Virus record (IMG/VR): IMGVR_UViG_3300045017_000165
Location: 20,701-84,700 of that record
Direction: 5' to 3' (one strand)
DNA: 64,000 nt
Source of the DNA: a virus
In this document: piece after piece, positions 1-64,000 of the stretch
Numbering within the stretch: position 1 is the stretch's first letter
Layout: each line of letters opens with the position of its first letter
Made by a program: the position numbers and the translations under genes
The notes under the pieces: model-generated
Databases searched by the model: none
The model's input: the letters and a program-made list of their open reading frames with translations, nothing else
Told to the model about the DNA's origin: nothing

Positions 1-90
1 ACCACTAAAGTTTTGCCTCGCGTCATAAACATGCTTTTTGATGAAACCCGTGTAAAATGTTATTCTTAGTGAGAAAGTTCTGGAGAAAAA

Positions 91-1191
91 ATGAGACTAA
101 TAAATCAAGTTATTGATTTTACAGACGACGTCAGTAAAGAGATTTTTAAGCAGGCTTCTGCCATACCAGAGCACTGCGCTGATGGGGCTATACTCACTGC
201 TGAAGAGCGCGCAAAACTAGCGGAAGAAGACTTTGCGCTGGTTATGCTCACGAAAGAAGCCTCCAGATTGAGAAAGTTCCCCATCACAGACGAAGCAAAT
301 ACTTGGCTATCGTGCCACTACTTTAGCAAGACTGCAGCTAGACTCCCTCACACGGCTCAAAAGATAGCTGCTGCTAATTTAAAGAGAGCCTGTGCCATAT
401 TTAACATCACTCCCCCAAACAACGTGTGCGAGCTCGCCGACGAAACTGTTAGCAGTAACTTCTATGATGAAGCTACCCACGCAAACGCAGATCGATCGTT
501 TGAGCAGACAGTGAAGATTGCTAGAGAGTTGCCGCGCTCAGAAAGCTCACCGCACTACTACGCGTTGTCGGGTAAATATGCGATGCCGTCGGCTGAGTAT
601 GTGAAGATCGCAAGCCAGTACTTTGATAAGCATGAGAAAGAGTTTGGTAATGCGGAAGATAGGCACTCATTTGCTAATAATGTGCTGAATCGCGCTAAAG
701 AATTGAACGTAGATCTTGGTGAATCCGCAACCATCAATAAATATGCCTCTGACCAGTACAGTGATAATATTTCTCGTCAGATTAAACTTAGGGAATCACT
801 GGTGGATGGAAAAGATGACTTATCCAAGTCGCTCAGTAAACTAGCCTCATTTAAATCGACCACAGAGCCGTCAGTATTTGCAAAAGCTCTTTATGAATTC
901 GATAAAAAAGCCGGTCTGGAGCGCTATTACGGAAAATCTGTGGATGATGCGTTTAAAGCAACTCTAGAAAAAACCGCTGCCTCGGCGTATCAATGGAAGG
1001 ACGCGCAAACAAACGAATCCATCACTGGAGACTTATTGAAAAAAGCTGCTAGTTCAAAGTTTGATAAAATCTCTCAGTATTTCGGCAAAACCGTGGCGGA
1101 AAACTTGAAAAAGCACCCAGTTGAAATATTTGATTCGCTGCCAAACGATGCCAAGGTGGTTATCGTTCGTCTAGCGAAAGGGACAATGTAA
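91..1191 (+). CDS. Putative head/core-associated virion protein (K-x-A rich)
   Basis: 366 aa, RBS GGAG; more than 10 K-x-A motifs (KQA, KLA, KEA, KTA, KIA, KYA); two segments resembling the FA..(R)K[FY]P[IM] module of the 29893 ORF. Confidence 0.55.
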   Translation: MRLINQVIDFTDDVSKEIFKQASAIPEHCADGAILTAEERAKLAEEDFALVMLTKEASRLRKFPITDEANTWLSCHYFSKTAARLPHTAQKIAAANLKRACAIFNITPPNNVCELADETVSSNFYDEATHANADRSFEQTVKIARELPRSESSPHYYALSGKYAMPSAEYVKIASQYFDKHEKEFGNAEDRHSFANNVLNRAKELNVDLGESATINKYASDQYSDNISRQIKLRESLVDGKDDLSKSLSKLASFKSTTEPSVFAKALYEFDKKAGLERYYGKSVDDAFKATLEKTAASAYQWKDAQTNESITGDLLKKAASSKFDKISQYFGKTVAENLKKHPVEIFDSLPNDAKVVIVRLAKGTM

Positions 1192-2034
1192 GTGAGTAAT
1201 ACTCAAGATCAACAGAAAAAAAGCCGCACCGAGGAACTAGGTAGGCGCACACTACGCTTGGTAAAGGGTGTGGAGCAGGTCGGCTCAAATCTGAAGGGCG
1301 GGCAACCTGTCAAGGCACTGCACCAAGCGATCATCACTGGGATAAAACTAGCAGACGAAAACGTTTTTTATAATGAGTTATCTTCAGCGCTTCAAGTTGC
1401 TGCAGCCTTGAAGGCGCTGAGCACGGATGCACTGAGCTGGACGCCGGAGGTTCTGTGCGCTGAGATCGATAAGAAGTTTAGAGGGTGGTCGAGTGAAAGG
1501 GTTGCCTCTGCCATCGCCCACTTTCATAAAACTGGTACTCTTTTAACAGACGTTCCTCAGCTAGTTCGTGAGAAGATTTACGCAATTCGTATAGTGGCGA
1601 CATCCAACTCTGCCCAGACAGAGTGGCACATCTTTGAAAAAGTCGGTGGCGCGTTCAACGATCGCGTCGCTAAATTCGGAGAGATCGAGCCGCTATCAGC
1701 TGCGGAAGCTGCTAAAACCGTAGCTATAATAGAAGACATTCGACCTGACGTTTATGACAACGAAGTGAAAATATACATAGCGGGGTGTTGCCATCAGGAC
1801 GGGCTTTACACCATAGAAGCCATTAAATGGTTGCGTATGTCAGAACCATACCTCCGACAGATGAACAGAGACTCAACCGGAGATCCTTTTGATCCATCAA
1901 TCGGAGCTGCCATCGGTAAAAAATTAAACGAACTGAGGAGTTTAGAAACCATACCGGATTTCGACGAGTCTGACGTTGTGTCAGTACAAGCAGGGAAGCT
2001 ACTCGCCATTGAACTTATAGCCAGCAAGGTCTAG
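1192..2034 (+). CDS. Hypothetical protein
   Basis: 280 aa ORF, GTG start abutting upstream stop. Confidence 0.6.
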   Translation: MSNTQDQQKKSRTEELGRRTLRLVKGVEQVGSNLKGGQPVKALHQAIITGIKLADENVFYNELSSALQVAAALKALSTDALSWTPEVLCAEIDKKFRGWSSERVASAIAHFHKTGTLLTDVPQLVREKIYAIRIVATSNSAQTEWHIFEKVGGAFNDRVAKFGEIEPLSAAEAAKTVAIIEDIRPDVYDNEVKIYIAGCCHQDGLYTIEAIKWLRMSEPYLRQMNRDSTGDPFDPSIGAAIGKKLNELRSLETIPDFDESDVVSVQAGKLLAIELIASKV

Positions 2035-2041
2035 GGGTTGT

Positions 2042-2347
2042 ATGGGCATAGCTCGCAATAAAAGAGCTAACATTTTAATGGCGGTGGCGTTTAGCGCGAG
2101 CGACTGGCTAAATAACTCTATCGTCATTATCCGCTCAGGACTCCCTACAGTGCCGGGTGAAATCGGTCCTCACGAACTACCGTTAAATCGTTTTTACGAA
2201 ACTTCAATTTATAAATACCTGCCTAGTAGTAGGACTAAAGAAGTGGGTCTAACTATAGTGCACGATAGGGCGACCGGTAATATAACCTTCTCGAAAGCTG
2301 CAGCAGTAGCCGCTTTTTCTGGGGTGGCATTTATAAAAACCTACTAG
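2042..2347 (+). CDS. Hypothetical virion protein, paralogous to C-terminus of 2570-3304
   Basis: VAFSASDW...GEIGPH matches VSFAASDW...GEVGPH. Confidence 0.6.
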   Translation: MGIARNKRANILMAVAFSASDWLNNSIVIIRSGLPTVPGEIGPHELPLNRFYETSIYKYLPSSRTKEVGLTIVHDRATGNITFSKAAAVAAFSGVAFIKTY

Positions 2348-2349
2348 TC

Positions 2350-2553
2350 ATGAACGATAAAATAAGAAATAATCACACCCAGGAACTTTCTGAAAAAGTA
2401 GATTTACTTATCAATGCGCTACTACTTCTAACAAATATGCTAAGATGTAATAGGACAGTTGATGGAGTATCTTTTATTAACGCGATACCAGAATCAGTTT
2501 TGGATCGCGTAGAACATTTAGTGACGTACGATAAGCGTAGACCAAAATCATAG
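2350..2553 (+). CDS. Small hypothetical protein
   Basis: 67 aa ORF tightly packed in operon. Confidence 0.5.
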   Translation: MNDKIRNNHTQELSEKVDLLINALLLLTNMLRCNRTVDGVSFINAIPESVLDRVEHLVTYDKRRPKS

Positions 2554-2569
2554 GAGGGTATGACGCAAT

Positions 2570-3304
2570 ATGGCACAAATTAATTATGCTCACGTTTATG
2601 CTGGGGCAGGTTTCAGCGGCGAGCAGTTCAATATTGCGGCTGGTCCAGCCGACACCAGTATTATTGACGTTCTGCTGAGCGTTGGCGACGGCGCACTGAC
2701 GGAAGACGCTCCGCACGTTCTCGTTTCAACAGGCGCTCTTGGTGGAGCGCGCGCTCTCGATATTTCAGCAATGGAAGTCGAATCCGCTGCCAAAGGTGGA
2801 CAAGCTCTGAACGGTCGTATTTTCTATCTGTCGGTTCAGAACTCAGACATTTCTGGAACTAACACGTTGACCATCAGTGGCACTACTTCGATCAACGGTT
2901 CTGCCACACTAGTCATCTCCAATACTGGTGACTACCTCTTCCATCACGTCAGTGGTGGCGTGTGGCGTGTAAACGTTCTCCCGACTCCGGCTGAAAAGCT
3001 AGCCACCATGGCTCGCGTTTCATTCGCGGCGTCTGATTGGGATGCTGGCGCAAGCAAGAACACGATCAAAGTGCTTCAGACTGGCACTCCTGCCGCGGGC
3101 GAGGTTGGTCCACATCTTGTTACTCCATACGGTTCATATGTAGTTCAGGTCATTAACACTGACCTCACTCCGGAGTGGCAACATCGTTTAGTATTGGTCG
3201 ACGTCGAGATTCAATTTGCGCCGAACGGCGACATTACTCTGCGCAAGTCTCCGAAAGCGGCTGACTTTGCTGGCGTAGTGCTTATCGTCGGCACACTAGA
3301 CTAA
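2570..3304 (+). CDS. Putative virion structural (decoration/fibre) protein
   Basis: 244 aa, strong RBS GGAGG, Gly/Ala/Thr/Val-rich beta-type composition. Confidence 0.55.
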   Translation: MAQINYAHVYAGAGFSGEQFNIAAGPADTSIIDVLLSVGDGALTEDAPHVLVSTGALGGARALDISAMEVESAAKGGQALNGRIFYLSVQNSDISGTNTLTISGTTSINGSATLVISNTGDYLFHHVSGGVWRVNVLPTPAEKLATMARVSFAASDWDAGASKNTIKVLQTGTPAAGEVGPHLVTPYGSYVVQVINTDLTPEWQHRLVLVDVEIQFAPNGDITLRKSPKAADFAGVVLIVGTLD

Positions 3305-3317
3305 TTAAGGGGGTATC

Positions 3318-3500
3318 ATGGATATCTCTTCAAAAATTAAAGCGCTGCGCGAGGAAGCTGAAAAGCTCTCTGCCGAGGAAAAACTAATTAAAGCTCGCAT
3401 CGCCGAGCTTAAAACCGTCCTAGCAGAAAAGAAAAAGCAAGAAGAGCAACTAGCTGCTTTGAAGAAAGAAGAAGCCGAATTGCTAAAGCTTCTAGCGTAA
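3318..3500 (+). CDS. Small coiled-coil protein
   Basis: 60 aa, heptad E/K/L pattern, RBS AAGGGGG. Confidence 0.65.
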   Translation: MDISSKIKALREEAEKLSAEEKLIKARIAELKTVLAEKKKQEEQLAALKKEEAELLKLLA

Positions 3501-3523
3501 GCGGTTTTTATACAAAATAAGGC

Positions 3524-3554
3524 GGGCGGGGAGTTTAAACTCTCCGCCCTTTTT
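3524..3554 (+). terminator. Intrinsic terminator
   Basis: GGGCGGGGAGT-ttaa-ACTCTCCGCCC stem followed by T5. Confidence 0.7.
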
Positions 3555-3559
3555 AATTT

Positions 3560-3757
3560 ATGGACATAACTGACAAAATCAGACAGCTTCGCGACGACGT
3601 AGTAGAAATAGATCGTCTAACGGCTGTGACCGAAAAAAGACTGCAGGCGTTGAAGACTTTAATCTCTGAACGAAATTTAGTCCTAGATCGTTTGGAGAAC
3701 TCTCTTAAAGAAGAGCAACAACTACTAAGCTTGCTAGGCAACGACTCAACGTATTAA
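3560..3757 (+). CDS. Small coiled-coil protein, paralog of 3318-3500
   Basis: MDITDKIRQLRDD vs MDISSKIKALREE; both end in EE..LL.LL. Confidence 0.6.
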   Translation: MDITDKIRQLRDDVVEIDRLTAVTEKRLQALKTLISERNLVLDRLENSLKEEQQLLSLLGNDSTY

Positions 3758-3766
3758 TATGTAGGC

Positions 3767-5521
3767 ATGGCGGGCTACTTTAATCAAACGATCAGAAGCT
3801 ATGGTGGTCTGTCTTTAGAATACGAAGACATATCAGAGTCAGATTTTGCTGCCGCTAATGGAGCAGCCTACACCCCTCCAGAGCGTGGTACAGAAAGCAG
3901 AGGCATTCGTCGCATCAACGTTGCCAGGGCTATTCAAATTTTAGCTGAGTGTCCTGGAGTTATTGAAACGTTCCAGTCAGCAGATGCCGAACTCAGGCTT
4001 CCAGCAAACACCGTGCTCGAAGCAACAAACGATGCTGGTAATGGTCGACTATTCTTCGTAAAAAACTCGGGCACCGCAAATGCCAGACTACTGATAAAAG
4101 ACTACTTGGGAAATCTGTTATTCACCCTCTACATGAACACCACTGTAATCGTAGTGGGGAACATGAATAACACGTGGGATTTTTACATGGGGTCTTCTGG
4201 TACCTTCCCTTCCGTAACAGGGGAACCAACCGGGTTTGTAAACACAATGTATGATTCGGTTGTTAGCTTCAATGAGACTTCGCTTCAATTCTCAATATCC
4301 CCAGTTAGCGGCTCTTTTAAATATTTAATACAGGGAGTGGAATACGTAAAAACCGGCACTGACACGGTCAACATAACTAACAACGATGGGGTTTGGTATT
4401 TCTACTACGTCGGTACGGTTTTGACAGCCAGTCAGACCCCGTGGACCATAGGCGACACTACCAAGGCTTTTATTCAAGCTATCTACTGGAATACGCAGGA
4501 TCAAAAAGCCACCGTCATAAACGAGGAGCGCCACGGTTTAGTGATGGACTGGGCTACTCATCGCTATAACCACTTCGTGCAGGGATTAATACCCGAAGAA
4601 TTTAAGTTTGACGCTTCTAACTACATACTACGCGGAGATGGATCGCTAAACACGCACGCTCAAATAGGAGTTACTAACATTGGGAGAGTTTTTGACGAAG
4701 ACTTAGATATCCTTCCCGTCAACTCCACGACTCCCACACAACCGTACGAGCAAATCCTCAGTCCTTACTTAAATGCCCCAGTTCTCTACCGATCTGGAGC
4801 CTCGGGCTTCTGGCGTAAACTTGCTGCAACTGCCTATCCTTTAGCTTGGCAAGCCGGTAATCTGGCGCGGTACAACCAGTGGACAGGAGCTACTTGGCAA
4901 CTAACCACTTGCACTGACAACTACTTCGTAAATTCTTATGTTTGCATTGTTGAAGATCCTCGCCACCCGCTTATTGTATTTTTGGGGCAGAATCAATTTC
5001 CAACCGTTGTCGATGCTGCAAACGAGCTATTCAAAAACCTCGTCACTGCCTTTCCGATGACGGAAGTTTACCCACTTTTTAAGCTAATTTACAAAACTAG
5101 TACAACTTATACAAACCAACCAAAATCAGTTTTATACGCAATCCTGCCAGTTGGCGAAACTGTAGTAGATAACGATCGCTACACGTACGAGTGTGGATAT
5201 AATGGTAACGCTGGTGTGGGTAAGTACATGGATCGTAGTACTGGCACATCTACTTCTGAAGACCCTTTTACTCTCCCTGAAGCATCCTTTATCAGATATA
5301 TAACAGTTCAAACTTCTGCCGACTCCACTGGAACAATAGCATTATATAAGATGACAGACTTAGTGAATCCCCTACTAAGTATGAGTATTACCGCCATTAG
5401 ATACGCGAAGTTTTCGTTCTCTCAATACTTCGCCGCCGATGAGCAGTTCGCCTTAAAGGTTACTTCCGGATCATTCGCAAAGCCTCTAGTCACCATCTGG
5501 ATACAAACTCAATTGGGATAA
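3767..5521 (+). CDS. Putative tail-fibre / receptor-binding type virion protein
   Basis: 584 aa, T/Y/N/G-rich beta composition, structural cluster. Confidence 0.5.
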   Translation: MAGYFNQTIRSYGGLSLEYEDISESDFAAANGAAYTPPERGTESRGIRRINVARAIQILAECPGVIETFQSADAELRLPANTVLEATNDAGNGRLFFVKNSGTANARLLIKDYLGNLLFTLYMNTTVIVVGNMNNTWDFYMGSSGTFPSVTGEPTGFVNTMYDSVVSFNETSLQFSISPVSGSFKYLIQGVEYVKTGTDTVNITNNDGVWYFYYVGTVLTASQTPWTIGDTTKAFIQAIYWNTQDQKATVINEERHGLVMDWATHRYNHFVQGLIPEEFKFDASNYILRGDGSLNTHAQIGVTNIGRVFDEDLDILPVNSTTPTQPYEQILSPYLNAPVLYRSGASGFWRKLAATAYPLAWQAGNLARYNQWTGATWQLTTCTDNYFVNSYVCIVEDPRHPLIVFLGQNQFPTVVDAANELFKNLVTAFPMTEVYPLFKLIYKTSTTYTNQPKSVLYAILPVGETVVDNDRYTYECGYNGNAGVGKYMDRSTGTSTSEDPFTLPEASFIRYITVQTSADSTGTIALYKMTDLVNPLLSMSITAIRYAKFSFSQYFAADEQFALKVTSGSFAKPLVTIWIQTQLG

Positions 5522-5528
5522 TAAGCCT

Positions 5529-6836
5529 ATGGACAGAATAGTTATAATAAAGAACAACCGAACTTCTGCTGCTGTAGTCTACGAGGGTCAGGAAATAGCT
5601 GCAGAGTCTTCTTACACTATTCAGACAGATGGCGAACTTCTCCGCTTCGCGGGTTGTACCTCGTTAATTCACGACTTGACCGAAGACTCACCACAAACGG
5701 TAATCAACGACGGGTCGAGTGATTTATCCGCAGTTCAGGGAGTGAATTGGCTAACGGGTAACACCGATAAACGTAACAAGGAAGGTGTTCAACTCGTAGA
5801 TATGGTGCTCAGACGGGGACAGCCCGGAGACGATGGATTTACGATAGTTTCTCATGACCTCACTGATCGCACCACTTGGTATCAGGCTTCGGTCCGCGTT
5901 TCTGACTGCTCACTAGTAGATTCTGGAGATCACCTCACTTTTCAGGCAGAGGAGGGAAAGCGCCATTGGGTCAATATTTACTCGAGAAAATTGACTATAG
6001 ATCACAACAAGATCTTACTAAAAGACGGAACACTAGCGAAAGAAGAGGACTTTGCAGTTGTAGTAAAAGTTGATGGAGTCGTAACCACGGAAGGATTTAC
6101 TATCGACTTTACTACAGGGTCAATCACGTTTAGTTCGTCGCAAGAAAACAAAACAATCACCGCAACCTTTAATCACAATGACGTTGACGATGCCTCTAAC
6201 TTCATCGTTAGACCGGTGTCTAACTGCAAATATTTGGTAGAGCACGTAGAAATTCAGTTCTCCAAAAACATGTCGTTTAACGATTCCCATATTCAATTTG
6301 AGGTTTGGGCGGGGGATCCCTCCTACTCTTACTATGGTTCCTACTCAGATGAGATGTTCCACTATGCGTGGGGACAACATGAAAACGTATTATTTAGGGC
6401 GGTCTCTGAAGGCTTGGCGTGGACTATTGCGGCTGGTACGCAAGGAGTCTACGTCCCATTTGACGGTAGTAGTACGATCAGTGCCATTGTCTCTGCTTGG
6501 AACACCTCTAATCCGGACCTAGCTATTACCTGCCTTGGAGATGACTCTCAAGTTCTTGCCGCAGGAGGACTATTTCTTATCGGCGGGTTTGGTCAAATGC
6601 GCACCAGGTACCGCGGAATGCGAGACCTTATCAACTGGTGTAATAATCAATACCCAGTCATCCCGGCGTGTGGTGAACTTCAATATGACATAATGTGCTT
6701 CCCTTTTAGGTACCTCGTTCCTGCCGAATTAAATCCTGCGCAAGGAGCCTTGGTTCGATTATTTAATAAAGACGATGTTGAGCTGACTGGTGAGATCGCA
6801 ACGATTACGTTTTATATGTTAAAGGTGGATCCTTAA
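5529..6836 (+). CDS. Putative virion structural protein
   Basis: 435 aa; contains a VVKVDG...FTIDFTTGSITF...ITATF module typical of phage beta-sandwich proteins. Confidence 0.5.
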   Translation: MDRIVIIKNNRTSAAVVYEGQEIAAESSYTIQTDGELLRFAGCTSLIHDLTEDSPQTVINDGSSDLSAVQGVNWLTGNTDKRNKEGVQLVDMVLRRGQPGDDGFTIVSHDLTDRTTWYQASVRVSDCSLVDSGDHLTFQAEEGKRHWVNIYSRKLTIDHNKILLKDGTLAKEEDFAVVVKVDGVVTTEGFTIDFTTGSITFSSSQENKTITATFNHNDVDDASNFIVRPVSNCKYLVEHVEIQFSKNMSFNDSHIQFEVWAGDPSYSYYGSYSDEMFHYAWGQHENVLFRAVSEGLAWTIAAGTQGVYVPFDGSSTISAIVSAWNTSNPDLAITCLGDDSQVLAAGGLFLIGGFGQMRTRYRGMRDLINWCNNQYPVIPACGELQYDIMCFPFRYLVPAELNPAQGALVRLFNKDDVELTGEIATITFYMLKVDP

Positions 6837-6837
6837 G

Positions 6838-7659
6838 ATGAGAGCTTTCGTTTTATCTGGTGGTGGAGCTAAGGGGTCATTTCAAGCAGGAGTGCTGCTG
6901 CAGCTTTTTGAACAGGGAATTGTTCCAGACGCTTTCTTCGGCACTTCCGTCGGTGCCATCAACGCGCTCGGCTACGCCTACGGTGGGGCGGAAAAGCTGG
7001 TGAACTGGTGGCTTAGCGTTAAGGGGCGGGGGGACATACTATATCCGCACGGTATTCAGTGGCTTTGGAATTTCCATCGAATACTAGGGATTACAAACAG
7101 CGGTATATTTTCTACCGCACCACTTAGAAAAATCCTCCGCAACGCAGCAAGTGGAATAGAAACACCAATAGAGGCGGTAAGCTGCTTTGTGGACGTCAAG
7201 TCAGGCAAAACCAGCTACTGCTCTAACAAAACCAGCTCAACTGAGGACTTCGTGGACGCGGTGGTCTCCTCAGCCACTATACCCCTCATAATGGACGCCA
7301 ACCACTACACGGTTGACGGTGGTGTTAGAGAACAAACACCCCTCCAAGAAGCGCTAGACCGCGGCGCTACTGACGTTTATGTCGTGCTCTGCAACCCACT
7401 GCACGAAGATCCCGACCCGTGGAAACCTAAAGCTAAAGTATTCAAGTGGTTTGAAGTTCTCGAGCGCTGCGTGGACGACATCATGTGCCACGAGCTTTTC
7501 ATCAATGATCTGAAGGCACTTCTGAAGAATAAACCGCCGGGCGTCACCTTCCATGTTTACGCTCCCGACAGGCTTTGGATGCGCACAGTAGAGTTTGATC
7601 CGGCGAAAATACGAGACGCGATAGCCGCGGGTAAAGTCGCTAAACCTATTCAAATCTAG
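6838..7659 (+). CDS. Patatin-like phospholipase
   Basis: LSGGGAKG oxyanion loop, GTSVG nucleophile elbow, DGG catalytic Asp motif. Confidence 0.92.
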   Translation: MRAFVLSGGGAKGSFQAGVLLQLFEQGIVPDAFFGTSVGAINALGYAYGGAEKLVNWWLSVKGRGDILYPHGIQWLWNFHRILGITNSGIFSTAPLRKILRNAASGIETPIEAVSCFVDVKSGKTSYCSNKTSSTEDFVDAVVSSATIPLIMDANHYTVDGGVREQTPLQEALDRGATDVYVVLCNPLHEDPDPWKPKAKVFKWFEVLERCVDDIMCHELFINDLKALLKNKPPGVTFHVYAPDRLWMRTVEFDPAKIRDAIAAGKVAKPIQI

Positions 7660-7713
7660 GCAGTTACAGCTTGCCTATCGCAAGGTAGGTAGGCATGAGG
7701 TAAACTAGGGTTA

Positions 7714-10476
7714 ATGATAACAGCCACGGTAGGGTACCCAGCCCCAATAGATCTACAGTTAGATGATGGGGCAACGGACAGATACCCGAGAGCATACGTA
7801 TTCACCGATGCTGGGGTCTCTTTAGGAACCGTTGATCTAATTCACCAGGATAAGGGAGACTATACAGGGTTCTTTACCTTTTCTAGCGCCGGGTACTTTC
7901 TTGTACATTTTGTCACCTATCTAGATGCTGCGCGCACAATTGAAGACGTTGATTATACCCGTGACACCGATCTCTACAGGGCTACTATCACCACAGGGCT
8001 TTCTTGCGAGGATCTGGAAGCGATCGCCGATCATGTTTGGGATGAACCTGCTGAAGATCACATAACTCCAGGTTCTACGGGAGCCTACTTAGAAACCGCC
8101 ACCCATCCTGAAATCAACCTAGATTGTGTGGATCTCTCTCAAATAGCTGATGCTGTATGGGAAGAAGCAAAAGCAGGGCACACTACTCCAGATACTTACG
8201 GATATTACTTAGATACTACGGTTTCATCCCGAGCTTCTGAAATTACCGCAGCAGCTATAAAAGCGAAAACCGACCTACTTACATTCACAGGAACAGACGT
8301 CCACGCTGCATTTAGTCCCACCACGCAACAAGACGTAGCAGATAAGGTGTGGGATACCGCCATGGCTTCGCATACGGTAGCGGGGAGCTTTGGTGCAAAT
8401 GCTAATCTTATCGATGAGATTAAAACAGCTGTCGACCAGATTAATGTTGAGACAGACCCTACTCAAATAGCTGGCGCCGTGTGGGATGCAACAAGATTAC
8501 TTCACACAAACGCGGGTTCATTTGGAGAAGCCAATCAAGGGGTTGTCTCAGTAGCGCGCGCCAATAATCTCGATAATCTAAACGCTACCATTTCAAGTAG
8601 GGCGGCAGCCGCTACCGCTGTGTCGAATACCGACCTGACACTTGCCCGAATACAGAACCTAGATAACCTAGATATCGCAGTGTCGACGCGTGCCTCACAA
8701 GTAAGTATGGCGCTAGGGTTTGCGGCTGGAGCCAAAGATGCAACCGTTGCAAAAGACAGCACTGTCGCAAAAGAATCCACTCTTATCGCAATGAACAGTA
8801 CGTTGGTTAATATAGACAACGACACCACTCTATTAGAGTCCAGACTTACCGCTACGAGAGCTGCAAATCTCGATAAGTTAGATGTCAACGTTTCGACAAG
8901 GGCTACGCAAGCATCTGTCGACAATCTGTCGACAATCGTAGCTAAGGACGCAACCGTAGCTAAGGCTGCACAACTAGCCGCGCTTGACGCCAAGATCGGA
9001 ACTCCCGTTACAACGGTATCTGGGGACATCGCAGCAATCAAAACTACAGTGGATGCGGTAAGTACTGCTGTGAACACCTCTGGTGTGATGGTTAAGCCAT
9101 CAGAAAAAGCTGACATAGCTGACAGAGTTTGGGACGAGACGTTGAGCGATCATCTCGTTGCTGGCACTACTGGAGCTAAACTCGATTACCTCGATAACTC
9201 AACCGCAGTGCTTACGCCTGCAGATCTTAGCGCGATTGCAGACTCAGTATGGGACGAAAGCCTTGTAGGACACACGAGCTCGGGTTCTGCTGGCGCCAAC
9301 CAGAACCTCATCGATGAAATAGCTAATGATACTGCTGCTCTGGAAACACGAATCACCGCAGCCCGCGCAACTAACTTAGACAACTTAGACGTAGCTGTGT
9401 CGACTAGAGAAAGCGAAGCAAGTGCTGCAACTCGTTCAAGCGCTAACTTCATCGAACATAATCAAACCCAGACCGACATAGCTAATCTGCAACTCACTAC
9501 GAATAGCATCTCAACTAAAATCGGTAGTCCAATCACGTCTCTCTCTGGCGATATTGCGAGCGTTAAGGCTGATACGACAGCGATCAAAAGTAAAACGAAT
9601 AATCTTCCTTCTGATCCAGCAAGCCAATCAGCAGTTGACTCTAGGTTTAACACCGTCGATGCCACGACTGTAGCGACGCTAAACAATACCACTTTAATCA
9701 AAGTAAAAACCGATAATCTTCCAGCTGATCCAGCGAGTGAGAGTTCAGTTGTAGCTATTCCAACTAATCCAGTTCTAGTCACAGATCCGCGCCTATCAAG
9801 ACTCGACGTAAACGTATCTACAAGAGCCACACCTGCCGATCTCGCTAACCTCGCCACCAAGAACGACATTCTTCTGACCGAGGCTGCGATCATCGGTGGT
9901 ATTGATATTGTCGACGCTAAGGTAGATCAATTACCGACCAACGCTGAACTAACTGCAGCACTAGCTCCGATCGCTAAAGAGATCACACTACAGCAAGTGA
10001 AAGCTATTGTAGAAGCAATCCAAATCGCGCAGCTAACCGCGGAGCAAGTTTGGACATACGTAACTAGATCACTCACTGAACCAGTCACAACCGATTTAGA
10101 CCTAGCCCCACTTGCTAAGTCAACCGAGGTTAACGCGGCTAAAGCGGAAATACTCGATGCAATTCCTAAGCACGACATCGATATGACGACCGCGATTAAC
10201 CCCGATACCGACGAAATTGAAGTACAGGTGTGGATGGACTTGGATAACGCTACCATTGAGGATCCATTTAACGCTTCTATCTCCGTGTTCGATGGACTCG
10301 GAGCTCTTATTTTCAGCTCTCCAGTTTCTACAGATCACACTCCACAAGGGGTGTTTAGATTTATCAGAGGCAACGCAAGCGCGCTGCTAAGCCGCAATAA
10401 AACTTATGTCGTTAGCGCCACGATTACTCACGGAACTGAAACCTTACAAAAACTTAAATCCTTCGTGGTGTTCTGA
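7714..10476 (+). CDS. Long repetitive fibre-like virion protein
   Basis: 920 aa; repeats IADxVWDE, RAxNLDNLDxxVSTRA, KTxNLPxDPAS, AKDATVAK. Confidence 0.6.
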   Translation: MITATVGYPAPIDLQLDDGATDRYPRAYVFTDAGVSLGTVDLIHQDKGDYTGFFTFSSAGYFLVHFVTYLDAARTIEDVDYTRDTDLYRATITTGLSCEDLEAIADHVWDEPAEDHITPGSTGAYLETATHPEINLDCVDLSQIADAVWEEAKAGHTTPDTYGYYLDTTVSSRASEITAAAIKAKTDLLTFTGTDVHAAFSPTTQQDVADKVWDTAMASHTVAGSFGANANLIDEIKTAVDQINVETDPTQIAGAVWDATRLLHTNAGSFGEANQGVVSVARANNLDNLNATISSRAAAATAVSNTDLTLARIQNLDNLDIAVSTRASQVSMALGFAAGAKDATVAKDSTVAKESTLIAMNSTLVNIDNDTTLLESRLTATRAANLDKLDVNVSTRATQASVDNLSTIVAKDATVAKAAQLAALDAKIGTPVTTVSGDIAAIKTTVDAVSTAVNTSGVMVKPSEKADIADRVWDETLSDHLVAGTTGAKLDYLDNSTAVLTPADLSAIADSVWDESLVGHTSSGSAGANQNLIDEIANDTAALETRITAARATNLDNLDVAVSTRESEASAATRSSANFIEHNQTQTDIANLQLTTNSISTKIGSPITSLSGDIASVKADTTAIKSKTNNLPSDPASQSAVDSRFNTVDATTVATLNNTTLIKVKTDNLPADPASESSVVAIPTNPVLVTDPRLSRLDVNVSTRATPADLANLATKNDILLTEAAIIGGIDIVDAKVDQLPTNAELTAALAPIAKEITLQQVKAIVEAIQIAQLTAEQVWTYVTRSLTEPVTTDLDLAPLAKSTEVNAAKAEILDAIPKHDIDMTTAINPDTDEIEVQVWMDLDNATIEDPFNASISVFDGLGALIFSSPVSTDHTPQGVFRFIRGNASALLSRNKTYVVSATITHGTETLQKLKSFVVF

Positions 10477-10928
10477 TGCAAGCACTACGCGCTTATTCAC
10501 ACTCAGCCATTCCAATCTTCTTTTTCGAGCCCGCTGAAACGCAGCCCCAAGTAGGGGATCAGCCGCCGGTTGAAAAAGCTTTGGGGTTTCCTCCTGTGGG
10601 TGGTTTTATGGTGGAGTACTCCGGCGATGACCTCTCGCTTTTTGGAGTAAGCGTAGAGGAAGAAAAGGCGCAGGAAGTCCTGTTCGCCATCAATGTACTC
10701 CTACCAGAAGAGCCAGAAACAGTCGTGGCGACATCTGTTAAACGCACTCCAGAGCCTATGTATATTGTAGGTCACGGAGTTAGTAGAAGTCCAGAAGAGT
10801 CAAATATATTCGGCGCTGCGGTTGAAATGGATGCCAATTGGGAGTCAACTGGTATAATCTCTTTATACGTAGCTAAGTTACGAGAGGACGACGCGCCTCT
10901 CGGTCTTGGAGTTGAAATACATGAATAA
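10476..10928 (+). CDS. Hypothetical acidic protein
   Basis: 150 aa, TGATG coupling to upstream gene. Confidence 0.55.
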   Translation: MQALRAYSHSAIPIFFFEPAETQPQVGDQPPVEKALGFPPVGGFMVEYSGDDLSLFGVSVEEEKAQEVLFAINVLLPEEPETVVATSVKRTPEPMYIVGHGVSRSPEESNIFGAAVEMDANWESTGIISLYVAKLREDDAPLGLGVEIHE

Positions 10929-11082
10929 ATCATTTCTGCATGGTTTTGAAAAAACTGCCGCGGCGTCTCTGCCAAAGTGGCTACGTGAGCACCACAAGAC
11001 AATCAATCCGCTCAAAACGCTAAAAAACTTTAGTGGTAAATCTATTCATAAAACCAAAGCCGGAAGGGAGCTGCGCAAATGA
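10921..11082 (+). CDS. Small basic protein with FxxGFEKTA leader (not in ORF track)
   Basis: Translated by hand: MNKSFLHGFEKTAAASLPKWL...ELRK*, 53 aa; RBS GGAG; overlaps next start (ATGA). Confidence 0.7.
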   Translation: MNKSFLHGFEKTAAASLPKWLREHHKTINPLKTLKNFSGKSIHKTKAGRELRK

Positions 11083-11927
11083 CCAACAAAGTGCGCTGGC
11101 ACGTTTTTGATGACGCCGACGTTGATAGCTTTAACGTCTATAGAGCCATCACTGGTCTAACAGTGACATTCCCAAACGCACTGCAGAGCGGTGATAAGCT
11201 AACATTCGCTGCAACTAGCCCGCAACAGCAGACCGTTACGCTGCGACCCGATGCACCCAGTATCGATACCGTACTAGCTGACATCAACTCACAAGCCAAA
11301 GGAATCGAAGCCTCTAAAAGCACCGATAATACTGAGCTGTTCATCCGCTGCACGGCTAAAACTAATCCCAAACTTAAGCTTTTTTCATGCTCGTTTCTAA
11401 CTCACTTGGGAGAACAGCCAAGGATCATAGTGGCTAAACTCGAATGGTCCGTGGTCGGTAATGTACTTTTTGAAGAGGGTACATCTGCCTATGGGTTCGA
11501 TGACGAGAATGGTGATCCGCTCGATTGGTATCATGTCACCTCAATAAAAGATTCTGTGGAATCAATCCCAAGCCAAGATCAACAAGCATTACTTGTGCCA
11601 GAAGATTTCTGCGTAGTTGAGGGGCGTATTGTCGACATCCAGAACAATCCTATTTCGGGAGCGGAAGTAAAAGCCTCTATTATGATTCCAGTCGGAACTT
11701 CAGATAATGCGGGCATCACAGTCCAATCTAAATCAATGGTTAGCGACAGTCTTGGTCGCTGGAACCTGCCAATTCTTCAAAAACAACAAGTACTTTTTGA
11801 AATTCCGGCAATCCGGTATAATCAAGTCGTAGAGATACCTGAGCAGCCATACATCTTGTTCAAGGATCTGAAACCACTAAACGATCACTACTTTGCGCCA
11901 GCGGGAGAGCCAGAAGGCGGAGTCTAA
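11079..11927 (+). CDS. Virion protein with C-terminal transthyretin/carboxypeptidase-regulatory-like domain
   Basis: VVEGRIVDIQNNPISGAEV...SDSLGRW motif; precedes portal. Confidence 0.5.
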   Translation: MTNKVRWHVFDDADVDSFNVYRAITGLTVTFPNALQSGDKLTFAATSPQQQTVTLRPDAPSIDTVLADINSQAKGIEASKSTDNTELFIRCTAKTNPKLKLFSCSFLTHLGEQPRIIVAKLEWSVVGNVLFEEGTSAYGFDDENGDPLDWYHVTSIKDSVESIPSQDQQALLVPEDFCVVEGRIVDIQNNPISGAEVKASIMIPVGTSDNAGITVQSKSMVSDSLGRWNLPILQKQQVLFEIPAIRYNQVVEIPEQPYILFKDLKPLNDHYFAPAGEPEGGV

Positions 11928-11930
11928 TAA

Positions 11931-13754
11931 ATGAGCTCAGATCCATCACAACCAAGCGGTAATGTAGATCCGAATCTCAGGATGTCCTACGAACGTGGTA
12001 GGACGCGCTACCCCTCGCCATTTTTTGACGTCTCTCAGCAATACATCCCGCCCACAGTTAAAGAGATGTTTAAGTGGGTATACTTCTACGCCACCAACAA
12101 CTCATTTCTAGGACCAGCTCTTAATAAGATCGCCCGCTATCCGATCACAGATCTAATCATAGAAGACCACAACGCTAAGGTAGCTGATAACTGGAAAACC
12201 CTACTGAATAACACTCTTCAAATTAAGACCTTCGAGATGGAAGTAAATCTCGACCTCACTACTTACGGCAACGCTTTCGTTTCTATCAACTATCCGTTCT
12301 CTCGCTTCTTGGTGTGTCAGGGGTGCAAGCACCGTCACCCATGGAAAACAGTTTCTAAGCGAATAGAAAACCTCTCAATCAAAATTAAATGTCACAAATG
12401 CGGTTACAACGGGATCGCTAAGATTCATGATGTTCAGTATAAGTCCGCTGAAGGTGTGCGGCTTATAAGACTTAATCCAGAATTTATCGACATTAAGTAT
12501 AACGACTCCACCGGCAGACATGTTTACCTATACTCAATACCGGATAAGCTAAAACGCATGATCATGTCGGGTGATTCCGACATCATCGAGGACACACCTG
12601 AAATCTATCTCGAGTCCATTAGACAAAAGAAAAAGATTAGGCTTAGCAATCAAAATGTTTTTCACCTCAAAAGACCATCCCTTGCCGGCAAAGACATGGG
12701 TTGGGGAATGCCGCTAATCGCTACAGCGCTGAAAGACTTGTTTCACTACTATACACTTCGTCGTGGACAAGAAGCTGTAATGTTGGAACACATCACTCCG
12801 TTTGATATTTTGTTCCCACAAGCTAACGGAAAATTCGACCCGTACGTTCATTCCGACCTCACTTCATGGAAAGCTGAAATTCAAAGACAAATCGCAGCTA
12901 AACGTAAAGATCCGAACTACAAAGCGGTTCTTCCATTCCCTGTGGGATTTGAACGAATCGGCGGTGATGGCAAAAATCTAATGCTCACTCCGGAGCTAGA
13001 TTTTCTCGCCAAGACCATCATCGGAACTTGCGGTATTCCGCAAGAATTCGTGTACGGCGGTACAATGAACTGGTCCGGATCTTCCGTAGCACTTCGTACG
13101 CTCGAAAACGAATTTCTCCACCACCGCTCACAGCTACTTCAAATGATTATCTGGATAGTCGATCGTCTTAGAGTTTATCTTGATATTATGCCTCCCAAGT
13201 CAATCAAGTTCTCTGACTTCAAGATGGCTGATGATATGCAAAAACTTCAGCTGCTCTTCAACGCTGCCGATAAAGACAAACTCGACTGGGAAACGATCTT
13301 TAAAGAATTGGGCTACGACTACGAAGTGGTTAAGCGTAAGATCGAAGAGCAAAAGCTCTTTGAGGCGAAACTTACAGAGGTACAGTTGGTAAGGCAGGCG
13401 GAAGCTCAAGCCAAAGCTCAACAAGTCGCTTTAAGATATCAGCAAAAAGTTCAGGGCTCTGAACAGCCACAGACAGAACAAGAAGCCGCTCAGGAGTCCA
13501 TACAAGAAACGACAATTCAAGCTTGGGCAAAACGCCTTGCTGCACAATCAGTAGAACAACAGCAGCAAGCACTAGCTAGACTAGAGCAGCAAGATCCGCA
13601 ATTCGCTGCTAAGATCAAAGCAGCGCTAGCTGGGTTGTCACAAACACAACCAGCAACTTCTACCAAAACCACACAGAAACCAAAAGCTGGTGAACAGATA
13701 GATATGCGGCAAGCACCGGAGCAAAAACCTCCGCGCAGACAGGGAGGCATCTAA
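11931..13754 (+). CDS. Portal protein
   Basis: 607 aa; LTTYGNAFV, VFHLKRP..GWGMPLI, CGIPQEFVYG portal-type segments; Q-rich coiled tail; CxxC..CxxC insert. Confidence 0.8.
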   Translation: MSSDPSQPSGNVDPNLRMSYERGRTRYPSPFFDVSQQYIPPTVKEMFKWVYFYATNNSFLGPALNKIARYPITDLIIEDHNAKVADNWKTLLNNTLQIKTFEMEVNLDLTTYGNAFVSINYPFSRFLVCQGCKHRHPWKTVSKRIENLSIKIKCHKCGYNGIAKIHDVQYKSAEGVRLIRLNPEFIDIKYNDSTGRHVYLYSIPDKLKRMIMSGDSDIIEDTPEIYLESIRQKKKIRLSNQNVFHLKRPSLAGKDMGWGMPLIATALKDLFHYYTLRRGQEAVMLEHITPFDILFPQANGKFDPYVHSDLTSWKAEIQRQIAAKRKDPNYKAVLPFPVGFERIGGDGKNLMLTPELDFLAKTIIGTCGIPQEFVYGGTMNWSGSSVALRTLENEFLHHRSQLLQMIIWIVDRLRVYLDIMPPKSIKFSDFKMADDMQKLQLLFNAADKDKLDWETIFKELGYDYEVVKRKIEEQKLFEAKLTEVQLVRQAEAQAKAQQVALRYQQKVQGSEQPQTEQEAAQESIQETTIQAWAKRLAAQSVEQQQQALARLEQQDPQFAAKIKAALAGLSQTQPATSTKTTQKPKAGEQIDMRQAPEQKPPRRQGGI

Positions 13755-14140
13755 TGCTACAAGAACCACAAAAAGGAGCGCTACCTGTAGCGCTTGAAGA
13801 AGCGTCTCACTTAGAGAAAAGCCCGGCGGTTCAAGGGTTTCTGGCTGGTTTGAAGGGAGCGCTATTCGGAGCTCCCGCAGCGGGGTTTATCCAAGCGGTT
13901 CGTGGTAAGGCTCCCATTCCAGCCGCCATTCTCGGTGGATTAGGCGCAGGTCTCGCAATGGGTCTAGCTAAGTATCTAAAACAAAACGTTGAGAACGTAG
14001 AAACCGAAAGCGATATTAGATGGCATGCTGCCCGTATCAAGCAAAGAGAGCCACTATTCTTCATGCCGCCAGCTCAACATATGGGATCGATCTTCTCTAA
14101 ATTCCACTCTAGAGCGCATCTACCAGACGCAGAGAACTAA
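13754..14140 (+). CDS. Glycine-zipper membrane-type protein
   Basis: 128 aa; GxxxG helices (GFLAGLKGALFG, LGGLGAGLAMGL). Confidence 0.6.
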   Translation: MLQEPQKGALPVALEEASHLEKSPAVQGFLAGLKGALFGAPAAGFIQAVRGKAPIPAAILGGLGAGLAMGLAKYLKQNVENVETESDIRWHAARIKQREPLFFMPPAQHMGSIFSKFHSRAHLPDAEN

Positions 14141-14143
14141 TCC

Positions 14144-14359
14144 ATGGCGTTTATTGAGCGAACCACTCGAGCGGTTAGACGGTTTAATATTAACGATGCC
14201 GAAGAGCTCGAGCAGTACAACAGCCTTATTCGAGACCCCAAGGTAAAGGTGATTAGAGACCAGGTACTGACTCAATCCGAAAGCCACTTTGAAGAGGGTT
14301 TTAGCACTACCACTACGAACCATATTGTACTAGTGGAGGTTGAGATATGTTCTTTGTAA
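14144..14359 (+). CDS. Hypothetical protein
   Basis: 71 aa in operon. Confidence 0.55.
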   Translation: MAFIERTTRAVRRFNINDAEELEQYNSLIRDPKVKVIRDQVLTQSESHFEEGFSTTTTNHIVLVEVEICSL

Positions 14360-14577
14360 GGGGATTCGCAAAGACTGCCGCTCCACTTGGCGACAACGCA
14401 TTTATAGGAGATACGGGCGGTAAATCTGACATTGCAGACACCACCGCGACTCAACTAAAATGGGAAACTAGTTCAGGTGCGTCCCCCGAAAATATTGGCT
14501 ATAATGAGCCAGAAGATCTTAACACACGTAAAAAGATTCGCAGTCTTTTTAGAAAACCACGGAGACTCGTCAGATGA
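14347..14577 (+). CDS. Leader-bearing small protein (MFFVRGFAKTA)
   Basis: Shared N-terminal motif; RBS GGAGG. Confidence 0.7.
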   Translation: MFFVRGFAKTAAPLGDNAFIGDTGGKSDIADTTATQLKWETSSGASPENIGYNEPEDLNTRKKIRSLFRKPRRLVR

Positions 14578-14966
14578 CTAACTTCGTCAATGGCTTTGAA
14601 AAAACAGCGGCTAAAGCTCAAGCGGCTTCTAAAGCAATGGACACAGCAAAGAAAATTTTGCATGGCGGTAAAGATGTTGCCGTGGCGTTTGGTAAGGGTG
14701 TTAAAAGTTCTGGCGGGCATACGGTTAGCGACGTGCTCAAGCTTAAAGGTCTTTATTCAACTCCCGCAGAAGCTATCAAGCGCTCTGGTGGCATTCATAA
14801 AGCACTAACTACAGTTCAGGGTCGCAAAGCACTTTCAGAAGCAGCTGGAAAAGTACTTCCACAAGCCGTAGCTGCTGGAGCTTACGGAGCTGGCGCTAAA
14901 AAACTTTACGATGCTACTCTTGGTTCTGATAATCAGAGTGCTGCATCTATGGGGTACTATCAATGA
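14574..14966 (+). CDS. Leader-bearing basic protein (MTNFVNGFEKTA)
   Basis: Shared N-terminal motif; ATGA coupling. Confidence 0.72.
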   Translation: MTNFVNGFEKTAAKAQAASKAMDTAKKILHGGKDVAVAFGKGVKSSGGHTVSDVLKLKGLYSTPAEAIKRSGGIHKALTTVQGRKALSEAAGKVLPQAVAAGAYGAGAKKLYDATLGSDNQSAASMGYYQ

Positions 14967-15163
14967 ACTTCCTAAAATCGTTTAAAAAAGTGGCTATGGA
15001 AAAAGTGGCTGAGCCACCAATCCCAGGAACGGGGATGGACAAACTTTTGAAAGGGTTGCGTGGTACTTTTGGTGGGCAACCTAAACCCCCAAAAACCACG
15101 ATGGTAACTCCACCACCGACAACGCCTAAGCCTTTAGCACCAGTTAAACCGCTGAGCTCATAA
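14963..15163 (+). CDS. Leader-bearing Pro-rich protein (MNFLKSFKKVA)
   Basis: Shared N-terminal motif; ATGA coupling. Confidence 0.65.
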   Translation: MNFLKSFKKVAMEKVAEPPIPGTGMDKLLKGLRGTFGGQPKPPKTTMVTPPPTTPKPLAPVKPLSS

Positions 15164-15164
15164 C

Positions 15165-15344
15165 ATGGCATTCATTAAGTCGTTTGAAAAAACCGCAGCC
15201 ATTAAGCTCGCGCAAACCATTAATGAACGTATTGGGAATCCCTTCGGAAAAGTCACTCCGAAAACTCCGCCTCCACCACCAGCGGCACCAGCCAATGTTG
15301 GGCAGGGTAAAACGATCGGTCAGATGATTGGTTTTCCTGGCTAA
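15165..15344 (+). CDS. Leader-bearing Pro-rich protein (MAFIKSFEKTA), not in ORF track
   Basis: Translated by hand, 59 aa, ends IGFPG*. Confidence 0.7.
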   Translation: MAFIKSFEKTAAIKLAQTINERIGNPFGKVTPKTPPPPPAAPANVGQGKTIGQMIGFPG

Positions 15345-15369
15345 GCTACCCGGAAATTCCGGATAGCTA

Positions 15370-15404
15370 AAAACAAAACGTAGTGATCAGCTACGTTTTG
15401 TTTT
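15370..15404. terminator. Bidirectional intrinsic terminator
   Basis: AAAACAAAACGTAG-tgatcag-CTACGTTTTGTTTT between convergent genes. Confidence 0.75.
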
Positions 15405-15414
15405 ATTGCACGGG

Positions 15415-15846
15415 TCATTTTCGCTTTCTTTTTAATTTCGCAAGATTAATCCTTTCGATGAACTTGCGGTGTTTCTTATTGTAGTGCGATTTTAAACGTC
15501 CCTCATCGCGGTAGGTTTTTCCGCAATGTTCGCAAATGAACTCTCCCTTCGGATAGGCGTTATCTACTGTGCTCCAATCCAGTTCGTATTTAGCGTGATG
15601 TAGCTGGATTATCTTTTTATATTGTTCAATGGTGCTATCGATGGCTTCCTTGTTGTTTTTAGCGAACTCCATGTAGTCTGGGCAATCTTTCTTACAAACT
15701 CCTTTAGCTCTAAGAACAGTGCAAACTCTGCTGTCCTTGATATGCGCAAAAAGCGCGCAGTGAATACTTCTATAGGGAATACCTTTTTTAATTACGGCTT
15801 TTCTATTAAAGTCCTTAATCTCTCCCTGCTTCTTACGTAGTTTCAT
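15415..15846 (-). CDS. C2H2 zinc-finger protein
   Basis: FICEHCGKTYRDEGRLKSHYNKKH plus an upstream Cys cluster; start moved to ATG of MKLRKK. Confidence 0.7.
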   Translation of the reverse strand: MKLRKKQGEIKDFNRKAVIKKGIPYRSIHCALFAHIKDSRVCTVLRAKGVCKKDCPDYMEFAKNNKEAIDSTIEQYKKIIQLHHAKYELDWSTVDNAYPKGEFICEHCGKTYRDEGRLKSHYNKKHRKFIERINLAKLKRKRK

Positions 15847-15869
15847 ACCTTCTGCACCCCGCGCAGTTA

Positions 15870-16364
15870 TCACCAAGGAGCGACATTATGCGGAGAGGAA
15901 CCATTATTTCCATAAGCTACGTGCTGAAATGGGTCGTTCCTAGTGCCAGAGCCACCTAGCGCACTATATTGCTGCTGTGGGGTCTGCTGCTGAATACTCG
16001 CGCTCTTACCTGCGTATAAAACTCCTCCGGTCGAGATCTCCAGCGCCGGCTTTCCCTTCTTTACTAGTGAGTCCATGATAGAATTCATAATCATAGCGCA
16101 CAGCTCAACTATAAACTTAAACACCGCAAGCTCGATCGCTCTAATTACAAACTCAACCAGCATTGATTTCAACCTGGTGGCGATCTCGCGTAGCTTGCCG
16201 AGCCAAGCGTGATCTTTCCGCTTCTTAGCCAGCTTCACTTGAGACTGGATCTTAAAAGCAGCTTTTAGCATGTCTTTTGCTTCTCCCAGCATCTCCTCCT
16301 TGCTTTCTGACTGCTCATCCGCCCCTCCAAAATCAAATGGATTTACCACTGCCGAACTAGTCAT
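15870..16364 (-). CDS. Hypothetical protein
   Basis: 164 aa, RBS AAGGAG, downstream of conserved promoter motif. Confidence 0.65.
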   Translation of the reverse strand: MTSSAVVNPFDFGGADEQSESKEEMLGEAKDMLKAAFKIQSQVKLAKKRKDHAWLGKLREIATRLKSMLVEFVIRAIELAVFKFIVELCAMIMNSIMDSLVKKGKPALEISTGGVLYAGKSASIQQQTPQQQYSALGGSGTRNDPFQHVAYGNNGSSPHNVAPW

Positions 16365-16431
16365 AAGTACAGCTCCTTGTTATGGGTTGTTGGTTAAGGT
16401 AAACTCATACCGAATGGTTTCACCTATTAAA

Positions 16432-16460
16432 CTTATATCGTTAACTCAACTATTTTTGCC
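16432..16460 (-). promoter_or_regulatory. Conserved bipartite phage promoter motif
   Basis: GGCAAAAA-N13-GATATAAG on minus strand. Confidence 0.7.
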
Positions 16461-16476
16461 CTCCGGTTGGTAAGAC

Positions 16477-19400
16477 ATGAGAACATTTCACGGCTCCGCG
16501 CAATTCGATGCATTGAAAACTACTGTTACTGATGCGTACAAAAAACTATTTCCAGTTTATGCCAAGGGGCAGGAAGGCAAGAGTCCGTCACTCCACTTAA
16601 AGAATATTTGGGTAGATGATGCAGAGCTGGATCCCAACAACTTTACAGATCAGAAAAAAACTAAGCTCGCAGGAAGAACTTGGGGAGCTCCCGTATTTGC
16701 GGACATCGAATTGAAAGACCCCTCAGGTCATGTCATTGACAAACTAGATAAAATTCGCATCTCAACCATTCCAAGGCTAACCCCGCGTGGCTCCTACTTG
16801 GTGCAAGGTAGTGAATATCAGATAGCCAATCAGTTCCGCAGAAAGGCGGGCGTGTACGTTCTACCCATGGCTACTGGGGATCAGTTCAAGGCGGTGTTCA
16901 ACGTTCTGGGAGAAGGCTCACGCAACTTTGAAGTACACCTTGATCCTAAGTCCAATAAGTACGCACTAAAGGTAGGGCAGGGGTTCATGCCCCTCTACCC
17001 GTTCTTAAACGCGCTCGGTGCAAAAGACGATGACCTGAAAAAAGCTTGGGGTGAAGAGGTGTTCGCAGCCAATAAAGTTGACCCCAATAAGCACGTACAG
17101 AAATTGGCTGAAAAACTTACGCGAGTAAAGACAGACAACAAACAGACAGCCATCGAAGCGCTCCATAACTTCGGCAAAGCAGCGAAGCTAGATCCCTCTA
17201 TTACCGAGCTAACTCTTGGTAAAAGTTACGCGCAGCTCGATCAGCACGCGATAATCGCAGCCAGCAAAAAACTAAAGGACGTTTACCACGGCGTAGTCGA
17301 ACACGATGATCCCGAGAACATCCTCTTTAAAGAAGTTCTATCAGTTGAAGACATGCTTCACGATAAGCTTACCAGTAAAACCCAAACTGATGCTCTTAAG
17401 TATTCGCTATCCAGAAAGCTCGGAAAGCGCACTAAAATCAAAGACATCGTAGACTTCAGACGTCTGGCTGGTCCTGTGGAATCTTTCTTCACCTCAGACA
17501 CCAGAAGCAGTACCCCAGAGCAGTACAACCCTATCCACATGCTCTCAGAAAGTCAGAAAGTTACCCTGCGCGGTACTGGTGGCATTACTGACCCACACAC
17601 CATCACAAGTAGTGTGCGCGAAGTTCATCCATCTCACGTAGGATTCGTGGATCCGGTGCATACCCCCGAAGGTGAGAACATCGGCGTCACCATGCACCTA
17701 GCCGCTGGAGCAGTTAAAGACGGTCGCGCAATCAGAACTCCTGCAGTAAATGTACGCACTGGTAAAGAGGAACTCCTTACCCCTAAAGAACTGTACACGA
17801 AGGTAGTGGCATTCCCAGATGAAGCTAATATCTCAGATAAGGGTGTGCAGTTCAAAAATAAGCTAGTCAAAGCGCAGCGTCTTGGAAAGATGTTAGAAGC
17901 CGAGCAACACAGCGTGGACTACGTGATTCCGTCGCATACGACGATGTTCAGCTACGCTACGAATCTCGTGCCGTTCCTTCACAGCGATCAAGGTAATCGT
18001 ATCGCCATGGCTGCAAAACACTTGAGCCAAGCAATCCCACTAGTCGATCGTGATGCGCCAAACGTTCAAACTGAGGTTGCACCTGGAAAGAGTTTTCACG
18101 AGGTGATTGGTAGGCAGTTCGCGGTCCACGCCCCTGAAGACGGAGTAGTAACTAAAGTTACGTCTGACTTCATCGAGGTCGGTAAACATAAAATTCACCT
18201 CTATAATGATTTTCCGCTAAGACAAAAAACGCTCCTTCACCACGAACCGCTAGTTAAAGTGGGAGATAAAGTTAAGAAGGGTCAGCTCATCGCAGACTCC
18301 AACTTTACAAAAAATGGTACGCTTGCCCTCGGTAAGAACTTGAAAGTCGCTTACCTCCCGTATCCGGGTCTAACTTTCGACGACGGTATTGTCATCACCG
18401 AAAGTGCGGCTAAAAAACTTTCAACTGTCCAGGTGTACAAGCACGCGTTTGAAGTTGAGCCGGGAGCCAAGAAAACTGACCTCCGCATGTACTCGGCTTA
18501 CTTCCCGAACGTCATTGGAAAAGATCTGCATAAAAAGTTTGACGTTGACGGTGTCATTAAAAAAGGTGCTGTCGTAAACCCTGGGGAACTCGTAATCGCT
18601 GGTTTGAAGTATGATCTAGCCAATCCTGAACTCGCTACACTAAAGCGCATTAATAAATCCCTCGCACGTCCATGGTCAAACGCAGGACAACACTATTCGG
18701 GTGAATTCCCAGGAGTAGTGACAGATGTAGTTAAGCGTGCAGATACTGTAGAAGTCTATATTAAAGCCGTCGAGCCAGCCAGAGAATCGGACAAACTATC
18801 GGGCGTTCACGGCAATAAAGGCGTCATTACTAAAGTGATTCTCGATAGTGAAGCGCCAAGAACTAAAGACGGAAAAATACCCGACGTTATCTTGAATCCT
18901 CACGGGATCATCGGTCGTATTAACGCCGGACAAATATTTGAGTCCGCCGCAGGAAAAATTGCCGAGAAGACCGGAAAAACTTACGTGGTGAAAAACTTTA
19001 ACGGTAAGAACACCGGTAAGGAAATTCTGAAAGAACTTGAGGCTCATAATATCGATGACATGGAAGAAATGTTTCTTCCTAATGGAAAATCGATGGGCAA
19101 AGTTCACATCGGTAATCCCTATATTCTCAGACTCTCCAAAACAGGTAAGACTGGCTTCTCTGCCAGAATGCCTGGCAGCGGTTATGACCCGAACCAGCAA
19201 CCTACTAAAGGTGGTGAAGAAGGCTCTAAAGCTCTCGACCTGCTCACATTCTATTCGATGCTTTCTCACGGTGCTAAAAAAAACCTTGCAGACGCTCACC
19301 AGAAATCAGAAAAAAATGACGAGTACTGGCATGCAATTGAAATGGGAAAACCACTTCCAGCTCCACGACAAACCTACGCGTTCAACAAGTTCATCTCTCT

Positions 19401-22400
19401 GTTGCACGGTGCCGGCGTTAATACTGTTAAACAAGGTAATAACGTCATTCTCGCACCGCTAACAGATGGTGCTGTTAAAAGACTTAGTCACGGTGAAATT
19501 AAAGAACCAGAGTTTCTTCATGGAAAAGACTTAAAAGAAAAGAAGGGTGGCTTTTTCGACCCTGCGCTTACTGGTGGTAAAGCCGGCAAGAACTACACCC
19601 ACATCGAGCTGAAGGAGTATCTGCCAAATCCAGTGTTTGAGCGCCCAATCAGATCACTCTTAAATTTAACCGCTGCCGATTACGCTGATATAGTGAGTGG
19701 CACTAAACATGTTAGTACTGAGGGTAAAGTCCTGACCACTTCCGCTAAAGGGACTCTTACTGGAGGCAACGCTATCCAGCATCTTCTATCAAAGATAGAC
19801 GTAGATAAAGAAATAGAAGCTACCACCAAAAAGCTTCCTTCTATGCGAGAAGGAAACGATCTTAACCAGTTGAGCAGAAAACTTCGGTATCTGCACGCGC
19901 TTAAGGAGCTCGATCTTAAACCTCAAGACGCGTATGTTAGAAAACTAATTCCCGTTGTTCCGCCTGAATTCCGACCCATTTATGAAACGGCTAAACGTGG
20001 TTTGCAGGTGGCGCCAGTAAATGTTCTCTACCAGAACGTTGGTATCCTAAACAAGTCTCAAGATCTCCCCGTAATGTCTTTACTCGAAGATTCTGAGAAG
20101 AAGGACTTACGTACCGAGCTTTACCACTCGACTAAGACACTCGCTGGTCTCGAAGAGATCATGCGCACAAAAGAACAGCCAATAAGAGGTTTCCTATCGC
20201 AGATCACTGGTGACACACCCAAAACCAGTTTCTTCCTCAACAAGGTCATCAATAAACGACAAGACCTAGTAGGTCGCGGCGTTATTACAGCATCTCCTGA
20301 TCTCCACATCGATCAGCTAGGTATACCCGAGAAGATGGCTTGGAAAATTTTTCATCCATTTATCATTAGAGAGTTCACTTCATCCGGTATTACTCCAGAC
20401 ATCGCGAGAAAAGAAATCGAAGAGAAAACTCCCCGAGCGAAACAGTTCCTTCAGACTGCGATGGACAAGAGAACCGTTCTAATGAATCGCGCGCCGTCAC
20501 TACACAAATTCTCTATAATGGCGTTCAAGCCGACCATCACTGATGGACTTGCTATTAAAGTGCCCCCGCTAGTTCTAAAGGGGTTTGGCGGAGACTTTGA
20601 CGGAGATTTTCAACAAAATCGCGTACTTGTTCATCTCACAGAAAAAGTTTTGCTTGAGATTGAGGAGGTACTTGGGCATAGTTACGCCAAGGAGCGCGAT
20701 GTGACCGCCAGATATAAAGAATCAGTGGTGTTAAAGAAGGGCGAAAAAGTTCTCGCTATCGATCTACAAGATTTTCCTGTCGGAGCGCTGGTAGCGACTC
20801 GTGAAGCCTCGAAAGGGCAAATAGATCTCTATGAAGCTATTCCTGGTACAAACGTTATTGCGTACGATGAGCAGAGCGGACGAATCGAGTTAAAGCCGGT
20901 GACCTATTGGTCCAAGCACTACGACCGCGAAGTAGAAATCGTTACTTTAGTGTCAGGGCGTCAAATCGTAACTGATGACGACCCCAGAGCCGTGTATGGA
21001 ATTCCAGCAGGATTTCTGTCACCTGCTAGGTTTACACCAGAACACGCCGTAGCTAAAACTGTATTAGTACCGCGTGCTATAAACATTAACCCCGTTGAGT
21101 CTATCGTAACCACGTATGTAGATCTCGAGACCGAGGAAGGGGACCTACTAGCTTTACCGCTCAACGAAAATCTTGGCTACCTGATAGGAGCCGCCGCAGG
21201 AGATGGCTGGAGTGACGACAGGCACTTCTGTCTGGCGTCAATTACTCCCGAAATTCCGGCTAAAGTTTTTGCCGCTCTAAAAGATCTCGGGCTAGTTAAA
21301 CCGGACAGTAAATTCTATAAGTCGGATCGTAAACAGGCTGGGCTGGGGGACGTTAGCTCCAAGTATTCGTGTGGCGGAGCTAGACTAGCCAAGTTCATTA
21401 AGCACAGCATCGGGCATCGAGCGAAGAATAAGCACTTACCCGAGTACTTTCTGGGTGCGAGCAGAGAGTTTAGAGAAGGGTTATTTGCTGGTTTGATGGA
21501 CACGGATGGGTCAATCTCGGTATCGAACGCAAAAGATAAAGTTTCACCGCAGTTGATGGCTAACTACAGCACTAATAGCCTTCGTTTAGCGAGAGAAATC
21601 CAGCTTCTCGCGCGAACGCTGGGGATTAGAGCTAGCATTACTGCGTCCAAAACTCCTGCGGGTAATCCATGTTGGATGATGAGCTTTTCAAACGTAGACA
21701 TCAAACAGTGGGATGGTAAGAGTATGCAACATCCCGGAAAACTAGCCAAGCTCGCTAGTATCCAAGAGATAAAGAAAACCGCCTCCACAGCTAAACTCGA
21801 TATCATACCCATCACCAAAGTGTTGGCTACGTTTATCGCTAAAACATTAGGAGCTCCAAGAACCGCTCCAACCGAACACAAAAGACTCTACGGAATTGCT
21901 AATCAGGCTGCTAAAGATGGATTCGTTTCAAGGCAGTCCATCGATGCTGTCATTGAAAAGATTTCACGCAAAGTCGTAGCCTCCCATCCCGACGGTCAAA
22001 GGTGGCTGGCACTACTAGACAATCGCGATGTCACGTGGGATCGCTGCGTATCTTTCGAGCGTACGGGTATCAAAGAAACCGGCTACGATCTCACAGTGCC
22101 AGGACACGAAACTTTCATGGCTGTCGACGGTGTCATCCTCTCTAACACAAGCACCATCCACGTGCCGACAAGCGACGAAGCCGTACGAGAATCTTTCAAG
22201 ATGCTCCCTTCACAAAATCTGTTTAAGCCCGGGACCGGGGAGTTGATGATTCAACCATCGCAAGAAAACGCGATCGGTCTTTATTTCCTTTCTCAGTCAA
22301 AGGAAGGGCGCGCCAGAATAAATGCGCTACTTCCCAAAGACCACCACATCTCAGCAGCTCTTGATAAGAAGGGGCTGGGTAGTCTCTTCAACAGTCTAGC

Positions 22401-24144
22401 TAAAACTCACACCAGACAATACGCCGACATTGTCCACAAACTTAAACAACTCGGCGATTCGGAAACCTACGCCAGAGGCTTTTCAGTTGGTGTAAAAGAC
22501 GTGGTTACCAGCACTGCGACAAGAGATAAGATTTTCGACATAGCAGAAAAGAAAGTGGCAGCACTCAAAAAAGCTAAGAAGCCGGGTCTAGAACTAGATC
22601 ACGAGATCGCAGGTATCTACACTTCAGCTGCTAAAGAGGCGTACGAACATACTAAACAAGATCTGAAGAAAAGCGATAATGCGTTCTACCATATGGTCAC
22701 CTCAGGAGCGCGTGGTAAGGACTCACAGCTACAACAGCTAGTCACTGCTCCAGGCATCGTGACCGACGCTAAAGATCGCCCAGTACCGATCCCACTAAAG
22801 CGTTCTTATGCCGAGGGTATTTCTACAAGTGATTACTTCGTTTCCTCTTACGGCGTTCGTAAGGGTATGATAGATAAATCACTTCAGACTTCGCAGCCCG
22901 GCGCCATGAACAAAAATATCATGGCGAATACCGTGGACAATATCATCACATCTCAAGACTGTGGAGTACGAAAGGGTATTGAACTACCGATCTCGAGTCA
23001 CGATGTTAACAACCGTTTCCTTGCTTCAGATCAGCACGGCTTCAAACGTAACACCCTAGTTACACCGCAGCTAATCTCGAACCTCACCAAACGTGGAGTA
23101 CGAACAGTACAGGTAAGAACTCCTCTGGAATGCATCGCTCCTAAAGGAACTTGCGCACACTGTTTCGGTCTTGATGAGCACGGTAAGGCCCCAGAACTCG
23201 GCGACAATATTGGCGCAAAAGCTGGTCAGGCACTATCCGAGCCTCTTACCCAATCCAGCATGAAAACCTTCCATACTGGCGGCGTAGCTGGTGAAGTTTC
23301 TATGCTCGGTGGATTTCCGCGCATTAAGCAGCTTCTCACAATGCCTAAGTATGTTGCTGGCGAAGCTCCACTAGCAAAGTTAGACGGCAAAGTGACGCAG
23401 ATTAAAACTACCACCAATGGTGCGCATGTAGTTATTGCGCCTCTCAGTAAAGAAGGAAAGCCTGAGATTCACCCGCTTCCACCCAACAGAAAAATAAAAG
23501 TTAAACTGGGGGATAAAGTGCAGGCGGGGGATCCTCTCACCCACGGGGTTCTTAACCCACAGGAAATCCTCAAGTACCGCGGAATGAAAGCCGCACAAAA
23601 TTACGTGGTGGATGAGCTAAAGAAAACTTACGACGAGATTTCGGGTGTCGGTAGGATGGAGCGAAGAGCCATCGAGACGCTTGTAAGATCGTTCGGCAAC
23701 TACACAAAAGTTAAAAGCGCTCCTAAGCAGGCTGACTTTAAACCAGGCGATATCATACCGTTCACTGTTGCAAATCACTACAACGAGACCCGTGCAGAGA
23801 CTTTACCAACCGCCGACTCAATGGGGTATAAACTCAGGTCTAGCGTTGGTAAACTCCCCCAATTCCATGAGATCGGGCACAAGGATATCGAATATTTGCA
23901 CGGGCTGGGCTACAATAAAGTGGACGTCGTAAAGGATCCCCTAATCCACACCCCGATAATGAAGGGCGTGGAAAGGCTCCCTAAAGAAAAGAAAGATTGG
24001 CTAGCTCAGCTTGGATACCAGCACATTAAGGACACATTATCCGAAGGTGCTGCGGAGGCTTGGAAATCAAGTCTTCAGGGCGAGCATCCAATCCCTGCTT
24101 ACGCATTTGGCGCCACGTTCGGTCAGAAAAAGGAGCACTACTAA
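16477..24144 (+). CDS. rpoBC: Multisubunit-type DNA-directed RNA polymerase, fused beta + beta', intein-containing
   Basis: beta motifs REVHPSH..DPVHTPEGENIG, DKLSGVHGNKG, PDVILNPHG; beta' motifs PVVPPEFRP, LMNRAPSLH, GDFDGD, SGARG, MKTFHTGG. Confidence 0.95.
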   Translation: MRTFHGSAQFDALKTTVTDAYKKLFPVYAKGQEGKSPSLHLKNIWVDDAELDPNNFTDQKKTKLAGRTWGAPVFADIELKDPSGHVIDKLDKIRISTIPRLTPRGSYLVQGSEYQIANQFRRKAGVYVLPMATGDQFKAVFNVLGEGSRNFEVHLDPKSNKYALKVGQGFMPLYPFLNALGAKDDDLKKAWGEEVFAANKVDPNKHVQKLAEKLTRVKTDNKQTAIEALHNFGKAAKLDPSITELTLGKSYAQLDQHAIIAASKKLKDVYHGVVEHDDPENILFKEVLSVEDMLHDKLTSKTQTDALKYSLSRKLGKRTKIKDIVDFRRLAGPVESFFTSDTRSSTPEQYNPIHMLSESQKVTLRGTGGITDPHTITSSVREVHPSHVGFVDPVHTPEGENIGVTMHLAAGAVKDGRAIRTPAVNVRTGKEELLTPKELYTKVVAFPDEANISDKGVQFKNKLVKAQRLGKMLEAEQHSVDYVIPSHTTMFSYATNLVPFLHSDQGNRIAMAAKHLSQAIPLVDRDAPNVQTEVAPGKSFHEVIGRQFAVHAPEDGVVTKVTSDFIEVGKHKIHLYNDFPLRQKTLLHHEPLVKVGDKVKKGQLIADSNFTKNGTLALGKNLKVAYLPYPGLTFDDGIVITESAAKKLSTVQVYKHAFEVEPGAKKTDLRMYSAYFPNVIGKDLHKKFDVDGVIKKGAVVNPGELVIAGLKYDLANPELATLKRINKSLARPWSNAGQHYSGEFPGVVTDVVKRADTVEVYIKAVEPARESDKLSGVHGNKGVITKVILDSEAPRTKDGKIPDVILNPHGIIGRINAGQIFESAAGKIAEKTGKTYVVKNFNGKNTGKEILKELEAHNIDDMEEMFLPNGKSMGKVHIGNPYILRLSKTGKTGFSARMPGSGYDPNQQPTKGGEEGSKALDLLTFYSMLSHGAKKNLADAHQKSEKNDEYWHAIEMGKPLPAPRQTYAFNKFISLLHGAGVNTVKQGNNVILAPLTDGAVKRLSHGEIKEPEFLHGKDLKEKKGGFFDPALTGGKAGKNYTHIELKEYLPNPVFERPIRSLLNLTAADYADIVSGTKHVSTEGKVLTTSAKGTLTGGNAIQHLLSKIDVDKEIEATTKKLPSMREGNDLNQLSRKLRYLHALKELDLKPQDAYVRKLIPVVPPEFRPIYETAKRGLQVAPVNVLYQNVGILNKSQDLPVMSLLEDSEKKDLRTELYHSTKTLAGLEEIMRTKEQPIRGFLSQITGDTPKTSFFLNKVINKRQDLVGRGVITASPDLHIDQLGIPEKMAWKIFHPFIIREFTSSGITPDIARKEIEEKTPRAKQFLQTAMDKRTVLMNRAPSLHKFSIMAFKPTITDGLAIKVPPLVLKGFGGDFDGDFQQNRVLVHLTEKVLLEIEEVLGHSYAKERDVTARYKESVVLKKGEKVLAIDLQDFPVGALVATREASKGQIDLYEAIPGTNVIAYDEQSGRIELKPVTYWSKHYDREVEIVTLVSGRQIVTDDDPRAVYGIPAGFLSPARFTPEHAVAKTVLVPRAININPVESIVTTYVDLETEEGDLLALPLNENLGYLIGAAAGDGWSDDRHFCLASITPEIPAKVFAALKDLGLVKPDSKFYKSDRKQAGLGDVSSKYSCGGARLAKFIKHSIGHRAKNKHLPEYFLGASREFREGLFAGLMDTDGSISVSNAKDKVSPQLMANYSTNSLRLAREIQLLARTLGIRASITASKTPAGNPCWMMSFSNVDIKQWDGKSMQHPGKLAKLASIQEIKKTASTAKLDIIPITKVLATFIAKTLGAPRTAPTEHKRLYGIANQAAKDGFVSRQSIDAVIEKISRKVVASHPDGQRWLALLDNRDVTWDRCVSFERTGIKETGYDLTVPGHETFMAVDGVILSNTSTIHVPTSDEAVRESFKMLPSQNLFKPGTGELMIQPSQENAIGLYFLSQSKEGRARINALLPKDHHISAALDKKGLGSLFNSLAKTHTRQYADIVHKLKQLGDSETYARGFSVGVKDVVTSTATRDKIFDIAEKKVAALKKAKKPGLELDHEIAGIYTSAAKEAYEHTKQDLKKSDNAFYHMVTSGARGKDSQLQQLVTAPGIVTDAKDRPVPIPLKRSYAEGISTSDYFVSSYGVRKGMIDKSLQTSQPGAMNKNIMANTVDNIITSQDCGVRKGIELPISSHDVNNRFLASDQHGFKRNTLVTPQLISNLTKRGVRTVQVRTPLECIAPKGTCAHCFGLDEHGKAPELGDNIGAKAGQALSEPLTQSSMKTFHTGGVAGEVSMLGGFPRIKQLLTMPKYVAGEAPLAKLDGKVTQIKTTTNGAHVVIAPLSKEGKPEIHPLPPNRKIKVKLGDKVQAGDPLTHGVLNPQEILKYRGMKAAQNYVVDELKKTYDEISGVGRMERRAIETLVRSFGNYTKVKSAPKQADFKPGDIIPFTVANHYNETRAETLPTADSMGYKLRSSVGKLPQFHEIGHKDIEYLHGLGYNKVDVVKDPLIHTPIMKGVERLPKEKKDWLAQLGYQHIKDTLSEGAAEAWKSSLQGEHPIPAYAFGATFGQKKEHY
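20608..22146 (+). mobile_element. Intein with LAGLIDADG homing endonuclease in RNAP beta' active site
   Basis: 513-aa insert between DFDGD and TSTIHVP; LGYLIGAAAGDG and LFAGLMDTDG; ends GYDLTVPGHETF...ILSN/T. Confidence 0.88.
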
Positions 24145-24638
24145 TGTTTAACTCAGGATTTGAAAAAACAGCACTTCAAGCCAAATTCATCGGTAAGGGT
24201 CTAGGTTATTCTGCTAAGGGAGCTCGCGCAGTGGGTCAGCACTTGAAACGCGTAGCTGCGGGTAAGACTGAGCTGCAGAAAAGTATCCGCGCCGGTAAAG
24301 AAGAAGTCATGCGCGCAGGCAAGAGTGAGCCTGGCGAGAAACTACTTCAGAAACATATCGAAAAATTCACCTCTGGCAAAAAACCACATGAGAAGCTAAT
24401 TCCTGGTGAAACAAAACGGAAGCTTCAAACTGTGCGCGGTCAGAAAGAATTTAAAGAAGCTTTTAGAGAAAAAGCTAAGCAGCGTCTAGAGAAGATGGAA
24501 GAGTCCAAGCCAACGTTCATGCATAAACACCCACTACTTACGGCTGGCGGTGCAGTGCTTGCCTACAAGTCGCTCTTTGGCGAAAAAGATTCTGAACAAA
24601 AACAATTTCCATCCATCACCTACCCACAGCAGTACTAA
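24144..24638 (+). CDS. Leader-bearing basic protein (MFNSGFEKTA)
   Basis: ATG overlaps RNAP stop (TAATG); RBS AAGGAG; start corrected from track. Confidence 0.75.
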   Translation: MFNSGFEKTALQAKFIGKGLGYSAKGARAVGQHLKRVAAGKTELQKSIRAGKEEVMRAGKSEPGEKLLQKHIEKFTSGKKPHEKLIPGETKRKLQTVRGQKEFKEAFREKAKQRLEKMEESKPTFMHKHPLLTAGGAVLAYKSLFGEKDSEQKQFPSITYPQQY

Positions 24639-24845
24639 ATGAGCTTCTCTTCAGGATTTATTAAGACTGCGGAGTTCTCCAACTACGACGTCATAGAGGG
24701 CGCTGCCCCCAATTCAGGTCTCGGGTACGATCCGAGACTTCATGCGGGATCAGTAGAGATGGATACTCAAATAGCTAAAAAAAGCTCCCCGAAGGGAACC
24801 GCGGCAAAGCGCCGCCAACTATCAAACAAAGAGAGCACCAAATAA
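24639..24845 (+). CDS. Leader-bearing small protein (MSFSSGFIKTA)
   Basis: Shared N-terminal motif. Confidence 0.7.
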   Translation: MSFSSGFIKTAEFSNYDVIEGAAPNSGLGYDPRLHAGSVEMDTQIAKKSSPKGTAAKRRQLSNKESTK

Positions 24846-24849
24846 ATAG

Positions 24850-25095
24850 TGCTCATCCGTGTTTGAAGAGCGGTACGGTTACCGTTGTACGTTGGTTTGC
24901 TTGATGAAAGAGAACGTTATCCAGTAATACTACCTGAACTTTATACGATCTCCGCCACCAATCAAACTTAAGCAAAGTGGCGACGCAACGTCGATCAGCA
25001 TGTTCAATTCAACTCATCATGAGTTCCGTATAAGTCCCTCGTGCGCTAGGTACAAGCAATTACCAATAAAGATTTAACTGAATAAATCTTTCTTC
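24850..25095 (-). ncRNA. Candidate structured non-coding RNA
   Basis: No ORF of 60 aa or more; lies directly downstream of conserved promoter 25103-25131; several hairpins. Confidence 0.35.
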
Positions 25096-25102
25096 TACTA
25101 TA

Positions 25103-25131
25103 CTTATACCCTAAAAACTCACGCTCTTGCC
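25103..25131 (-). promoter_or_regulatory. Conserved bipartite phage promoter motif
   Basis: GGCAAGAG-N13-GGTATAAG. Confidence 0.65.
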
Positions 25132-25317
25132 TAGCTGCTCTTTGCGTACTTTAACCCGTAAATCCAGCTCTTTTTTGTATCGCTTCGTATCTAGCGGAAT
25201 GTCGGTTGGAGAGGCGTGTTCGTCGCAAAATAGATGCCCCCAACTATTGATATTGGCAGCTTCCTTATCACACTGCTCGTATCTGGTTCCTTTTGAATAC
25301 TCACATTCACAGCGCAT
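25111..25317 (-). CDS. Small Cys/His (zinc-binding) protein
   Basis: CxC..C..FCDEH; RBS AGGAG. Confidence 0.6.
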   Translation of the reverse strand: MRCECEYSKGTRYEQCDKEAANINSWGHLFCDEHASPTDIPLDTKRYKKELDLRVKVRKEQLGKSVSF

Positions 25318-25341
25318 GCTTAGCTCCTAAAGATAAAAGAA

Positions 25342-25364
25342 TGAGCGCGATACTTCCGCGCTCA
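25342..25364 (-). terminator. Terminator-like hairpin after ssb
   Basis: TGAGCGCG/CGCGCTCA stem followed on minus by TTCTTTT. Confidence 0.55.
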
Positions 25365-25387
25365 CCCCTCAATTACACAGCCGTTAT

Positions 25388-25810
25388 TCAAAATGGAATG
25401 TCGACGGCATTGTAGTCGTCCGTATTACTTCCTGGACCGTTTGACTGATTACTCTGCGGAGCACCCTGCGACTGACCCTGCGGAGCAGAGCCGATGAACT
25501 GCACAACTGAAGCCACAATTTCAGTTGTGTACTTGGTCTGCCCTTCTTTGTCCTGCCACGACCTGGTTTGAAGTTTTCCCTCTACGTAGGCTTCACGACC
25601 TTTGGCTAGGTATTTACAACAGTTTTCAGCAAGCTTACCCCAAACAACAATACGATGCCATTCAGTGCGGTCCTGCTTTTGACCATTCTTATCCACCCAA
25701 CTTTCATTAGTAGCGACACTAAAATTAGCAACTGCAGATCCTCCTTGCGTATTGCTAGCTTTAGGATCCTGACCAAGTCTGCCTACAAGAATGACTTTAT
25801 TAACCGACAT
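25388..25810 (-). CDS. ssb: Single-stranded DNA-binding protein
   Basis: [41 protein letters not shown], acidic tip DIPF. Confidence 0.97.
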
Positions 25811-25856
25811 TTGAGTTACCTTTCATTTCGTTACTACTCGGACCACCCGAGTAGGA

Positions 25857-26036
25857 TCATTTTTTAGATTTACCATCGACTATACCTAAATAGCCAACGG
25901 TAGCCCCAATAACTAGTGCTGCTGTAATACTGAGCGGAATGCCCAACACCGCAGAAACACCCACTATAACACAACCAGTCATAACTATATTATTAGCTTT
26001 GCCTCGTCGTGCTTCACAGTTAGATTTGTTTTTCAT
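25857..26036 (-). CDS. Small membrane protein (not in ORF track)
   Basis: 59 aa MKNKSNCEARR...; two hydrophobic segments; RBS GGGGAG. Confidence 0.6.
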   Translation of the reverse strand: MKNKSNCEARRGKANNIVMTGCVIVGVSAVLGIPLSITAALVIGATVGYLGIVDGKSKK

Positions 26037-26057
26037 GAATCTAACTCCCCAGTCTCC

Positions 26058-26086
26058 CTTATATCGGCATATCCTGATTTTATGCC
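26058..26086 (-). promoter_or_regulatory. Conserved bipartite phage promoter motif
   Basis: GGCATAAA-N13-GATATAAG. Confidence 0.7.
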
Positions 26087-26113
26087 AAACAACAATGTTG
26101 GTACAATAACGTT

Positions 26114-27196
26114 ATGGCTAGAGAACTTAGTATTTACGAAGGTACGCTCGATGGCAGAAATGGACTTACCTGCCTGGGAAGAATCACAAACGTAGACGCT
26201 GACGCTCGTAGATGTCGCGTTAAGACTATCGGTCTTAAGGGTGCTACTGACGACTTAGATTTGTACAACGTTCAGTGGGTGTCTCTCACCGCACACGACC
26301 AAGGCGATGAGTGCACGTTTATCCCAAGAGCAGGGCAGTACGGAGTTGTGCTGTTCATAAACTCTGAGCCGTACATTACGGGCTTCTTTTCTACTCTACC
26401 CGCCGAACCCGGCGTAGTTAACTCCAATAAAGTGAAGCTAAAACCCGGTGACTGGATCGTCAAAACTATCGGTGAGAACAGAATAATCGTTAGAGGCGGT
26501 GGTTCTATTGAAGTCGAATCTAGTAAGATGTGCCACACTTACTGGCTTCCAGCTAGAAACCTAATCAGCAGCGTATGCAAGGAATATGAATTAGAGTGCG
26601 ACGGAGGGTTCTTCTTCTGGACTCGAGATAAAAAGACAGACGCAACCAAACTCGAATTCTTCGCTTACAACTCACTTAAACCTACCAATGCTTGCTCTGT
26701 TCAAATGGGTACCGGAGTAGGCGGAGAACTGCTTCGCGTTATCGCCGGCTCATGTGACGGAAAACCAGATATTCAAAACTCAGTGTTCAAACTACTGGTG
26801 CAGCCCACGGGAGACACCACTTTAGACGTCGGCAATGGTAAAGCGACGCTTTCGATTAAAGGCGCGACAGGTGATACGTCTCTGGTCACAAAAGGTAAAC
26901 TAACCATCACTACCACTGGGGATGCAGCGCTAACCTCCGCAGGAGCTTTGAAGCAAGTCGGAAAGACTGCTAGCGTTGAGGGTACCACCTCAGCGCAACT
27001 AAAGAGCAACAAGGTAGCCATTGGTAATAGCGGAACGGAGCTTCTAGATCAGATCGTGACAGCACTTAAAGCCATCGGGATGCTCACTCCACCAACCGCT
27101 GTAGGACCTACCGCCCCATTTCAATCCGCACCTCAGTGGTCACAAGTTCAGGCTGCTATAGGTAAGATCGAAAGCATCAAGGGTTCCATCTCATGA
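26114..27196 (+). CDS. Baseplate central spike (gpV/gp5 OB-fold + beta-helix) protein
   Basis: GRITNVD..RCRVK, FIPRAGQYGVVLF OB-fold pattern; Thr/Gly/Lys beta repeats; PTAVGPT tip. Confidence 0.65.
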   Translation: MARELSIYEGTLDGRNGLTCLGRITNVDADARRCRVKTIGLKGATDDLDLYNVQWVSLTAHDQGDECTFIPRAGQYGVVLFINSEPYITGFFSTLPAEPGVVNSNKVKLKPGDWIVKTIGENRIIVRGGGSIEVESSKMCHTYWLPARNLISSVCKEYELECDGGFFFWTRDKKTDATKLEFFAYNSLKPTNACSVQMGTGVGGELLRVIAGSCDGKPDIQNSVFKLLVQPTGDTTLDVGNGKATLSIKGATGDTSLVTKGKLTITTTGDAALTSAGALKQVGKTASVEGTTSAQLKSNKVAIGNSGTELLDQIVTALKAIGMLTPPTAVGPTAPFQSAPQWSQVQAAIGKIESIKGSIS

Positions 27197-27762
27197 GTCT
27201 TGATCCTCTATCCGACTGGAAGGCAGCTATTGACGCACTACCTGCAGCAAATTCCACCCCAGCTGGAACTCTCAACCTAGCTAATGCAATCTCGGAACTG
27301 GAAGATAAAGTGCAAGCCGGTTCAAAGGGTAGTCCTGGTATTCTAACTACAAACTCCTCCCTCTTCGCTGCAGGACTGGCGGCTATGGCGCCAACATCTG
27401 GTACTGGTTGGGTAGATACGATCGTAAGCGCATGGCAAGCCGCGCTTACCGCTAGCTCCATCACCCCTAGTACTGTTAATGATCCTACCACATGGGTAGC
27501 CTCATCAACCGATACTTTAACCCTAGCAGTCGTACCAGCTACTATCACTACTCTGAGCAGTGCCGTCAGCGAGCTGAGGTCCGAACTAATGGAATTGGCT
27601 GCGTCTTTTCAAGGGGGTGGAGATCCAGCCATACAGCAGAACGCCACCGAAAAATTTGCGGGAGCCTTCCGTAAAGCAGTGTTAAAATTCAAGTTTAATT
27701 GCATTGGTCTGGTGGTAGCTACTCCGCCGACTCCACTACTAGTAGCCATTGACGCGAAATAA
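27193..27762 (+). CDS. Putative spike-associated/baseplate protein
   Basis: 189 aa, Ala-rich, ATGA-coupled to spike gene. Confidence 0.5.
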   Translation: MSLDPLSDWKAAIDALPAANSTPAGTLNLANAISELEDKVQAGSKGSPGILTTNSSLFAAGLAAMAPTSGTGWVDTIVSAWQAALTASSITPSTVNDPTTWVASSTDTLTLAVVPATITTLSSAVSELRSELMELAASFQGGGDPAIQQNATEKFAGAFRKAVLKFKFNCIGLVVATPPTPLLVAIDAK

Positions 27763-27831
27763 ACGTCTATTTATTCAAATACAATAGTAGGATATTATTG
27801 GGTAGACATCACACGATGAGGAGACAACCAA

Positions 27832-29889
27832 ATGCCAGGTCTTGAGAACCTTTTTGCCGCCGAACCCAAACTTCCTTCAGTTCAAACGCTTAAGATGCCA
27901 GAGAATCCTCAAGAATGGGCAGAAGCCATAACGGTCGCTGCCAGAGAACGCTATCCTGATTTAGCTCATCTACCACTTGTCATTGAATTCCGTAAAAAAG
28001 ACGAGCAAGCCGGCACCGCGGTAGGGGCTATTCACGTTACAAGCGACGACGATAAAAAAACAATCTTTCTCCCGATCGTCATTAAAAAGTTTGAACTATC
28101 ACCTCTCGACGTATGGATGGAAAAAGACACCCAAGCCATTCACCCCATTAAGCCGGATACTTTTAAAAAGGCGTTCTTTAATCCGTCTTCAGCTAAAGGA
28201 CTCGATGTCCGCCCTACAGATGTAGCCGGTCAGTACTTCAACGACCCCTCCACTTGGAGTTCCAACTATCCACCACTCCAAGGTCGATACAGCTACGCTT
28301 CTGCTGGTTATCCAATTCTTGATAGCATTAGCGACACCATCCGAGAAAAAGAGCTGAAAGAGTTTCGTGAAACCCTGCAAAAAAATGCCTTCGTTCTAGC
28401 TAAATTTAAACGCGGTCCTCACTACGAAGTAATTCAAAAGCTAGCGGCTAAAATTCCTACTAAGGATCCCGACTACGTAGCTTCTGCCACTAAGCTTATT
28501 CCGGTGGGAGCGGCTAGCATTAAACGTGAGGGTAAAGATAAGTATTCGGTCCTTTCCATGGCAGACCAAATGTTTGATCTCGCTGCTAGTGAATATCTGG
28601 ACGAGTATAACTGCCGTAACTGGCTTTCAAAAATTACTGCCTTTTGTAAAGACTCTATCCACGACCTTCCACAACAAGGAGAAAAACTCCTTGTAACGAA
28701 ACCGGCTCCGAAAGGAACCGTTTATCTATTTGATCAGACAAAATACTCCCCGGTCAGCGCTGACGAGTTCGCAGCATACGTAGTAAAGACTAAAACCGGT
28801 GTTCAGTCACACGGCGTAGTTTTCCCAAACGTGGTTGAGTTCAACGGTGATAAGGCTCCTGTAAAACTTTTCGTCAGTCAGTCACACTGCAGTTTCCAGA
28901 CAAACATCGCCGGAGAAAAGAAACCAGATAGCGAAATGATGGCTAAAGTTCTTAAGCCATCCGCCGCTAGAGTGGGGCAGACCGGAACATTCGTATTTAT
29001 TGACGATGGTCAGGCAATCGCCACCGTCCCTGTCACAATCAAGGCGATCGAAGAATACGGTCAAGCCCGTATTACCGCAATCAAACTGGATGGCACAAAA
29101 ATCAAAATTAGCCGCGGCTATTCCGACGATCCTCCAAAGATGACAGAAGCGTTGCCGTGTACTAAACCTGCTAAGACTAAAGATAAATTCCTAGATGTTC
29201 ACTCTATGATCGAGGATCGTCCTAAAGAATATACTATTCCAAGATCAATGATCTGGATTCCTATGGAAGGTTTCCAGGAAGTTTCTAGCTCTCCAAAAGA
29301 ATGGATGCAGAAAGAGGCTGCTAAGGTATCTCACGATCCGTTTAACATTCGCTATACAGGCATTGTTTATGAAGCCTATGGTAGTGATATCGAAAAACGC
29401 GCTTTCAGCGAAAGAGAGCTGAAAGTAACCCTAGCCAACAAAGGCGCAGACGCAGAGATGATCGACTCTGTTATCAAAGTTGCGAGGGCTAAAGGTAAAT
29501 GTTGTGTTCACGGTCTTCGACAGCTTAAGAAAAAAGCTGACATTATTAAAGTTGCAACAGATGCCTCCGCACGCTTAGAGAAAGCCTGCGCAGAGCTGAA
29601 GAGAGACTTAGTCAAGTTCGCGGCGGAAGTCGGCGACTCATCAATGACAGTTGATGCCATGTTGTCACTTAACTTTGTAAACCCCGAGAACTTGGCTAAG
29701 TTCGTTTCCTACAAGCCTGTGTTTGAGAAAGTCGCTGACTACCTGGCGGAGCTCTTGATGGCGGCAAGACTGGGTATTAAAGACATGTCCGAGAGTGCGC
29801 TAGTAACTGCGATCGCTCGTATTCAAGAAGTAATCGATGGTCTAGCTAAAGTTCAAACAAGCCTTAGCGGATCAGGAGAAAAGGTTTAA
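27832..29889 (+). CDS. Large putative head/core protein
   Basis: 685 aa; RBS GAGGAG; K-x-A motifs (QKLAA, QKEAA, EKRAF, IKVAT, VKFAA, EKVAD). Confidence 0.55.
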   Translation: MPGLENLFAAEPKLPSVQTLKMPENPQEWAEAITVAARERYPDLAHLPLVIEFRKKDEQAGTAVGAIHVTSDDDKKTIFLPIVIKKFELSPLDVWMEKDTQAIHPIKPDTFKKAFFNPSSAKGLDVRPTDVAGQYFNDPSTWSSNYPPLQGRYSYASAGYPILDSISDTIREKELKEFRETLQKNAFVLAKFKRGPHYEVIQKLAAKIPTKDPDYVASATKLIPVGAASIKREGKDKYSVLSMADQMFDLAASEYLDEYNCRNWLSKITAFCKDSIHDLPQQGEKLLVTKPAPKGTVYLFDQTKYSPVSADEFAAYVVKTKTGVQSHGVVFPNVVEFNGDKAPVKLFVSQSHCSFQTNIAGEKKPDSEMMAKVLKPSAARVGQTGTFVFIDDGQAIATVPVTIKAIEEYGQARITAIKLDGTKIKISRGYSDDPPKMTEALPCTKPAKTKDKFLDVHSMIEDRPKEYTIPRSMIWIPMEGFQEVSSSPKEWMQKEAAKVSHDPFNIRYTGIVYEAYGSDIEKRAFSERELKVTLANKGADAEMIDSVIKVARAKGKCCVHGLRQLKKKADIIKVATDASARLEKACAELKRDLVKFAAEVGDSSMTVDAMLSLNFVNPENLAKFVSYKPVFEKVADYLAELLMAARLGIKDMSESALVTAIARIQEVIDGLAKVQTSLSGSGEKV

Positions 29890-29892
29890 TTA

Positions 29893-30120
29893 ATGTTTAC
29901 GCTAGGACTAGAGAAAACTTCAAAAGTGCTTTCAGCTAAAGGTAGAAAGCATATTAAAGAAGAAAACTTTGCGCTTCCAGGAAGACGATATCCAATTCAC
30001 GATGCGGCTCACGCTCGCAATGCTCTAGCTCGAGTCGCTCAGCACGGTACTCCTGAGGAGCAAGCGATCGTAAAAAGAAAAGTGGAAGCAAAGTTCCCTA
30101 GTATTGGCGACAAAAGCTGA
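29893..30120 (+). CDS. Leader-bearing small protein with FA.P.RRYPIHD..HARNAL module
   Basis: MFTLGLEKTS leader; module seen in phage head-associated proteins. Confidence 0.7.
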   Translation: MFTLGLEKTSKVLSAKGRKHIKEENFALPGRRYPIHDAAHARNALARVAQHGTPEEQAIVKRKVEAKFPSIGDKS

Positions 30121-30141
30121 TAGTGGAGTCAAGAGAATTCG

Positions 30142-31110
30142 TTGACTTCCCGTTACTCCTGGCTCAATACTTTAGGTATGGGTGTACCTTTCCACCGATA
30201 TCTGACGTGGCTATGCTTTAAAGAGCTAGAAGATGAACAGATCCGCTCTTTTTTTGAAAATTTTACCATCCCATGCCCATCCAAATCAATGATTGAAGAG
30301 TACCGCACAAAGGCTGAGGGAATTCTTGTATCCTCTGCTACTAGGCGGCGTGTTAAAGCACTAAAGTACGATGCTTCTGACGCACTGATACTAGAGAAGT
30401 TTGGGCTTGGTGAGACGTATAAAAGGGATGTGGGCGGCATAGCTGGCGAACCTAAGCTTAAGGCAGCTTGGGATGAGGTGTTCAGTGTTCTTGAAAACCC
30501 CCTAACTAGAGTAGCGATGGACTGTGCTTTTTTATGCAGATACTCTCCTGAGGATCTGTCGCAGATACTACCTGAGATGCTAGGAACGAGCTGCACGTCT
30601 GCTGGAGTGGCACTCTACCGGAAGTACTTCTTCGATTACTCTTCGATGAGTAGAAGCGACTGGAAGGACTTTCTAGCCCTCACTGAGGACGTGCCCTACG
30701 TACACGTTAGGTATTACACGGCGCTTACAAAGCCTAAGGAAGAGACTCTGTTCCTGGTGGGGATACCAACTAAGCCCGACTTCTCACGGTTCTTAAAGAA
30801 CGTGCTAGCTACCGCGGATTTTAAATTTAAGTACTACTCCAGGCTATCATCTCCGGATAGTGACGCTCAGGCTAAGACTTGGGCTAAGGTTGGGTTTGAG
30901 GCTGGGGTTAGATATGAGAAGGTGTCGACTGGCGACGTGACTGACTTCTCGTCGGCGGTGCAGACTGAGTTCGATATGCTTGACCCCACGTTCCAGACGA
31001 TCGATAACGACCTTCTTAGCCAAGTGAAGACGCAAGCATCGGTGGAAGAAAAGCCTACGTCCGCCCCTGCGTTACCTGCCGAACAGACCTATAATATGAA
31101 CGACGTTTGA
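30142..31110 (+). CDS. Hypothetical protein upstream of terminase (small-terminase candidate)
   Basis: 322 aa; position only. Confidence 0.45.
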   Translation: MTSRYSWLNTLGMGVPFHRYLTWLCFKELEDEQIRSFFENFTIPCPSKSMIEEYRTKAEGILVSSATRRRVKALKYDASDALILEKFGLGETYKRDVGGIAGEPKLKAAWDEVFSVLENPLTRVAMDCAFLCRYSPEDLSQILPEMLGTSCTSAGVALYRKYFFDYSSMSRSDWKDFLALTEDVPYVHVRYYTALTKPKEETLFLVGIPTKPDFSRFLKNVLATADFKFKYYSRLSSPDSDAQAKTWAKVGFEAGVRYEKVSTGDVTDFSSAVQTEFDMLDPTFQTIDNDLLSQVKTQASVEEKPTSAPALPAEQTYNMNDV

Positions 31111-31617
31111 GCAAACCGCTCGGGTATTGTTCTTTCAGTTTTATGCAAGAGCGACCCCGTTTTATGCAAGCTATTCCAAGAATTGACGCGGTGCTCAGGT
31201 CATTCGTAGAAAAAGCCACTGTCAATTCTTTGACAAAGTTTTGAGATTTTGTCAAAACTTTGACTAACGCACTGTTTCGTATTTGTGCATGCATGCGAAA
31301 TGACGCGCCCTCTCTGGAACGAGCAGGTGCGTTAGTGTAGCGTAATTTCAAGTGAATTTTATGACGCGGTGTTTCGTATTACTATTCCATTCCTATAAGT
31401 AAGGTCTTATAGGGATAAAAAATTTTAATGGGGCGCGCTCCCGCGTTTTTCTTTTCCCTACAACCCTTGTGATATTTGGTCTTGAATAGCTTGAATAGAA
31501 ATACGAATCGGTGCGTCACAAATTGCTCCGTGCGTCTAACGCGTCAATACCTGATCGACCAGTCAGGTATTTCAATACTCAGTTGCAATACCCGTTGACT
31601 GCGGTGATAACTAAAGT
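31111..31617. repeat. Non-coding region with nested inverted and direct repeats (candidate origin or packaging site)
   Basis: 28-bp imperfect IR 31362-31389/31491-31518; CCTATAAG/CTTATAGG; TTTGACAAA/TTTGTCAAA; GTTTTATGCAAG x2. Confidence 0.55.
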
Positions 31618-34560
31618 ATGGGAGACTCAGAGTTAGATTTCTTGCGCAGCGGCAGTACTGACGAGATAGAAGCCAACAGAGCAGCTTCCAGCGATGAGAG
31701 ACTCAAATCTCTAGCCTCTCCGGAACGCGTCGCCAAAGTCATGTCTGCGCTTAAATCTGATGGCTCCACCAAGACCCTGATCAAGGCTAAGAAGTCAGAC
31801 TGGATACGAGCCCTGATCCACCTCGACGGCACTAACTTCGACTTCTCTGGACGCGACTACCTAAAACAGATCTACGATACGAAGCATCCGCATAAACTTC
31901 TTGTCACGGGGCGTCAAGTTGAAAAATGTCAACCGATTTGGTCAACTATTCACAGAAGCGATGGGGGTGAATGTCGCATAGATGAACTTCGCTTAGGGGA
32001 CTCTATCTGCGCCATGAACCAAGGGGGCATACAGACGCAGGACTTAGTGTTAGCCTCGGAATCTAACGGTGTTAAAAAGTGTCTTCGCATAAAAACTCGC
32101 CTAGGCTCTACGATTGAAGCCACGTTGAACCACCCCTTTAGAAAACTACTCACATGGGAGCAAGCCTCTAAGCTAATAGTTGGTGATAAAATCGCGGCAC
32201 TTCGCAGTGTAGGGTTTTTTGGAGATAAGCAAAACGATCTGGCGATGGTAGTGGGGCTTCTGTTTGGAGATGGAAGCTTCAGTAATAGACTCATTTCGCT
32301 GGCGTGTGGAAGAGCTCCTATCCAAGAACTATTTGAAAAAGAGTATATTAGGCTAGAGGGTATAGCGCCTAAGTTTAGTTTGTCGAAAGGCTCAAAAACA
32401 CAACGAACCTATCGAGTCAGTGTCTCTACTAAAATAGCAGCGTGGTTCTACGAGCACGATCTGATAGGTATGGTTGCAAGCATCAAAAAATTACCCGCCG
32501 AAGTTTTCTCTTACAATAAAGAGTCAACTCGAAATTTGATCCGAGGACTTTGGGCAACCGATGGGCATTGTAAGAACGTAACCTCTTCTAAGATTGATTT
32601 AGTTTACTGCTCCACTAGCGAAACACTTGTTAGACAAGTGAGACTACTACTAAGAAAGTTTGGAGTTCTTACAACACTTCGTACGTATAAGCCCCAGCGA
32701 GGACAAAAAGCATTCCTTATTAGAGTAGTCACAAGAAAATCCATAGAAGCTTTTCATCGTGACATTGGACCTATTCCAGGAAAACCATTTAATATTCCCG
32801 GGTGTGAGAGCAATAGCAATTTAGATACTGTCCCTAGAGAAGTACTCAACGTATTGAAGAAAGCAAAACGTGCTGCCGGTTATGGTGGAAGATGGGGCAG
32901 CGACAACAAATGCTTTGAGCGAGATTCAGGGTTCCGGTTTAAGTCAAATTATTGCCCAACATTTGAGAAGTTAGCTGCTGCGCAGTCTTTACTCAACAAC
33001 TCTACCATACAGAAAATCTTAGACTCGGATATTATTTGGGATGAGATTGTATCAATAGAGGATTTAGGAGACCAACCAACGTGGTCTATTCAAACCCAAA
33101 CAGAAACCTACATCTCTGATTTCATAGTCCAGCACAACTCTACAATGCTAGCTAACGAGATCATCATCAACTCGGTAGTGATACCTTATTTCAAAACTCT
33201 ATATGTATCGCCGTCGCATGATCAGACAAGACAGTTCAGCAACGGAAAGTTAAAGCCGTGGATCGAAGATAGTCCTCTTATTCAAAAGTACTTCCAGAAC
33301 TCTGCCGTATCAAAGCAGGTCTTTGAGAAGAGCATGTCAAACGGATCGATTGCGTTTCTCAGGTCAGCTTTTCTAAGTGCTGACCGAACACGCGGAATAT
33401 CTAGTGATATACTATGCTTAGACGAGATTCAGGACATTTTAACGTCAAATATTCCGGTCATTACCGAGACCTTATCGCATAGTAAGTATGGGTATAAGAT
33501 TTTCGCCGGCACTCCAAAGACTCTTGAGAATCCTATCCAGCAGTACTTTGAGATGTCTAGCATGTGCGAGTGGTTGATACCTTGTTTCGCACACTCGCCG
33601 CCGCACTGGAACTACATTGATGAGAAGAGTATCGGTAAGGACGGACCAATATGCAATAAATGCGGCAAGCCCATTAATCCTGCTGAAGGTAAGTGGATAG
33701 CATTCAATGATAGTCGAGATATTCTGGGGTTTAGGATTTCACAGATCATGGTGCCATGGATCTATCAGAATCCTCTGAAGTGGAAGGAGTTCTTGTGGAA
33801 GTACGAGAACCTTTCGAGAGGTATTTTTTATAACGAGTGCTTGGGTATTTCTTTTGACTCCGCAAGCAAGCCTATTACGCGCACTGAATTAGTTGAGTGC
33901 TGCTCGTCAAAACATCCACTACGCTATCATCCAGACTCCTTCACGCATAAGATAGATCTATTTGCCGGTGTGGATTACGGCGAGGGCTCGGACGGAACAG
34001 AACGGGGTATGAAAGGAAGGATGAAGAACGCTTCGTACACAGTTCTTACGATAGGAGTCTATCTCGACCCAACACATTTTCATTACTTATTTATGAAACG
34101 GTATACTGGAGAGGAAGCTCTCCCAGCTAACTGTATCGGTGACATTATAAATATTGCACGAGCGTTTAGGGTTAAGTGCGTTGGTGCTGACTGGGGTCAT
34201 GGATGGGGAGTTAATGAGCAACTGGAAACTGCTCTCGGAAAGTCGCGCGTAATTAAGTTTCAATACGTAGGTAATCAGCGCGAGCGTAAAAAGTTTGATG
34301 AGATAGGACTTAAATACCAACTAGGTAGAACAGAAGTGATGACAGACTTTTTTACAGCAATAAAAAACCACCACATAATTTTTCCGGCATGGGAGTCAGT
34401 TAAAGATTATCTGTGTGATATCGAACATGTTTACGCCGAGTACGGAGATGGGGGAAGGTCGCTTAAGTATGACCACAAACCATCGGAGCCTGATGACGCG
34501 CTTCACTCAATGATTTATTGTAAGGAAGCCGCGGACAACTATTTCGGTAAGCACAAATAG
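31618..34560 (+). CDS. terL: Terminase large subunit (lambda GpA-like), intein-containing
   Basis: Walker A GRQVEK/ST split by intein; Walker B ILCLDEIQD; AGTP; Cys-rich segment; FYNECLG; nuclease AGVDYG and DDALHS. Confidence 0.9.
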   Translation: MGDSELDFLRSGSTDEIEANRAASSDERLKSLASPERVAKVMSALKSDGSTKTLIKAKKSDWIRALIHLDGTNFDFSGRDYLKQIYDTKHPHKLLVTGRQVEKCQPIWSTIHRSDGGECRIDELRLGDSICAMNQGGIQTQDLVLASESNGVKKCLRIKTRLGSTIEATLNHPFRKLLTWEQASKLIVGDKIAALRSVGFFGDKQNDLAMVVGLLFGDGSFSNRLISLACGRAPIQELFEKEYIRLEGIAPKFSLSKGSKTQRTYRVSVSTKIAAWFYEHDLIGMVASIKKLPAEVFSYNKESTRNLIRGLWATDGHCKNVTSSKIDLVYCSTSETLVRQVRLLLRKFGVLTTLRTYKPQRGQKAFLIRVVTRKSIEAFHRDIGPIPGKPFNIPGCESNSNLDTVPREVLNVLKKAKRAAGYGGRWGSDNKCFERDSGFRFKSNYCPTFEKLAAAQSLLNNSTIQKILDSDIIWDEIVSIEDLGDQPTWSIQTQTETYISDFIVQHNSTMLANEIIINSVVIPYFKTLYVSPSHDQTRQFSNGKLKPWIEDSPLIQKYFQNSAVSKQVFEKSMSNGSIAFLRSAFLSADRTRGISSDILCLDEIQDILTSNIPVITETLSHSKYGYKIFAGTPKTLENPIQQYFEMSSMCEWLIPCFAHSPPHWNYIDEKSIGKDGPICNKCGKPINPAEGKWIAFNDSRDILGFRISQIMVPWIYQNPLKWKEFLWKYENLSRGIFYNECLGISFDSASKPITRTELVECCSSKHPLRYHPDSFTHKIDLFAGVDYGEGSDGTERGMKGRMKNASYTVLTIGVYLDPTHFHYLFMKRYTGEEALPANCIGDIINIARAFRVKCVGADWGHGWGVNEQLETALGKSRVIKFQYVGNQRERKKFDEIGLKYQLGRTEVMTDFFTAIKNHHIIFPAWESVKDYLCDIEHVYAEYGDGGRSLKYDHKPSEPDDALHSMIYCKEAADNYFGKHK
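31927..33138 (+). mobile_element. Intein with LAGLIDADG endonuclease in terminase P-loop
   Basis: Starts CQPIWS, block B TLNHPF, VGLLFGDG and IRGLWATDG, ends VQHN/S; 404 aa. Confidence 0.92.
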
Positions 34561-34580
34561 ATAAAAAAACTAACAGTGTT

Positions 34581-34620
34581 GTATTAGCCGACCCCAACGC
34601 GAATCGGGGTCGGCTAATAC
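34581..34620. terminator. Terminator between convergent genes
   Basis: GTATTAGCCGACCCC/GGGGTCGGCTAATAC 15-bp stem, then TTTATTT. Confidence 0.8.
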
Positions 34621-34632
34621 TTTATTTACGCG

Positions 34633-35256
34633 CTAGCTTTTCTTATCATTGAAAGCTCCCAGTCTCCAGCGAGCCAACGGTACAAATACCTCGCCCGGAT
34701 CTGGTAAGCGGTGTGAGTAGCATTGCGCACGCATTTCGTCGTAGTCAGAGTGCATAAGATTATCTGAACACCAACCCACTTTTAATAGCTCGGCGTTCAA
34801 TCCAGCGCTTGGATAATTGTTATCTGCTGACACACTAAAGAGTAACACTGGCAATATACTCCAGCTATTTGCGAGACAGATCTTTAAGATTTCTCTTAAG
34901 ATATGATCGCTTTCATAGCGTGAGCTAGAGCGTATAGCATTATCAAATTCACCATAAGATATAAGCTCCCCTCTAGCAGCTGTGAGTAAAAGAACATTAA
35001 GACCAGCTGCTATTCTGAAGCCTCTGAGTTCTCTTGCTCTTTCAATACCAACTTGGGTTGCTTTCTTATTGTCGTAGCCTGCTTTTTCTTCGCAGTCTGC
35101 GAGTGCTTTCTTATATGCATCGAACGATTTAATAGTAAGCATATAGCTTCCTTCATTTGATCCCTTATTTTTAAAACTGCGCCACATCGCGGGATCTTTT
35201 CCAGTGGCACACCTTTGGATATTTGGACCGATATAGCGCTCGGTTCCCACACGCAT
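34633..35256 (-). CDS. Hypothetical protein
   Basis: 207 aa; true start may be internal (MLTIK, RBS GAAGGA). Confidence 0.55.
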   Translation of the reverse strand: MRVGTERYIGPNIQRCATGKDPAMWRSFKNKGSNEGSYMLTIKSFDAYKKALADCEEKAGYDNKKATQVGIERARELRGFRIAAGLNVLLLTAARGELISYGEFDNAIRSSSRYESDHILREILKICLANSWSILPVLLFSVSADNNYPSAGLNAELLKVGWCSDNLMHSDYDEMRAQCYSHRLPDPGEVFVPLARWRLGAFNDKKS

Positions 35257-35262
35257 TTGTTA

Positions 35263-35697
35263 TTACTCACTATCGGAAGACTCAGAGAGTTTAAGCTTCA
35301 TAAGTTCTTCGTCTAGTGTAGGAGCAGCTTCAAACCCTTCGATATTACCGCGCTTGTCGCAGCACTTACCTTTTGGTTTAGGTTCGTTTGGCGACAGCCC
35401 AACATATATACGAAGTGTTCGATACTTTTCCTCTGTATTGGCTTTATCTATGTTCAGATTTTTCAGTGCCTGTTCGAGCTCAGCTTTTTCAGCAATAAGA
35501 CGTTTTTCTCTCGCTTGAACTTCTTCAACGTCTATGTGAACAACGGCACCGCTTTTAGTGATAGCCATGCCAGGTTTAATGTGTTCTTCCTGCATAGCAT
35601 TTTCCATTGTGCGCATCTCTTTATACACTGGCTGAGATGCACACGCGCTTAGGATAACAAGAGACACTGACGCAACCATTAGTGTTATGTTTTTCAT
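35263..35697 (-). CDS. Predicted lipoprotein with coiled coil
   Basis: Signal peptide with lipobox LSAC; RBS AGGAGG. Confidence 0.7.
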   Translation of the reverse strand: MKNITLMVASVSLVILSACASQPVYKEMRTMENAMQEEHIKPGMAITKSGAVVHIDVEEVQAREKRLIAEKAELEQALKNLNIDKANTEEKYRTLRIYVGLSPNEPKPKGKCCDKRGNIEGFEAAPTLDEELMKLKLSESSDSE

Positions 35698-35817
35698 AAC
35701 ATCCTCCTATTTGTTTCAGTTACTTGTTTAATTAACTCGACCTGACTGTGTTTAAATCTTTAATTAAGACGTACCAACGAGCTGATGAACAGCAGTACTC
35801 GTGGGTACGTCTCATTT

Positions 35818-36070
35818 CACTACGACACGTCACTTGACATTACTTTAACCTCACGGAACTTTACCTTACTTCACATGACGGCACCACGACCATACTTTAC
35901 TCGACCATACGTTACCATGACTTTACTCTACTCAGCAGTACCATACGGTGCTTCACAGTACCCGCACGCCACTCGACTAAACGGTACCATACCTCCACAA
36001 CACAGAACGGCACAAAACCCCACCCCACATTACCAATACTGGACTGGACAGGACGACACATAACCCTTAC
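35818..36070 (-). repeat. 5-nt periodic GY-NNN array 1 (candidate guide-RNA array)
   Basis: 49 consecutive units (41 pentamers, 8 hexamers), all ending AC/GC on + strand; begins 27 nt after the Cas7-like stop. Confidence 0.85.
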
Positions 36071-36097
36071 TGAAAGCCATCCATGGCAAACAAGTAG

Positions 36098-36889
36098 TTA
36101 CGCAGATTCGATCGTGCACTTGAACTGTCCGTAGCCTGCGTTTCTCCACTGACCTAAGCCCGACACTCTTCCGTATGAGAAGAGTTTCTTTAGAGCTTCT
36201 TCAGTGAGCGGGGAATTCTCAAGCACGAGAAGTGTGAACTTGAGAGCGGCTCCGGATTCAATGCACTCGCTTTTAGCTACAGAGACGCGTGGACCTTGAG
36301 CTGTCATAGCTCTCAGTGAACGCTCACAGTACTTGATTGAGCCATCAGCACTCTTCATCACGTCTTTATCAAACGAGATGAATTGTTGCTCAATTGTTAC
36401 GTGTTGATTAATGATCGATTCCGTATAGCTTGCTGAGTTGAGGATCGTACCATTCTTTTTAGGAAGAGTACGAGCTACCGCTTCAGCAGCTGCTTTTAGG
36501 AATCCTTTAATCATGTGATCTCCGATACACGGCATTCCTGCCTTGTCGCGGAAGAACACTGTAACGCCTCGAAGTTCTTGCTCGTCGAGAGTTTCTTTTA
36601 AAGATTCGAGTTCACCTTTGATAGCAAGTTCGCGTTCTTCTGAGGTGAACTTTCTACCCACGAGAGTTTCAAGCTTATCGAGAAGCTTATCGGTTTCAAG
36701 TTTACCGCGCTCTTCGGTGATCTGTAGAGCTTCTAGGTACTTATTAATCTCAGCGTTGTAGCTACCTTTCTCTTGAATAAGCTTACGCTGCTTTTGAATG
36801 ATATGTTGTTCGTGAATCGACGGATCCGCCGGATTCGTGCCCAAAATGTCACGTGTGAATGACAAGACTACTTTATATTCTTTAAACAT
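36098..36889 (-). CDS. Stand-alone Cas7/RAMP-superfamily-like protein
   Basis: N-terminal strand YKVVLSFTRDILG; PCIGDHMIKGFLK (RAMP P.I.gs.lKG.lr-like); C-terminal Gly loop GLGQWRNAGYGQF. Confidence 0.8.
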   Translation of the reverse strand: MFKEYKVVLSFTRDILGTNPADPSIHEQHIIQKQRKLIQEKGSYNAEINKYLEALQITEERGKLETDKLLDKLETLVGRKFTSEERELAIKGELESLKETLDEQELRGVTVFFRDKAGMPCIGDHMIKGFLKAAAEAVARTLPKKNGTILNSASYTESIINQHVTIEQQFISFDKDVMKSADGSIKYCERSLRAMTAQGPRVSVAKSECIESGAALKFTLLVLENSPLTEEALKKLFSYGRVSGLGQWRNAGYGQFKCTIESA

Positions 36890-36910
36890 TTTAATACGCT
36901 TTCAAATAAA

Positions 36911-36950
36911 AGCGGTCACGCTCTACACTAGTTCATAGAGCGTGACCGCT
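36911..36950 (-). terminator. 15-bp perfect hairpin just upstream of the Cas7-like gene
   Basis: AGCGGTCACGCTCTA/TAGAGCGTGACCGCT, followed on minus by TTTATTT. Confidence 0.65.
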
Positions 36951-36961
36951 AGTTTTAGGTT

Positions 36962-37183
36962 TTACAGTACTTCTGGCTTAGATTTCTTGCCTGGCTTTTT
37001 ATTAGCTGCGGCAGGATTCTTAGCCGGTCTTCCACGCTTCTTTACGGTGCTTGGCGGCGTTGCATCGTCGTTAGCCATAAAGCGATCGTAAGCTTTCACA
37101 GCTACTGCGCCTGCTGCTGCGGAAGCGACGTAAGGAAGTGCTTTCTTAGTTACTGACCATACTGATGATAGAAAACCACTCAT
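36962..37183 (-). CDS. Small basic protein with AT-hook-like KRGRP motif
   Basis: 73 aa; RBS AGGAGG; KKRGRPAK. Confidence 0.65.
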   Translation of the reverse strand: MSGFLSSVWSVTKKALPYVASAAAGAVAVKAYDRFMANDDATPPSTVKKRGRPAKNPAAANKKPGKKSKPEVL

Positions 37184-37291
37184 GGGATCCTCCTAATGAG
37201 TTTGTTTATGTTGTTGATTGTTGGTTGTTGCTAGCAACATTGTCTCGACCAACATTCGAGACAATACTTTAAAAACTTTTTCACTAATAAT

Positions 37292-37320
37292 CTTATACCC
37301 GAAAATGGCTATTTTTATCC
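37292..37320 (-). promoter_or_regulatory. Conserved bipartite phage promoter motif
   Basis: GGATAAAA-N13-GGTATAAG. Confidence 0.65.
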
Positions 37321-37399
37321 AATAGTTAGATATTATACCCTATGGGGGTATAAAAGGTGTGCGCATAACAGATAGCTTATGCGCACACCCAGATTCAAA

Positions 37400-37639
37400 T
37401 TACTCTGAGAACATCTCAGCAAGCTTACTTTTAGCTTCAGCTTGATGTTCTGCGGGCACTTCTTTTAGATTTATGTTTACGGTGACAGTTCCATCTTCGT
37501 TAGTGATAGCTTTACCAACCATGTAGCTGTCACCACCTAGATCAAGTCTTATTGACATCTTCTTAATATAACCGCTTGAAAACGCCATAAGAGTCACGTC
37601 ACTAACAATCTCTCTTACCACTTCTCTTAACCTAATCAT
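37400..37639 (-). CDS. Hypothetical protein
   Basis: Start moved to ATG with RBS GGAGG (MIRLREVV). Confidence 0.6.
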   Translation of the reverse strand: MIRLREVVREIVSDVTLMAFSSGYIKKMSIRLDLGGDSYMVGKAITNEDGTVTVNINLKEVPAEHQAEAKSKLAEMFSE

Positions 37640-37707
37640 ATTCCGTACCTCCATAATGAAGTGGGTGCGGATTAGAAGTCTCCGCACCCGCTGACATGAT
37701 TCTGGTA

Positions 37708-38523
37708 TTACTCGGCATTTATTGAGATACCGGTAGTACCTGTTAACGAGGTCATAAGTGCAGGATCTGAACTAAAGTCTACACTCGTCACTGTAGCTCC
37801 ATAGAACCCCGTGGGGGCAGCTATGTCTACACAGGTAGATGAGTCGTAGGCTTTATAGGATCTAACAGTCCTTGACATTATGTCGTTAGTTAAAGCGACA
37901 TAATATACACCGTTATTGTTCAGCAGGACTTTGAGCATAGACCCAGCATCAGGATCATTATGACCTGAGGTTAGTCGGTTAGTCCTGACCACAGGAGTTC
38001 CGACGCACCCCAAACTAGGGTAGTAGATACGGGCACGAAGTCCGTACTCACTACCGAACTCGTTCTTATTTATGTTGACTACGAACCCACCAGTAGTATG
38101 CCAAAACGCAATGCCAACTGCGCTTTGACTAATTAGAGTTCCCATTACAACACCGAGCGAGTTCCTTACTACGAACCGAGGAGCAGCTGTACCAGCAGGA
38201 CCCTGGGCACCTTGAGCGCCCTGAGCACCTGTAGCTCCAACCGCACCCGCAGCACCTGTAGCTCCTGTGGCGCCTTGTGGTCCTTGAGGACCTTGAGCGC
38301 CATTAGATACTACAGCAGTGTTACCGCTTGGATCTGTGATACGAACGCCGTCTGACAGCTGAGTAATGGTGATTGAACCAACACTCATACTTTCACCGAC
38401 GCTAAGGTTAGTAGCCGCACCGTCCACTGGCATGACTGTTACGGATTCACTTACACAACCTGAGAGAACAGCTACTGAAGTTACAATCAAACTACCAACT
38501 GACATCATCATGAGCTTATTCAT
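37708..38523 (-). CDS. Predicted lipoprotein with collagen-like Gly-X-Y stretch
   Basis: Lipobox LSGC; about 12 G-X-Y triplets (GAQGPQGPQGATGATG...). Confidence 0.75.
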   Translation of the reverse strand: MNKLMMMSVGSLIVTSVAVLSGCVSESVTVMPVDGAATNLSVGESMSVGSITITQLSDGVRITDPSGNTAVVSNGAQGPQGPQGATGATGAAGAVGATGAQGAQGAQGPAGTAAPRFVVRNSLGVVMGTLISQSAVGIAFWHTTGGFVVNINKNEFGSEYGLRARIYYPSLGCVGTPVVRTNRLTSGHNDPDAGSMLKVLLNNNGVYYVALTNDIMSRTVRSYKAYDSSTCVDIAAPTGFYGATVTSVDFSSDPALMTSLTGTTGISINAE

Positions 38524-38568
38524 AACGTCCTACCTTTCATGATTACATTGATTGGATCGCGACGAGCT

Positions 38569-38970
38569 TCACAGTGAACGCACGACATGTGCGAACTTAC
38601 TGAGCGCATCGTTTGTTTCTTGCAGTAAGCGTCTTCTGAGAATCTTTTGTAGTAGAGGTAGCTCTGAGATATATTTTTTGTGAGCGATTAGAGTATTTGC
38701 TAATTGCTCAGTCAAATATTCTTTAGCTATCTTTACTGCTAGTACGTCGTCGACCTTAGAGGTATCAAATTCTCTATCGTCGTCTAAAAGTGCTAGCTTA
38801 AAATTCTCAGCAGTTTGCTCAGCACATCCGATTACAAGTTCGTCTGTGCTTTTTAGTTTCACTAGATCTACAATCGTCTTCGCGACAAGATCACCCAACA
38901 GTGATTTTTCTGACATTCTTTTTCGTTGGAGTGTCTGGCTTGGCGACGCGTGGTTTTTTACGTTCGACAT
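38569..38970 (-). CDS. Hypothetical protein
   Basis: 133 aa; RBS AGGAGG. Confidence 0.55.
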   Translation of the reverse strand: MSNVKNHASPSQTLQRKRMSEKSLLGDLVAKTIVDLVKLKSTDELVIGCAEQTAENFKLALLDDDREFDTSKVDDVLAVKIAKEYLTEQLANTLIAHKKYISELPLLQKILRRRLLQETNDALSKFAHVVRSL

Positions 38971-39406
38971 TTTGCAGTCCTCCTTTTTCTTCGATTGATT
39001 TGATGTAGTGTCTTACGGCTACGATTACCCCGCCCGCTACTTGCTTCATTTTGGAAATGATAAGTAGTTTGGCAAAGTGCGCAGCCTTGTCAGCACCTAC
39101 ATCGTCTTTGTTAATGATCGATCCCATCACGAAGAACATCGCCCCGTACTTGAGCTTACGGAGCGTTTCGATATGAAGACCATTAGGGCGGTCATCTATC
39201 TGTGACGGGAACATCTTTACGAAAACAGCCGCGAATTTCTCGGTAGTTGCCGATAGGGTCTCGAGCGTGTTCACGACTGAGTTCATTAGCCCTTCATTAC
39301 TTTCATTGTCAGCCAGTTTAGCGGCGGACTCTGAAAAGGCTTCAAGAGACTCTGCGAATACGTGCATTGAGTCTAGTTCGTCTTTGCTTAGTTTTAATGT
39401 TTTCAT
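38891..39406 (-). CDS. Hypothetical protein
   Basis: 171 aa; RBS GAGGTG. Confidence 0.6.
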   Translation of the reverse strand: MKTLKLSKDELDSMHVFAESLEAFSESAAKLADNESNEGLMNSVVNTLETLSATTEKFAAVFVKMFPSQIDDRPNGLHIETLRKLKYGAMFFVMGSIINKDDVGADKAAHFAKLLIISKMKQVAGGVIVAVRHYIKSIEEKGGLQNVERKKPRVAKPDTPTKKNVRKITVG

Positions 39407-39559
39407 AGGTCACCTCTTTGGTTAATAGTTAAAGTTTTAGTTTGGATACACGACCGCCCAACGCTAGCACCGTTTAGATGCAGCGTTAGACGGGGTCTAA
39501 GCTTTATGTAAAGGGAGGAAAAAATAGCTTAAGGGAATAAGTATTTTTTACCTATTAAA

Positions 39560-39588
39560 CATATACCCTTAAAAGGGCTGTTTTTGCC
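39560..39588 (-). promoter_or_regulatory. Conserved bipartite phage promoter motif
   Basis: GGCAAAAA-N13-GGTATATG, followed by TTTAATAGGT as at 16432. Confidence 0.72.
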
Positions 39589-39648
39589 TGTATTTTTGAT
39601 GGGTTAGTGGAGGTCTAAAAAGGGTGTTTTTTAGGTATTCAGATGGAC

Positions 39649-39849
39649 TTATTTGGGGGTTGATTTAAAGCCCTTGAGGAAGCCTGAAACGTTATAGTTC
39701 TTTGGAGCGTTTATGGCATCTATATCGGCATAGCTAAGCCCTAGATTTTTGAGTCTTCCCCACTCTCTTGTGGAGCGAAGCTTTTTTGTAAGAGCGGGGT
39801 TTTTAGCGAATATTGATCTTAGAAGCTGGTATGCACCTGGTTTAGACAT
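39649..39849 (-). CDS. Small basic hypothetical protein
   Basis: 66 aa; TAAAAT 7 nt before ATG. Confidence 0.5.
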   Translation of the reverse strand: MSKPGAYQLLRSIFAKNPALTKKLRSTREWGRLKNLGLSYADIDAINAPKNYNVSGFLKGFKSTPK

Positions 39850-39909
39850 GAAGGTAATTTTATCGCAATACCTAAAAAAGAGCCAGAGGGGAGCCGGCTC
39901 TTTCGGTTA

Positions 39910-40203
39910 TTAGTTCATCCAATTCTTACTGGGTATGACGAATGTTTTAACAGCATTATCTGAATCATCGGGGGATGATTGTTCTACTGCTGTACTCGCC
40001 TTGGCTGTCAAAGATTTGAACGTAGTAACGATCTTACTGAAATCTTTACTTAGTTTTTTAAAATCCCTGAGAGTTTTATTACTCAGTACTAACTGGCGCT
40101 TCATTTCAATCGCCTGACTACGAAGTTTTAAAATCTGAAGCATCAGATAGATGCATGTCAGTCCTAAAACAACTAATGAGACGCTGAAAACTTTGTTATA
40201 CAT
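39910..40203 (-). CDS. Membrane-anchored coiled-coil protein
   Basis: ATG with RBS GGAAGG (MYNKVFSV...); N-terminal TM helix. Confidence 0.6.
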   Translation of the reverse strand: MYNKVFSVSLVVLGLTCIYLMLQILKLRSQAIEMKRQLVLSNKTLRDFKKLSKDFSKIVTTFKSLTAKASTAVEQSSPDDSDNAVKTFVIPSKNWMN

Positions 40204-40224
40204 ACGATTCCTTCCCAATAACAA

Positions 40225-40758
40225 GTAACGTTACCGTACCTTACCTTACGAAACCCCAACGCAACGCTACTGAACTCCACATAACTATACCACCACACAA
40301 CATAATCACCACTACCGCGCAACACATTACATTACCCCGCCAAGACAGTGCATTACTTCACCGTACTAAAGCTAAGCCCTACCGCACAGTACCCTACCCG
40401 AACCGGTTTCTACCGGAACACAACACTACTAAACTTAACTACACCATACCGTCACGTTACATGACGAAACTGCACTGACGCAGTACATTGCTTTACCGAG
40501 ACTTTACTACACTCAACGACACTTCACGCTACCCAACCGTGACTTTACTGCACCCTACTACACATCACGATACCTCACTGTGGCTTTACCCCACGACACA
40601 CCACCCAATCAAACATCACCATACCGCACGGGACTCTACCGAGACGCTGCCATGCTGGACGTTACTTTGCCATAGCAATACTGCACAACACGTTACCCGA
40701 CCTTACCATAGCATCACCTTACAACACGAGACCTTGCGTCACTGTAGCATCGCAGTAC
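40225..40758 (-). repeat. 5-nt periodic GY-NNN array 2 (candidate guide-RNA array)
   Basis: About 100 units, nearly all ending AC/GC on + strand, 16 hexamers; fills the whole intergenic space. Confidence 0.85.
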
Positions 40759-41009
40759 TAATGTGCAGTATCGTTACGGACTTCGTCTGAACTAAACGAT
40801 GTCGCCGCAACGTAATTATTTTTTTCCTGTGGTGGATAAACAAGAAAAACCGTCCTGCCGTTTAGTACGACTGGAAGCATAGTGTGTATTCCTGTCGTAG
40901 CTACTTTGGAAGATTCTTCCAAAATATCCGCAAGAGCTCTTAGCTGCTCTGGCGAAGTTTCAAATAATTGCCCGTGTACAACTTGTCCCGTAGTTTTAAA
41001 TTTTTCCAC
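40758..41009 (-). CDS. Hypothetical protein directly upstream of array 2
   Basis: 83 aa; GTG start with RBS GGGGAG. Confidence 0.55.
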   Translation of the reverse strand: MEKFKTTGQVVHGQLFETSPEQLRALADILEESSKVATTGIHTMLPVVLNGRTVFLVYPPQEKNNYVAATSFSSDEVRNDTAH

Positions 41010-41113
41010 GACAAATCTCCCCTAAATAAAAAAGGGAGCCGTCTAAAAGATAGACGACTCCCAAGTTGGTTTTCACTACTTTAAACTTATACCATTTAAA
41101 TTAATGGTTTAGT

Positions 41114-41434
41114 TCACACTGTCTGATCAATCAGAGATGCCACCAGATATCTATATTCGGTCTTTAATGCCTCGGAATACGGTGACGCTAAAATCTTTAC
41201 TCTGACTAAAACTAGCTCACTAAGCCTGAGTCCTAATGGAGCTAAGAATTGCACTTTAGCGTTAGTTGTTCCTGATGATTCCACTCCTATTATGAGCGGG
41301 TATTGAAATAGGACTGGCTCGTCTAAATCAACGTTTTCTATCGCGCAATGCATGAACGCCATGATGGTTTGCCCATCATCTAGCTGTGCGATGACGACTG
41401 GATTATTTTTCAATGCGTCTACTATACTAGTCAT
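41114..41434 (-). CDS. Hypothetical protein (tandem paralog B)
   Basis: VVIAQLDDGQTIMAFMHCAIENVDLDEPVLFQYP. Confidence 0.65.
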   Translation of the reverse strand: MTSIVDALKNNPVVIAQLDDGQTIMAFMHCAIENVDLDEPVLFQYPLIIGVESSGTTNAKVQFLAPLGLRLSELVLVRVKILASPYSEALKTEYRYLVASLIDQTV

Positions 41435-41861
41435 TTCGATCCCCCTTATTTAGTTTAGTTTTGTTCCTTAGGTTGGCTTCGTTTTCTTCGATTTGTTTTA
41501 GGTAGTTGTACACTGCAGATCTGTAGGCTTCTTTTGCGCACTGCGAGCTAGGTGAGTCCAGCCCCGCAACTTTCCTGAGCGAGAACTCACTTAAGCAGCG
41601 CCCGAAAGGACGGTCTAACACCGAGTCTAATTCTGCGTCATCAGAGTCGGGTATTTCGTAATTTAAGAACGGTGCGGTTCTAACGGACTCTTCAGCTGAT
41701 ATAACTTCTATAGGATATTGAAATAAGATAGCATCGTTTAGATCAACGTTTTCCATCTCTCCGTGCATAAACGCCATAAAGCTTTTCCCGTTGTCCAGAT
41801 GAGCAATCACGACGTGGAGTTGTTTCAGTATATCTTTTTGATCGGGTTGTTTTTTATTCAT
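41427..41861 (-). CDS. Hypothetical protein (tandem paralog A)
   Basis: VVIAHLDNGKSFMAFMHGEMENVDLNDAILFQYP. Confidence 0.65.
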   Translation of the reverse strand: MNKKQPDQKDILKQLHVVIAHLDNGKSFMAFMHGEMENVDLNDAILFQYPIEVISAEESVRTAPFLNYEIPDSDDAELDSVLDRPFGRCLSEFSLRKVAGLDSPSSQCAKEAYRSAVYNYLKQIEENEANLRNKTKLNKGDRND

Positions 41862-41872
41862 TTGTGTTTCCT

Positions 41873-43768
41873 TTATTTAGTCCAATAAGGCAGAAGTATG
41901 CCTTCAACTTCCATAGGCACTCTTGAGAGAAATTTCTGACTCTGCTCGATGCCTATCTTTTTATGAAGTTCGTGCGCTTCTTCTGCGTCTTTTTTAGCTA
42001 CATCTAAGACAACTTCGTCATAGATGCTGTTATACATTCTGGCGTCGTAGCCTCGCTTTTTGAATTCTTTGCGAAGCTCGTACATCCAGCACTTGGTCAT
42101 CTCTACGTTGGTAGATTGCACCATGAAGTTTGCGGCTTCTCGTTCAATCTGCGCGTAGATATTTTGTCTCTTCTCATCCACAAGCCTACTTACTTGCCTA
42201 TTGATCACGACTTTGTCTAGATCTCCGATTGCGATACCCTTGTAAGATTTCATGACTTCTTTATACATTTCACCATGGATCTTAGCAGTGTTTGGCGGCA
42301 ACCATCTTCTGCGCCTACCATTAATGTTACTCATGGATAGCTGAGATCTTCCTAAGCGTTTACAATTGTCGAGCCAGTGAATGGCTCCACGGAAAGTCTG
42401 CTTGTACTTCTGTAGAAGCTCGTGGCACTCTTCAATTGTAATTGCATAACCCGCCGAATTAAGTAGCAAGTGTAACCTACCAGCACCACCTCCGTATGCG
42501 AGCATGAAGTTGATAGTTTTAGCGGGAGTTCTTAGTTTCGCGTTCGTGTTCTTTTTCGTTACCTCGCAACCAAACAGCATTGAGGCTACATAGCAATGAA
42601 AGTCGACGCCACTGTTAAAACCCCTGACCATCAATTCGTCTTCCGATTGATCCGCAAGAATTCTTAATTCCGCTCCACTCAGATCAACAGTGGAGATTAG
42701 TCTTGATGGATCCGTTGTGAACGCGTGACGGAATCTTTTATCTCTTGGAATGTTTAGAACATTGATTCCCCCTCTACCAGCAACACGACCGGTTTCTGTG
42801 CCATATTGCCAGAACGCCGGGTGTATTCTACCTGTGGCTGGATTTATGGCGTCTATAAAGTTTTGCCCGTATGCAGATATGGCTCGCATCGCTTCTCTAT
42901 AGTTATCGAGCGCCGGAATCATGGGGTGCTTAATTTTTTTACGCACCTCCTTACCAGTGCTGGTGATCATCTCACCGTCTACAGTGATGCCGTTCCTCTG
43001 CATGGCATAAAGAATGGTTGGCTGGGAGTTGTAATTAATGTCCAGCACTCCAAATAGGTCTCGATCAAAGAATGGTTCAAAGAACGGTTCTAGATTTCGT
43101 TTAGCCTCCTCCGCCTTATCTTGGTTAAACTTCATGACGTCTTTCCAAGCATCGGTGTCAAGTTTTTGACCGAAGTAGGTGATGTCTGCAAACGCTGGGA
43201 GGGCGTTACACTCAATTAGGAAGGTGGGCATAATACCCTCCTTAAGAAGACGGTCTCCTATCTTTTCTCTGAGCGGAATAAGGTCGGCGGTGTCTTCAGC
43301 CGCGTATTGCAGTTGCTCTGCTGAAAATTCACCCTTATGCCCGATAAAACTTTTCTGAAGAGTTTTATCCCGCTTTTTATCCAAATACTTTTCTGTAATG
43401 GCTTCTAAGCTAAATCCGTCAAACTGAACGCCAGCCTCAAGACACTGTTCAGCGAGCATGAAGTCTTTACAGCTTTCCATCACTACGCCCGACGTCCCTC
43501 TCACCATCATGTAGTCAAAGGTGAGGTTGACGCCAAGCTTACTAATGTTCTCGTTTTCCAGTGGTTCCTGCAGTGCTTGTAAGCAACGCACATCTCGCGT
43601 GTCGATAAGGACAGTTTCATCATTAGTGCTAACGGATGCGAGAATCACTTTATCTTTGTGTGGATCCAGTCCTGTAGTTTCTGTGTCGAATCCAAACGAC
43701 TTTTTAGTTAACAGCCGCTTCGATAATTCATAAACCTTAGCCGGGTCTTTAATGTACGTGTGGCGCAT
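41873..43768 (-). CDS. polA: DNA polymerase family A with 3'-5' exonuclease
   Basis: ExoI FDTETTGL; TETGR; motif A DLSGAELRILA; motif B RTPAKTINFMLAYG; motif C IYDE. Confidence 0.93.
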   Translation of the reverse strand: MRHTYIKDPAKVYELSKRLLTKKSFGFDTETTGLDPHKDKVILASVSTNDETVLIDTRDVRCLQALQEPLENENISKLGVNLTFDYMMVRGTSGVVMESCKDFMLAEQCLEAGVQFDGFSLEAITEKYLDKKRDKTLQKSFIGHKGEFSAEQLQYAAEDTADLIPLREKIGDRLLKEGIMPTFLIECNALPAFADITYFGQKLDTDAWKDVMKFNQDKAEEAKRNLEPFFEPFFDRDLFGVLDINYNSQPTILYAMQRNGITVDGEMITSTGKEVRKKIKHPMIPALDNYREAMRAISAYGQNFIDAINPATGRIHPAFWQYGTETGRVAGRGGINVLNIPRDKRFRHAFTTDPSRLISTVDLSGAELRILADQSEDELMVRGFNSGVDFHCYVASMLFGCEVTKKNTNAKLRTPAKTINFMLAYGGGAGRLHLLLNSAGYAITIEECHELLQKYKQTFRGAIHWLDNCKRLGRSQLSMSNINGRRRRWLPPNTAKIHGEMYKEVMKSYKGIAIGDLDKVVINRQVSRLVDEKRQNIYAQIEREAANFMVQSTNVEMTKCWMYELRKEFKKRGYDARMYNSIYDEVVLDVAKKDAEEAHELHKKIGIEQSQKFLSRVPMEVEGILLPYWTK

Positions 43769-43815
43769 AAAAATCTCCCCAGAAAACTTATACCCGCGAG
43801 AGATTGAGTTAGGAA

Positions 43816-44322
43816 CTACTTGCGGATTTTGCTTACTGCGCCTGAGTAAATGTTTTCATTGGCGTGGTGTGTGACTGTGGCGAGTTTGTTTTTACGCAAG
43901 ACGTCTTTTGTGAGGATGGAGTCAGTAAAGATAACGACTTTACCTTTGTGCTTAACGACTCTGGCACATTGGTTGAGGAGCGATATTAACTGCACCGTAT
44001 TAGGGGTTGAGATCATGAGAACGTCAATGGAGTCGCTATCGACTCCATCCAGATTCCCAAGCCCGCAGCTAACACAGTACTTTCTGTGTGCTTTGAAGAA
44101 CTCATCCCCGCGTCCTTTCTCGTAGGCTAATTCGAGCGGTGGAAGAAAAGTCGGAATCAAGATCGAGACCTCTACGTTCAACTTCGCGACAAGTGGTTCG
44201 ACCTTATCAAGGTGTTCACCACCTACCACCAACAAGCGGTGCTTGGGTGCGGGGATAGAATACTGATCTTCCGAATGACGGCGGTTTGGGACCGCAATCA
44301 GTTTAGCTAGTAGGTCGGTCAT
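43816..44322 (-). CDS. Hypothetical protein, weak class I methyltransferase-like C-terminus
   Basis: DSIDVLMI...LLNQCARVVKHKGKVVI. Confidence 0.45.
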   Translation of the reverse strand: MTDLLAKLIAVPNRRHSEDQYSIPAPKHRLLVVGGEHLDKVEPLVAKLNVEVSILIPTFLPPLELAYEKGRGDEFFKAHRKYCVSCGLGNLDGVDSDSIDVLMISTPNTVQLISLLNQCARVVKHKGKVVIFTDSILTKDVLRKNKLATVTHHANENIYSGAVSKIRK

Positions 44323-44761
44323 CTGAGCTTAGTTTAGCACACTCACTACTTGGCGCGCCTTCTTTGACCAGTAGGTCTATGAATTTTTTAGTATATCTGA
44401 TGAATATGGGCTTTTGGGGATCAAAGTTCTGCTCGAAGATCTCTCCTCCTAAGTCGTCAGTATATCGAATGTAGCCGAGCTTTCTAAGCTTAGTTAGTCC
44501 CATTGCAACACTTCTGGGATCAAAACCACACTGCTCAAACCCCCAAACTACATTAGGTAGAAGACCCTCAGCGACCATATTTGATTTCTTGAAGCAGTCG
44601 AGTAGACCTACAAATACGAGGGTAGCCTCATCCCCGGCGCATAGCTCGGCAGGCGTTGCCTTAATCCCCCGGTAGGGACTTATGAGTGGGGTAAGGGGTT
44701 CTTTCTTTGAATTCTCTAGGATAGACGCCGGAAGGTGAACCTCTTGACGAACTGCGTGCAT
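44303..44761 (-). CDS. Hypothetical protein, possible winged helix
   Basis: Start at MHAVRQ (RBS GGAG); GLTKLRKLGYIRY. Confidence 0.5.
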   Translation of the reverse strand: MHAVRQEVHLPASILENSKKEPLTPLISPYRGIKATPAELCAGDEATLVFVGLLDCFKKSNMVAEGLLPNVVWGFEQCGFDPRSVAMGLTKLRKLGYIRYTDDLGGEIFEQNFDPQKPIFIRYTKKFIDLLVKEGAPSSECAKLSSDDRPTS

Positions 44762-44829
44762 TTTTGAGTCTCCAAGCATCAAAAATACTATGCTTGTTAC
44801 GCGGCGTCCACTGCTATAAAATGTTACCT

Positions 44830-45156
44830 ATGTTCTTACAAGGGTTTACAAAGACAGCTACTACTGTTGTGACCATGACACCGGAGGAGTACTACGATTT
44901 AGCTAGGGAGAAAGACCCCTTGGTTGGTACGCTCCTCGGTGCTGCGTCAGGTGCAGCGGTCGGCGGAATAAAGGGCGCTAAGAAAAAGAAGGCTAGGTCT
45001 GCATTGATTGGGGCTGGTTTAGGTTCTGCAGCTGGAGCGGTAAGTGGACACCAGCTCAGCAAACTAATCAAACACTACCAATCAAAGCGAGTTCATAATT
45101 TAGCTGAGGAGTTGAAACTGAGGTCAGCTCCACGTCGTTCCGCGTATTCTGAGTAA
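44830..45156 (+). CDS. Leader-bearing glycine-zipper protein (MFLQGFTKTA)
   Basis: Start corrected to leader ATG; GxxxG repeats. Confidence 0.72.
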   Translation: MFLQGFTKTATTVVTMTPEEYYDLAREKDPLVGTLLGAASGAAVGGIKGAKKKKARSALIGAGLGSAAGAVSGHQLSKLIKHYQSKRVHNLAEELKLRSAPRRSAYSE

Positions 45157-45185
45157 ACCAGAACTAAAGTTAAGGGGGCTCTTAC

Positions 45186-46064
45186 GTGTCGCAATACCGC
45201 TCAAAAGATGTACTGAATGTTCTGGCGAAGTTGGCGGCAGATGGCTATTTGAAGTCTCAGACGCCCTTAAACGAGGGTGTAGCTAAAATTGCTGAGCAAG
45301 AAAGTCTGACTCCAGCACAAGTGGAGTATGTTGCGGCTGAGTCTAATAAGTCCGTATGGCGTAGACTTTTTAGTATGGATAAAGAAGCTTCTTATGATTT
45401 TCCTCTAGCGGATTCCGCAGAGATCATCAGTAAGTTGCAGGTGGAGCATAAACCTAAGACGGTGAAAGAGATTGATTTAGATTATCTCAGCCCACCGATT
45501 AACACTAAATTGGCGGAATTTAACCCTATGAAAGCTATGGGATTTAAAGATGAAGTTTTTGAGAAGCAGGCGAGTACACTGGCTAGAAAGGAACTGAAGC
45601 ATGAACTTCAGGCGCGCTACGAGAAGCTCGCGTTTGCTAAAGAAGAACTTTATAGGTTGGATCTTGAGACATCTACAAAGATTGAAAATCTAGAAGTGCA
45701 GTTTGTTAAAACCGCACGAGCGCTAGTATTAGAAGAGTCGTTTGAAGATAGAGGTATGGCTTTTGAGAAGATCGCTGAGTTTCTTAGAGGCTGCGAAGGT
45801 AAGATGGAATACAAGCTAGGTCTTATGAAAAAGCTAGCTCACGTTGCTGTTAAGCAAGGGATTGTTAAAGAAGCTGATCTTAAAGCTCCTGAGCAGTATA
45901 TAAGCGATAAGCTGCCGGCTCGTATTATTAACGGTAATCACTCCCTCTACATCACCATCAAAACACTGTTCGATAATTACGACTATCATAACGGCATTAG
46001 AGAAAAGAGCTTGATCGTAGACGGCTCACTTCCCGTAGTTAAGGAGAAGATTCGTGAGCTTTAA
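45186..46064 (+). CDS. Putative head core protein (K-x-A rich)
   Basis: 292 aa; AKLAA, AKIAE, DKEAS, TKLAE, EKQAS, EKLAF, VKTAR, EKIAE, KKLAH, VKEAD. Confidence 0.6.
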   Translation: MSQYRSKDVLNVLAKLAADGYLKSQTPLNEGVAKIAEQESLTPAQVEYVAAESNKSVWRRLFSMDKEASYDFPLADSAEIISKLQVEHKPKTVKEIDLDYLSPPINTKLAEFNPMKAMGFKDEVFEKQASTLARKELKHELQARYEKLAFAKEELYRLDLETSTKIENLEVQFVKTARALVLEESFEDRGMAFEKIAEFLRGCEGKMEYKLGLMKKLAHVAVKQGIVKEADLKAPEQYISDKLPARIINGNHSLYITIKTLFDNYDYHNGIREKSLIVDGSLPVVKEKIREL

Positions 46065-46269
46065 TAAAGGCTTCGAGAAGCAAGCATTTGTTGCGCCAGT
46101 GACTAAAGCTATCACTGCACCTTTACGTGCCGCTTACAAAGTTGGTAAGTGGGGCGTGCAGAAGGTTATGGGTAAGGGTCTAGGTGGATTAGCTAACATG
46201 GCATTAACCGGTTTAGACGCAGCCAGTAGCGGATCCGACTACTATAAAAAGATGACTACAGCGAGGTAA
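46054..46269 (+). CDS. Leader-bearing small protein (MSFNKGFEKQA)
   Basis: GTG start, RBS AAGGAG. Confidence 0.7.
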   Translation: MSFNKGFEKQAFVAPVTKAITAPLRAAYKVGKWGVQKVMGKGLGGLANMALTGLDAASSGSDYYKKMTTAR

Positions 46270-46272
46270 TGC

Positions 46273-47712
46273 GTGAGCGACTTTAATACGGGTTTGAGCA
46301 GCACGATGTTAGAAGAAATTCATTCGTATAAGGATGTTCTTAGTAAGGATGCTGAACTTCTTAAGAATGCTGCCGCAAAAACAAAGGTACTCGAGCACCT
46401 ACCGCTGCTCGGAGGAGCGCTTGCTTGGTCAGCTTTGATGGGCGCTGGTGGGTACTTCCTAGCAAAGAGACGCCACGAGGAGCACGAAAAGCAGCTGAAA
46501 AATAGCTTCAATGCGCTAACTACTACTGACGCGTTTAAGAAAAATCCAGGACAGTATCAGCAGCGTTTCACTGAACTCACCATGTTATCCCCCACTGTTG
46601 CCATGAACCCAAACATGGCTAACAAAGTGATTAAGGATAATCTAGAAAACGGGTTTAATTTGGATGACGTTCATAGACTGTCCGCTGTTGAATACTATAC
46701 GTCTAAGTCAGATAAGCCTGCGCATCCACATTCTGTGGCGGCAAGAAGTGCTTGGTCAGGATTAAGTTCAGCGCTCAGTAATTTGGCGCTGCCTAATTTA
46801 TCGGCATTCTTTGGTGCGTCCCGCGCGTCTAAGGCAACTGAGACCGCTGTCAATAAAGTGCTTAAAGATCAGAAATCTGAGCCCCAAATTCCGCTTCAAC
46901 AAGCGATTAGGGAAATGACTAAAGAAAAAATTCTTGGAGCAATACCGACGCAAGCTCCAGTTATGTCGACTAGTGCTGAACCTTCCGCACCAACGTATAC
47001 TGACGAAATGAAACGCGTTGATGAAATGATTAAAGCCATGCAAATGGCGGGCAAAAAGAGTGGAGGACAAGTGAAACAAAGTTCTGAGATCCAACTTCGA
47101 GTAAGCGATGAATGTATGGGTAGGATGCTAGCAGACAGATACTGTCTTTACAGTATTTCTGAAGGCGCCTTGTCCAAAACTGCTGCAACCTCCGGCTTTA
47201 CAAACACGTTAAAATCCTATCTTTCTGTTGGTGGCAAAGCCATCGATAAGCACTTAAAATCCTATCTTTCTGGTGGTGGCAAAGCCATCGATAAGTACTT
47301 AAAAGTAATGCTCTTGCCCATCGCTATCGGTGGAGGCATCCAACTTATTAAATCGATCCAAAAAAGTCGCGACAACGCCGCTGCGGGTGAAGCCGCTGAT
47401 AAGGTTTTTGCCAGGCTTCGCGCTCAAAGCGACTTGGTGAAAGAAAGCCCAGAGCTAGCTATGCAGGCGTTCGATTCACTAAAAAGTTTCGCTCCAGCTC
47501 TTGCGGCTAAACCCATCATTACCAAGACGTTCGTAGAGGACGTGATTAAGAAACAAGGCTTGCTACCACCGGACACTATCAACATGCTCTCAAAAACAGA
47601 ACAGATGATTCAGCAAGTGAAGGATACGACCGGTGGTCAAGGTTTCATCGAAGGTTTAAAATCTCCGATGTCATTGTTCGGGCACAGTATTAAGGGTTCG
47701 CTTAAGGATTGA
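46273..47712 (+). CDS. Putative internal virion protein with hydrophobic helices
   Basis: 479 aa; two similar halves (TM-like helix followed by F..L...[SA]P.[VL]A..P); 45-bp tandem duplication at 47209-47298. Confidence 0.55.
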   Translation: MSDFNTGLSSTMLEEIHSYKDVLSKDAELLKNAAAKTKVLEHLPLLGGALAWSALMGAGGYFLAKRRHEEHEKQLKNSFNALTTTDAFKKNPGQYQQRFTELTMLSPTVAMNPNMANKVIKDNLENGFNLDDVHRLSAVEYYTSKSDKPAHPHSVAARSAWSGLSSALSNLALPNLSAFFGASRASKATETAVNKVLKDQKSEPQIPLQQAIREMTKEKILGAIPTQAPVMSTSAEPSAPTYTDEMKRVDEMIKAMQMAGKKSGGQVKQSSEIQLRVSDECMGRMLADRYCLYSISEGALSKTAATSGFTNTLKSYLSVGGKAIDKHLKSYLSGGGKAIDKYLKVMLLPIAIGGGIQLIKSIQKSRDNAAAGEAADKVFARLRAQSDLVKESPELAMQAFDSLKSFAPALAAKPIITKTFVEDVIKKQGLLPPDTINMLSKTEQMIQQVKDTTGGQGFIEGLKSPMSLFGHSIKGSLKD

Positions 47713-49655
47713 TGATGGATAAGCGCCTTATTTTTCCTGGCAACACTAACGATAATCGCGACCTCTTTTTCGTTAAGGAAGATCGCAATTATCTTGTTAA
47801 GAAAGCCTCGAATTACCACCCTAAAATTGCGCAGTATATTGAAAAAGCGCAGCCCATAGATGATCTGGTGCAAGTGCTCCTAACGGCTCTGGGCGCTTAC
47901 GAAGCATGGGGTCAGAACGTTAATGGTGACATCTTCAAAATTCCTGCGCTTTCTCACGAGGGAGATGATTACGGCTACCAGACGTTTAAAACCACCGGTA
48001 ATTATTTCACGCACCATAATAACAAGGATCCGGCTTTAGCTAAGGGCAAAGTTCTACACTCAGTGTGGAATGATAAGGCTAAACGAGTTGAACTTGTTGT
48101 CGGTATTAATCCTAAACTGGATCCAGATGCTATTGCTGAGATAAGCAATGGTAACGATCTGTGCTTCTCGATGGGCGCTAAAGTTCCCTACGACGTTTGC
48201 TCAGTATGCGGCAATAAAGCAAAAACTCGGGCTGACTACTGCGAGCACCTTCGCTACATGTTAAACCAGATTGATCCTGTTTCAGGTCTTTTGGTCGGCG
48301 CCGACAATACATTCCCTAAATTCTTTGATATCAGTCGGGTTTTAATACCAGCTGATAAGACAGCTTATATGTGGACAAAGGTAGCTTCAGCTGCCAATCC
48401 ATTTCAGAAACTGAGCAGTTCATTCCTAGCGGCGCTTCCAGCAGGTAAGTTGAATGACACCGAGTTTCTGCAAAAATGCGCGGATGAGCAGGCAGAGATT
48501 GCGCGCGATCGTTTCAGCACCAAGAAGATAGCCGTCGTCAATAAGGATGCCTCCATCATTAAGCGGGTTCCGCTAAAGATTGACGCCAACGCCTCTGATA
48601 AAATAAACGCAGACAGCACAGGTTTAGAGCAACTCGAGTCTAGCGTAGGTACAGCGGCTAAAGCTCTGCAAGCGGTGTCGCCGGACATTCCTAAGGAAAA
48701 GTTTTTAAAAGCTAAAGATAAGTCAGATGCCATTCTGACCATGCTACTTCTAGGAATGGTACCGAAAGTTGGCGAGCTAGATTCGCTCAAAGAAGCGGAT
48801 GAGCCGGCTGCATCATTTCCATCTGGAGTTGCCCACAAGACTGCCGAGGCTTTTAACAGTGAGTTAGCAGAGGATCTATCCGGATTCATTCCAGAAAGGT
48901 CTTTTGCAAGACCTTTCCTGCTTCAAAGATCTATCAAGCTGGCATCTCAATTAGAGCTGGAAAAGACTGCCGAGACAGTGAATGATCTGATGGAGCGAAA
49001 CCGTAATCCTCAGCTTAAACCGTCCCCCATCAGTCCGGAACTACTGGTTGGATCACTTGCCGCCATATTCGCGGCAAGCCCCCTTATCCGTAAGATGGTT
49101 ATGAATAACCCTCTGATTGCTATGGCTCTCGGCGCCGGTCTGTTGGCTGGTGGCAAGACTCTTATAGACACTCCTCCCAGAACTGGTTTTTATGACGTTG
49201 ACGCGGGGATTAGTGGCTTATACAATAAGGGCTGGCAGAGTCGCTTTATGGACTACCAATCGCGTCCTGTCACGGTTATTAAAACCGCTAACGATCGGAA
49301 TGTAGGTTTGTACAAAAAGTTATTTTACGGCGTTCCAGCCATTTATTTAACGTCTAAACTTTATGACACGTACCACGACCTACATCCGGAGAAGCGGCGT
49401 CATCCGGTAATCGGAACCATAGCAAAACATCCAGATTTATTGTCGTTCGGACTCATAGGAGAACACTTAGGTGGTCGCCCCGTCAGTAAGCGGATATCTG
49501 CTTTGCTCGAATCCGGTAAAAGAGCTGTTAAAACAGCATCCTTAAATGATATCGAATTTTTAAGTTCTGCTCCTGAAGAGGAGCGTGAGTTGCTGTGGGA
49601 CTTTGCAATCTTAGATTGCGCAAATCGCATAAGTGACAAGTTGTTAGGAGGATAA
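47712..49655 (+). CDS. Prohead (capsid maturation) protease
   Basis: FTHHNNKD (His), FSMGA (Ser), CSVCGN..YCEHL, FFDISRVLIPAD; HK97/assemblin-type; upstream of scaffold and capsid genes. Confidence 0.8.
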   Translation: MMDKRLIFPGNTNDNRDLFFVKEDRNYLVKKASNYHPKIAQYIEKAQPIDDLVQVLLTALGAYEAWGQNVNGDIFKIPALSHEGDDYGYQTFKTTGNYFTHHNNKDPALAKGKVLHSVWNDKAKRVELVVGINPKLDPDAIAEISNGNDLCFSMGAKVPYDVCSVCGNKAKTRADYCEHLRYMLNQIDPVSGLLVGADNTFPKFFDISRVLIPADKTAYMWTKVASAANPFQKLSSSFLAALPAGKLNDTEFLQKCADEQAEIARDRFSTKKIAVVNKDASIIKRVPLKIDANASDKINADSTGLEQLESSVGTAAKALQAVSPDIPKEKFLKAKDKSDAILTMLLLGMVPKVGELDSLKEADEPAASFPSGVAHKTAEAFNSELAEDLSGFIPERSFARPFLLQRSIKLASQLELEKTAETVNDLMERNRNPQLKPSPISPELLVGSLAAIFAASPLIRKMVMNNPLIAMALGAGLLAGGKTLIDTPPRTGFYDVDAGISGLYNKGWQSRFMDYQSRPVTVIKTANDRNVGLYKKLFYGVPAIYLTSKLYDTYHDLHPEKRRHPVIGTIAKHPDLLSFGLIGEHLGGRPVSKRISALLESGKRAVKTASLNDIEFLSSAPEEERELLWDFAILDCANRISDKLLGG

Positions 49656-49656
49656 C

Positions 49657-50259
49657 ATGGCTTCTATTAAAGAATTGCTGGCTGAATGCAATCTTTCCGA
49701 CCCTCAAACATCTGGGCAGGAAAAAGTAGCAACAGCGGCTAAACCCTCGACCGACGAGATCGATCGAGTTTTAGAAAATCTTGGGCTAAAAGAAGATGGT
49801 CAGGAAAAGACCGCTTCCGCTACCGAGACAGACGGAGGAAATGATATGAGCTTGGCTAATATTTACAATCAGCTGTTCGATACGCAGGAAGTTGAAACTG
49901 CGGTCGAAACGGAAAAAGTTGCTTCAGAAGTTGAAACCAACGAAGAATCTTCTGAAGTCAGCGCGACCACAGCGTTCGGCGAACTCACTGGCGAATACTT
50001 CAACATTATCGCCGCTCCTTTCTTCAGCAAAGTTGCTGGTGAATTGGAAATGGAAGCTGGCAAAGGTGAAAAACCACTCGCTCATCAGCCTAAAGCTGAA
50101 GGCGATGCGCACCTTCCAGTTAACCACAAAGCTTCAGGCGGCGAAGGCTTGAAAGCGATGACCCACGGTGAAAGCCCATATTCTTTGAAAGAAAAAGCTC
50201 TCGCAAAAGCTATTCTTAAGAGAATGATGGCTGCTCCTGTTGGCGCCATTAAAGAATAA
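49657..50259 (+). CDS. Acidic scaffold/core protein
   Basis: EKVAT, EKTAS, EKVAS, SKVAG; RBS AGGAGG. Confidence 0.6.
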   Translation: MASIKELLAECNLSDPQTSGQEKVATAAKPSTDEIDRVLENLGLKEDGQEKTASATETDGGNDMSLANIYNQLFDTQEVETAVETEKVASEVETNEESSEVSATTAFGELTGEYFNIIAAPFFSKVAGELEMEAGKGEKPLAHQPKAEGDAHLPVNHKASGGEGLKAMTHGESPYSLKEKALAKAILKRMMAAPVGAIKE

Positions 50260-50270
50260 GGAGTCACACC

Positions 50271-51140
50271 ATGAGTAAAGATATTTTCTCAATGATTGAA
50301 GGCATGAGCGACGTGGAGAAGAACGAACTTCTCAACGCTGAAATTCCAGCTGAACTTGAAAAGCAGGCTGAAGCTGATCTCGATCAAGCTTCGTTGGCTG
50401 ATGCTTTGTACAACTATGGCTGGCTCTCGGCTGAACGTGCGATCGCTGAAGAAGAAGGTCTTGATAAGTTTGCTTCTGAAGATCTCGAAGCTCACGAAAA
50501 TTCTGAAAAAGAAATCGGTGAAGCTATTGAGTCTCTCATGAGCTCACTCGGCGTTGCTGATAGTGAAGATGAAGTTGAACTTCATAAAGAAGCTCAGGCT
50601 GCCGCTTCGTTGATTTTTGAAGGCTATTCGGATTGTTTTGAAAAGCTCGCTGCTAAGCAGAAGGCTAGCTTCATTCAGAACCTCTCGAAGAAGACCATGG
50701 CTGGCTTGAAAGCTGCTAAAGAAAAGACAGTCGAAAAAGCGAGAGAAGCCGCGAAAGCTGCTAAGAAAGGTGCAAAAGAAGCCGTTAAGGGCGCGCACAA
50801 CATCGGCAAAAAAGGTGGCTACGGAGCCATCGGTGGCGCCGGTGCTCTTTATCTTGGCGCGAAAGCTAAGCAGAAGCTAGAAAAGAAAGCTTCTGAAATG
50901 ACCGTCGGTGAACTCTATGAAGGCTTCTCTGAAAAGATCGCAGCCGAAATGGAAATCATGGAAGGCATTGATAAACTCGCCGCTAAAGGTGCGAAGAAAG
51001 CCAAGAAAATTATCCCTTTCATGGCTAAGGTAAAAGAAGTTGCTGAGAAAGCACACAAAGCCGGTAAAAAAGGCTTGTATGCTGGTCTCGGTGGCGCTGG
51101 CGCCGGTTTCGCTGCTGGTAAAGCTAGCAACGAGGATTAA
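50271..51140 (+). CDS. Scaffold/core protein, acidic and basic blocks separated by K-x-A
   Basis: EKQAE, DKFAS, HKEAQ, EKLAA, EKKAS, EKIAA, DKLAA. Confidence 0.6.
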   Translation: MSKDIFSMIEGMSDVEKNELLNAEIPAELEKQAEADLDQASLADALYNYGWLSAERAIAEEEGLDKFASEDLEAHENSEKEIGEAIESLMSSLGVADSEDEVELHKEAQAAASLIFEGYSDCFEKLAAKQKASFIQNLSKKTMAGLKAAKEKTVEKAREAAKAAKKGAKEAVKGAHNIGKKGGYGAIGGAGALYLGAKAKQKLEKKASEMTVGELYEGFSEKIAAEMEIMEGIDKLAAKGAKKAKKIIPFMAKVKEVAEKAHKAGKKGLYAGLGGAGAGFAAGKASNED

Positions 51141-51143
51141 GAA

Positions 51144-51533
51144 ATGGCTAAGGCAAGAACTCTGAAAGACCTACTAGCTCAAGCTGATGCCTTCGTGAAG
51201 GTCAGTCAGGCAAGCACGTCTAACGAAGTTCTTACCTCTCAAGGTGATGTGGAAGCGCTAGCGAACAAATTAGCTAGCGCTTCCGCTGAAATCCATGTTG
51301 TTAACGATAACGAACTTGATGCGGACTTTGAAAAGCTCGCCGAAAGCTTTAATCGTTACCAGACCGTCCTCGAGCTCAACGAACTTTTTAAAGTAGCTGA
51401 GTTTGAGAATAAAGCCAGACAAGAAGGTTTCAACGACGCACAAATCGCTGAAGCTATTAATAAAATTGCGGCGGAAAAGTTGGCTAAAAACCTTCCTTTC
51501 TTAGCAGCTCTTAAAAGGTCTTGTCAGGATTAA
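51144..51533 (+). CDS. Scaffold-like protein
   Basis: 129 aa, helical, K-x-A rich. Confidence 0.6.
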   Translation: MAKARTLKDLLAQADAFVKVSQASTSNEVLTSQGDVEALANKLASASAEIHVVNDNELDADFEKLAESFNRYQTVLELNELFKVAEFENKARQEGFNDAQIAEAINKIAAEKLAKNLPFLAALKRSCQD

Positions 51534-51544
51534 GGAGCCGCCAC

Positions 51545-51904
51545 ATGGATAAAGTTATAAAGCTTGAGCACATTAAACTAGCGGGTGATCTTCTTAAACG
51601 TGAACATGCAGAGCGAGTACGACTCGAAAAAGTTGCCTCCGATGCGATTCAAGAGAAGAGAGCGCAAAAAATTGCATTCCGCGAAGTTGAGCTCGGCATA
51701 TCAGAACCGTTCAAGTCTTTTGATGATTTTCAGACTAAGGTAGCAAGCCTGCGCACTGAAAATCTTGAGGTACTTGAGAAAGCGCTAGAGAGAGGCTACG
51801 GCAATTCTCAAAGCTTTGGTGAACTCGACGTTGAGTCGAATAACAGAAAAAATAGGAATCCGTTGGAACATTTCGTTCTTACTGGTGAACTAGAACTCGA
51901 TTAA
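51545..51904 (+). CDS. Scaffold-like protein
   Basis: Start moved to ATG after AAGGAG; IKLAG, EKVAS, QKIAF, TKVAS. Confidence 0.6.
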   Translation: MDKVIKLEHIKLAGDLLKREHAERVRLEKVASDAIQEKRAQKIAFREVELGISEPFKSFDDFQTKVASLRTENLEVLEKALERGYGNSQSFGELDVESNNRKNRNPLEHFVLTGELELD

Positions 51905-51916
51905 AGGAGACCTATC

Positions 51917-52384
51917 ATGGTTGCTGAACTAATCGTACCTATTACAGAAGATCTTCGTAAAGAAGACTCTCGTATGGACATCATCAAAGGGATCGAACAC
52001 ATCGCTCCTAAAGATGAAGTCATGACTGCTGGCGTGTTGAGCGCTGGTTGTGAAGCTGGCGACTGGCTTGTTAAGGGTGCAAACGGACTCGAAATTCCTG
52101 GCTTGTCGGCTGTTGCTAATACCTACCCTGTGTGGGTTGGCAATGATCAGTTGGATGCTAAAGCGTCAGGTAAAGCTACCATCATCGTTGATGGTGGATT
52201 TATCTATCGCACTACGAAGTATGTGGCAGGTTCCTACACTGTCGGCATGAACCTCACCGTTAAAGGCTTAGGCGCTGGTGAGAAAGTTCCGTCGGCGGCT
52301 GCTGGTTCCGATCCAATTTTGGCCCGTGTATACACTGCGCCTGATTCAAAAGGCGTTATGGAAATTCTCGTATTGAATCGCTAA
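51917..52384 (+). CDS. Capsid decoration/cement protein
   Basis: 155 aa beta-rich, directly upstream of MCP; RBS AAGGAG. Confidence 0.6.
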   Translation: MVAELIVPITEDLRKEDSRMDIIKGIEHIAPKDEVMTAGVLSAGCEAGDWLVKGANGLEIPGLSAVANTYPVWVGNDQLDAKASGKATIIVDGGFIYRTTKYVAGSYTVGMNLTVKGLGAGEKVPSAAAGSDPILARVYTAPDSKGVMEILVLNR

Positions 52385-52428
52385 GCGATCGATACTTGAA
52401 CAGCTAACCCAAGGAGGAGGAGGCAAAC

Positions 52429-53349
52429 ATGTCTTTTCAAGAAGAAGCAACAACGTTCAATAATTTGTTCGTTGAGCGTATGGACACCACCGATGGACAG
52501 ATCAAGACAGCTCAGGCTGGTCAAGCTTATGTCCGTTCGTTCTTGCGTGAACATTCGTTCAGCCGCAAAGTTCTTCCGCCCGAGTCTGTGACTCGTTCGG
52601 ATCTTACCCGTTCGACCCGTCATGACACTCTGATGAAGATTGTCGACTTCGAACATCCTTCAACTGCAGCAGTTGTCAACTTCCGCTCAGCCGGTCGTGA
52701 ACGCTACTTGCAGGGCAAGCGCTACGCGGTTCCGTTCTTCAAAGTTGAGAGCGATCTCTTCGTGAAGAATGAAGCTGAGTTGCTTGCTTACGAATATCCG
52801 ATCACCAAAGTGATTGAAGAAAACAGCATTAAAGACATTATGGCTGTTGAAGACTCGGTCTTCATGAATGTCTGTAACGGTGCTGTTACGACTTCTGGTA
52901 AGAAGATCGTTTCGACCGACACCACGGTTACTCGCAGTAACCTCAATAAACTCGTCAAGATGATCGACGTGGACAAGCTCCAGTCAACGATGTTCTTGAT
53001 GACCAACGTCGATTTCGACGATTGGCACGTTCAGCCAGCTACCGACATCGGTTCACCGCTGGCTTCTGAGATCGTGACGAAGGGCTATCAGTACGACAGC
53101 ATTCTTCGCCGCAAGCTCGTTGTGACCAACAAGACCGATTTGTTGGCTCCTGGTCACATCTTTGCTTTCACGGATCCTCAGTTCCTCGGCAACTTCTTCA
53201 TCCTGAACGACGTTAAGTTCTGGATTAAGAAAGAAGCTGATAAGGTCCTCTGGAAGACGTGGGAATACGTCGGCATGGGCGTCGCCAACCTCCGTTCGAT
53301 CGCGAAGATTGAATTGGCTGTTCCAGCGATTCCACATCCTGATTTCTAA
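52429..53349 (+). CDS. Major capsid protein (HK97 fold)
   Basis: 306 aa, very strong RBS (AAGGAGGAGGAGG), biased codons, LREHSFSRKVLP, EDSVF, WEYVGMGVAN; terminator follows. Confidence 0.8.
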   Translation: MSFQEEATTFNNLFVERMDTTDGQIKTAQAGQAYVRSFLREHSFSRKVLPPESVTRSDLTRSTRHDTLMKIVDFEHPSTAAVVNFRSAGRERYLQGKRYAVPFFKVESDLFVKNEAELLAYEYPITKVIEENSIKDIMAVEDSVFMNVCNGAVTTSGKKIVSTDTTVTRSNLNKLVKMIDVDKLQSTMFLMTNVDFDDWHVQPATDIGSPLASEIVTKGYQYDSILRRKLVVTNKTDLLAPGHIFAFTDPQFLGNFFILNDVKFWIKKEADKVLWKTWEYVGMGVANLRSIAKIELAVPAIPHPDF

Positions 53350-53372
53350 GATAGTCTAGAGATCTATGTGCT

Positions 53373-53410
53373 AACGCCCGGGGGCTAAAACTCCCGGGCG
53401 TTTTATTTTT
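53373..53410 (+). terminator. Intrinsic terminator after MCP
   Basis: AACGCCCGGG/CCCGGGCGTT then TTATTTTT. Confidence 0.85.
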
Positions 53411-53465
53411 GTGACTTGCGCGTATTTTAGCTCAGTGCTAATTTTGCTTTAAGGAGACTCATTAC

Positions 53466-53990
53466 ATGGCTAAGTACCGTATTACTAATATCACTCATAC
53501 TCTTAAAGAATTCCCACGTGGCTTCTGTCTAGATTTTGACGGTAAGTTTTTTACGCCGACCCATTATATTATCGTAGAGGTACCAGCCATCTCCGAACAG
53601 CTACAGGAGTGGATCGATAAGAAGTGGGCAAGGCTTGAGGATGCTGGTGCTGCGCTTGTAAGTAAGCCCGAGGAAACCAAAGTCTCGCTCGGTGTTAACA
53701 TCAACGAAGCTAACCCGACTGAGGTTGAAGAAGACGAGCTCGATGAGTTTAACCTAGCCGACGCCAAAGAAGCGGCACTCCCGCAGGCTGAGCAGGGACA
53801 CATTCAGAGCATTAGCCAGGTGGATAACAAACCTCGCGCTAAAGTAACGCTTGGATCAGAGAACGAGCACATGCCGGCTGATATTCACTCCCCTATCCCT
53901 GGCGACAGAGTGCGCAATGTCGACGATACCGCGGCGTTCACTGTTAGAGCTCCGCACGTTTACCAGCCGGGTGCTGTGGTAAAGAGCTGA
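53466..53990 (+). CDS. Hypothetical protein
   Basis: 174 aa; RBS AAGGAG. Confidence 0.6.
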   Translation: MAKYRITNITHTLKEFPRGFCLDFDGKFFTPTHYIIVEVPAISEQLQEWIDKKWARLEDAGAALVSKPEETKVSLGVNINEANPTEVEEDELDEFNLADAKEAALPQAEQGHIQSISQVDNKPRAKVTLGSENEHMPADIHSPIPGDRVRNVDDTAAFTVRAPHVYQPGAVVKS

Positions 53991-54014
53991 GCTAAGTGAT
54001 AGTATTTTGGGGGT

Positions 54015-54485
54015 ATGCAATACTCCGCACAGGAAAAGAAACGTCTAGAGAAAGCTCGCGAGTACTTGAGACTATTTACCTCCGACACCGAGGAGTTGAA
54101 TAGACTTTTGCGTCGTAAAGAGATTAGCGATAAGCAGCTTGATCTTGCGATCCAGCTGACTATCAGTGATTGGAATTCTACCACTCCCATTATTGGGGCG
54201 GTGACGATCGGCAATTTTCCCAGTCTCTATCTTTTACTCCATGGCGCCACCATTCAAATGCTCAAGATGGCGGGATTATACCAGAGTAGAAACGAGCTCA
54301 CATACAGCTCCGGCGGCAGCTCCTTTGTGCGCTCAAACAAAACATCATATTATCAGTCGTGGATTCAAAACTTTGCTTCCGAGTATGAAGCTAAAAAACT
54401 AAACTGGAAGATTCAGCGCAACACCGAATCAGCATACGGAGGCGGTTTTCACTCTGAGTATTTTTCCATTGGTTATGATTGGTGA
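54015..54485 (+). CDS. Putative head-tail adaptor (neck) protein
   Basis: 156 aa helical; SD.QL..AI, YSSGGSS; post-capsid position. Confidence 0.55.
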   Translation: MQYSAQEKKRLEKAREYLRLFTSDTEELNRLLRRKEISDKQLDLAIQLTISDWNSTTPIIGAVTIGNFPSLYLLLHGATIQMLKMAGLYQSRNELTYSSGGSSFVRSNKTSYYQSWIQNFASEYEAKKLNWKIQRNTESAYGGGFHSEYFSIGYDW

Positions 54486-54489
54486 TCGT

Positions 54490-56811
54490 ATGTTTACATC
54501 AGGATTAAATAAACTAGCCGCATTAAAACCCGGAGTTAAACTCAATCCTATTCAGGTGGGAGCTGTTAAGAGAGTGGAAGATGGTGATGGTTCACACGTC
54601 TTTGCTCACGACGTCGGCTTAGGTAAAACGCTCACTTCTATAGCAGCGTTTGAAAAATTGAAAGAGATGGGTAGAGCGACTAAAGCATTGGTTATAGTAC
54701 CAGCGACGCTTAAGGATAATTTTGTTACCCATGGAGTACGAAAATTTACTAACAGCTCTGTCCATAGAGTAGACGATGGTAAGGAAAAACTTGATCCAAA
54801 GAAAACTTATAACGTCATAAGTTATGAGCTCTTCAAAAAAGACCCCGCTAGATACGTTGCCGAATCTGGTGCCGACACTATCATAATGGATGAAATGCAT
54901 AGAGTGCGCGACGAGGGTACGCAAAACTACAAGAAGTCCTTAGAAGCCCGCGGAATGGTTAAAAACTTCATAGGCTTAACCGGCAGTGTTATTAACAATA
55001 GCCCTAAAGAAATAGTTCCAATGTTGGATGTGGTCACTAATAGAACTCATCCTTTTGGCAGTAAAGACTCCTTTTTGAACAAACTATTCACGGAACAGGA
55101 AAAGAAAACGGGAGTACTGGGATTGTACGGAAATACAATCACCACTTGGGAACCAAGAAAACCTCCCGAGTACATCGGAAAAACGTTGAAAAAATTTATC
55201 GACTACAAAACGGTGCAGGATATAGATTCCAAAGACCTGCCGAAGCTAAAGGTTTCAGAGATTAAAGTGCCGATGTCGGAAGCTCAAGCCGATGTGTATA
55301 GGTGGGCTTTGAGAGAAGCCGGTCCTATAGCAGAGCGGATTGTCAGTTCTAATTTGCCAGTTGATCAAAAAGAAGCCTCACATGTATTCGCGAAGATTTT
55401 GAAAGCTAGACAGGCGTGCAATGCGATACATCTATTTAAAAAAGATATGACGCTTTCAGAGTCCGCTGTCAAAACTCCTAAAATTAAGAAAATTTTAGAC
55501 GACGTAGAGGAGCACCTGAAAAGTGGTGATGACCACAAAGTAGTTGTGTTCAGCAATTTTGTGCACGGTGGTACGGACGTAATTAGCCAGGGGCTGAAGG
55601 ATCGCGGTATTGAACACGGCTTGTTTCTAGGCTCTGGTCAAGAAGGCAGCACAACTAAAAAAAGAGCGGCGGCTGTAGAAGCCTTCAACGCTAATAAAAC
55701 TAATGTAATCGTATTATCTGGAGCGGGTGGTGAGGGGATCTCTTTTCCAAACGCTACTCTGCATGTATCTGTCGACGGTCACTATAACCCTGAAAAAATT
55801 AATCAAGCTGAGGGAAGAAGTAGACGTTTCGGAGGACAGCAGCACAGGGAGCCAGAACAAAGGTCAGTTGAAGTGAGAAGATATGTGTCTACTATACCCA
55901 CCACTAGAAAAGCGTTTTCTGTTGTCGGAGCATTAGCAGCAGGAAAACCATTAGACGCGCTGGATATCGTTACTGGTAAGGAAAAGAGCGCGGATAGTGC
56001 TGACCAGTGGGTTTACGCGGTAGCGAGTAAAAAACAAAAAATGAACGATCACCTTAAAAATATAATAAAGACCGCATCTTTGAAAAAAGACGAGGAGCTT
56101 GAGCGTTATTTAGAAGGAACAACCACGATTAAATTGCCGACGAAGTATAGTAAGGTTCTGCATCAGTACTACGCTAAGATTAAAGATAGACCGCAGACAG
56201 TCGCCACGTTGCAAGCTAGACTTCAGGATGATTTGGACTCTTTGCTTTCTAAGCATGAAAAAATGCAGAACACGTCGGCGCTACGAAATTACACCACTAT
56301 GTTCATACCCTCATTCCTGACTTCCTACCTACTAGGAGCGGGACAGCTTCAGATGCGGCTAGGAAAATTGGATAGAGTTGCACATGATACGAGAATTGAT
56401 TCGCACGATTTTTTGAAAACATCCGCACAAAGTGACTCCTACAGCTCAAAAAAACGGGACACGTATAGCAAAAGCATTGCGGCAATAGGGCTAACTCCGT
56501 TGGCATTAACTTTGGCTGACCTAGCACTTAAACATCGATCAGCTGGATATCGCAACTTAAGAAAAACGTTGCCGGGTAAGGTAGGATTTGTCGCTGCCAA
56601 TATAGCAATACCGTACGGATTGGGATATTATCTCTTTCCTAAAAAAGCTCCCGTCAACGCCAAAAGCATTAATACGGCAAATCTATTAGCCCACGCTGAC
56701 GACAAAACCTACGACACACTTCTATCTGGCGGGGGGATAAAGATCAAAAGAAAATCCCTATATGATACCGGCGCGGCTGAGAACGTACTACGGCGTTGGT
56801 CCGACAGATAG
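54490..56811 (+). CDS. SNF2-family helicase/ATPase with leader and hydrophobic C-terminal extension
   Basis: HDVGLGKT, IMDEMH, GLTGS, GEGIS, QAEGRSRR; start corrected to MFTSGLNKLA. Confidence 0.88.
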   Translation: MFTSGLNKLAALKPGVKLNPIQVGAVKRVEDGDGSHVFAHDVGLGKTLTSIAAFEKLKEMGRATKALVIVPATLKDNFVTHGVRKFTNSSVHRVDDGKEKLDPKKTYNVISYELFKKDPARYVAESGADTIIMDEMHRVRDEGTQNYKKSLEARGMVKNFIGLTGSVINNSPKEIVPMLDVVTNRTHPFGSKDSFLNKLFTEQEKKTGVLGLYGNTITTWEPRKPPEYIGKTLKKFIDYKTVQDIDSKDLPKLKVSEIKVPMSEAQADVYRWALREAGPIAERIVSSNLPVDQKEASHVFAKILKARQACNAIHLFKKDMTLSESAVKTPKIKKILDDVEEHLKSGDDHKVVVFSNFVHGGTDVISQGLKDRGIEHGLFLGSGQEGSTTKKRAAAVEAFNANKTNVIVLSGAGGEGISFPNATLHVSVDGHYNPEKINQAEGRSRRFGGQQHREPEQRSVEVRRYVSTIPTTRKAFSVVGALAAGKPLDALDIVTGKEKSADSADQWVYAVASKKQKMNDHLKNIIKTASLKKDEELERYLEGTTTIKLPTKYSKVLHQYYAKIKDRPQTVATLQARLQDDLDSLLSKHEKMQNTSALRNYTTMFIPSFLTSYLLGAGQLQMRLGKLDRVAHDTRIDSHDFLKTSAQSDSYSSKKRDTYSKSIAAIGLTPLALTLADLALKHRSAGYRNLRKTLPGKVGFVAANIAIPYGLGYYLFPKKAPVNAKSINTANLLAHADDKTYDTLLSGGGIKIKRKSLYDTGAAENVLRRWSDR

Positions 56812-56828
56812 TTTCAGGTGGAAAGACT

Positions 56829-57158
56829 ATGTTTTCGTTAGGCTTTAAAAAAATAGCCTTTGTCTCCAAGCACACCAAAGAAAAGCTTATTAAGTCTACG
56901 CCTAAAGAGAAGGGTGGTAAGGATGGCAAGAGCAGTTATTTCTTGCGTTTCCATCCCAAAGAAAAACGGTGGAGTTGTACCTGTCCTGACTGGCAAATAC
57001 GTAGAAGGTGGCTGGGGAAAGAACACAAGAAGCACCACGACTGCAAGCATATCAAAGCGCACTTAAGCCGTACGTCTGTGTGGAAGACTAAAGAAAAGAT
57101 GCGCAAGTATCCGAAAGAAGTTTTGGAAAGTCTCCGCGAGGAAAGATCTTCCAAATAG
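56829..57158 (+). CDS. SWIM zinc-finger protein with leader (MFSLGFKKIA)
   Basis: WSCTCPDW...DCKHIKA. Confidence 0.82.
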   Translation: MFSLGFKKIAFVSKHTKEKLIKSTPKEKGGKDGKSSYFLRFHPKEKRWSCTCPDWQIRRRWLGKEHKKHHDCKHIKAHLSRTSVWKTKEKMRKYPKEVLESLREERSSK

Positions 57159-57286
57159 TTTAGTAAAAACGCCACCTTACAAAATTTTCTCCCCTCCTAG
57201 AATAGCGCGGCAAGCCACACCTATACTTATGAGTAGGGGAGGGGCGGTTCTCAACTCCAACTCGGAGGCGGTGCCGTTCAGCACTG

Positions 57287-58111
57287 ATGACTCGTTGGCA
57301 AGCGACATGGAAGTTGTTGTCAAAGGAATCGAAGGCTCGTTTAACTAGGTATGCGCGTTGTGGGGTCAGCAATATAAAGCGAATGCGTCTTGGGATGTTT
57401 CTTCCAAGACTGGATAAAGAAAGCGCTCGAAGAGCGAATAGGATAGCTGAGCACACGTTTAAGATAAGGCTCCGTAATAGACTTGTGAAGTTAATGACTG
57501 CACGTACGCATCCTTTTGCCGTGTTTTCGAGGGACTTTACTGGATTTATAGGCATGCCTCCAGATCCAGTGCGCGAAGCTGAGGTTAGTGGTTACCTTGG
57601 GCGCGGCGCTAAATCAGGTCGTGGGCATTATAAGATGGCTACGCTCGCTCACGAGTTTTCAGAGTTATACGTTATGCATAACAAAGCAAAACGAAACTCC
57701 TTTGGGAAACTTCTTCGTAAGCATAAAAGCCTATATGATGGTTGCCACGACCACAGTAGTGCTCATCCGCTGATTGCAGAACTGAATCATGCGGGTAAAT
57801 GCGTGCCAGTGCTTAAAGCAGTGCTGAGCGAGTGGAGCCGTGCAGGCGCGCAAGCTAAGGTATTTGCTGTCATGAAGCAGTGCGGTTGGACTCCCGTTAG
57901 GGGCATTCCAATGTATGGGAGGGCGGCTGGGGCTATTCAAAGGAAGTCGGAGGCTCTATTTGCCCCATACTTCAAAAAACTTATGGGTAGGAAAATTAAG
58001 CGTTTAGAGCGAAAATACAAAGGTAAGGCTTTGGTTAAACGGTTAAAGCTTCTTCTGCAGGATGTAAAAACATATGCGGGAGGGGCGGAGTTTATGAAAG
58101 AATTTAAATGA
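57287..58111 (+). CDS. Basic hypothetical protein with HEFSE..H motif
   Basis: 274 aa Arg/Lys-rich; ATGA overlap with next gene. Confidence 0.5.
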   Translation: MTRWQATWKLLSKESKARLTRYARCGVSNIKRMRLGMFLPRLDKESARRANRIAEHTFKIRLRNRLVKLMTARTHPFAVFSRDFTGFIGMPPDPVREAEVSGYLGRGAKSGRGHYKMATLAHEFSELYVMHNKAKRNSFGKLLRKHKSLYDGCHDHSSAHPLIAELNHAGKCVPVLKAVLSEWSRAGAQAKVFAVMKQCGWTPVRGIPMYGRAAGAIQRKSEALFAPYFKKLMGRKIKRLERKYKGKALVKRLKLLLQDVKTYAGGAEFMKEFK

Positions 58112-59022
58112 GCTTCCCAATCACGTTCTCAAAATTCGAGGCTATTCCACTCTCAAGAGATCCCGCAAAGGTTCTTATTCGGTGGGATATTATGCCGACA
58201 AAGGCTGATTTAAGCGATTTTGAATTCTTTATCGACGCTAGGGAAAGTCCCGATCAGATCCCGCACTTTCAAAATGTCACTATTGATGGTGAGCTTTTTG
58301 ATTCATATGCACCAACAACTAGTTCAATCAACCAACCGCCAATTACGAAAGCCATTTCTGCGCTAGATTTTTACGAGTACAACGATTACCTCCCCTACTT
58401 AAAAAACCTGTCGAAGCATATTTATTACAAGATTCGTTGCAGACGAATCTCAACGCAGGAAGAAATCTCTACACCACCTTTTTCGTGGTTTGGCGAACTC
58501 GATTTAATCGGATTGTACGTTGTTGAGGAGCACAACTTCCTTCTGGAAGACGCGATAGGAACTCCTTGCTTAGTTTACATCAGGCGACGTAGTGGGCTGC
58601 GCTGCTGCTGTTTCGATGAAGTACAGAAGAAACGACTCATTTCTAACTGCAAACGTTGTTACGGCACGAACTGGGTAGACGGCTTCTACAACCCGATCGA
58701 TACTTACGTTGACTTCAATCCTTCCCAAGAAAATTCTATAATTCAAGAGTGGGGAGAAGTTCAGCCAAACGAGACAAACATCCTTCTTTCCAACTACCCA
58801 CTTCTTTCTAGCGGAGACTTGGTGAGGGAGCTCCGAGAGAATAGGCTTTGGAGAGTGGTGTCCTCAAAACAGACTGAAAAGCGACGTACTCCTATGTTAC
58901 AGTTTGCAAGAGTTACAGAAGTGAAGCCAGGCGATATCGAGCATAACTTACCTATTGATCAGAAATTCGTGCTCGATAAAATTAAACAGTTTGAGGACAT
59001 GCGTCTTCTTAGGGAGTTTTAA
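58108..59022 (+). CDS. Putative neck/head-closure protein
   Basis: 304 aa; C..C...CKRCYGT; PLLSSGDLVRE..RLWRVV; precedes tail genes. Confidence 0.55.
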   Translation: MSFPITFSKFEAIPLSRDPAKVLIRWDIMPTKADLSDFEFFIDARESPDQIPHFQNVTIDGELFDSYAPTTSSINQPPITKAISALDFYEYNDYLPYLKNLSKHIYYKIRCRRISTQEEISTPPFSWFGELDLIGLYVVEEHNFLLEDAIGTPCLVYIRRRSGLRCCCFDEVQKKRLISNCKRCYGTNWVDGFYNPIDTYVDFNPSQENSIIQEWGEVQPNETNILLSNYPLLSSGDLVRELRENRLWRVVSSKQTEKRRTPMLQFARVTEVKPGDIEHNLPIDQKFVLDKIKQFEDMRLLREF

Positions 59023-59023
59023 T

Positions 59024-59350
59024 ATGTTTAAAATTGGATTTGAAAAGACAGCCGTCTCTGTGGGGTGGGCGATGAGAAAAATACAGGGCGGTCTAAGAAC
59101 AAGAGCGGGATTGCCCAGAGACCCCTCTAAAGTCGATCGCTTCATCAACCGCAGTCGTAGCGCGATGTCACGTGAGCTAGGTGACTCTCCAAAAGAGATT
59201 AAAAAACTTATGACCTTGCCAGTCCGTCACTACAAGGACGAAAATGTACTGGAGCTTGTTAAGGAGCTCAGGGATACTCGCAACAATCCGTCTAAAGCGC
59301 TGAAGAAACTTCTGCAGTCGGAAGTTTTCTTGAACAAAGCTGGAGCGTGA
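59024..59350 (+). CDS. Leader-bearing basic protein (MFKIGFEKTA)
   Basis: Start corrected; RBS GGGAG. Confidence 0.72.
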   Translation: MFKIGFEKTAVSVGWAMRKIQGGLRTRAGLPRDPSKVDRFINRSRSAMSRELGDSPKEIKKLMTLPVRHYKDENVLELVKELRDTRNNPSKALKKLLQSEVFLNKAGA

Positions 59351-59351
59351 T

Positions 59352-59756
59352 ATGTTTAAAGTTGGGTTTGAAAAAACAGCCCTAGACCCGAAGAAGTTAG
59401 AAACGCGCTTGCAAGAGATTCTTAAACATAAGCGCTTTGCAGGCAAGGCTGCGAAGACTCAGGCTCTTAATGCTGCTGACGAGTACAGAATCGCTAGATC
59501 TACAGGGCAGTCGGCACTTCCACATATTCACAGTCTTCAAAAGCAGTTCCCGAAACTAGCCGCGCTAAAACCGTTTACTATGAGTCGCGGTAGGATTACA
59601 CCTACGCTTATCCCGGGTAATCCCGTGAAGGGATTGAAGGGTTTGACTGGAGCGCAGGCTGCGACACCGTTTAATAAGGCTGTAGGTAGGTTTGGACACA
59701 AACCTAGACAAGCACTTGTAGCTAAATCAAACGTAAGAGCTAATGATGGGACTTAG
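59352..59756 (+). CDS. Leader-bearing basic protein (MFKVGFEKTA)
   Basis: Shared N-terminal motif; RBS GGAG. Confidence 0.72.
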   Translation: MFKVGFEKTALDPKKLETRLQEILKHKRFAGKAAKTQALNAADEYRIARSTGQSALPHIHSLQKQFPKLAALKPFTMSRGRITPTLIPGNPVKGLKGLTGAQAATPFNKAVGRFGHKPRQALVAKSNVRANDGT

Positions 59757-60051
59757 GATAGATTTTGAGCCCCTAAATAAACTTTTCGAGGACGGTCCCA
59801 TCTCAGAAGACATGATGAAGCAGCATGTCGTAAGGAATCTCAAATCGACGGTTCTAGCGGGCACTCCTGACGCATTCCTAGAAGTAAGCTTGGAACCGGA
59901 TAGTGGCGATGATATACTTATCCGGAAGATAGACCCAGAAAACGCTCTGGGCTACTCGGTCTACCAGGGCGAAGGCGACTACTTCAATCATATCTCAGCA
60001 CAGCTTTATGAACCGAGCTTAGATGAAGTATTGGAGCAGTCAAATGAGTAG
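59743..60051 (+). CDS. Hypothetical acidic protein
   Basis: 102 aa in tail operon. Confidence 0.55.
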   Translation: MMGLRIDFEPLNKLFEDGPISEDMMKQHVVRNLKSTVLAGTPDAFLEVSLEPDSGDDILIRKIDPENALGYSVYQGEGDYFNHISAQLYEPSLDEVLEQSNE

Positions 60052-60661
60052 CCAGAAAAGTCTTTTAGATCCAAACAAAGTTTTTCCCGATATGTTGAGA
60101 TTCATGGAGAATTCGATGCTCGAATTCCTCCAAGTCTTGTTTAACTCGTTTCAGCAAGGTTGTTTTCATTTTGAGTGGGACGAGCAAGCCACGGAACTTT
60201 TTATAGAGGGACAAAACACTGATAATCTAAGGACAGTGGATACAGGACGACCAAAAATTGTTGTCGCGCGTGGTCCGGTTGGTTGGGCAAATGCATCAAT
60301 CGGTAAATTTGTCGGTTCTTCCAACCTGAGTAATTTGAATAGGCAGTACGCGGATATAAATCGTGGCACTGTATCTATCAACTGCTTTTCACGCGAAGAC
60401 ATGGAAGCCGATCGCATTGCTGAAATTTGCTACAAAGCGATCACAATGTTTCGTCCAGTTCTTCAAAAAGCTGGTTTCCTGTCTATCAATAGCGTTCAGA
60501 TTGGACAGCGTGGTCTAATTGTAAAAGACGCGAGACCTGAGTGGACAGTAGTACCGGTTTTAGTGAAGATGGATATTACTAGTAATTGGAGCGTAGTACA
60601 GACTGATTCAGTTAAGTTGCGGGATATTTTCAAACAATTTATAATGAGAACACCAAGTTAA
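60044..60661 (+). CDS. Putative tail terminator/completion protein
   Basis: RPKIVVARG, SINCFSRE..EADRIA; directly upstream of sheath. Confidence 0.55.
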   Translation: MSSQKSLLDPNKVFPDMLRFMENSMLEFLQVLFNSFQQGCFHFEWDEQATELFIEGQNTDNLRTVDTGRPKIVVARGPVGWANASIGKFVGSSNLSNLNRQYADINRGTVSINCFSREDMEADRIAEICYKAITMFRPVLQKAGFLSINSVQIGQRGLIVKDARPEWTVVPVLVKMDITSNWSVVQTDSVKLRDIFKQFIMRTPS

Positions 60662-60687
60662 GCAGCCGTATATCGGAGGAAAGTTAA

Positions 60688-62574
60688 ATGGCATATTTAG
60701 AACCAGGTGTAGTTGTTACACAGCAATTTGTCGGAGCGTTGCCTGCGCTTGCCACTTTTGCTTTACCTAACGTAACAGTCGGTCCAGTCTTCCAAGTTGT
60801 AGATAAAGCAGACTCTGGTAATTACGCTGGCGTGTTGGTGGCGGCAAGTTATGGCGATCAGATGGCTGGCACATATGTCGATACACGCACGGATGTGTCA
60901 GATTCGCTAACGGCATTCCCTGTTAGAATTTTCTTGGACAACGCTATCGCAGATTTCTTGGATGCGACAACTGGTGTAGTCCTCGTCTCTAATCTTAACG
61001 TATTCACTGATGCCACCGTCGATATTTTTGAAGACGTGGTCGCGGGGGATCAAATCGTAGTTAATAGTGGCGCGCTAACCGGAACTTATACGGTTAGAAG
61101 CAAGATTAACAACAACACCCTACGCATTAACGAAACATTTGCTGCAGCCGACACAGCGATCGATTATTCCATCGTTCGAAATGTTGGCGAAGTTGAAATT
61201 TCTACCGATGAAGTTGGTGTGGTAGTTAGCTCCACAAGCGTAACTCTTCCTGCTGGACTCGAAGCTCCGGTTGGAACTCTCGGTGATTTTCCGATCGTGA
61301 GCGCAGATATCCTTCTTTCTTATCGTGCCCTACGTATCGACAAATCCGCTAACGTTTGGGAATACGGTAGTACTTCAGAACTTCAGGCGGACTTCGGACT
61401 CGACCAGATTCGTCCTGAAAATCCAGCGGTGTTCGGCGCATACCTCGCACTAAACAACGCGGTGACTAAGACTAATATCTTAGGGCTTGGGCAAGCATTC
61501 TTGACGGACGAACTTCTTGCTTATAGCAACGCTTTTGAAATTCTAGCGCTAATCGATATGTATGCTATCAGCGTAATGACTCAGAACACGGCAGTTCACA
61601 CTGCTCTTAAGAGTCACGCCGAAGGCATGTCTGTTCCAACTAAAAAGCTGGAACGTGTCGGTATCGTGAATAGAACGCTCGTAACGAAAATGACCGTAGT
61701 GGACACCAAAGCCGATGGTGTGGTGGCTGGTGCAGTTCTTACTTCCGCTACATCCGAGTTCATCACTGACGGCGTAGTGCCGGGTATGTTCATCGTCATT
61801 GGCGATAACCGCTACGAAATCTCTGCGGTTGATAGCCAGACTCAAGTTACGCTAGCAAGCAATCCTACTCCTGGAAGCGGCATCTCGTTCCTCGTAGAAC
61901 GGGATCTTCAGAAGAGTGAGCAAGCCTCGGTAATGGCGGCGTATGCTCGCAGCCTTGGTAGCCGGCGCATGGTCCTTACGTATCCGGACGTCATCAAAGT
62001 TCCGGTTGGAAACGAGATTAAGCAGCTTCCGGGCTATTTCCTAAATTGCTCGATTGGTGCTTTGACCACTGGATTACCGACGCAGCAGGGTTTCACTAAC
62101 CTCAGCGTTGCGGTTTACTCCGGTGTCGTTCACTCCACCAAATACTTTGATGGTGAGCAGCTGAATACGATCGCAGACGGTGGCGTGATGATTTTTGTAC
62201 AAGACGTTCTTGATGAGACGGCTTTGTATATTAGGCATCAGTTGACCACAGACCGCTCGGCAATCAAGTTCCAAGAATACTCCGTTACTAAAAACGTAGA
62301 CTTCATTGCCAAGTTCATCCGAGAAAATCAGACTCAGTTCATTGGTCAGTACAACATCGTTGATAGTACGCTTGACGACATCAAAACGTCTGCAACCGGC
62401 ATTATCAAATACCTGACGGAAGCTACGAAGCTTCCTAAAATTGGTGGGGTTATTAAGAGTGGCTCTATCGATAAGGTTGAAGTCGACTCGGTTAACATCG
62501 ATCGAGTTAATGAGGTGCTGAGCTTGGATATTCCGATCCCACTGAACGGAATCGACGTAACGTTAGTGGTGTAA
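60688..62574 (+). CDS. Contractile tail sheath protein
   Basis: MAYLEPGVVV start; LPGYFL; GGV..F; RHQLTT..EYSVTKNVDF; IPLNGIDVTL end. Confidence 0.88.
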   Translation: MAYLEPGVVVTQQFVGALPALATFALPNVTVGPVFQVVDKADSGNYAGVLVAASYGDQMAGTYVDTRTDVSDSLTAFPVRIFLDNAIADFLDATTGVVLVSNLNVFTDATVDIFEDVVAGDQIVVNSGALTGTYTVRSKINNNTLRINETFAAADTAIDYSIVRNVGEVEISTDEVGVVVSSTSVTLPAGLEAPVGTLGDFPIVSADILLSYRALRIDKSANVWEYGSTSELQADFGLDQIRPENPAVFGAYLALNNAVTKTNILGLGQAFLTDELLAYSNAFEILALIDMYAISVMTQNTAVHTALKSHAEGMSVPTKKLERVGIVNRTLVTKMTVVDTKADGVVAGAVLTSATSEFITDGVVPGMFIVIGDNRYEISAVDSQTQVTLASNPTPGSGISFLVERDLQKSEQASVMAAYARSLGSRRMVLTYPDVIKVPVGNEIKQLPGYFLNCSIGALTTGLPTQQGFTNLSVAVYSGVVHSTKYFDGEQLNTIADGGVMIFVQDVLDETALYIRHQLTTDRSAIKFQEYSVTKNVDFIAKFIRENQTQFIGQYNIVDSTLDDIKTSATGIIKYLTEATKLPKIGGVIKSGSIDKVEVDSVNIDRVNEVLSLDIPIPLNGIDVTLVV

Positions 62575-62598
62575 TCTTAAGCTATAGGAGGATCGCTA

Positions 62599-63315
62599 AT
62601 GGCGACGACAGATTTTTCAAACTGGGATTTTAGTAATTACCACGTTCAGCAGGAATTGCAGGGCGGTCAGTTCGTGTCAGCCGAAACAAGCTTGATCGCG
62701 GCTGGTCCTCCGGAGATTGGCGGCACTGGACCTTACTCAAATCAGCCAGCTTCAAGTGTAAGTACGGTTTATCCGATCGGACTTATCGAGAACGCTGGAT
62801 TAAGCCAGTCTAAGCAGATCCAGAAGATTTTTGAAGTAGGTTCTTCCCGCTCTTACTTCATTCCTGGTCGCGTGATTGGTTCAGTGAACCTCGGGCGTAT
62901 TTTTTACTACGGTCCGAGCCTACTTCGCGTAATGTATTCGCACTATCAGAGTGATACTGGTGCCGTGAAGATTGGCACGAAAGATTCTGGAACGATGCTT
63001 ACGCTTCCAGACGGCAGCTCTGCTCCAGATCCTTTGGCGCGACTTCTTAATAAAGGCGGACCATTCCATCAGGTTAAGGTCAGCCCTGGTGAAGATTACT
63101 TCTACATCAACCTGGCTTCGGATTTATTTAATCAACCGACAGGTCTTGCGTTCTACTTCAAAGACGCGAACTTCAACTCGGTTGGTGCGTTCTATCTTGA
63201 GCAGGTTTACGTGCAAGGTCATCAGTTCTCTGTGTCTTCAGGATCAGTTTTGATCATGGAAGGCGCGGCAGCCCAGTACGATCGTATCGTACCAATTAAA
63301 CTACTCAACTCTTGA
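62599..63315 (+). CDS. Tail tube protein
   Basis: Follows sheath; PIGLIEN..SQ..IFEVGS.RSYFIPG; YLEQVY. Confidence 0.75.
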   Translation: MATTDFSNWDFSNYHVQQELQGGQFVSAETSLIAAGPPEIGGTGPYSNQPASSVSTVYPIGLIENAGLSQSKQIQKIFEVGSSRSYFIPGRVIGSVNLGRIFYYGPSLLRVMYSHYQSDTGAVKIGTKDSGTMLTLPDGSSAPDPLARLLNKGGPFHQVKVSPGEDYFYINLASDLFNQPTGLAFYFKDANFNSVGAFYLEQVYVQGHQFSVSSGSVLIMEGAAAQYDRIVPIKLLNS

Positions 63316-63333
63316 GAATGAGAGATTTACACT

Positions 63334-63651
63334 ATGTTTACCTCAGGCTTCAGCAAAACAGCTGGCGATGATAAAAAAGAAAAGCGTATCGCTGGAGCCA
63401 TGCATTCAGTGAATCCTTTGGCGGGTGCTACATACTCGGCTATGCAGCACCCCAAAAAGTCAGTAATGCCCTTTTTAGTGAGCGGCGCTGGCGGGCTTTT
63501 AGGACTTGCTGCGGGAAAACACACCGGAAGAATTCTTTCCAACATCGCGCACATCGAATCCCCTGCTAAAAGAGCTATTATAAAAGGTATGCTCGGTGCA
63601 TTGGGTGCGTACTACGCGGGCGCTAAAGGACACGAGCTTTCCTCTAAGTAG
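63334..63651 (+). CDS. Leader-bearing glycine-zipper protein (MFTSGFSKTA)
   Basis: Shared N-terminal motif; GxxxG helices. Confidence 0.7.
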   Translation: MFTSGFSKTAGDDKKEKRIAGAMHSVNPLAGATYSAMQHPKKSVMPFLVSGAGGLLGLAAGKHTGRILSNIAHIESPAKRAIIKGMLGALGAYYAGAKGHELSSK

Positions 63652-64000
63652 ATACGTTTCCGAGTTGTCTTCTAGAGCTCTCTCGTATGAAGCGTTCCTT
63701 ACTTAGTAGTTTGTCTTTTCTTGCGGTGTCTAGAACGCAAGTTCCTTGAGGCAAGAAGAGCATTGGAAACGGCTGTGCTATTTCGGAGCAGGAGTTGGAG
63801 TAGTCGTACAGCCAAATTTTTTGTTGGATGTATAGGGGTAGGCTTCCGAGCTCGTCTCCGTGTGAATCAGAGAGTACACAACTGTGGAACACTAGATCTG
63901 AGGGCGCTCCATATCTGTGAAGGAAATCTTCGTTGGGTAGCATCTTACCTGAAATGAATATTTTGCTAGATTCGAGCAGAAGCGCGTGACCATCTTTACC
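63644..64000 (-). CDS. Partial hypothetical protein running off the window edge
   Basis: Frame of track ORF 63644-63943 stays open to position 64000. Confidence 0.45.
   Translation of the reverse strand, partial: GKDGHALLLESSKIFISGKMLPNEDFLHRYGAPSDLVFHSCVLSDSHGDELGSLPLYIQQKIWLYDYSNSCSEIAQPFPMLFLPQGTCVLDTARKDKLLSKERFIRESSRRQLGNVST

Follow-up and report, generated by a model that had tools for sequence, protein, structure and literature searches.

Fifteen unrelated phage proteins share an N-terminal leader that resembles a capsid-targeting propeptide

Fifteen genes in a 64,000-nt stretch of viral DNA (the window) encode unrelated proteins that open with the same leader, F-x-x-[GS]-[FL]-x-K-x-[AS], typically as a ten-residue tag (13 aa in leader gene 1). 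The analysis below confirms that this leader is shared by unrelated proteins throughout the lineage and independently of nucleotide sequence. We consider it fairly likely that the leader is a propeptide resembling the capsid-targeting sequence (CTS) of phage T4, which would mark cargo for the interior of the head and be clipped after its Ala.

Results

Occurrence and conservation of the leader

The regular expression F..[GS][FL].K.[AS], applied to all six frames of the window, returned 15 matches, compared with a mean of 0.32 in 50 shuffles. All 15 lie on the plus strand, with the motif beginning 1–4 residues past a start codon (14 ATG and one GTG, at 46054); the minus strand has none. Each start opens an ORF of 53–773 aa, and most are preceded by a GGAG-like site at a distance of 7–12 nt. 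These are exactly the fifteen starts listed in an earlier note on this DNA, all present as written, and the six-frame scan agrees with its statement that the leader is confined to the plus strand. The whole-genome search that it proposed leaves the count at 15, the other 20.7 kb of the 84.7-kb contig holding no further match, though the plus strand there includes tail-fibre genes. A possible 16th, degenerate copy (MFLPRLDKES) begins at an internal ATG at 57395.

The earlier note had also placed all leader genes in virion operons. This stands for the neighborhood of the head, portal, and RNA polymerase (RNAP) genes (Table 1) but not for the tail-fibre region, which lies on the same strand and lacks the leader; the leader therefore marks some of the late genes and not every virion gene.

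Table 1. Leader genes and other features of the window, in window positions
Feature	Position	Strand	Leader	Remarks
Leader gene 1, 53 aa	10921..11082	+	MNKSFLHGFEKTA	13-aa leader; pI 10.9; positional counterparts with leader in G001-G003
Leader gene 2, 76 aa	14347..14577	+	MFFVRGFAKTA	ORF and regular expression
Leader gene 3, 130 aa	14574..14966	+	MTNFVNGFEKTA	G001-G003 orthologs retain leader
Leader gene 4, 66 aa	14963..15163	+	MNFLKSFKKVA	Pro-rich; ORF and regular expression
Leader gene 5, 59 aa	15165..15344	+	MAFIKSFEKTA	ORF and regular expression
Leader gene 6, 164 aa	24144..24638	+	MFNSGFEKTA	Lys-rich; overlaps RNAP stop codon
Leader gene 7, 68 aa	24639..24845	+	MSFSSGFIKTA	ORF and regular expression
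Leader gene 8, 75 aa	29893..30120	+	MFTLGLEKTS	DUF6582 / phrog_16160 body; leader-bearing orthologs in G002, G003
Leader gene 9, 108 aa	44830..45156	+	MFLQGFTKTA	Glycine-zipper protein; first gene of head module; leader-bearing ortholog in 4/4 relatives
Leader gene 10, 71 aa	46054..46269	+	(M)SFNKGFEKQA	GTG start; counterpart in 4/4 relatives
Leader gene 11, 773 aa	54490..56811	+	MFTSGLNKLA	SNF2-family helicase; similarity to Arash helicase gp217 from residue 12
Leader gene 12, 109 aa	56829..57158	+	MFSLGFKKIA	SWIM zinc finger
Leader gene 13, 108 aa	59024..59350	+	MFKIGFEKTA	
Leader gene 14, 134 aa	59352..59756	+	MFKVGFEKTA	pI 11.2
Leader gene 15, 105 aa	63334..63651	+	MFTSGFSKTA	Gly/Ala-rich
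366-aa protein	91..1191	+		11 hydrophobic-x-K-x-A sites (7 conserved); predicted protease substrate
Portal protein	11931..13754	+		Leader genes on both sides; homolog of the Arash region where annotated portal gp204 probably lies
Fused beta-beta' multisubunit RNAP	16477..24144	+		LAGLIDADG intein; no leader; flanked by six leader genes
685-aa protein	27832..29889	+		12 sites (4 conserved); predicted protease substrate
Head-core protein	45186..46064	+		9 sites, 8 conserved in all relatives
Candidate prohead protease	47709..49655	+		N-domain (~residues 34-226) with predicted assemblin/T4 gp21 fold, plus long C-terminal part
Four acidic, helix-prone scaffold-like ORFs	49657-50259, 50271-51140, 51144-51533, 51521-51904	+		Conserved hydrophobic-x-K-x-A every ~20-40 residues
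Major capsid protein	52429..53349	+		HK97 fold; conserved K26-T27-A28; predicted cut before Q29

When the proteins were compared all-against-all by BLASTP with the leader removed, the best pair was no better than E=0.003, which leaves the bodies either unrelated or similar in composition at most. Across 68 leaders, the fourfold-degenerate third positions of the Gly and Ala codons hold 0.02 and 0.11 bits, respectively; as these positions carry almost no information, selection on the leader acts at the protein level. Both results match the earlier note, which had described the downstream sequences as unrelated and the conservation as one of protein. They also bear on whether the motif, always found at a start codon, could be a nucleotide-level signal (a translation start enhancer, promoter, or recombination site) or a trace of recent paralogy, readings to which we give next to no credence. 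The free third positions largely refute a nucleotide-level signal, and phages that keep the same leader peptide range from 44% to 56% in GC content. Against paralogy, several Pfam families are represented among the bodies (SNF2, SWIM, DUF6582, and Gly-zipper, with DNA ligase in a relative).

The leader ends in a motif enriched in head-core proteins

The last five residues of the leader read hydrophobic-x-K-x-A. This motif occurs 26 times in six head-core ORFs, where 6.0 are expected (z 8.6), and 20 times in ORFs 91–1191 and 27832–29889, where 3.7 are expected (z 9.2), compared with 25 against 20.5 expected in the remaining 11.7 thousand residues. Control motifs (reversed, K-to-E, K-to-R, and shifted) showed no enrichment. 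The sites keep their register across orthologs, and internal ones often show the full leader frame, hydrophobic-x-x-[GAS]-hydrophobic-x-K-x-A. A small residue (A/S/G) is common past the Ala.

A candidate prohead protease

The gene at 47709–49655 is a candidate prohead protease with a modeled gp21/assemblin fold. An exhaustive structural aligner matched its AF2 model (pLDDT 80) to VZV assemblin (Z 10.4, rmsd 2.8, 114 residues aligned) and to T4 gp21 (5jbl_A; Z 10.0, rmsd 2.9, 130 residues aligned), with the next-best match at Z 7.1; Foldseek matches to the model were weak, and only the exhaustive aligner separated assemblin and gp21. At the sequence level, the protein has one weak PHROG match (phrog_18299, 'head maturation protease', E 2.4e-8), no Pfam protease family at E<=0.01, and nothing meaningful from a profile search of PDB sequences. 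Jumbo phages of Erwinia and Pseudomonas have homologs annotated as head maturation proteases, and more than 500 IMG/VR contigs encode the protease. Among 36 sequences with identity down to 40%, H103 and S154, which may be the catalytic His and Ser, are invariant, as are the pro-region residues K31 and A33.

The protease candidate itself carries conserved hydrophobic-x-K-x-A at residues 29–33 and 222–226, with K-x-A near 273–275. The motif thus brackets the protease domain, and it also lies near the C-terminus in 3/5 orthologs. Predicted complexes of the protease domain (residues 34–250, 36-row alignment) with the 46054 leader family gave ipSAE values of 0.29 and 0.00, against a mark of 0.32, and weigh neither for nor against an interaction.

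Another enzyme or pathway, acting in modification, degradation, or secretion, might instead recognize the leader for reasons unrelated to the capsid. We find this very improbable: the motif is enriched specifically in head-core proteins, and all leader genes lie on the late strand, interspersed with those for the head, portal, and RNAP. The protease family is encoded in 4/4 contigs with the leader pattern, leaders occur in 7/7 loci whose protease is at least 59% identical, and the leader has no hydrophobic signal-peptide core.

The capsid protein and the phage G cut

The 306-aa capsid protein matches phrog_2522 (PHROG major head protein, E 1.5e-18) and no Pfam family, and its model gave 332 Foldseek matches at E<=0.001 to capsids and encapsulins. 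It is homologous to phage G gp27 and Arash gp226, and K-x-A occupies the same N-terminal position in most related loci in which the capsid protein was found. BLASTP aligns A28/Q29 of the window protein without gaps to A27/Q28 of phage G gp27. N-terminal sequencing of the phage G capsid protein gave a mature form of 255 of 282 residues (PMC5646251 Table 1); the loss of 27 residues places the cut at the Ala aligned with A28 of the window protein. The phage G site is V-A-L-A, without Lys.

The capsid data also speak to the idea that the leader is an uncleaved docking peptide, retained on the protein, that binds the portal or the inner face of the HK97-fold shell. Short terminal peptides load cargo into encapsulin shells, as would here a leader on unrelated cargo; the capsid protein has the HK97/encapsulin fold, and scaffold-like proteins, whose role requires shell binding, carry further copies of the motif. 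We nevertheless think this reading quite improbable, since the capsid protein bears the same motif at its own N-terminus, at the very position of the cut in the phage G homolog, and the motif also brackets the protease domain in the manner of herpesvirus release sites. In assemblin-type sites, Ala as the last residue followed by a small residue is typical. Encapsulin peptides differ further in being usually C-terminal and uncleaved, in a system with no protease or DNA, whereas the leader is strictly N-terminal and its motif falls where a homologous capsid protein is known to be cut.

Candidate cargo

All 15 leader proteins are basic (pI 9.5–11.2), compared with a median pI of 5.8 in 39 other plus-strand proteins (p=1e-7), and across five genomes 65/68 leader-bearing proteins have a pI above 9. 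The ORFs for the SNF2 and SWIM proteins and a 274-aa ORF form an insertion unique to the window phage, the flanking genes being adjacent in all relatives, and one relative carries the leader on an ATP-dependent DNA ligase (Pfam, 34 bits). The similarity of the SNF2 helicase to Arash gp217 sets in directly past the leader; a second match, to a DarB-like PHROG, is weak (E 2.6e-4). A leader found on a lineage-specific helicase here and on a ligase in a relative bears out the earlier note's description of a modular tag. As to whether the leader is sufficient for packaging, this natural modularity (the SNF2 insertion and the ligase) is only suggestive.

In mass spectrometry of Arash virions, gp217 and the subunits of the RNAP rank with the most abundant proteins (PMC10585845). 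The 116 'virion' proteins of that dataset include ribonucleotide reductases, so the list is noisy (PMC10585845). By analogy with Arash, the RNAP of the window phage is probably a virion enzyme; as it lacks the leader, the leader cannot be the sole route into the head.

This last point is also compatible with a leader that serves cleavage only, as a removable cap that, for example, prevents membrane-active or DNA-binding proteins from doing harm before they enter the prohead, sorting being left to charge or to core or DNA binding. The last five residues of the leader do match the general head-core motif, and basic charge alone might favor co-assembly with the acidic core proteins. We regard this reading as unlikely. 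A ten-residue cap is not expected to inactivate an SNF2 helicase, a ligase, and small glycine-zipper proteins alike, and F-x-x-G-F is conserved beyond the needs of a cut site, staying a separate element where 3–4 residues are inserted before L-x-K-x-A.

Distribution across relatives

Four IMG/VR relatives are syntenic with the window phage and have a capsid protein ~80% identical. Each contains the leader DNA pattern 5–15 times, nearly always on one strand, and reversed-pattern controls gave 0. Leader copies number 10–18 per genome in related IMG/VR phages. Clade variants include FWxGFxK[RKQ]A, F[LM]xGFxDELxKxA, MKYFEKxA, and MxxIEKLA; for distant clades, only these clade-specific leader families were used, the ORF list behind a rough control for N-terminal enrichment of hydrophobic-x-K-x-A having included many spurious ORFs. 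All leaders within one genome drift together, as expected if all share one recognition partner.

The cultured relatives Arash, phage G, and Vibrio D69-like lack an F..GF.K.A leader, and a scan of the whole genome of Salmonella phage Arash found no obvious N-terminal family either. Virion data from these phages therefore bear only on the homologous cargo and the capsid cut. No cultured phage was found by megablast of the RNAP gene or tblastn of ORF 46273–47712, a search for related loci by TerL alone found none, and a literature search for the leader strings found no paper. In 596 Gb of prokaryote genomes, the leader DNA pattern gave 4 single matches, approximately the number expected by chance, and one of these, an Actinomycetota MAG contig, is itself a piece of a related phage; the matches therefore give no reliable clue to the host.

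Discussion

The earlier note had proposed a capsid-targeting signal. Its link to a prohead protease is well supported in silico by the motif in the core proteins and at the protease and capsid N-termini, the phage G cut, the gp21/assemblin fold, and the basic cargo; leader-driven loading, leader removal, and injection of the cargo are steps that we infer. In the propeptide reading that we favor, about 15 late, strongly basic proteins bearing the leader would enter the assembling prohead alongside the acidic scaffold-like core proteins. The last five leader residues would form the recognition and cut site of the prohead protease, with the F-x-x-G-F front specific to the leader. The protease would cleave the core proteins at their many copies of the motif, trim the capsid protein after A28, and remove the leader from the cargo after its Ala. 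The mature basic proteins would then remain with the packaged DNA and probably exit with it at infection.

The nearest functional parallel is the T4 CTS of the internal proteins IPI–III and Alt, which is removed by gp21. In both cases a tag of ~10 N-terminal residues stands on unrelated, basic, fast-evolving proteins and ends in a protease cut motif (predicted, for the window) that also cuts the scaffold core and capsid protein, and a protease with a gp21/assemblin fold (modeled here) is encoded in the head module. The T4 cut motif is (L/I)-x-E, and hydrophobic-x-E-x-A is not enriched in the window. The tags themselves are unrelated, the leader combining hydrophobic-x-K-x-A with an aromatic F-x-x-G-F front; judged by sequence, it is an analog and not a homolog of the T4 tag. 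Further differences are the small, 306-aa HK97-type capsid protein, which is not gp23-like, and the 10–18 leader genes per genome rather than a handful, with predicted cargo that includes a helicase and a ligase. The T4 CTS loads foreign proteins into the head (PMC3012670).

Herpesvirus assemblin (the pUL26-type protease-scaffold) provides the best fold match to the protease model. It shares with the predicted window sites an Ala before the scissile bond, commonly followed by a small residue (A/S/G), as well as the placement of the motif before and at the end of a protease domain, beyond which the protein runs on for a long stretch. The herpesvirus consensus is (V/L/I)-x-A/S, cut between A and S; unlike it, the window motif places a Lys at the second residue before the Ala and a hydrophobic residue at the fourth. 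We know of no counterpart of an N-terminal cargo tag in herpesviruses.

The motifs of phiKZ and SPN3US end in Glu (S/A/G-x-E and A-x-E), and their propeptides are long and heterogeneous, unlike a uniform ten-residue tag. In published accounts, a gp21-like protease acts on many head-internal proteins of these phages, virion RNAP subunits among them, at a single short motif, and the head holds a large protein mass (PMC5694885, PMC7411985). The Dar anti-restriction proteins of P1 are likewise large nucleic-acid enzymes packaged in the head and injected, as may by analogy hold for the window phage, but P1 packages them through an ordered protein hierarchy with no shared short tag, and the DarB similarity of the SNF2 protein is weak.

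Going further, we tentatively suggest as a possibility that F-x-x-G-F is the loading element and hydrophobic-x-K-x-A the release site of a portable two-part address with clade dialects and a herpesvirus-like Ala specificity. Across a very large and almost entirely uncultured lineage, such an address would bring changing sets of basic proteins, along with nucleic-acid enzymes such as the SNF2 helicase and the DNA ligase, into the head to be delivered with the DNA, beside the virion RNAP.

If these proposals are true, they would predict the cut specificity of a prohead protease family without a curated model, including a herpesvirus-like Ala before the cut, and would extend the T4 principle of 'load then clip' to phages with small HK97-type capsid proteins. 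The ten-residue leader, whose natural carriers already include a helicase of 773 residues and a ligase, would become a candidate tool for loading foreign proteins into phage capsids, a use to which the T4 CTS has been put. The proposals would also supply a sequence rule that names head-internal, probably injected proteins in a large, almost unstudied lineage. Anti-defence functions are usually found among injected proteins. Salmonella phage Arash, phage G, and the cluster C mycobacteriophages all have relatives in this lineage.

A leader peptide conserved at the protein level

The source of the window is an uncultured tailed phage. An earlier note described 15 of its proteins as sharing an N-terminal leader, F-x-x-[GS]-[FL]-x-K-x-[AS] (hereafter the tag), on plus-strand genes whose downstream sequences are unrelated, with conservation in the peptide and not in the codons; that description was borne out. 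The 15 starts listed are true ORF starts (14 ATG and one GTG) opening ORFs of 53 to 773 aa, and in each the motif sets in 1-4 residues past the start codon. A regex search with F..[GS][FL].K.[AS] in all six window frames returned exactly these 15 places, every one on the plus strand and none in a minus-strand gene, compared to a mean of 0.32 matches in shuffled sequence. The window spans positions 20701-84700 of a viral contig of 84.7 kb, and the remaining 20.7 kb, likewise plus-strand late genes including those for tail fibres, contains zero tags. With the tag stripped, no pair of the 15 protein bodies aligned better than E=0.003. An internal ATG at 57395, inside ORF 57287-58111, begins MFLPRLDKES, a degenerate tag (R for G, S for A) that could represent a sixteenth member or a copy that has decayed.

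Using a back-translated DNA pattern of the tag, we recovered four IMG/VR contigs of 55-175 kb that are syntenic with the window, with capsid proteins ~80% identical and proteases 42-45% identical across their full length. A looser pattern gave 5-15 matches per relative contig, nearly all on one strand, and zero with reversed-pattern controls; each relative has 10-18 N-terminal tags. Across the 68 tags of these five genomes, fourfold-degenerate third positions are essentially random (0.02 bits for Gly codons, 0.11 bits for Ala codons), and the GC content of tag-bearing phages ranges from 44% to 56%, indicating that the peptide is the conserved entity. Given these free synonymous sites and the different Pfam families among tagged bodies, a nucleotide-level signal or paralogy is scarcely credible.

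Loci with a protease identity of at least 59% use MF..GF.K.A, those at 45-50% use FW.GF.K[RKQ]A, and more distant clades have N-terminal families of their own (F[LM]xGFxDELxKxA, MKYFEKxA and MxxIEKLA). Within any one genome, all tags share a single dialect, which points to a single common recognition partner. In one clade, extra residues separate F-x-x-G-F from L-x-K-x-A, a split that suggests two elements, putatively a leader-specific aromatic part and a general cut site.

Head genes and a candidate maturation protease

Landmark features of the window
Feature	Coordinates	Strand	Evidence
Portal candidate	11931-13754	+	match to Arash region where its annotated portal probably lies
Fused beta-beta' multisubunit RNA polymerase	16477-24144	+	2555-aa ORF; Rpb2 (beta) then Rpb1 (beta') domains
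TerL	within 31618-34560		980-aa ORF; terminase match restricted to residues 508-973
Head protease candidate	47709-49655	+	conserved N-terminal domain; AF2 model pLDDT 80
Major capsid protein, HK97 fold	52429-53349	+	phrog_2522, E 1.5e-18; AF2 model with 332 Foldseek matches, capsids and encapsulins
Family A DNA polymerase	minus-strand block	-	domain match

The capsid protein is ~30% identical to that of Salmonella phage Arash and 22% to phage G gp27, both phages being cultured relatives without the tag. The N-terminal half of the TerL ORF matches P-loop helicase/primase PHROGs, and orthologs in three relatives are only ~570 aa, so the gene of this phage carries an N-terminal fusion or insertion. 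In Arash, the two RNA polymerase halves are separate genes, gp206 and gp216.

The protease candidate has no match among Pfam protease families and a weak match to the PHROG 'head maturation protease'. Its AF2 model matched VZV assemblin (Z 10.4) and T4 gp21 (Z 10.0), with the next match at 7.1, and H103 and S154 are invariant in the N-terminal domain. Homologs by sequence in Erwinia and Pseudomonas jumbo phages bear the annotation head maturation protease. Arash gp222, phage G gp19 and proteins of cluster C mycobacteriophages belong to the family as well, and over 500 IMG/VR contigs code for a relative. Two further features emerged from the window protease and homologs P0008, P0045, P0087, P0096 and P0112: in the protease domain, a zinc-ribbon-like insertion with an invariant C-x2-C...C-x-H cluster (residues 164-180), and in several homologs about 1000-1100 aa long, inteins (LAGLIDADG/Hint Pfam domains). 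A LAGLIDADG intein splits the window RNA polymerase at about residues 1560-1890, so both genes are intein-bearing in this lineage.

The end of the tag recurs in head proteins

The last five tag residues fit hydrophobic-x-K-x-A (hereafter the pentad). Six ORFs between 45186 and 51904 contain 26 pentads where 6.0 are expected (z 8.6), and ORFs 91-1191 and 27832-29889 contain 20 where 3.7 are expected (z 9.2); the remaining 11,700 residues are at chance level (25 versus 20.5). Control motifs (reversed, K-to-E, K-to-R, shifted) were enriched in none of the protein sets scanned. Pentads are conserved in register across orthologs at 8 sites in ORF 45186 and 6 in ORF 50271, with zero in TerL and in most tail proteins, and many internal sites match the leader frame in full (hydrophobic-x-x-[GAS]-hydrophobic-x-K-x-A). 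As the motif is head-specific, we see a very slim chance that the tag's partner is unrelated to the capsid. Acidic to neutral in character, the pentad-rich proteins abound in helix-forming residues, and cutting at every pentad would leave fragments of ~20-40 residues, much as scaffold cores are chopped up in T4-like heads.

Pentads also bracket the protease fold, one ahead of it (its K31 and A33 never vary across 36 sequences) and one at its end (W-x-K-x-A, residues 222-226), much like the self-release sites of assemblins. The RNA polymerase has no leader; its orthologs keep a hydrophobic-x-K-L-A at about residues 205-231, a possible processing site.

Most of the related loci that yielded a capsid protein have K-x-A at the same N-terminal position of that protein, which in the window is K26-T27-A28. 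A gap-free BLASTP alignment places A28/Q29 on A27/Q28 of phage G gp27. By N-terminal sequencing, the phage G capsid protein of 282 residues has a mature form of 255 (Hua et al. 2017, PMC5646251, Table 1). The loss of 27 residues places the cut after A27; the motif alanine is thus a position at which a homolog is really cut during maturation, although the Lys of the motif is missing there in phage G. This cut position counts against an encapsulin-type docking peptide that stays uncleaved, a reading we consider highly improbable.

In one low-GC clade (L101, L117, L126, L133 and L140), E-L-x-E replaces K-x-A in the capsid protein and the protease N-terminus retains L-x-K-x-A, which could mean that cut specificity has shifted for a single substrate. 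The phage G protease gp19 (locus L157) carries G-L-V-K-T-A (residues 42-47) as well as two pentads near its C-terminus, and the next gene product, gp20, begins MSKKISRLKKTA; the motif thus extends to a cultured phage, where it is testable.

A predicted targeting propeptide on basic proteins

We think it likely that the tag is a propeptide resembling the capsid targeting sequence of T4 internal proteins. It would be recognized while the prohead assembles and clipped after Ala by the assemblin-fold protease, and the basic mature proteins would stay with the DNA. All 15 tagged proteins have a pI of 9.5-11.2, compared to 39 other plus-strand proteins with a median of 5.8 (p=1e-7), and 65 of the 68 in the five genomes exceed 9. 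Glycine-zipper or Gly/Ala-rich sequences occur in several of them. A virion proteome exists for just one cultured relative, Arash, and its RNA polymerase subunits and helicase gp217 rank with the most abundant of the 116 proteins listed, in a data set that is clearly not clean (PMC10585845). A cap that serves cleavage only would fit an RNA polymerase that is probably packaged without a tag; we regard it as unlikely.

The T4 cut motif ends in Glu and the herpesvirus motif is Ala followed by a small residue; the motif predicted here is herpesvirus-like in that a small residue follows its Ala. The closest known system to our predicted propeptide is the T4 targeting sequence (PMC3012670), which shares the logic and protease fold of the window system but differs in sequence, cut motif, capsid-protein type and number of tagged genes. 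What the tag chiefly offers is a rule for cut sites that can be tested, together with a catalogue of cargo across a large, uncultured lineage.

Modularity and spread of the tag

Positional orthologs of 44830, 46054, 14574, 29893 and 10921 keep the tag. No ortholog could be detected for roughly half of the tagged genes, which indicates fast turnover. A 3.6-kb insertion (54490-58111), whose flanking genes adjoin each other in all four relatives, encodes an SNF2 helicase (54490), a SWIM protein (56829) and a 274-aa ORF (57287), two of the three tagged. Similarity of the helicase to Arash gp217 starts at residue 12, where the tag has just ended, which makes the tag an appendage to a complete enzyme; in one relative, an ATP-dependent DNA ligase carries it. 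The helicase has hydrophobic segments close to its C-terminus, and a GC-rich inverted repeat lies at about 57190-57250, 3′ of the SWIM gene.

Several database searches came back empty, and there was no reliable clue to the host of tag-bearing phages. A 4.6-kb contig in an Actinomycetota MAG (L153, RGER01000115.1) is a related-phage fragment binned into the MAG and only a weak host hint; its RNA polymerase-like ORF ends ...EEGALLM and FTKGFEKTA comes next, reproducing the junction at window 24144. Tagged proteins of 230-259 aa in three related loci (L073:19681-20373, L079:19841-20620 and L085:13998-14777) had no match in a Pfam search and contain a G-x-G-x-x-G-like stretch (e.g., LGKGGEG...VVRK) reminiscent of protein kinases.

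What the first reader, a model, noticed from the sequence alone, without database searches (positions are those of the whole stretch)
35767..36889. Stand-alone Cas7/RAMP-like gene followed by a 5-nt periodic non-coding array: candidate RNA-guided system without CRISPR repeats
Seen: the 263-aa minus-strand protein has RAMP hallmarks (P.I...IKG.LK helix; C-terminal GLGQWRNAGYGQF Gly loop). 27 nt after its stop, on the same strand, a 253-nt array begins, in which GT (rarely GC) recurs every 5 nt with free positions between (gttat gtgtc gtcct gtcca gtcca gtattg gtaat gtggg...). The window has no cas1/2/3/5/6/10 and no repeat-spacer array. Established: Cas7 subunits polymerise along crRNA with a fixed nucleotide step. 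Inference: each protomer binds one 5-nt unit through the invariant GY while the variable bases read a non-contiguous nucleic-acid target, e.g. competing phages or host genes, probably by binding/repression since no nuclease partner is evident. From memory and unverified, this resembles the recently reported phage VIPR systems (Cas7-like Vipr protein plus GGY/NN RNAs). Here the base before GY is unbiased in array 1 pentamers (13 A, 10 C, 10 T, 8 G on the minus strand), so the scaffold appears to be only GY, which may be a distinct code variant.
Basis: partly seen in the sequence, partly recalled or inferred. Interest (0 to 1): 0.96.

Follow-up and report, generated by a model that had tools for sequence, protein, structure and literature searches.

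The report
Phage VIPR system with GY-only repeats
A lake-water phage carries a Cas7-like (Vipr-family) gene followed by long arrays of 5-nt units with a fixed GY. It is a divergent member of the VIPR RNA-guided silencing systems described in 2026, so it is real and interesting but not a new kind of system.

Summary
Array 1 (36065-35822, minus strand) has 48 xGY/NN units. A second array (40759-40228) has about 100 units. Their chain scores are 39 and 29.5, against at most 6.5 in Markov-1 nulls.

VIPR is already published (bioRxiv 10.64898/2026.04.26.720920 and .720927).

- The G-loop residue covaries with repeat base 1. D/E goes with G (86-91%), Q with any base, and G with A in one locus.
- The arrays are cut by +1 slips into 5-8-unit segments that restart with GGY.
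- N4N5 composition fits codon positions 1-2, as in SUSP1. Base x looks unread.

No natural target and no RNA data were found. First-stage notes of this scan on the same genome had already flagged the second array and the 6-nt punctuation. Verdict: new member of a known kind.

The parts
36098..36889 (-). vipr-like gene, 263 aa. It has a RAMP fold: RRM core, a long alpha-helical bundle insertion (about residues 23-107), helix-1 with H125/M126, a beta-hairpin thumb (about 187-210) and the G-loop GLGQWRNAGYGQF (244-256).
35822..36065 (-). vrRNA array 1: 48 units xGY/NN in seven in-phase segments of 5-9 units, separated by 6-nt steps. Most segments restart with GGT.
35762..35817 (-). Stem-loop closing array 1 (20-nt arms, 85% complementary). 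It is a candidate 3' tail or terminator of the vipr-array transcript.
   Evidence: z -3.1; I2. Its function is inferred.
36911..36950 (-). Strong intrinsic-terminator-like hairpin with a T-run just upstream of vipr. It marks the 5' boundary of the module.
   Evidence: I3
40228..40759 (-). vrRNA array 2: about 100 units of the same grammar, 3.3 kb upstream of vipr on the same strand. It has recurrent junction motifs (AGTAAAGTCNY|GGT and TGCTAY|RG) and a 41-nt duplicated segment pair.
36962..37183 (-). 73-aa ORF with a sub-threshold AT-hook motif, separated from vipr by the terminator. It is a weak candidate DNA-binding accessory and is not conserved in relatives.
40758..41009 (-). 83-aa ORF whose stop codon abuts array 2. 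It has no family match and no homologue in related loci, so its relation to the system is unknown.

Best explanation
This is a phage-encoded VIPR (Viral Interference Programmable Repeat) system of a divergent clade.

Shown here:
- The 263-aa protein is a Vipr-family RAMP.
- Conserved gene-plus-array modules occur in all close relatives, with GY fixed and the other three bases free.

Inferred by analogy to SUSP1 VIPR:
- The gene and array 1 are co-transcribed, and array 2 is transcribed separately.
- The RNA is used as short guides, one per in-phase segment of 5-9 units that starts with GGY and ends with one extra base.
- One Vipr protomer binds each 5-nt unit. It holds G2 (W248 stacking) and Y3 (R249, M126 pocket) and presents N4N5.
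- N4N5 pairs with double-stranded DNA, skipping one target base per unit. In this way it silences genes of competing phages or satellites.

Inferred from covariation:
- Base 1 of internal units is no longer read by the protein, because the SUSP1 G1 contacts are changed. D177 is replaced by Q247, and H17 has no counterpart.
- Base 1 is probably not read against the target either.
For: Fold.

Homology to SUSP1-type Vipr:
- Searches match the G-loop only.
- Searches give probability 83-86%.
- One search gives 94.6%, E 7.3e-8, residues 2-263 against 1-192.

Arrays.

Conservation of the module:
- 36 of 80 IMG/VR loci pass a strict GY detector, and almost all arrays lie within 1.5 kb of the gene.
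- 10 of the 10 closest metagenome relatives have same-strand downstream arrays, up to 364 units.
- No neighbouring gene is conserved.

G-loop residue against the base before GY:
- D/E loci: G in 86-91% of 1106 units.
- Q loci: G in 37% of 1368 units.
- One G-loop Gly locus (L143): AGC/NN in 55 of 55 units.

Variation falls only at free positions:
- The paralogous 41-nt segments differ at 10 positions, none of them in GY.
- The 3 SNPs in another lake sample are all at x or N4.

Composition:
- N4N5 best fits codon positions 1-2, sense. The gain is +98.8 bits over background in this family and +23.8 bits in the SUSP1-type control.
- x carries no mutual information with N5.
- Stop triplets are not depleted: 48 against 59 expected.

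Published mechanism and variants.
Against: - No natural target was found under any skip rule.
- No RNA data exist for this phage, so transcription, processing sites and protein binding are untested.
- Homology to characterised Vipr rests on profile-profile alignment at about 20% identity. A direct structural comparison with the SUSP1 Vipr structure was not possible.
- No vap accessory gene is recognisable.
- The segments (5-9 units) are shorter than the 9-16 repeats of characterised vrRNAs.
- The G-loop covariation compares a few clades, so it amounts to few independent events.
Confidence: 0.82

Rival explanations
1. It is a VIPR relative with a different reading rule. All three free bases (N4, N5 and the next x) pair with the target, or the target is RNA rather than DNA. 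The short segments would then still give 15-27 nt of specificity.
For: Base x is as variable as N5 between the paralogous segments, 4 of 8 each. Segments have only 5-9 units. No target was found under the 2-base rule.
Against: x shows no mutual information with N5. N4N5x triplets are not depleted of stop codons, whereas N4N5 alone looks like codon positions 1-2. The exact NNx hits found had 0 of 8 matches at x, although those hits are at chance level. No target was found under the NNN, NNNx or other rules in 1.9 Mb of local sequence.
Confidence: 0.1
2. The arrays are not guides. They could be a protein-binding scaffold or decoy RNA or DNA, for example one that sequesters a competitor's Vipr. 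They could also be a structural or regulatory repeat that co-evolves with the RAMP protein.
For: No target was found. The arrays are very long, up to at least 364 units in L180. [quoted passage not shown]
Against: The free positions are hypervariable between relatives and between paralogous segments. They carry a coding-sequence-like composition identical in kind to that of experimentally validated SUSP1-type guides. A decoy would need only the fixed bases.
Confidence: 0.05
3. It is a degenerate remnant of a type III or type IV CRISPR-Cas locus captured by a phage, and the periodic sequence is unrelated.
For: The best solved-structure matches are Csm3, Cmr4 and type VII Cas7. PADLOC gives Cas7_IIId at E 2e-4.
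Against: There is no CRISPR repeat-spacer array, no Cas1 and no other RAMP in the 84.7-kb record. The gene-plus-pentamer-array pairing is conserved in hundreds of viral contigs.
Confidence: 0.02

Closest known systems
Type II VIPR of Escherichia phage SUSP1 (Vipr ALH47069, PDB 36pp; bioRxiv 10.64898/2026.04.26.720920 and .720927)
   Same: Both are phage-encoded, stand-alone RAMP genes with a helical bundle, a thumb and a G-loop of the form G-x-G-x-W-R. Both have same-strand arrays of 5-nt units with fixed G2 and Y3 and free N4N5. In both, N4N5 composition matches codon positions 1-2. Neither has cas genes or a CRISPR array.
   Different: - The protein is 263 aa against 195 aa, with a much longer bundle insertion, and about 20% identical.
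- The G1 contacts are changed: D177 to Q247, and H17 is absent.
- Base 1 is free except at segment starts.
- +1 slips occur every 5-8 units (13-17% of steps, against 1.4% in SUSP1-type arrays).
- There is no per-guide pseudoknot tail.
- There is no conserved vap gene.
- The arrays are far longer, about 150 units in total here.
VIPR variants with non-canonical repeats (YNNNG, NNNGG and NNNNG repeats and 'staggered arrays' in the VIPR paper; WGT/NN and TGH/NN clusters in bioRxiv 10.64898/2026.10.21.760802)
   Same: The xGY/NN unit equals YNNNG. The phase-shifted contiguous segments fit the description of staggered arrays whose vrRNA ends abut.
   Different: I could not see the figures or tables, so I cannot say whether this clade or phage is among the published loci, or which of types I-VII it belongs to. 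Staggered arrays were not among the architectures the paper says it confirmed by sRNA-seq.
Cas7 backbone subunits of class 1 CRISPR effectors (Csm3, Cmr4, type VII Cas7)
   Different: CRISPR Cas7 uses a 6-nt step with one flipped base and a contiguous spacer. It needs a repeat-derived handle, Cas5, Cas6 or Cas10 partners and a CRISPR array. None of these is present here.

Membership tests
VIPR system | Vipr protein: minimal RAMP with RRM core, thumb and glycine-rich loop | tested here: met
VIPR system | Sequence homology to described Vipr proteins (SUSP1 / X1U2U4 clade) | tested here: met
   hhalign of a 49-sequence profile against the SUSP1-type profile gives probability 94.6%, E 7.3e-8, collinear over the full length. 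Narrower profiles give 83-86%. HMM against PDB chain 36pp_D gives only E 0.38, at the G-loop. No direct structural superposition was available.
VIPR system | Adjacent tandem pentanucleotide repeats (GGY/NN or a related consensus such as YNNNG), at least 4 units, fixed bases conserved and NN hypervariable | tested here: met
   There are 48 plus about 100 units. Chain scores are 39 and 29.5, against a null maximum of 6.5. Differences between paralogous segments and between samples fall only at free positions. The same arrays occur in relatives.
VIPR system | No CRISPR array and no other cas genes; viral genome context | tested here: met
   The source is an IMG/VR virus record with terminase and PolA genes. 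No Cas1 and no second RAMP were found, and there is no repeat-spacer array near the locus. The record is only about 54% complete.
VIPR system | vipr-accessory (vap) gene next to vipr (typical, not universal) | tested here: inconclusive
   No neighbouring gene is conserved in 160 related loci. The 73-aa AT-hook-like ORF is sub-threshold and not conserved.
VIPR system | vrRNAs are expressed and co-purify with Vipr | not testable with these tools
   No RNA run holds this sequence.
VIPR system | DNA targets matched by NN with a 1-nt skip | tested here: inconclusive
   N4N5 composition fits codon positions 1-2, as in the SUSP1-type control. No above-chance target was found in the phage's own genome, in 1.9 Mb of related loci, or in four IMG/VR scans.
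CRISPR-Cas class 1 (type III/IV/VII) | CRISPR repeat-spacer array plus Cas5, Cas6, Cas10 or other effector and adaptation genes | tested here: not met

The most novel reading that the evidence does not exclude
This clade may use a distinct guide architecture. The guides would be very short, about one helical turn (5-7 units, 26-36 nt). They would be defined by a +1 phase slip and a GGY 'start' unit, which could nucleate or register Vipr assembly or mark a Y|GGY processing site. Internal units would have lost protein recognition of base 1 through the D-to-Q G-loop change. If base 1 turns out to be read against the target, this would be a 3-of-5 code rather than the published 2-of-5 code.
Probability: 0.2. 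Interest if true: 0.6.

Novelty: new member of a known kind. Interest (0 to 1): 0.38.

Why it matters
VIPR systems were first described in 2026, and only the SUSP1 and P. fulva type has been characterised in depth. This locus and its several hundred relatives give a well-delimited example of the GY-only, staggered-array form.

Two testable leads come out of it. One is a G-loop position (D/E, Q or G) that predicts repeat base 1. The other is a segment grammar, with a GGY start and a +1 slip every 5-8 units, that may define guide length.

These leads could help to annotate VIPR arrays, predict repeat codes from protein sequence, and design shorter programmable guides. They do not open a new class of system.

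Tried and rejected
- Target search, local. Seven skip rules (NN, NNx, NNxx, NNxxx, NNN, NNNx, NNNxx) were tried for 21 segments against the 84.7-kb record plus 80 related loci. Only the trivial self-match of the arrays at period 5 exceeded shuffled guides.
- Target search, IMG/VR, exact NNx patterns:
  - The 18-base pattern gave 2 hits in one gene family, with 0 of 8 matches at x.
  - Three 16-base patterns gave 12-13 hits each.
  - These numbers are at chance level, and other guides do not converge on the hit loci: 11 extra guide-locus pairs against 11-27 in shuffles.
  - In-frame hits are explained by the codon-like composition of the patterns.
- Genome-contig scan for homologues. 62 pattern matches, none confirmed.
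- The genome search 'relatives' is not available for virus records.
- Sequencing runs. No RNA holder is listed. The DNA contigs from other lake samples are low-depth fragments.
- Rfam. No family, including hammerhead ribozymes, matches in 35000-41500.
- Library matches for the protein. Pfam RAMPs is sub-threshold at E 0.03. PHROGs gives none. megablast to phages gives none.
- The + strand ORFs over the arrays (35785-36063 and 40488-40790) are rejected as genes. A period of 5 is incompatible with coding, and they lie antisense to a conserved non-coding array.
- Global Fourier analysis at period 5 fails because of the +1 slips. Chain detection was used instead.

Full report
**Observation**

The minus-strand ORF 36098-36889 encodes 263 aa. 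Downstream on the same strand, GT (rarely GC) recurs every 5 nt from 36064 to 35822. There are 48 units with six 6-nt steps. A chain detector scores this array at 39.

The detector also finds a second array region on the same strand at 40758-40228. It holds about 100 units, with chain scores of 29.5, 23, 14 and 12. Nothing else in the window or in the whole 84.7-kb record scores comparably. Shuffled or Markov-1 sequences of the same size reach at most 7. A plain Fourier test fails only because the +1 steps break the phase.

**Context**

The record is an IMG/VR virus contig, about 54% complete, from lake water metagenomes. It carries a terminase and a family A DNA polymerase and has no close relative among sequenced phages. 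A strong terminator hairpin (36950-36911) precedes vipr, and a stem-loop (35817-35762) closes array 1. Vipr plus array 1 therefore looks like one transcription unit. Array 2 fills the gap between two small unrelated ORFs.

**The protein**

- Pfam gives only a sub-threshold RAMP hit on the C-terminal G-loop.
- PADLOC gives Cas7_IIId at E 2e-4.
- The best viral model in BFVD is a phage 'RAMP superfamily protein'.
- The family is large. There are at least 274 clusters at 90% identity, more than 560 IMG/VR stretches and more than 540 metagenome stretches. None was found in the GTDB species genomes.

**Relation to VIPR**

VIPR systems (a Vipr RAMP plus GGY/NN vrRNAs) were reported in 2026, with structures.

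The PDB sequence copy holds the SUSP1 Vipr chain (36pp_D), which my profile hits weakly at the G-loop. I located the SUSP1 vipr gene and built a SUSP1-type profile. Profile-profile alignment gives probability 83-86% with a narrow query profile. With a 49-sequence profile of the wider clade it gives 94.6%, E 7.3e-8, collinear from residue 2 to 263 against residues 1-192.

The extra length of the window protein is a longer helical bundle. That is the same position as the SUSP1 bundle domain that contacts the skipped target base.

**Conserved module**

- Of 80 IMG/VR loci with homologues, 36 pass a strict GY-chain detector. Essentially all of their arrays lie within 1.5 kb of the gene. Loci that fail the detector have short arrays or other period-5 motifs.
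- All 10 closest metagenome relatives (45-64% identity) have same-strand arrays starting within 4-800 nt of the stop codon. One array has at least 364 units.
- None of 12 neighbouring window proteins has a homologue in any of the 160 loci.

The conserved unit is the gene plus its array.

**The 'GY-only' code**

The VIPR paper's methods already list alternative NNNGG, YNNNG and NNNNG repeats and 'staggered arrays'. A later preprint lists WGT/NN-type motifs next to Vipr-like folds. The xGY/NN unit is YNNNG, so this is not a new variant.

In SUSP1, G1 is read by H17 and D177, G2 by R138 and W178, and Y3 by R179, E71 and M72. The alignments put W248, R249 and M126 at the G2 and Y3 contacts. They put Q247, which is invariant in the clade, at D177. 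H17 falls in a 5-residue deletion or aligns with T18.

Across loci, the G-loop residue tracks the base before GY:
- D or E: G in 86-91% of 1106 units (78 loci).
- Q: G in 37% of 1368 units (72 loci).
- Gly (one locus, L143): AGC/NN in 55 of 55 units.

This covariation spans few independent clades, so it is a lead rather than a proof.

**Segment grammar**

6-nt steps make up 13% of steps in the window and 17% in close relatives, against 1.4% in SUSP1-type arrays. Slip-to-slip distances peak at 26, 31 and 36 nt.

The unit after a slip starts with G in 82% of cases in relatives, against 21% elsewhere. In the window the figures are 14 of 19 against 29 of 122 (p 3.7e-5). Each relative has its own junction consensus: AGTAAAGTCNY|GGT and TGCTAY|RG here, and GTGAA|GGT in L180.

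The arrays therefore read as strings of short segments of the form GGYNN, then 4-6 xGYNN units, then one extra base. This fits the published description of staggered arrays.

**Which bases are read**

- Two paralogous 41-nt segments differ at 10 positions: 4 at x, 2 at N4, 4 at N5 and none in GY.
- Three SNPs in another lake sample fall at x, x and N4. These come from low-depth contigs.
- N4N5 dinucleotides fit codon positions 1-2 in the sense orientation far better than five other phase and strand models. The gain is +98.8 bits over background and 61.7 bits over the runner-up. The validated SUSP1-type arrays show the same preference at +23.8 bits.
- x is compositionally flat and shares no information with N5. 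N4N5x triplets are not depleted of stop codons, 48 against 59 expected.

The published rule of 2 read bases plus a 1-nt skip is thus the most likely rule here, with x unread. This evidence is indirect.

**Targets and expression**

No target was found in the phage's own record or in related loci under seven rules. Four exact NNx scans of IMG/VR returned hit numbers at chance level, with no convergence of other guides. No RNA run holds the sequence. Function as a silencer of competing elements therefore rests on analogy with SUSP1 and P. fulva VIPR.

**Verdict**

This is a genuine, well-delimited VIPR locus of a divergent, uncharacterised clade, so it is a new member of a known kind. Confidence is about 0.8 that it is and works like a VIPR system. 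Confidence is lower for the details of guide length and the role of base 1. Interest is moderate.

Noticed in passing
L143:1943-2464 (+), gene G-loop at about L143:3014: A SUSP1-type Vipr whose G-loop reads GIGGFRPEKGG (Gly where SUSP1 has D177). It sits next to five arrays of AGC/NN units. A precedes GY in 55 of 55 units, and Y is almost always C. This is a third pairing of G-loop residue with repeat base 1.
   Followed up: partly
L009:6590-6890 (+), and about 40 similar gut-phage loci among L008-L078: Homologues at about 31% identity (G-loop GIGQWRNSGKGRF) fail the GY detector. Their downstream intergenic region still shows a period-5 pattern with G plus C/G/A, which may be an NNNNG-like code.
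   Followed up: no
L180:1769-3633 (+) and L026:6631-10524 (+): The arrays are extremely long. L180 has 364 units that run off the contig end, with a GTGAA|GGT junction every 31-56 nt. In L026 the arrays extend over about 4 kb.
   Followed up: partly
window 31618-34560 (+): This 980-aa terminase-like ORF appears to carry a large insertion, with homing-endonuclease or intein-like blocks that end in ...VQHNS. I read this from the translation only.
   Followed up: no
window 37708-38523 (-): This 271-aa ORF has a lipoprotein-type signal and a collagen-like G-x-x repeat (GAQGPQGPQGATGATGAAG...). It matches PHROG tail-fibre families through the repeat only. It lies between the two arrays.
   Followed up: partly
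window 41114-41434 and 41427-41861 (-): Two adjacent ORFs of 106 and 144 aa share an N-terminal block (V[VI]IA.LD.G...MAFMH...ENVDL....LFQYP). They look like tandem paralogues of unknown function, just upstream of the 83-aa ORF and array 2.
   Followed up: no
window 36001, 36004, 36019: A contig from another lake sample (run X5) differs from array 1 at three positions, all in free bases (N4, x, x). Depth is about 2, so this could be error or a strain variant.
   Followed up: partly
window 36889-36910: vipr has no Shine-Dalgarno-like sequence before its ATG, whereas neighbouring genes have AGGAGG. It starts 21 nt after the upstream terminator's stem (stem end 36911, ATG at 36889), so its promoter is unclear. 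It may be transcribed by read-through from the unit that starts near 37300.
   Followed up: no

What the first reader, a model, noticed from the sequence alone, without database searches (positions are those of the whole stretch)
35818..36070. Array 1 is punctuated by 6-nt units that may delimit individual guides
Seen: read on the minus strand, eight hexamers (gtaagg, gtattg, gtggag, gtgcgg, gtcatg, gtcgtg, gttaaa, gtagtg; 7 of 8 are GTNNNG) separate runs of 5, 7, 5, 8, 5, 7 and 4 pentamers. The short/long alternation gives segments of 26-46 nt, or paired units of about 70-77 nt. The variable bases do not repeat, so this is not a decayed microsatellite. Inference: the hexamers are register breaks marking processing sites or boundaries between guides.
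Basis: partly seen in the sequence, partly recalled or inferred. Interest (0 to 1): 0.8.

Follow-up and report, generated by a model that had tools for sequence, protein, structure and literature searches.

The report
Hexamer-punctuated VIPR guide-RNA array of a phage
The five-base rhythm with regular six-base steps is real and is the guide-RNA array of a phage VIPR system, a CRISPR-related RNA-guided DNA silencer first described in 2026 preprints; the six-base steps behave like separators between short guide cassettes, but no RNA ends or targets could be obtained to prove it.

Summary
Observation confirmed. On the minus strand, 36070-35818 reads as 8 hexamers and 41 pentamers (runs 5,7,5,8,5,7,4). 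Every unit starts with G then T (two with C).

The array lies 28 nt downstream of a 263-aa gene (36098-36889) with a Cas7/Csm3-type RAMP fold. This gene has at least 554 relatives in viral contigs, and nearly all 83 loci examined carry similar 5-nt arrays beside it. That is the VIPR system (Vipr protein plus vrRNA) of 2026 bioRxiv preprints. Their Methods mention YNNNG repeats and "staggered" arrays without tails. This scan has already reported the same kind on at least 17 other genomes.

The hexamers are not random:
- In 20 non-redundant arrays, 264 spacings peak at 4-6 pentamers.
- 15 of 24 arrays begin with a hexamer.
- In 203 hexamers of the GT clade the sixth base is G in 77%, so each block starts with one GGY.
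- In a gut-phage clade the hexamers are near-invariant (GCRASG), and related arrays differ by whole blocks.

So "hexamers mark boundaries between guide cassettes" is the best reading. It is unproven: no RNA runs exist and the target searches gave nothing above chance. The short/long alternation is not a family rule.

Verdict: new member of a known kind.

The parts
36098..36889 (-). vipr gene: 263-aa stand-alone RAMP (Cas7/Csm3-like) protein, with the G-loop motif GLGQWRNAGYGQF near the C-terminus
   Evidence: ORF. Neither Pfam nor PHROG recognises it. It has 274 or more homologues and at least 554 viral loci. The AF2 model has pLDDT 74.5. Foldseek's best hits are type VII Cas7 and Csm3, E 6e-7. 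VIA-align gives Z 11.9 and 11.7. hhalign to SUSP1 Vipr gives probability 78%, E 1.8e-5, over the G-loop.
35818..36070 (-). Array 1 (vrRNA array): 8 hexamers delimiting 7 blocks of 4-8 pentamers; unit grammar G-Y-N-N-N
36065..36070 (-). hexamer 1 (GTAAGG), the first unit of the array
36034..36039 (-). hexamer 2 (GTATTG)
35993..35998 (-). hexamer 3 (GTGGAG)
35962..35967 (-). hexamer 4 (GTGCGG)
35916..35921 (-). hexamer 5 (GTCATG)
35885..35890 (-). hexamer 6 (GTCGTG)
35844..35849 (-). hexamer 7 (GTTAAA), the only one that does not end in G
35818..35823 (-). hexamer 8 (GTAGTG), the last unit of the array
35766..35813 (-). stable stem-loop 4 nt after the array: a candidate 3' tail or cap of the last guide, or a terminator without a U-run
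   Evidence: Both the RNA fold and its centroid keep this hairpin. Coordinates were read off the folded stretch.
36911..36950 (-). strong terminator-like hairpin (17-bp stem plus T-run) just upstream of vipr; it separates vipr plus array 1 from the preceding unit
40225..40758 (-). Array 2: a second, 'solo' array of about 103 units with the same grammar (87 pentamers, 15 hexamers, one 4-mer). It starts at the stop codon of an 83-aa ORF and is 3.3 kb from vipr.

Best explanation
The stretch is a transcribed guide-RNA (vrRNA) array of a phage VIPR system. The 263-aa RAMP protein encoded just upstream (Vipr) is expected to polymerise along the RNA, one protomer per pentamer. Each protomer would hold the constant G-Y and present the following variable bases for gapped pairing with DNA of a competitor; this is inferred from the published type II mechanism.

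The hexamers are a conserved punctuation mark. Each is one extra base, usually G, placed before a G-Y, so that every block starts with one full G-G-Y. The grammar is H(P3-9 H)n, and it cuts the array into cassettes of 26-46 nt that evolve as modules. Most likely each cassette is one guide unit of a tail-less 'staggered' array. The +1 register break would then either stop filament growth or mark a processing site.

My odds:
- VIPR array: about 0.9.
- Hexamers are cassette or guide boundaries: about 0.55-0.6. The confidence figure given for this explanation refers to this second, narrower claim.
For: Shown here:
1. The unit grammar is as described, and only two such arrays exist in the genome.
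2. The adjacent protein has a Cas7/Csm3 RAMP fold.
3. Its G-loop aligns to that of SUSP1 Vipr (PDB 36pp). The W and R that bind G2 and Y3 in the published structure are kept. D177, which binds G1, is Q here, matching repeats that keep G-Y but lack the first G.
4. Protein and array co-occur in nearly all 83 related loci. The fixed dinucleotide is clade-specific, GT or GC.
5. The mean unit length is 5.13-5.20 in almost every array.
6. The 264 internal spacings peak at 4-6 pentamers. Spacings of 0-2 occur 30 times against 117 expected for random placement.
7. In the GT clade the 6th hexamer base is G 77% and A 14%. The next unit is always G-Y and is then a purine in 83%.
8. Gut-clade hexamers are near-invariant (GCRASG). 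L040 equals L024 minus four whole blocks, and L039 equals L036 plus three duplicated blocks.
9. Arrays start with a hexamer in 15 of 24 cases and within one unit in 23 of 24. Array 1 also ends with one.
10. Homology breakpoints are enriched at hexamers. Exact sharing of blocks is highest at the true boundaries: 120 against 75-114 for shifted ones.
11. Positions 3-4 of the pentamers have codon-position-1-2 composition, as the published wobble-skipping code predicts.

From the literature:
- VIPR, YNNNG repeats and staggered arrays.
- One protomer per repeat, and vrRNA length setting filament length.
Against: - There are no RNA data, so transcription, processing and ends are inferred.
- If only two bases per unit pair, as in type II, a block carries 12-18 nt here and only about 6-12 nt in the gut clade. 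That is short for a stand-alone guide.
- In SUSP1 the penultimate repeat of the vrRNAs is itself a 6-nt unit, and the structure paper resolves all 12 protomers. A hexamer therefore need not stop a filament.
- Block-wise indels could simply reflect recombination at the only repeated 6-9-nt strings.
- The breakpoint counts are pseudo-replicated among related arrays, and the shifted-boundary control shows only a modest excess.
- In the closest array pair (L001/L082), one replacement starts exactly at a hexamer but ends inside a block.
- No vap accessory gene was recognised.
Confidence: 0.58

Rival explanations
1. The array is a VIPR vrRNA, but the hexamers are internal features of long continuous filaments: tolerated one-base bulges or strain-relieving hinges about once per helical turn. 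Under this reading the functional guide spans several blocks or the whole array.
For: - There is one hexamer per about 5.7 units, close to the 5-6 protomers per turn reported for type II filaments.
- SUSP1 vrRNAs carry a 6-nt unit inside a tract that is fully coated by 12 protomers.
- At two paired bases per unit, single blocks are short for specific targeting.
Against: - Spacing varies from 0 to 11 (sd 1.8), which is not what a geometric requirement gives.
- Uninterrupted runs of 9-11 pentamers occur.
- Arrays begin and end with a hexamer, which a hinge role does not need.
- Hexamers have their own consensus and carry little or no variable information in the gut clade.
- The same block recurs in different contexts.
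- No multi-block match was found under any rule tried, but the databases searched may simply lack the targets.
Confidence: 0.25
2. The hexamers are scars of how the array grows, that is junctions left by cassette insertion or duplication. They would have no role in RNA processing or filament assembly.
For: - Blocks are duplicated and lost whole.
- A 41-nt tandem duplication in array 2 equals one block of 7 pentamers plus a hexamer.
Against: - A neutral scar would not keep a G at 77% in the GT clade or an invariant GCRASG in the gut clade, across proteins only about 30% identical.
- It would also not be required as the first unit of arrays.
Confidence: 0.1
3. This is a DNA-level signal rather than an RNA. 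G-T every 5.14 bp is half a helical turn, which could serve a DNA-wrapping protein, an origin or a curvature element.
For: The mean period of 5.14 is close to half of 10.3-10.5 bp. No transcript has been observed.
Against: - The array is strictly strand-specific, lies on the gene strand and always sits beside a RAMP RNA-binding protein.
- The fixed bases match the residues that bind vrRNA bases in the solved Vipr complex.
- The published homologous systems are RNAs.
Confidence: 0.03
4. The stretch is protein-coding: the 92-aa ORF at 35785-36063 on the + strand.
For: An open frame exists there.
Against: A 5/6-nt period is incompatible with codon periodicity. Homologous arrays differ by 5- and 6-nt units and by whole blocks. 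The frame is a by-product of the stop-poor A/C-rich complement.
Confidence: 0.01

Closest known systems
VIPR systems with 'staggered' vrRNA arrays and alternative YNNNG repeats (bioRxiv 10.64898/2026.04.26.720920, Methods and legend of fig. S18)
   Same: - A phage-encoded lone RAMP protein next to a tail-less array of pentanucleotide units.
- G-Y constant with three variable bases, which is YNNNG read in another phase.
[quoted passage not shown] That fits a single extra G shared at each junction.
   Different: The accessible text gives no statistics or consensus for the junctions. It says that sRNA-seq confirmed only the ribozyme arrays and the single-vrRNA systems, not the staggered ones. Which of the seven types this clade belongs to could not be determined. 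No vap gene was recognised here.
Type II VIPR of Escherichia phage SUSP1 (KT454805.2; Vipr = PDB 36pp; structure paper 10.64898/2026.04.26.720927)
   Same: - RAMP protein with the same G-loop core, G-x-G-(D/Q)-W-R.
- Pentamer vrRNA repeats on the gene strand, both upstream and downstream of the gene.
- A 3' hairpin after array 1.
- A 6-nt unit, again made by an extra G, near the 3' end of each SUSP1 vrRNA.
   Different: - SUSP1 uses GGY/NN, with 9-16 repeats per vrRNA.
- Each SUSP1 vrRNA has its own conserved pseudoknotted tail.
- The SUSP1 protein is 195 aa against 263 aa here.
- Sequence similarity is limited to about 50 C-terminal residues.
- SUSP1 has vap1; none was recognised here.
Class 1 CRISPR Cas7 backbone (Csm3, Cmr4, type VII Cas7)
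   Same: The same fold (Z 11-12), and periodic binding of a guide RNA with a thumb that breaks pairing at fixed intervals.
   Different: There are no CRISPR repeats or spacers, no Cas5, Cas6, Cas10 or Cas1 and Cas2, and the period is 5 nt with sequence-specific constant bases instead of 6 nt. It is not a CRISPR-Cas system.

Membership tests
VIPR (Vipr + vrRNA) | The protein is a minimal single-RRM RAMP with a G-loop and a thumb | tested here: met
   The AF2 model has pLDDT 74.5. Foldseek's top 50 hits are all Cas7, Csm3 or Cmr, E down to 6e-7. VIA-align gives Z 11.9 (rmsd 2.7, 134 aligned) to type VII Cas7 and Z 11.7 to Csm3. A profile hit to Csm4 and Cas7 G-loops has E 0.004.
VIPR (Vipr + vrRNA) | Homology to an experimentally characterised Vipr (SUSP1, PDB 36pp) | tested here: inconclusive
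   hhalign of the family profile against SUSP1 Vipr gives probability 78% and E 1.8e-5, but only over 51 C-terminal columns. hmmsearch against the PDB chain gives E 0.4. The solved Vipr did not appear in the two fold searches.
VIPR (Vipr + vrRNA) | G-loop residues that hold the constant bases (D177 binds G1, W178 binds G2, R179 binds Y3 in SUSP1) | tested here: met
   W248 and R249 are invariant in 22 family members. The D position is an invariant Q247. This fits repeats that keep G-Y and have lost G1. The residue roles are taken from the structure preprint.
VIPR (Vipr + vrRNA) | An adjacent non-coding tandem pentanucleotide array, on the gene strand, with constant and hypervariable positions | tested here: met
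   Information content is 1.7 and 1.1 bits at positions 1-2 and 0.06-0.11 bits at positions 3-5.
VIPR (Vipr + vrRNA) | The protein-array association is conserved among relatives, mostly in viruses | tested here: met
   Arrays of 150 nt or more lie beside the gene in nearly all of 83 loci from IMG/VR and JGI contigs.
VIPR (Vipr + vrRNA) | An accessory vap gene in the locus (typical, not universal) | tested here: inconclusive
   No neighbouring ORF of the window recurs in the 80 related loci then held. None has a Pfam or PHROG match.
VIPR (Vipr + vrRNA) | A structured 3' tail capping each vrRNA | tested here: inconclusive
   One strong hairpin follows array 1. There is none between blocks and none after array 2. 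The preprint allows tail-less staggered arrays.
VIPR (Vipr + vrRNA) | The vrRNA is expressed and bound by Vipr | not testable with these tools
   No RNA run is listed for this lake-water phage.
VIPR (Vipr + vrRNA) | Gapped targeting of DNA (pair two bases, skip one) | tested here: inconclusive
   Positions 3-4 have codon-1-2 composition. No target was found above chance.
CRISPR-Cas | A repeat-spacer array with repeats of 20 nt or more, plus cas1/cas2 or a multi-subunit effector | tested here: not met
   There is no Rfam CRISPR match and no such repeats. The neighbouring ORFs have no Cas domains.

The most novel reading that the evidence does not exclude
The single extra G may be a general VIPR 'end-of-guide' mark shared by tail-less staggered arrays and by tailed type II vrRNAs. 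SUSP1 vrRNAs carry GGTRTG as their penultimate unit. The +1 register break could act as the ruler that sets filament length, or as the processing site. That would explain how one transcript of 50-260 units yields discrete guides without Cas6-like repeats, ribozymes or tails.
Probability: 0.3. Interest if true: 0.55.

Novelty: new member of a known kind. Interest (0 to 1): 0.35.

Why it matters
VIPR was described only in 2026, and its tail-less 'staggered' arrays have, as far as the accessible text shows, not been verified by RNA sequencing. This lake-water phage and its relatives give a clean, quantifiable grammar: a hexamer, then 3-9 pentamers, repeated. They also give a residue-level correlate, with the G1-binding Asp replaced by Gln where the repeat has lost G1. 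If the extra G defines guide ends, it is the simplest known way of delimiting guides in an RNA-guided system, and it would help in engineering multiplexed VIPR arrays. As an annotation the finding is ordinary: this scan has already reported the same kind of array on many other genomes.

Tried and rejected
- Rfam and tRNA scans gave nothing. megablast to phages gave nothing.
- My first ideas were a TRAP-like RNA-binding site array and a half-helical-turn DNA signal. I dropped both once the RAMP fold and the VIPR literature were found.
- RNA evidence: no RNA holder is listed. Laying four DNA runs showed only six low-depth strain variants, all at variable positions or at a hexamer's sixth base, and no indels.
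- Local target searches found no excess over shuffles. I tried NNN with 0-3 skipped bases and NN at positions 3-4 or 4-5 with periods 2-4 and three ways of handling hexamers. The k=2 hits were array-to-array homology.
- A near-match search of the phage's own genome gave nothing significant in 76 tests.
- Collection scans for block 5 of array 1: positions 4-5 at period 3 gave 0 hits, and NNN at period 4 gave 0 hits.
- Positions 3-4 at period 3 for the same block gave two contigs carrying the same gene (L085, L086). All 18 of 18 bases match, in frame, with the skipped base at the wobble position.
- That hit is not evidence. About 0.8 hits are expected by chance, judged from the 12-13 hits of the 16-nt patterns. 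No other block matches there. The contigs are 56% GC against 46% for this phage, and the gene is unrelated to this phage's genes.
- The 12-unit block of array 2 gave 0 hits in viral and genome contigs.
- Two 16-nt patterns gave 13 and 12 scattered hits. They are enriched in the wobble phase, as codon-like composition alone predicts, with no convergent target.
- Two of my own analyses were confounded by low sequence complexity and are not used: unit matching with one mismatch and gapped global alignment.

Full report
**The observation**

Read on the minus strand, 36070-35818 parses without remainder into 49 units. There are eight hexamers: GTAAGG, GTATTG, GTGGAG, GTGCGG, GTCATG, GTCGTG, GTTAAA and GTAGTG. 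They are separated by runs of 5, 7, 5, 8, 5, 7 and 4 pentamers. Forty-seven units begin with GT and two with GC. The three following positions are nearly free. The whole 84.7-kb genome holds only this array and a second, 534-nt one at 40758-40225. No other dinucleotide forms a period-5/6 chain longer than nine units. The description is therefore accurate and far from chance.

**What it sits in**

The window is a phage genome from lake-water metagenomes. It carries a family A DNA polymerase, a collagen-like tail fibre and an intein-bearing large terminase.

Array 1 begins 28 nt after the stop codon of a 263-aa ORF (36098-36889, minus strand), which has no Pfam or PHROG match. A 17-bp terminator-like hairpin precedes that ORF. 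A stable stem-loop follows the array.

The protein has at least 274 homologues at 50-78% identity. A profile built from them finds at least 554 loci in viral contigs. My chain detector found 5/6-nt periodic arrays directly beside the gene, on the gene strand, in nearly all of the 80 loci fetched, and in three further metagenome loci. Most lie downstream; in one gut-phage clade they lie upstream. The constant dinucleotide is clade-specific, GT or GC.

The predicted structure (pLDDT 74.5) matches only Cas7-type RAMPs:
- Foldseek E 6e-7 to type VII Cas7 and Csm3.
- VIA-align Z 11.9 and 11.7.

**What it is**

A literature search led to four 2026 bioRxiv preprints on VIPR (Viral Interference Programmable Repeat) systems. 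These consist of a lone ancestral RAMP, Vipr, that polymerises one protomer per pentanucleotide repeat along a vrRNA. Each protomer sequesters the constant bases (GGY in type II) and presents the variable ones for gapped pairing with DNA, skipping every third target base. The result is silencing of competing phages and satellites.

The Methods of the first preprint mention alternative YNNNG, NNNGG and NNNNG repeats. G-Y-N-N-N is YNNNG in another phase. Its Results and the legend of fig. [quoted passage not shown] The text says sRNA-seq confirmed the ribozyme arrays and the single-vrRNA systems, not the staggered ones.

I fetched phage SUSP1 and located its four GGY/NN vrRNAs. I confirmed that its 195-aa ORF is the 'SUSP1 Vipr protein' of PDB 36pp.

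A profile comparison of my family with that protein gives 78% probability, E 1.8e-5, over the G-loop. SUSP1 reads G-V-G-D-W-R where the family here reads G-L-G-Q-W-R. In the published structure D177 reads G1, W178 stacks on G2 and R179 holds Y3. Here W and R are invariant and the Asp is an invariant Gln. That matches a repeat which keeps G-Y but has lost the first G.

I file the locus as a VIPR system with confidence of about 0.9. No vap accessory gene could be recognised.

**The hexamers**

This is the actual finding, and it generalises. The evidence is:

- *Frequency.* In almost every array the mean unit length is 5.13-5.20, which is one hexamer per six units or so.
- *Spacing.* In 20 non-redundant high-quality arrays the 264 internal spacings have mode 5, mean 4.7 and sd 1.8. 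Spacings of 0-2 pentamers occur 30 times where random placement predicts 117.
- *Consensus in the GT clade.* Among 203 hexamers from 12 arrays, the sixth base is G in 77% and A in 14%. The next unit is always G-Y, followed by a purine in 83%. The 'hexamer' is therefore best described as one extra G that gives each block a single full G-G-Y at its start.
- *Consensus in the gut clade.* In a gut-phage clade with GCR/NN units, the hexamers are nearly invariant (GCGAGG, GCAAGG, GCAACG, GCGACG).
- *Modular evolution.* In that clade related arrays differ by whole blocks. L040 is L024 without four consecutive blocks. L039 is L036 with three blocks duplicated. The same block recurs in different neighbourhoods.
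- *Array ends.* Arrays begin with a hexamer in 15 of 24 cases and within one unit in 23 of 24. Array 1 both begins and ends with one. This is the repeat-spacer-repeat logic of a delimiter.
- *Breakpoints.* Breakpoints of homology between arrays are enriched at hexamers. For left ends, 29 of 85 fall exactly after a hexamer, against a background of 0.20. These counts are pseudo-replicated among related arrays.
- *Shift control.* Exact sharing of blocks is highest with the true boundaries: 120 matches against 75-114 when the boundaries are shifted by 1-3 units.
- *Duplication in array 2.* A 41-nt tandem duplication in array 2 equals one block.
- *No alternation.* The short/long alternation seen in array 1 is not general. 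The lag-1 correlation of run lengths is +0.21.

**How it most likely works**

The constant G-Y of each pentamer would be held by Vipr protomers, and positions 3-4 would probably be the paired bases. Their dinucleotide composition fits codon positions 1-2 better than any other model, both in the window's arrays and in ten other arrays. This is what the published wobble-skipping code predicts.

The +1 G breaks the register once per 4-9 protomers. I infer that it either ends a filament or marks a cut. The long transcript would then give discrete guide units of 26-46 nt.

This step is inferred, not shown. There are real arguments against it:
- A block carries only 12-18 paired bases here, and fewer in the gut clade.
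- In SUSP1 every vrRNA has a 6-nt unit (GGTRTG, again an extra G) as its penultimate repeat, and all 12 protomers are resolved on such an RNA. A hexamer can therefore be accommodated inside a filament.
- Block-wise indels could come from recombination at the only repeated strings.

The main rival is that the hexamers are hinges or bulges within long filaments. I put this at about 0.25.

**Tests that failed to decide**

No RNA-seq run holds this phage. DNA contigs of four further lake runs showed only point variants at variable positions.

Target searches under several pairing rules gave nothing above chance. I searched the phage itself, about 2.8 Mb of fetched loci, IMG/VR and the species-genome collection.

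There was one exact 18/18 match. Block 5 of array 1, read at positions 3-4 with one base skipped, fits an ORF of two related viral contigs, in frame and with the skipped base at the wobble position. About 0.8 such hits are expected by chance, judged from the yield of 16-nt patterns. No other block matches there. The contigs differ in G+C from this phage and share no genes with it. I treat it as a lead only.

**Novelty**

The kind is known from the 2026 preprints. This scan has already reported hexamer-punctuated VIPR arrays on at least 17 other genomes, and I found those notes after reaching the same identification.

- the spacing distribution;
- the extra-G consensus;
- the start-and-end grammar;
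- the Asp-to-Gln correlate in the G-loop;
- the presence of the same extra-G unit in SUSP1 vrRNAs.

The verdict is a new member of a known kind, of moderate interest.

Noticed in passing
L084 (Escherichia phage SUSP1, KT454805.2) 27621-27966 and 29166-29226, minus strand: All four vrRNAs of the experimentally studied type II system have a 6-nt unit as the penultimate repeat, just before the last repeat and the tail. It reads GGTATG, GGTATG and GGTGTG in three, with a variant in the fourth. It is again a pentamer plus an extra G. The readable text of the preprints does not mention it.
   Followed up: partly
window 40225-40758 (-): There is a second 'solo' array of about 103 units, 3.3 kb from vipr. 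It starts at the stop codon of an 83-aa ORF and runs into the start of the next ORF, with no 3' hairpin. It contains two paralogous 41-nt blocks and several block ends of the form GTAAA-GYCWYR. That form also occurs in array 1 and in L001 and L082.
   Followed up: partly
window 31618-34560 (+): The large terminase subunit (GpA ATPase domain) is interrupted by an intein with a LAGLIDADG domain.
   Followed up: no
window 16477-24144 (+): This is a 2555-aa ORF. Earlier first-reader notes call it a single-chain beta-beta' RNA polymerase with an intein. I did not examine it here.
   Followed up: no
window 37708-38523 (-), around 38224-38274: This is a collagen-repeat tail-fibre gene. Contigs from other lake runs break off into unlike sequence exactly at the collagen repeats, which suggests strain-variable repeat numbers.
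   Followed up: no
L064 7562-8924: A 172-kb viral contig carries a 1.36-kb array of about 264 units (215 pentamers, 43 hexamers) after its vipr homologue. It was the longest array seen.
   Followed up: no
L085 1579-1604 (-) and L086 185-210 (-): There is an exact 18/18 gapped match to block 5 of array 1 (positions 3-4, one base skipped). It lies in frame in a 352-aa ORF next to the major head protein gene of a 56% G+C phage. The number of such hits is about what chance predicts.
   Followed up: yes

Follow-up and report, generated by a model that had tools for sequence, protein, structure and literature searches.

Array 2, a continuous run of five-base units on the minus strand of the window (the whole 64-kb stretch analysed; Table 1), very probably belongs to a VIPR system as the second of its guide RNA (vrRNA) arrays, judging by homology with published systems. 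VIPR is a phage-borne, CRISPR-related, RNA-guided DNA silencer, the effector of which, Vipr, is a minimal phage-encoded RAMP (bioRxiv 10.64898/2026.04.26.720920; structural companion, 10.64898/2026.04.26.720927). In the systems described, vrRNAs comprise 9–16 YNNGG repeats and a 3' tail; one Vipr protomer sits on each pentanucleotide repeat, with the GGY bases flipped into the protein, and the NN bases pair with double-stranded DNA, every third target base being skipped (10.64898/2026.04.26.720920, 10.64898/2026.04.26.720927). The outcome is a programmable transcriptional silencing of competing phages and satellites, and expression of vrRNAs and their co-purification with Vipr have been demonstrated for homologues (10.64898/2026.04.26.720920, 10.64898/2026.04.26.720927).

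As a class of RNA-guided DNA silencers, these systems have been recognised only very recently, and their origin has been proposed to precede that of CRISPR. Because the locus matches VIPR systems published in 2026, its kind is no longer new, and the VIPR concept is unchanged by it; what the locus provides is numbers for a tail-less, hexamer-punctuated array architecture. Some clade-specific features, namely the GY motif, the lack of 3' tails, the recurring G-ending hexamer, and the position of array 2 away from vipr, merit a specialist's look.

Table 1. Coordinates of array 2 and associated features (positions in the window)
Feature	Position	Strand	Description
Array 2, candidate VIPR vrRNA array	40225..40758	-	104 units of GY+NNN, without 3' tail
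Array 1	35822..36064	-	48 units, all GY (46 GT), 6 hexamers; begins ~34 nt past the vipr stop codon
Hairpin after array 1	35765..35814	-	Strong, about -26 kcal/mol for a 76-nt stretch
Junction motif GTAAA-GTCNNG-GT	40495-40507, 40536-40548 (array 2), 35914-35926 (array 1)	-	Each copy a pentamer, then a hexamer
vipr gene	36098..36889	-	263-aa RAMP/Cas7-like protein; G-loop GLGQWRNAGYG
83-aa ORF (ORF83)	40758..41009	-	No known family; final stop-codon base doubles as the opening G of array 2
ORF97 (97 aa from ATG at 40203)	39910..40203	-	Predicted hydrophobic N-terminus; RBS-like GGAAGGAA
Terminator-like hairpin	41034..41062	-	12 pairs and a T run; upstream of the 83-aa ORF
Terminator-like hairpin	36911..36950	-	17 pairs; directly upstream of vipr
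GGTATAAG box	41086-41093	-	Between the stop of a 106-aa ORF and the terminator-like hairpin; upstream of the array 2 unit

Structure of Array 2

The minus strand of array 2 is G/T-rich (192 G, 164 T, 108 A, and 70 C). Its lag-5 identity is 0.48, versus about 0.19–0.26 at lags 1–4 and 6, and the spectral peak lies at 5.13 nt for all four bases. The tract was parsed by dynamic programming, with G-Y anchors chained at steps of 5 and steps of 6 or 4 penalised. The resulting G anchors run from 40758 to 40229, and the units include 87 pentamers, 15 hexamers, and 1 tetramer; the chain score of 73.5 compares with a maximum of 5–7 in 10 simulated first-order Markov genomes of the same size. A first-pass annotation of this DNA had described about 100 GY-NNN units on the minus strand, starting at the stop of an unrelated 83-aa ORF and ending at the RBS of the next gene, and all of this holds: 100 of the 104 parsed units begin GY (84 GT and 16 GC), the first opens with the G that ends the TAG stop codon of ORF83, and the last ends ~20 nt ahead of the ATG of ORF97, followed directly by the RBS-like element. 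The only correction to that observation concerns the hexamers, 16 of which had been reported where the parse gives 15 and the tetramer.

Folding of the array 2 RNA gave z = +1.16 relative to shuffles, so there is no stable structure beyond that of shuffled sequences, and an Rfam search returned no matching family. Array 2 lacks a promoter, tail, or terminator belonging to itself, and it has no counterpart of the hairpin that adjoins array 1, which could be either a terminator or a 3' cap.

The plus strand carries a 100-aa open frame here (40488-40790), and translation of either this frame or some minus-strand product would be an alternative reading of the tract. We give it almost no credence: a 5-nt period is incompatible with codon structure, the plus-strand frame is an expected by-product of an AC-rich strand and the same artefact is seen at array 1, and no minus-strand ORF spans array 2, the flanking genes of which all lie on the minus strand.

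Array 1 and the Record-Wide Scan

A sliding scan of the window detected two 5-nt tracts only (35776-36076 and 40201-40801), which correspond to the two arrays. The same holds for the whole virus record (84.7 kb, estimated to be about 54% complete), where arrays 1 and 2 are the only chains and simulated genomes (n = 10) score 7 at most; the suggestion that more arrays might exist elsewhere in the genome thus found no support in this record. Array 1, with a chain score of 40.8 in the same parse, has in common with array 2 its unit type, its hexamer signature, and the junction motif. The motif had been reported as common to both arrays at 40495, 40536, and 35914; these positions are exact, the three copies are absent elsewhere in the record, and their number exceeds that in unit-shuffled arrays (p = 0.0002).

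The Vipr Protein

The AlphaFold (AF2) model of the 263-aa protein (pLDDT 76) shows a beta-hairpin thumb at approximately residues 187–210 and a long helical insertion at approximately residues 22–107. The match to Pfam RAMP is weak (E = 0.03); at the level of the model, Foldseek finds Csm3, Cmr4, and type VII Cas7 (E = 3e-7), and VIA-align superposes it on Csm3 with Z = 12.3 and an rmsd of 3.6 Å over 152 residues. Searching the PDB with hmmsearch also revealed sequence similarity between its G-loop and that of type VII Cas7 (E = 1.8e-4). By its modelled fold, the protein is therefore predicted to be a minimal RAMP (RRM core, glycine-rich loop, and thumb), and it is encoded outside a CRISPR-Cas locus: none of the ten neighbouring ORFs examined is a cas gene, and a search of the record for Vipr homologues returned this protein as the only one and the only RAMP.

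Sequence comparison indicates that the protein is a remote homologue of the characterised Vipr of Escherichia phage SUSP1 (~21% identity), the locus of which was taken from NC_028808.2 (vipr = agp039, 195 aa). With hhalign, the family alignment A2, which includes ~200-aa family members, matched SUSP1 Vipr over its full length (93.8%, E = 1.7e-7, 178 aligned columns), and the close-family alignment alone matched only the C-terminal 51 residues around the G-loop (72.5%, E = 3.2e-5). The A1 family profile has a single match in the SUSP1 genome, inside the vipr gene (E = 0.0054). SUSP1 Vipr (structure 36pp) was not recovered at E <= 1 when the PDB was searched with the family by hmmsearch.

Nine SUSP1 residues (H17, K33, E71, M72, R138, C173, D177, W178, and R179) agree with the published numbering, and the published T175 is V175 in NC_028808.2. 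W178 and R179, which hold G2 and Y3, are kept in the 263-aa protein as W248 and R249; H17 and D177, which hold G1, are replaced by T18 and Q247. The family shares this state, GxGQWR being present in 94 of the 115 representatives with a GxGxWx G-loop motif and D-W-R in none. The arrays show a parallel change: the base preceding G in family pentamers is A, C, G, or T at frequencies of 0.34, 0.16, 0.28, and 0.23, i.e., G1 is not conserved. We infer from these alignments that loss of the G1-contacting residues may be connected to loss of the first G in the arrays, which read GY instead of GGY. Here the RNA motif and the protein contacts (H17 to T, D177 to Q) differ together in nature, which offers a convenient means of testing how repeats are read by Vipr.

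The Gene–Array Family

The Vipr family comprises at least 274 close proteins, 367 IMG/VR loci (viral contigs), and 1,602 representative protein clusters at E <= 0.001, and the present locus is a well-delimited example from this large uncultured lake-phage clade. Many members are ~200 aa long and lack the helical insertion of residues 22–107. Megablast of phage records found no close relatives of the phage, and a metagenome scan gave relatives at 48–60% identity only.

A 5-nt-periodic tract was present in 78 of the 80 related viral loci fetched. Of the 50 strong arrays (score >= 15), all but one are found no more than 1.5 kb from the gene (42 downstream and 7 upstream; median distance, 51 nt). 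The unit is of the GT type in close relatives and mostly GC(A) in distant ones. All arrays with at least 10 GT units, from ~19 independent loci, score best on the gene strand, which points to an RNA and not to a DNA site. The first-pass annotation had proposed a trans-acting guide repertoire for the Cas7-like protein, and this proposal gains support from the RAMP/Cas7 fold, the homology to SUSP1 Vipr, and a family whose genes nearly always have 5-nt arrays beside them on the same strand.

Comparison of the related loci revealed no proteins common to them other than Vipr, no conserved vap-like accessory gene, and no homologue of vap1. Six vap genes have been described for seven VIPR types, with an accessory vap in types II–VII (10.64898/2026.04.26.720920), from which we infer that one type has none.

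The longest array in the family (L049, 8568-9899; also in L050) has 259 units over 1.3 kb, mostly of the GC type and including 44 hexamers, and belongs to a phage of 157–172 kb.

Variation of the Arrays

Comparison among related phages, proposed earlier as a gauge of turnover, showed that the arrays rearrange quickly while their surroundings do not. In seven phages with vipr genes 88–97% identical, the flanks are 90–98% identical, and the intervening array region has undergone deletion, duplication, or reshuffling. These arrays (L018, L021, L036, L037, L039, L044, and L057) lie ~30–700 nt downstream of the gene, range in length from ~260 to 790 nt, and show off-diagonal matches, a pattern that implies frequent internal duplication and deletion between conserved flanks. 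The earlier description of the arrays as expandable is accordingly upheld as far as fast rearrangement among related phages goes, but no acquisition machinery backs it.

The variable positions of the arrays have high entropy and differ between strains. In other lake-water samples, six substitutions were found in the two arrays, all at variable positions, versus two in ~2.4 kb of covered flank (Fisher p = 0.003), a contrast that is weak evidence because depth was only 2–7.

Hexamers

Successive hexamers in array 2 are 36, 36, 31, 61, 41, 41, 21, 26, 36, 16, 31, 26, 50, and 36 nt apart, so that the spacings of 31, 36, and 41 nt noted in the first pass all recur. That the spacings take the form 5n+1 is a trivial consequence of the parse; their regularity does not follow from it (coefficient of variation 0.33, permutation p = 5e-5, for array 2; 0.16, p = 0.002, for array 1). 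Nor are the hexamers merely slipped pentamers. A pyrimidine occupies position 3 in 15 of the 21 hexamers but in only 35 of the 130 pentamers (p = 2e-4), position 6 of the hexamers holds G or A, and in array 2 a GC start is commoner among hexamers (6/15 versus 10/88 pentamers, p = 0.012).

The same signature extends over 32 non-redundant family arrays (591 hexamers and 3,023 pentamers), where 67% of hexamer-to-hexamer gaps measure 5, 6, or 7 units, versus 20% after shuffling, and 84% of hexamers have G as their sixth base. A G at this position recreates GGY. We read the hexamers as boundaries of short guides of ~26–41 nt. If they do bound guides, the published two-base rule would leave each guide specifying just 12–16 bases, a low specificity.

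A more elaborate reading, which we regard as possible but doubtful, is that the Q-W-R G-loop clade follows a DNA reading rule unlike that of SUSP1, in which, with the G1 pocket lost, each unit reads with its full set of three variable bases or another skip applies. The G-ending hexamers every 5–7 units may cut the array into guides of about one helical turn (about six protomers), and array 2 would then amount to 16–17 mini-guides freed from inside an mRNA without tails or ribozymes.

The mean period is 5.13–5.20 in every family array, so that two units span 10.3–10.4 bp, near the B-DNA repeat, as would suit a tract acting as DNA, i.e., a periodic protein-binding or structural element. This is nevertheless very unlikely: the motif is confined to one strand, invariably that of the gene, the partner protein has an RNA-binding RAMP fold and a homologue that has been observed in complex with such RNA, and SUSP1 arrays reach at least 12 units without hexamers. 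TRAP-like, DNA-helical-phase, and coding readings of the tract were set aside.

Comparison with Known Systems

The nearest characterised relative is the type II VIPR system of SUSP1 (agp039, vap1, and four vrRNAs). Both phages encode a single small RAMP with an RRM core, a thumb, and a G-loop with a W-R pair, and both carry pentanucleotide arrays on either side of vipr and in the same orientation as the gene, with no CRISPR array and no other cas genes. The protein described here is longer (263 versus 195 aa), with a longer helical insertion, vap1 has no homologue here, and array 2 runs continuously through 104 units, whereas SUSP1 vrRNAs have 9–16 repeats with a leader before and a pseudoknot tail after. 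The motif also differs, being GY+NNN here and GGY+NN in SUSP1, and the canonical GGY/NN consensus is absent. Alternative YNNNG, NNNGG, and NNNNG repeats are, however, given in the published methods, where "a related consensus" is admitted (10.64898/2026.04.26.720920); since YNNNG is among them, the missing GGY/NN does not exclude membership in VIPR. Non-canonical motifs such as WGT/NN have also been reported (10.64898/2026.10.21.760802).

"Staggered" arrays, in which adjacent vrRNAs derive from positions overlapping by 1 nt, are presented in fig. S18 of the first account and do not figure among the architectures stated to be confirmed by sRNA-seq (10.64898/2026.04.26.720920). As described there, staggered and non-canonical arrays resemble array 2 in a consensus cut to G-Y, the lack of tails, and adjacent guides offset by one base, and theirs is most likely the published description that fits array 2 best. 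Within the available parts of the published accounts, the hexamer spacing of 5–7 units, the predominance of G as the sixth base (84% of hexamers), and array lengths reaching 259 units appear to be new.

Backbone proteins of class 1 CRISPR systems (Csm3, Cmr4, and type VII Cas7) resemble the protein in fold (Z 10–12), in the G-loop similarity to type VII Cas7, and in forming, as predicted for it too, a filament on guide RNA from which a thumb flips bases periodically. Their period, however, is 6 nt and sequence-independent, whereas that of the present system is 5 nt with presumed base-specific recognition. CRISPR-Cas repeats are about 25–40 nt long, whereas the period here is 5 nt and not 60–79 nt, with no repeat-spacer array, and unlike class 1 systems the locus has no Cas5, Cas6, Cas10, or Cas11 and no adaptation genes.

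Genomic Context of Array 2

Array 2 lies 3.3 kb upstream of vipr on the same strand, with seven ORFs between them, a distance atypical for the family. Two syntenic relatives of 175 kb (L004 and L005) retain the gene order polymerase – variable genes – vipr – array – terminase, and in them every array is downstream of vipr. The two terminator-like hairpins at 41034-41062 and 36911-36950 suggest a likely transcription unit of ORF83, array 2, and ORF97 onwards, the former hairpin likely marking where it starts. ORF83 has no relatives in IMG/VR or the protein atlas. The sequencing runs that contain the sequence are lake-water DNA runs, with no RNA run listed.

Its embedding between two ORFs, with one stop codon overlapped and an RBS at the far end, could mean that array 2 is bound by Vipr without supplying guides, as a scaffold, a storage or titration RNA, a decoy, or a cis-regulator that, for example, covers the ORF83–ORF97 mRNA. 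The absence of a tail would suit such a role, as would the decoy-type use of vrRNAs published for satellites. We consider it unlikely, since array 2 matches array 1, which has the canonical position, in unit type, hexamer signature, and junction motif; its variable positions are high-entropy and strain-variable, as expected for guides; and arrays elsewhere are not accompanied by its flanking ORFs.

The array had been called an orphan, which is apt insofar as it is detached from vipr but holds only in a relative sense with the sole vipr of the record so near. Solo or orphan vrRNA arrays are known from VIPR-null phages and satellites, where they borrow Vipr in trans, with decoy-type use in satellites (bioRxiv 10.64898/2026.10.15.759431). 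Array 2 resembles them in being detached and in presumably acting in trans; the definition of such arrays requires that Vipr be absent from the contig or from the surrounding 20 kb, whereas here vipr lies well inside that limit and in the same orientation. Array 2 might still serve another effector, whether a further Vipr whose gene lies in the ~46% of the genome absent from the record or one supplied by a co-infecting phage, in which case it would be a true solo array that hijacks or misdirects a rival. The reported borrowing in trans, the incompleteness of the record, and the larger share of GC units in array 2 (16/104 versus 2/48 in array 1) are compatible with this reading, which we judge improbable in view of the single Vipr homologue in the record and of a junction motif unique to arrays 1 and 2.

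Proposed Mechanism and Targets

On the guide reading of array 2, which we prefer, homology and the literature point to the following sequence of events. The array would be transcribed on the minus strand, probably within a unit comprising ORF83, the array, and ORF97 and starting past the hairpin at 41034-41062. Its RNA would be bound by the single Vipr of the phage, one protomer per five-base unit, each protomer holding the fixed G-Y in its G-loop/thumb pocket and leaving the variable bases exposed. The exposed bases would read the double-stranded DNA of a competitor (another phage, a satellite, or genes of the host) non-contiguously and bring about silencing. The motif of this clade is reduced from GGY to GY, which fits the replacement of both G1-holding residues of SUSP1 Vipr, and in place of 3' tails, a G-ending hexamer every 5–7 units, recreating GGY, may serve as the guide boundary at which the RNA is processed.

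The gapped target search that the first-pass annotation had recommended yielded no targets, either locally or in IMG/VR. Seven pairing rules applied to 1.1 Mb of related loci and the phage's own genome produced no excess over shuffled guides, the only perfect matches being those of arrays against themselves, and four exact gapped patterns had 0 matches in IMG/VR. Decoding the guides into peptides gave nothing statistically defensible.

Other Features of the Locus

Several neighbouring genes on the minus strand deserve mention. A 73-aa basic protein (36962-37183), encoded upstream of vipr behind the 17-bp terminator-like hairpin, has a weak AT-hook match (KKRGRPAKNP; Pfam E = 0.014) and could be a DNA-binding accessory, although the other loci do not share it. 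The region separating array 2 from vipr encodes a 271-aa protein (37708-38523) that combines a signal of the lipoprotein type (…LSGC) with a collagen-like run of G-X-Y. Directly after array 1 lies the gene for a 144-aa lipoprotein (35263-35697) with the lipobox LSAC and a weak PHROG lysis match, which may be a spanin-type lysis gene.

On the plus strand, the terminase large subunit (980 aa, 31618-34560) appears to be interrupted by an intein-like insertion: it contains a block with a Cys start, a homing-endonuclease-like middle, and an ...HNS end, and the relatives L004–L006 align with it in two pieces. The plus-strand open frames opposite array 1 (92 aa, 35785-36063) and array 2 (the 100-aa frame mentioned above) are easily mis-annotated as genes.
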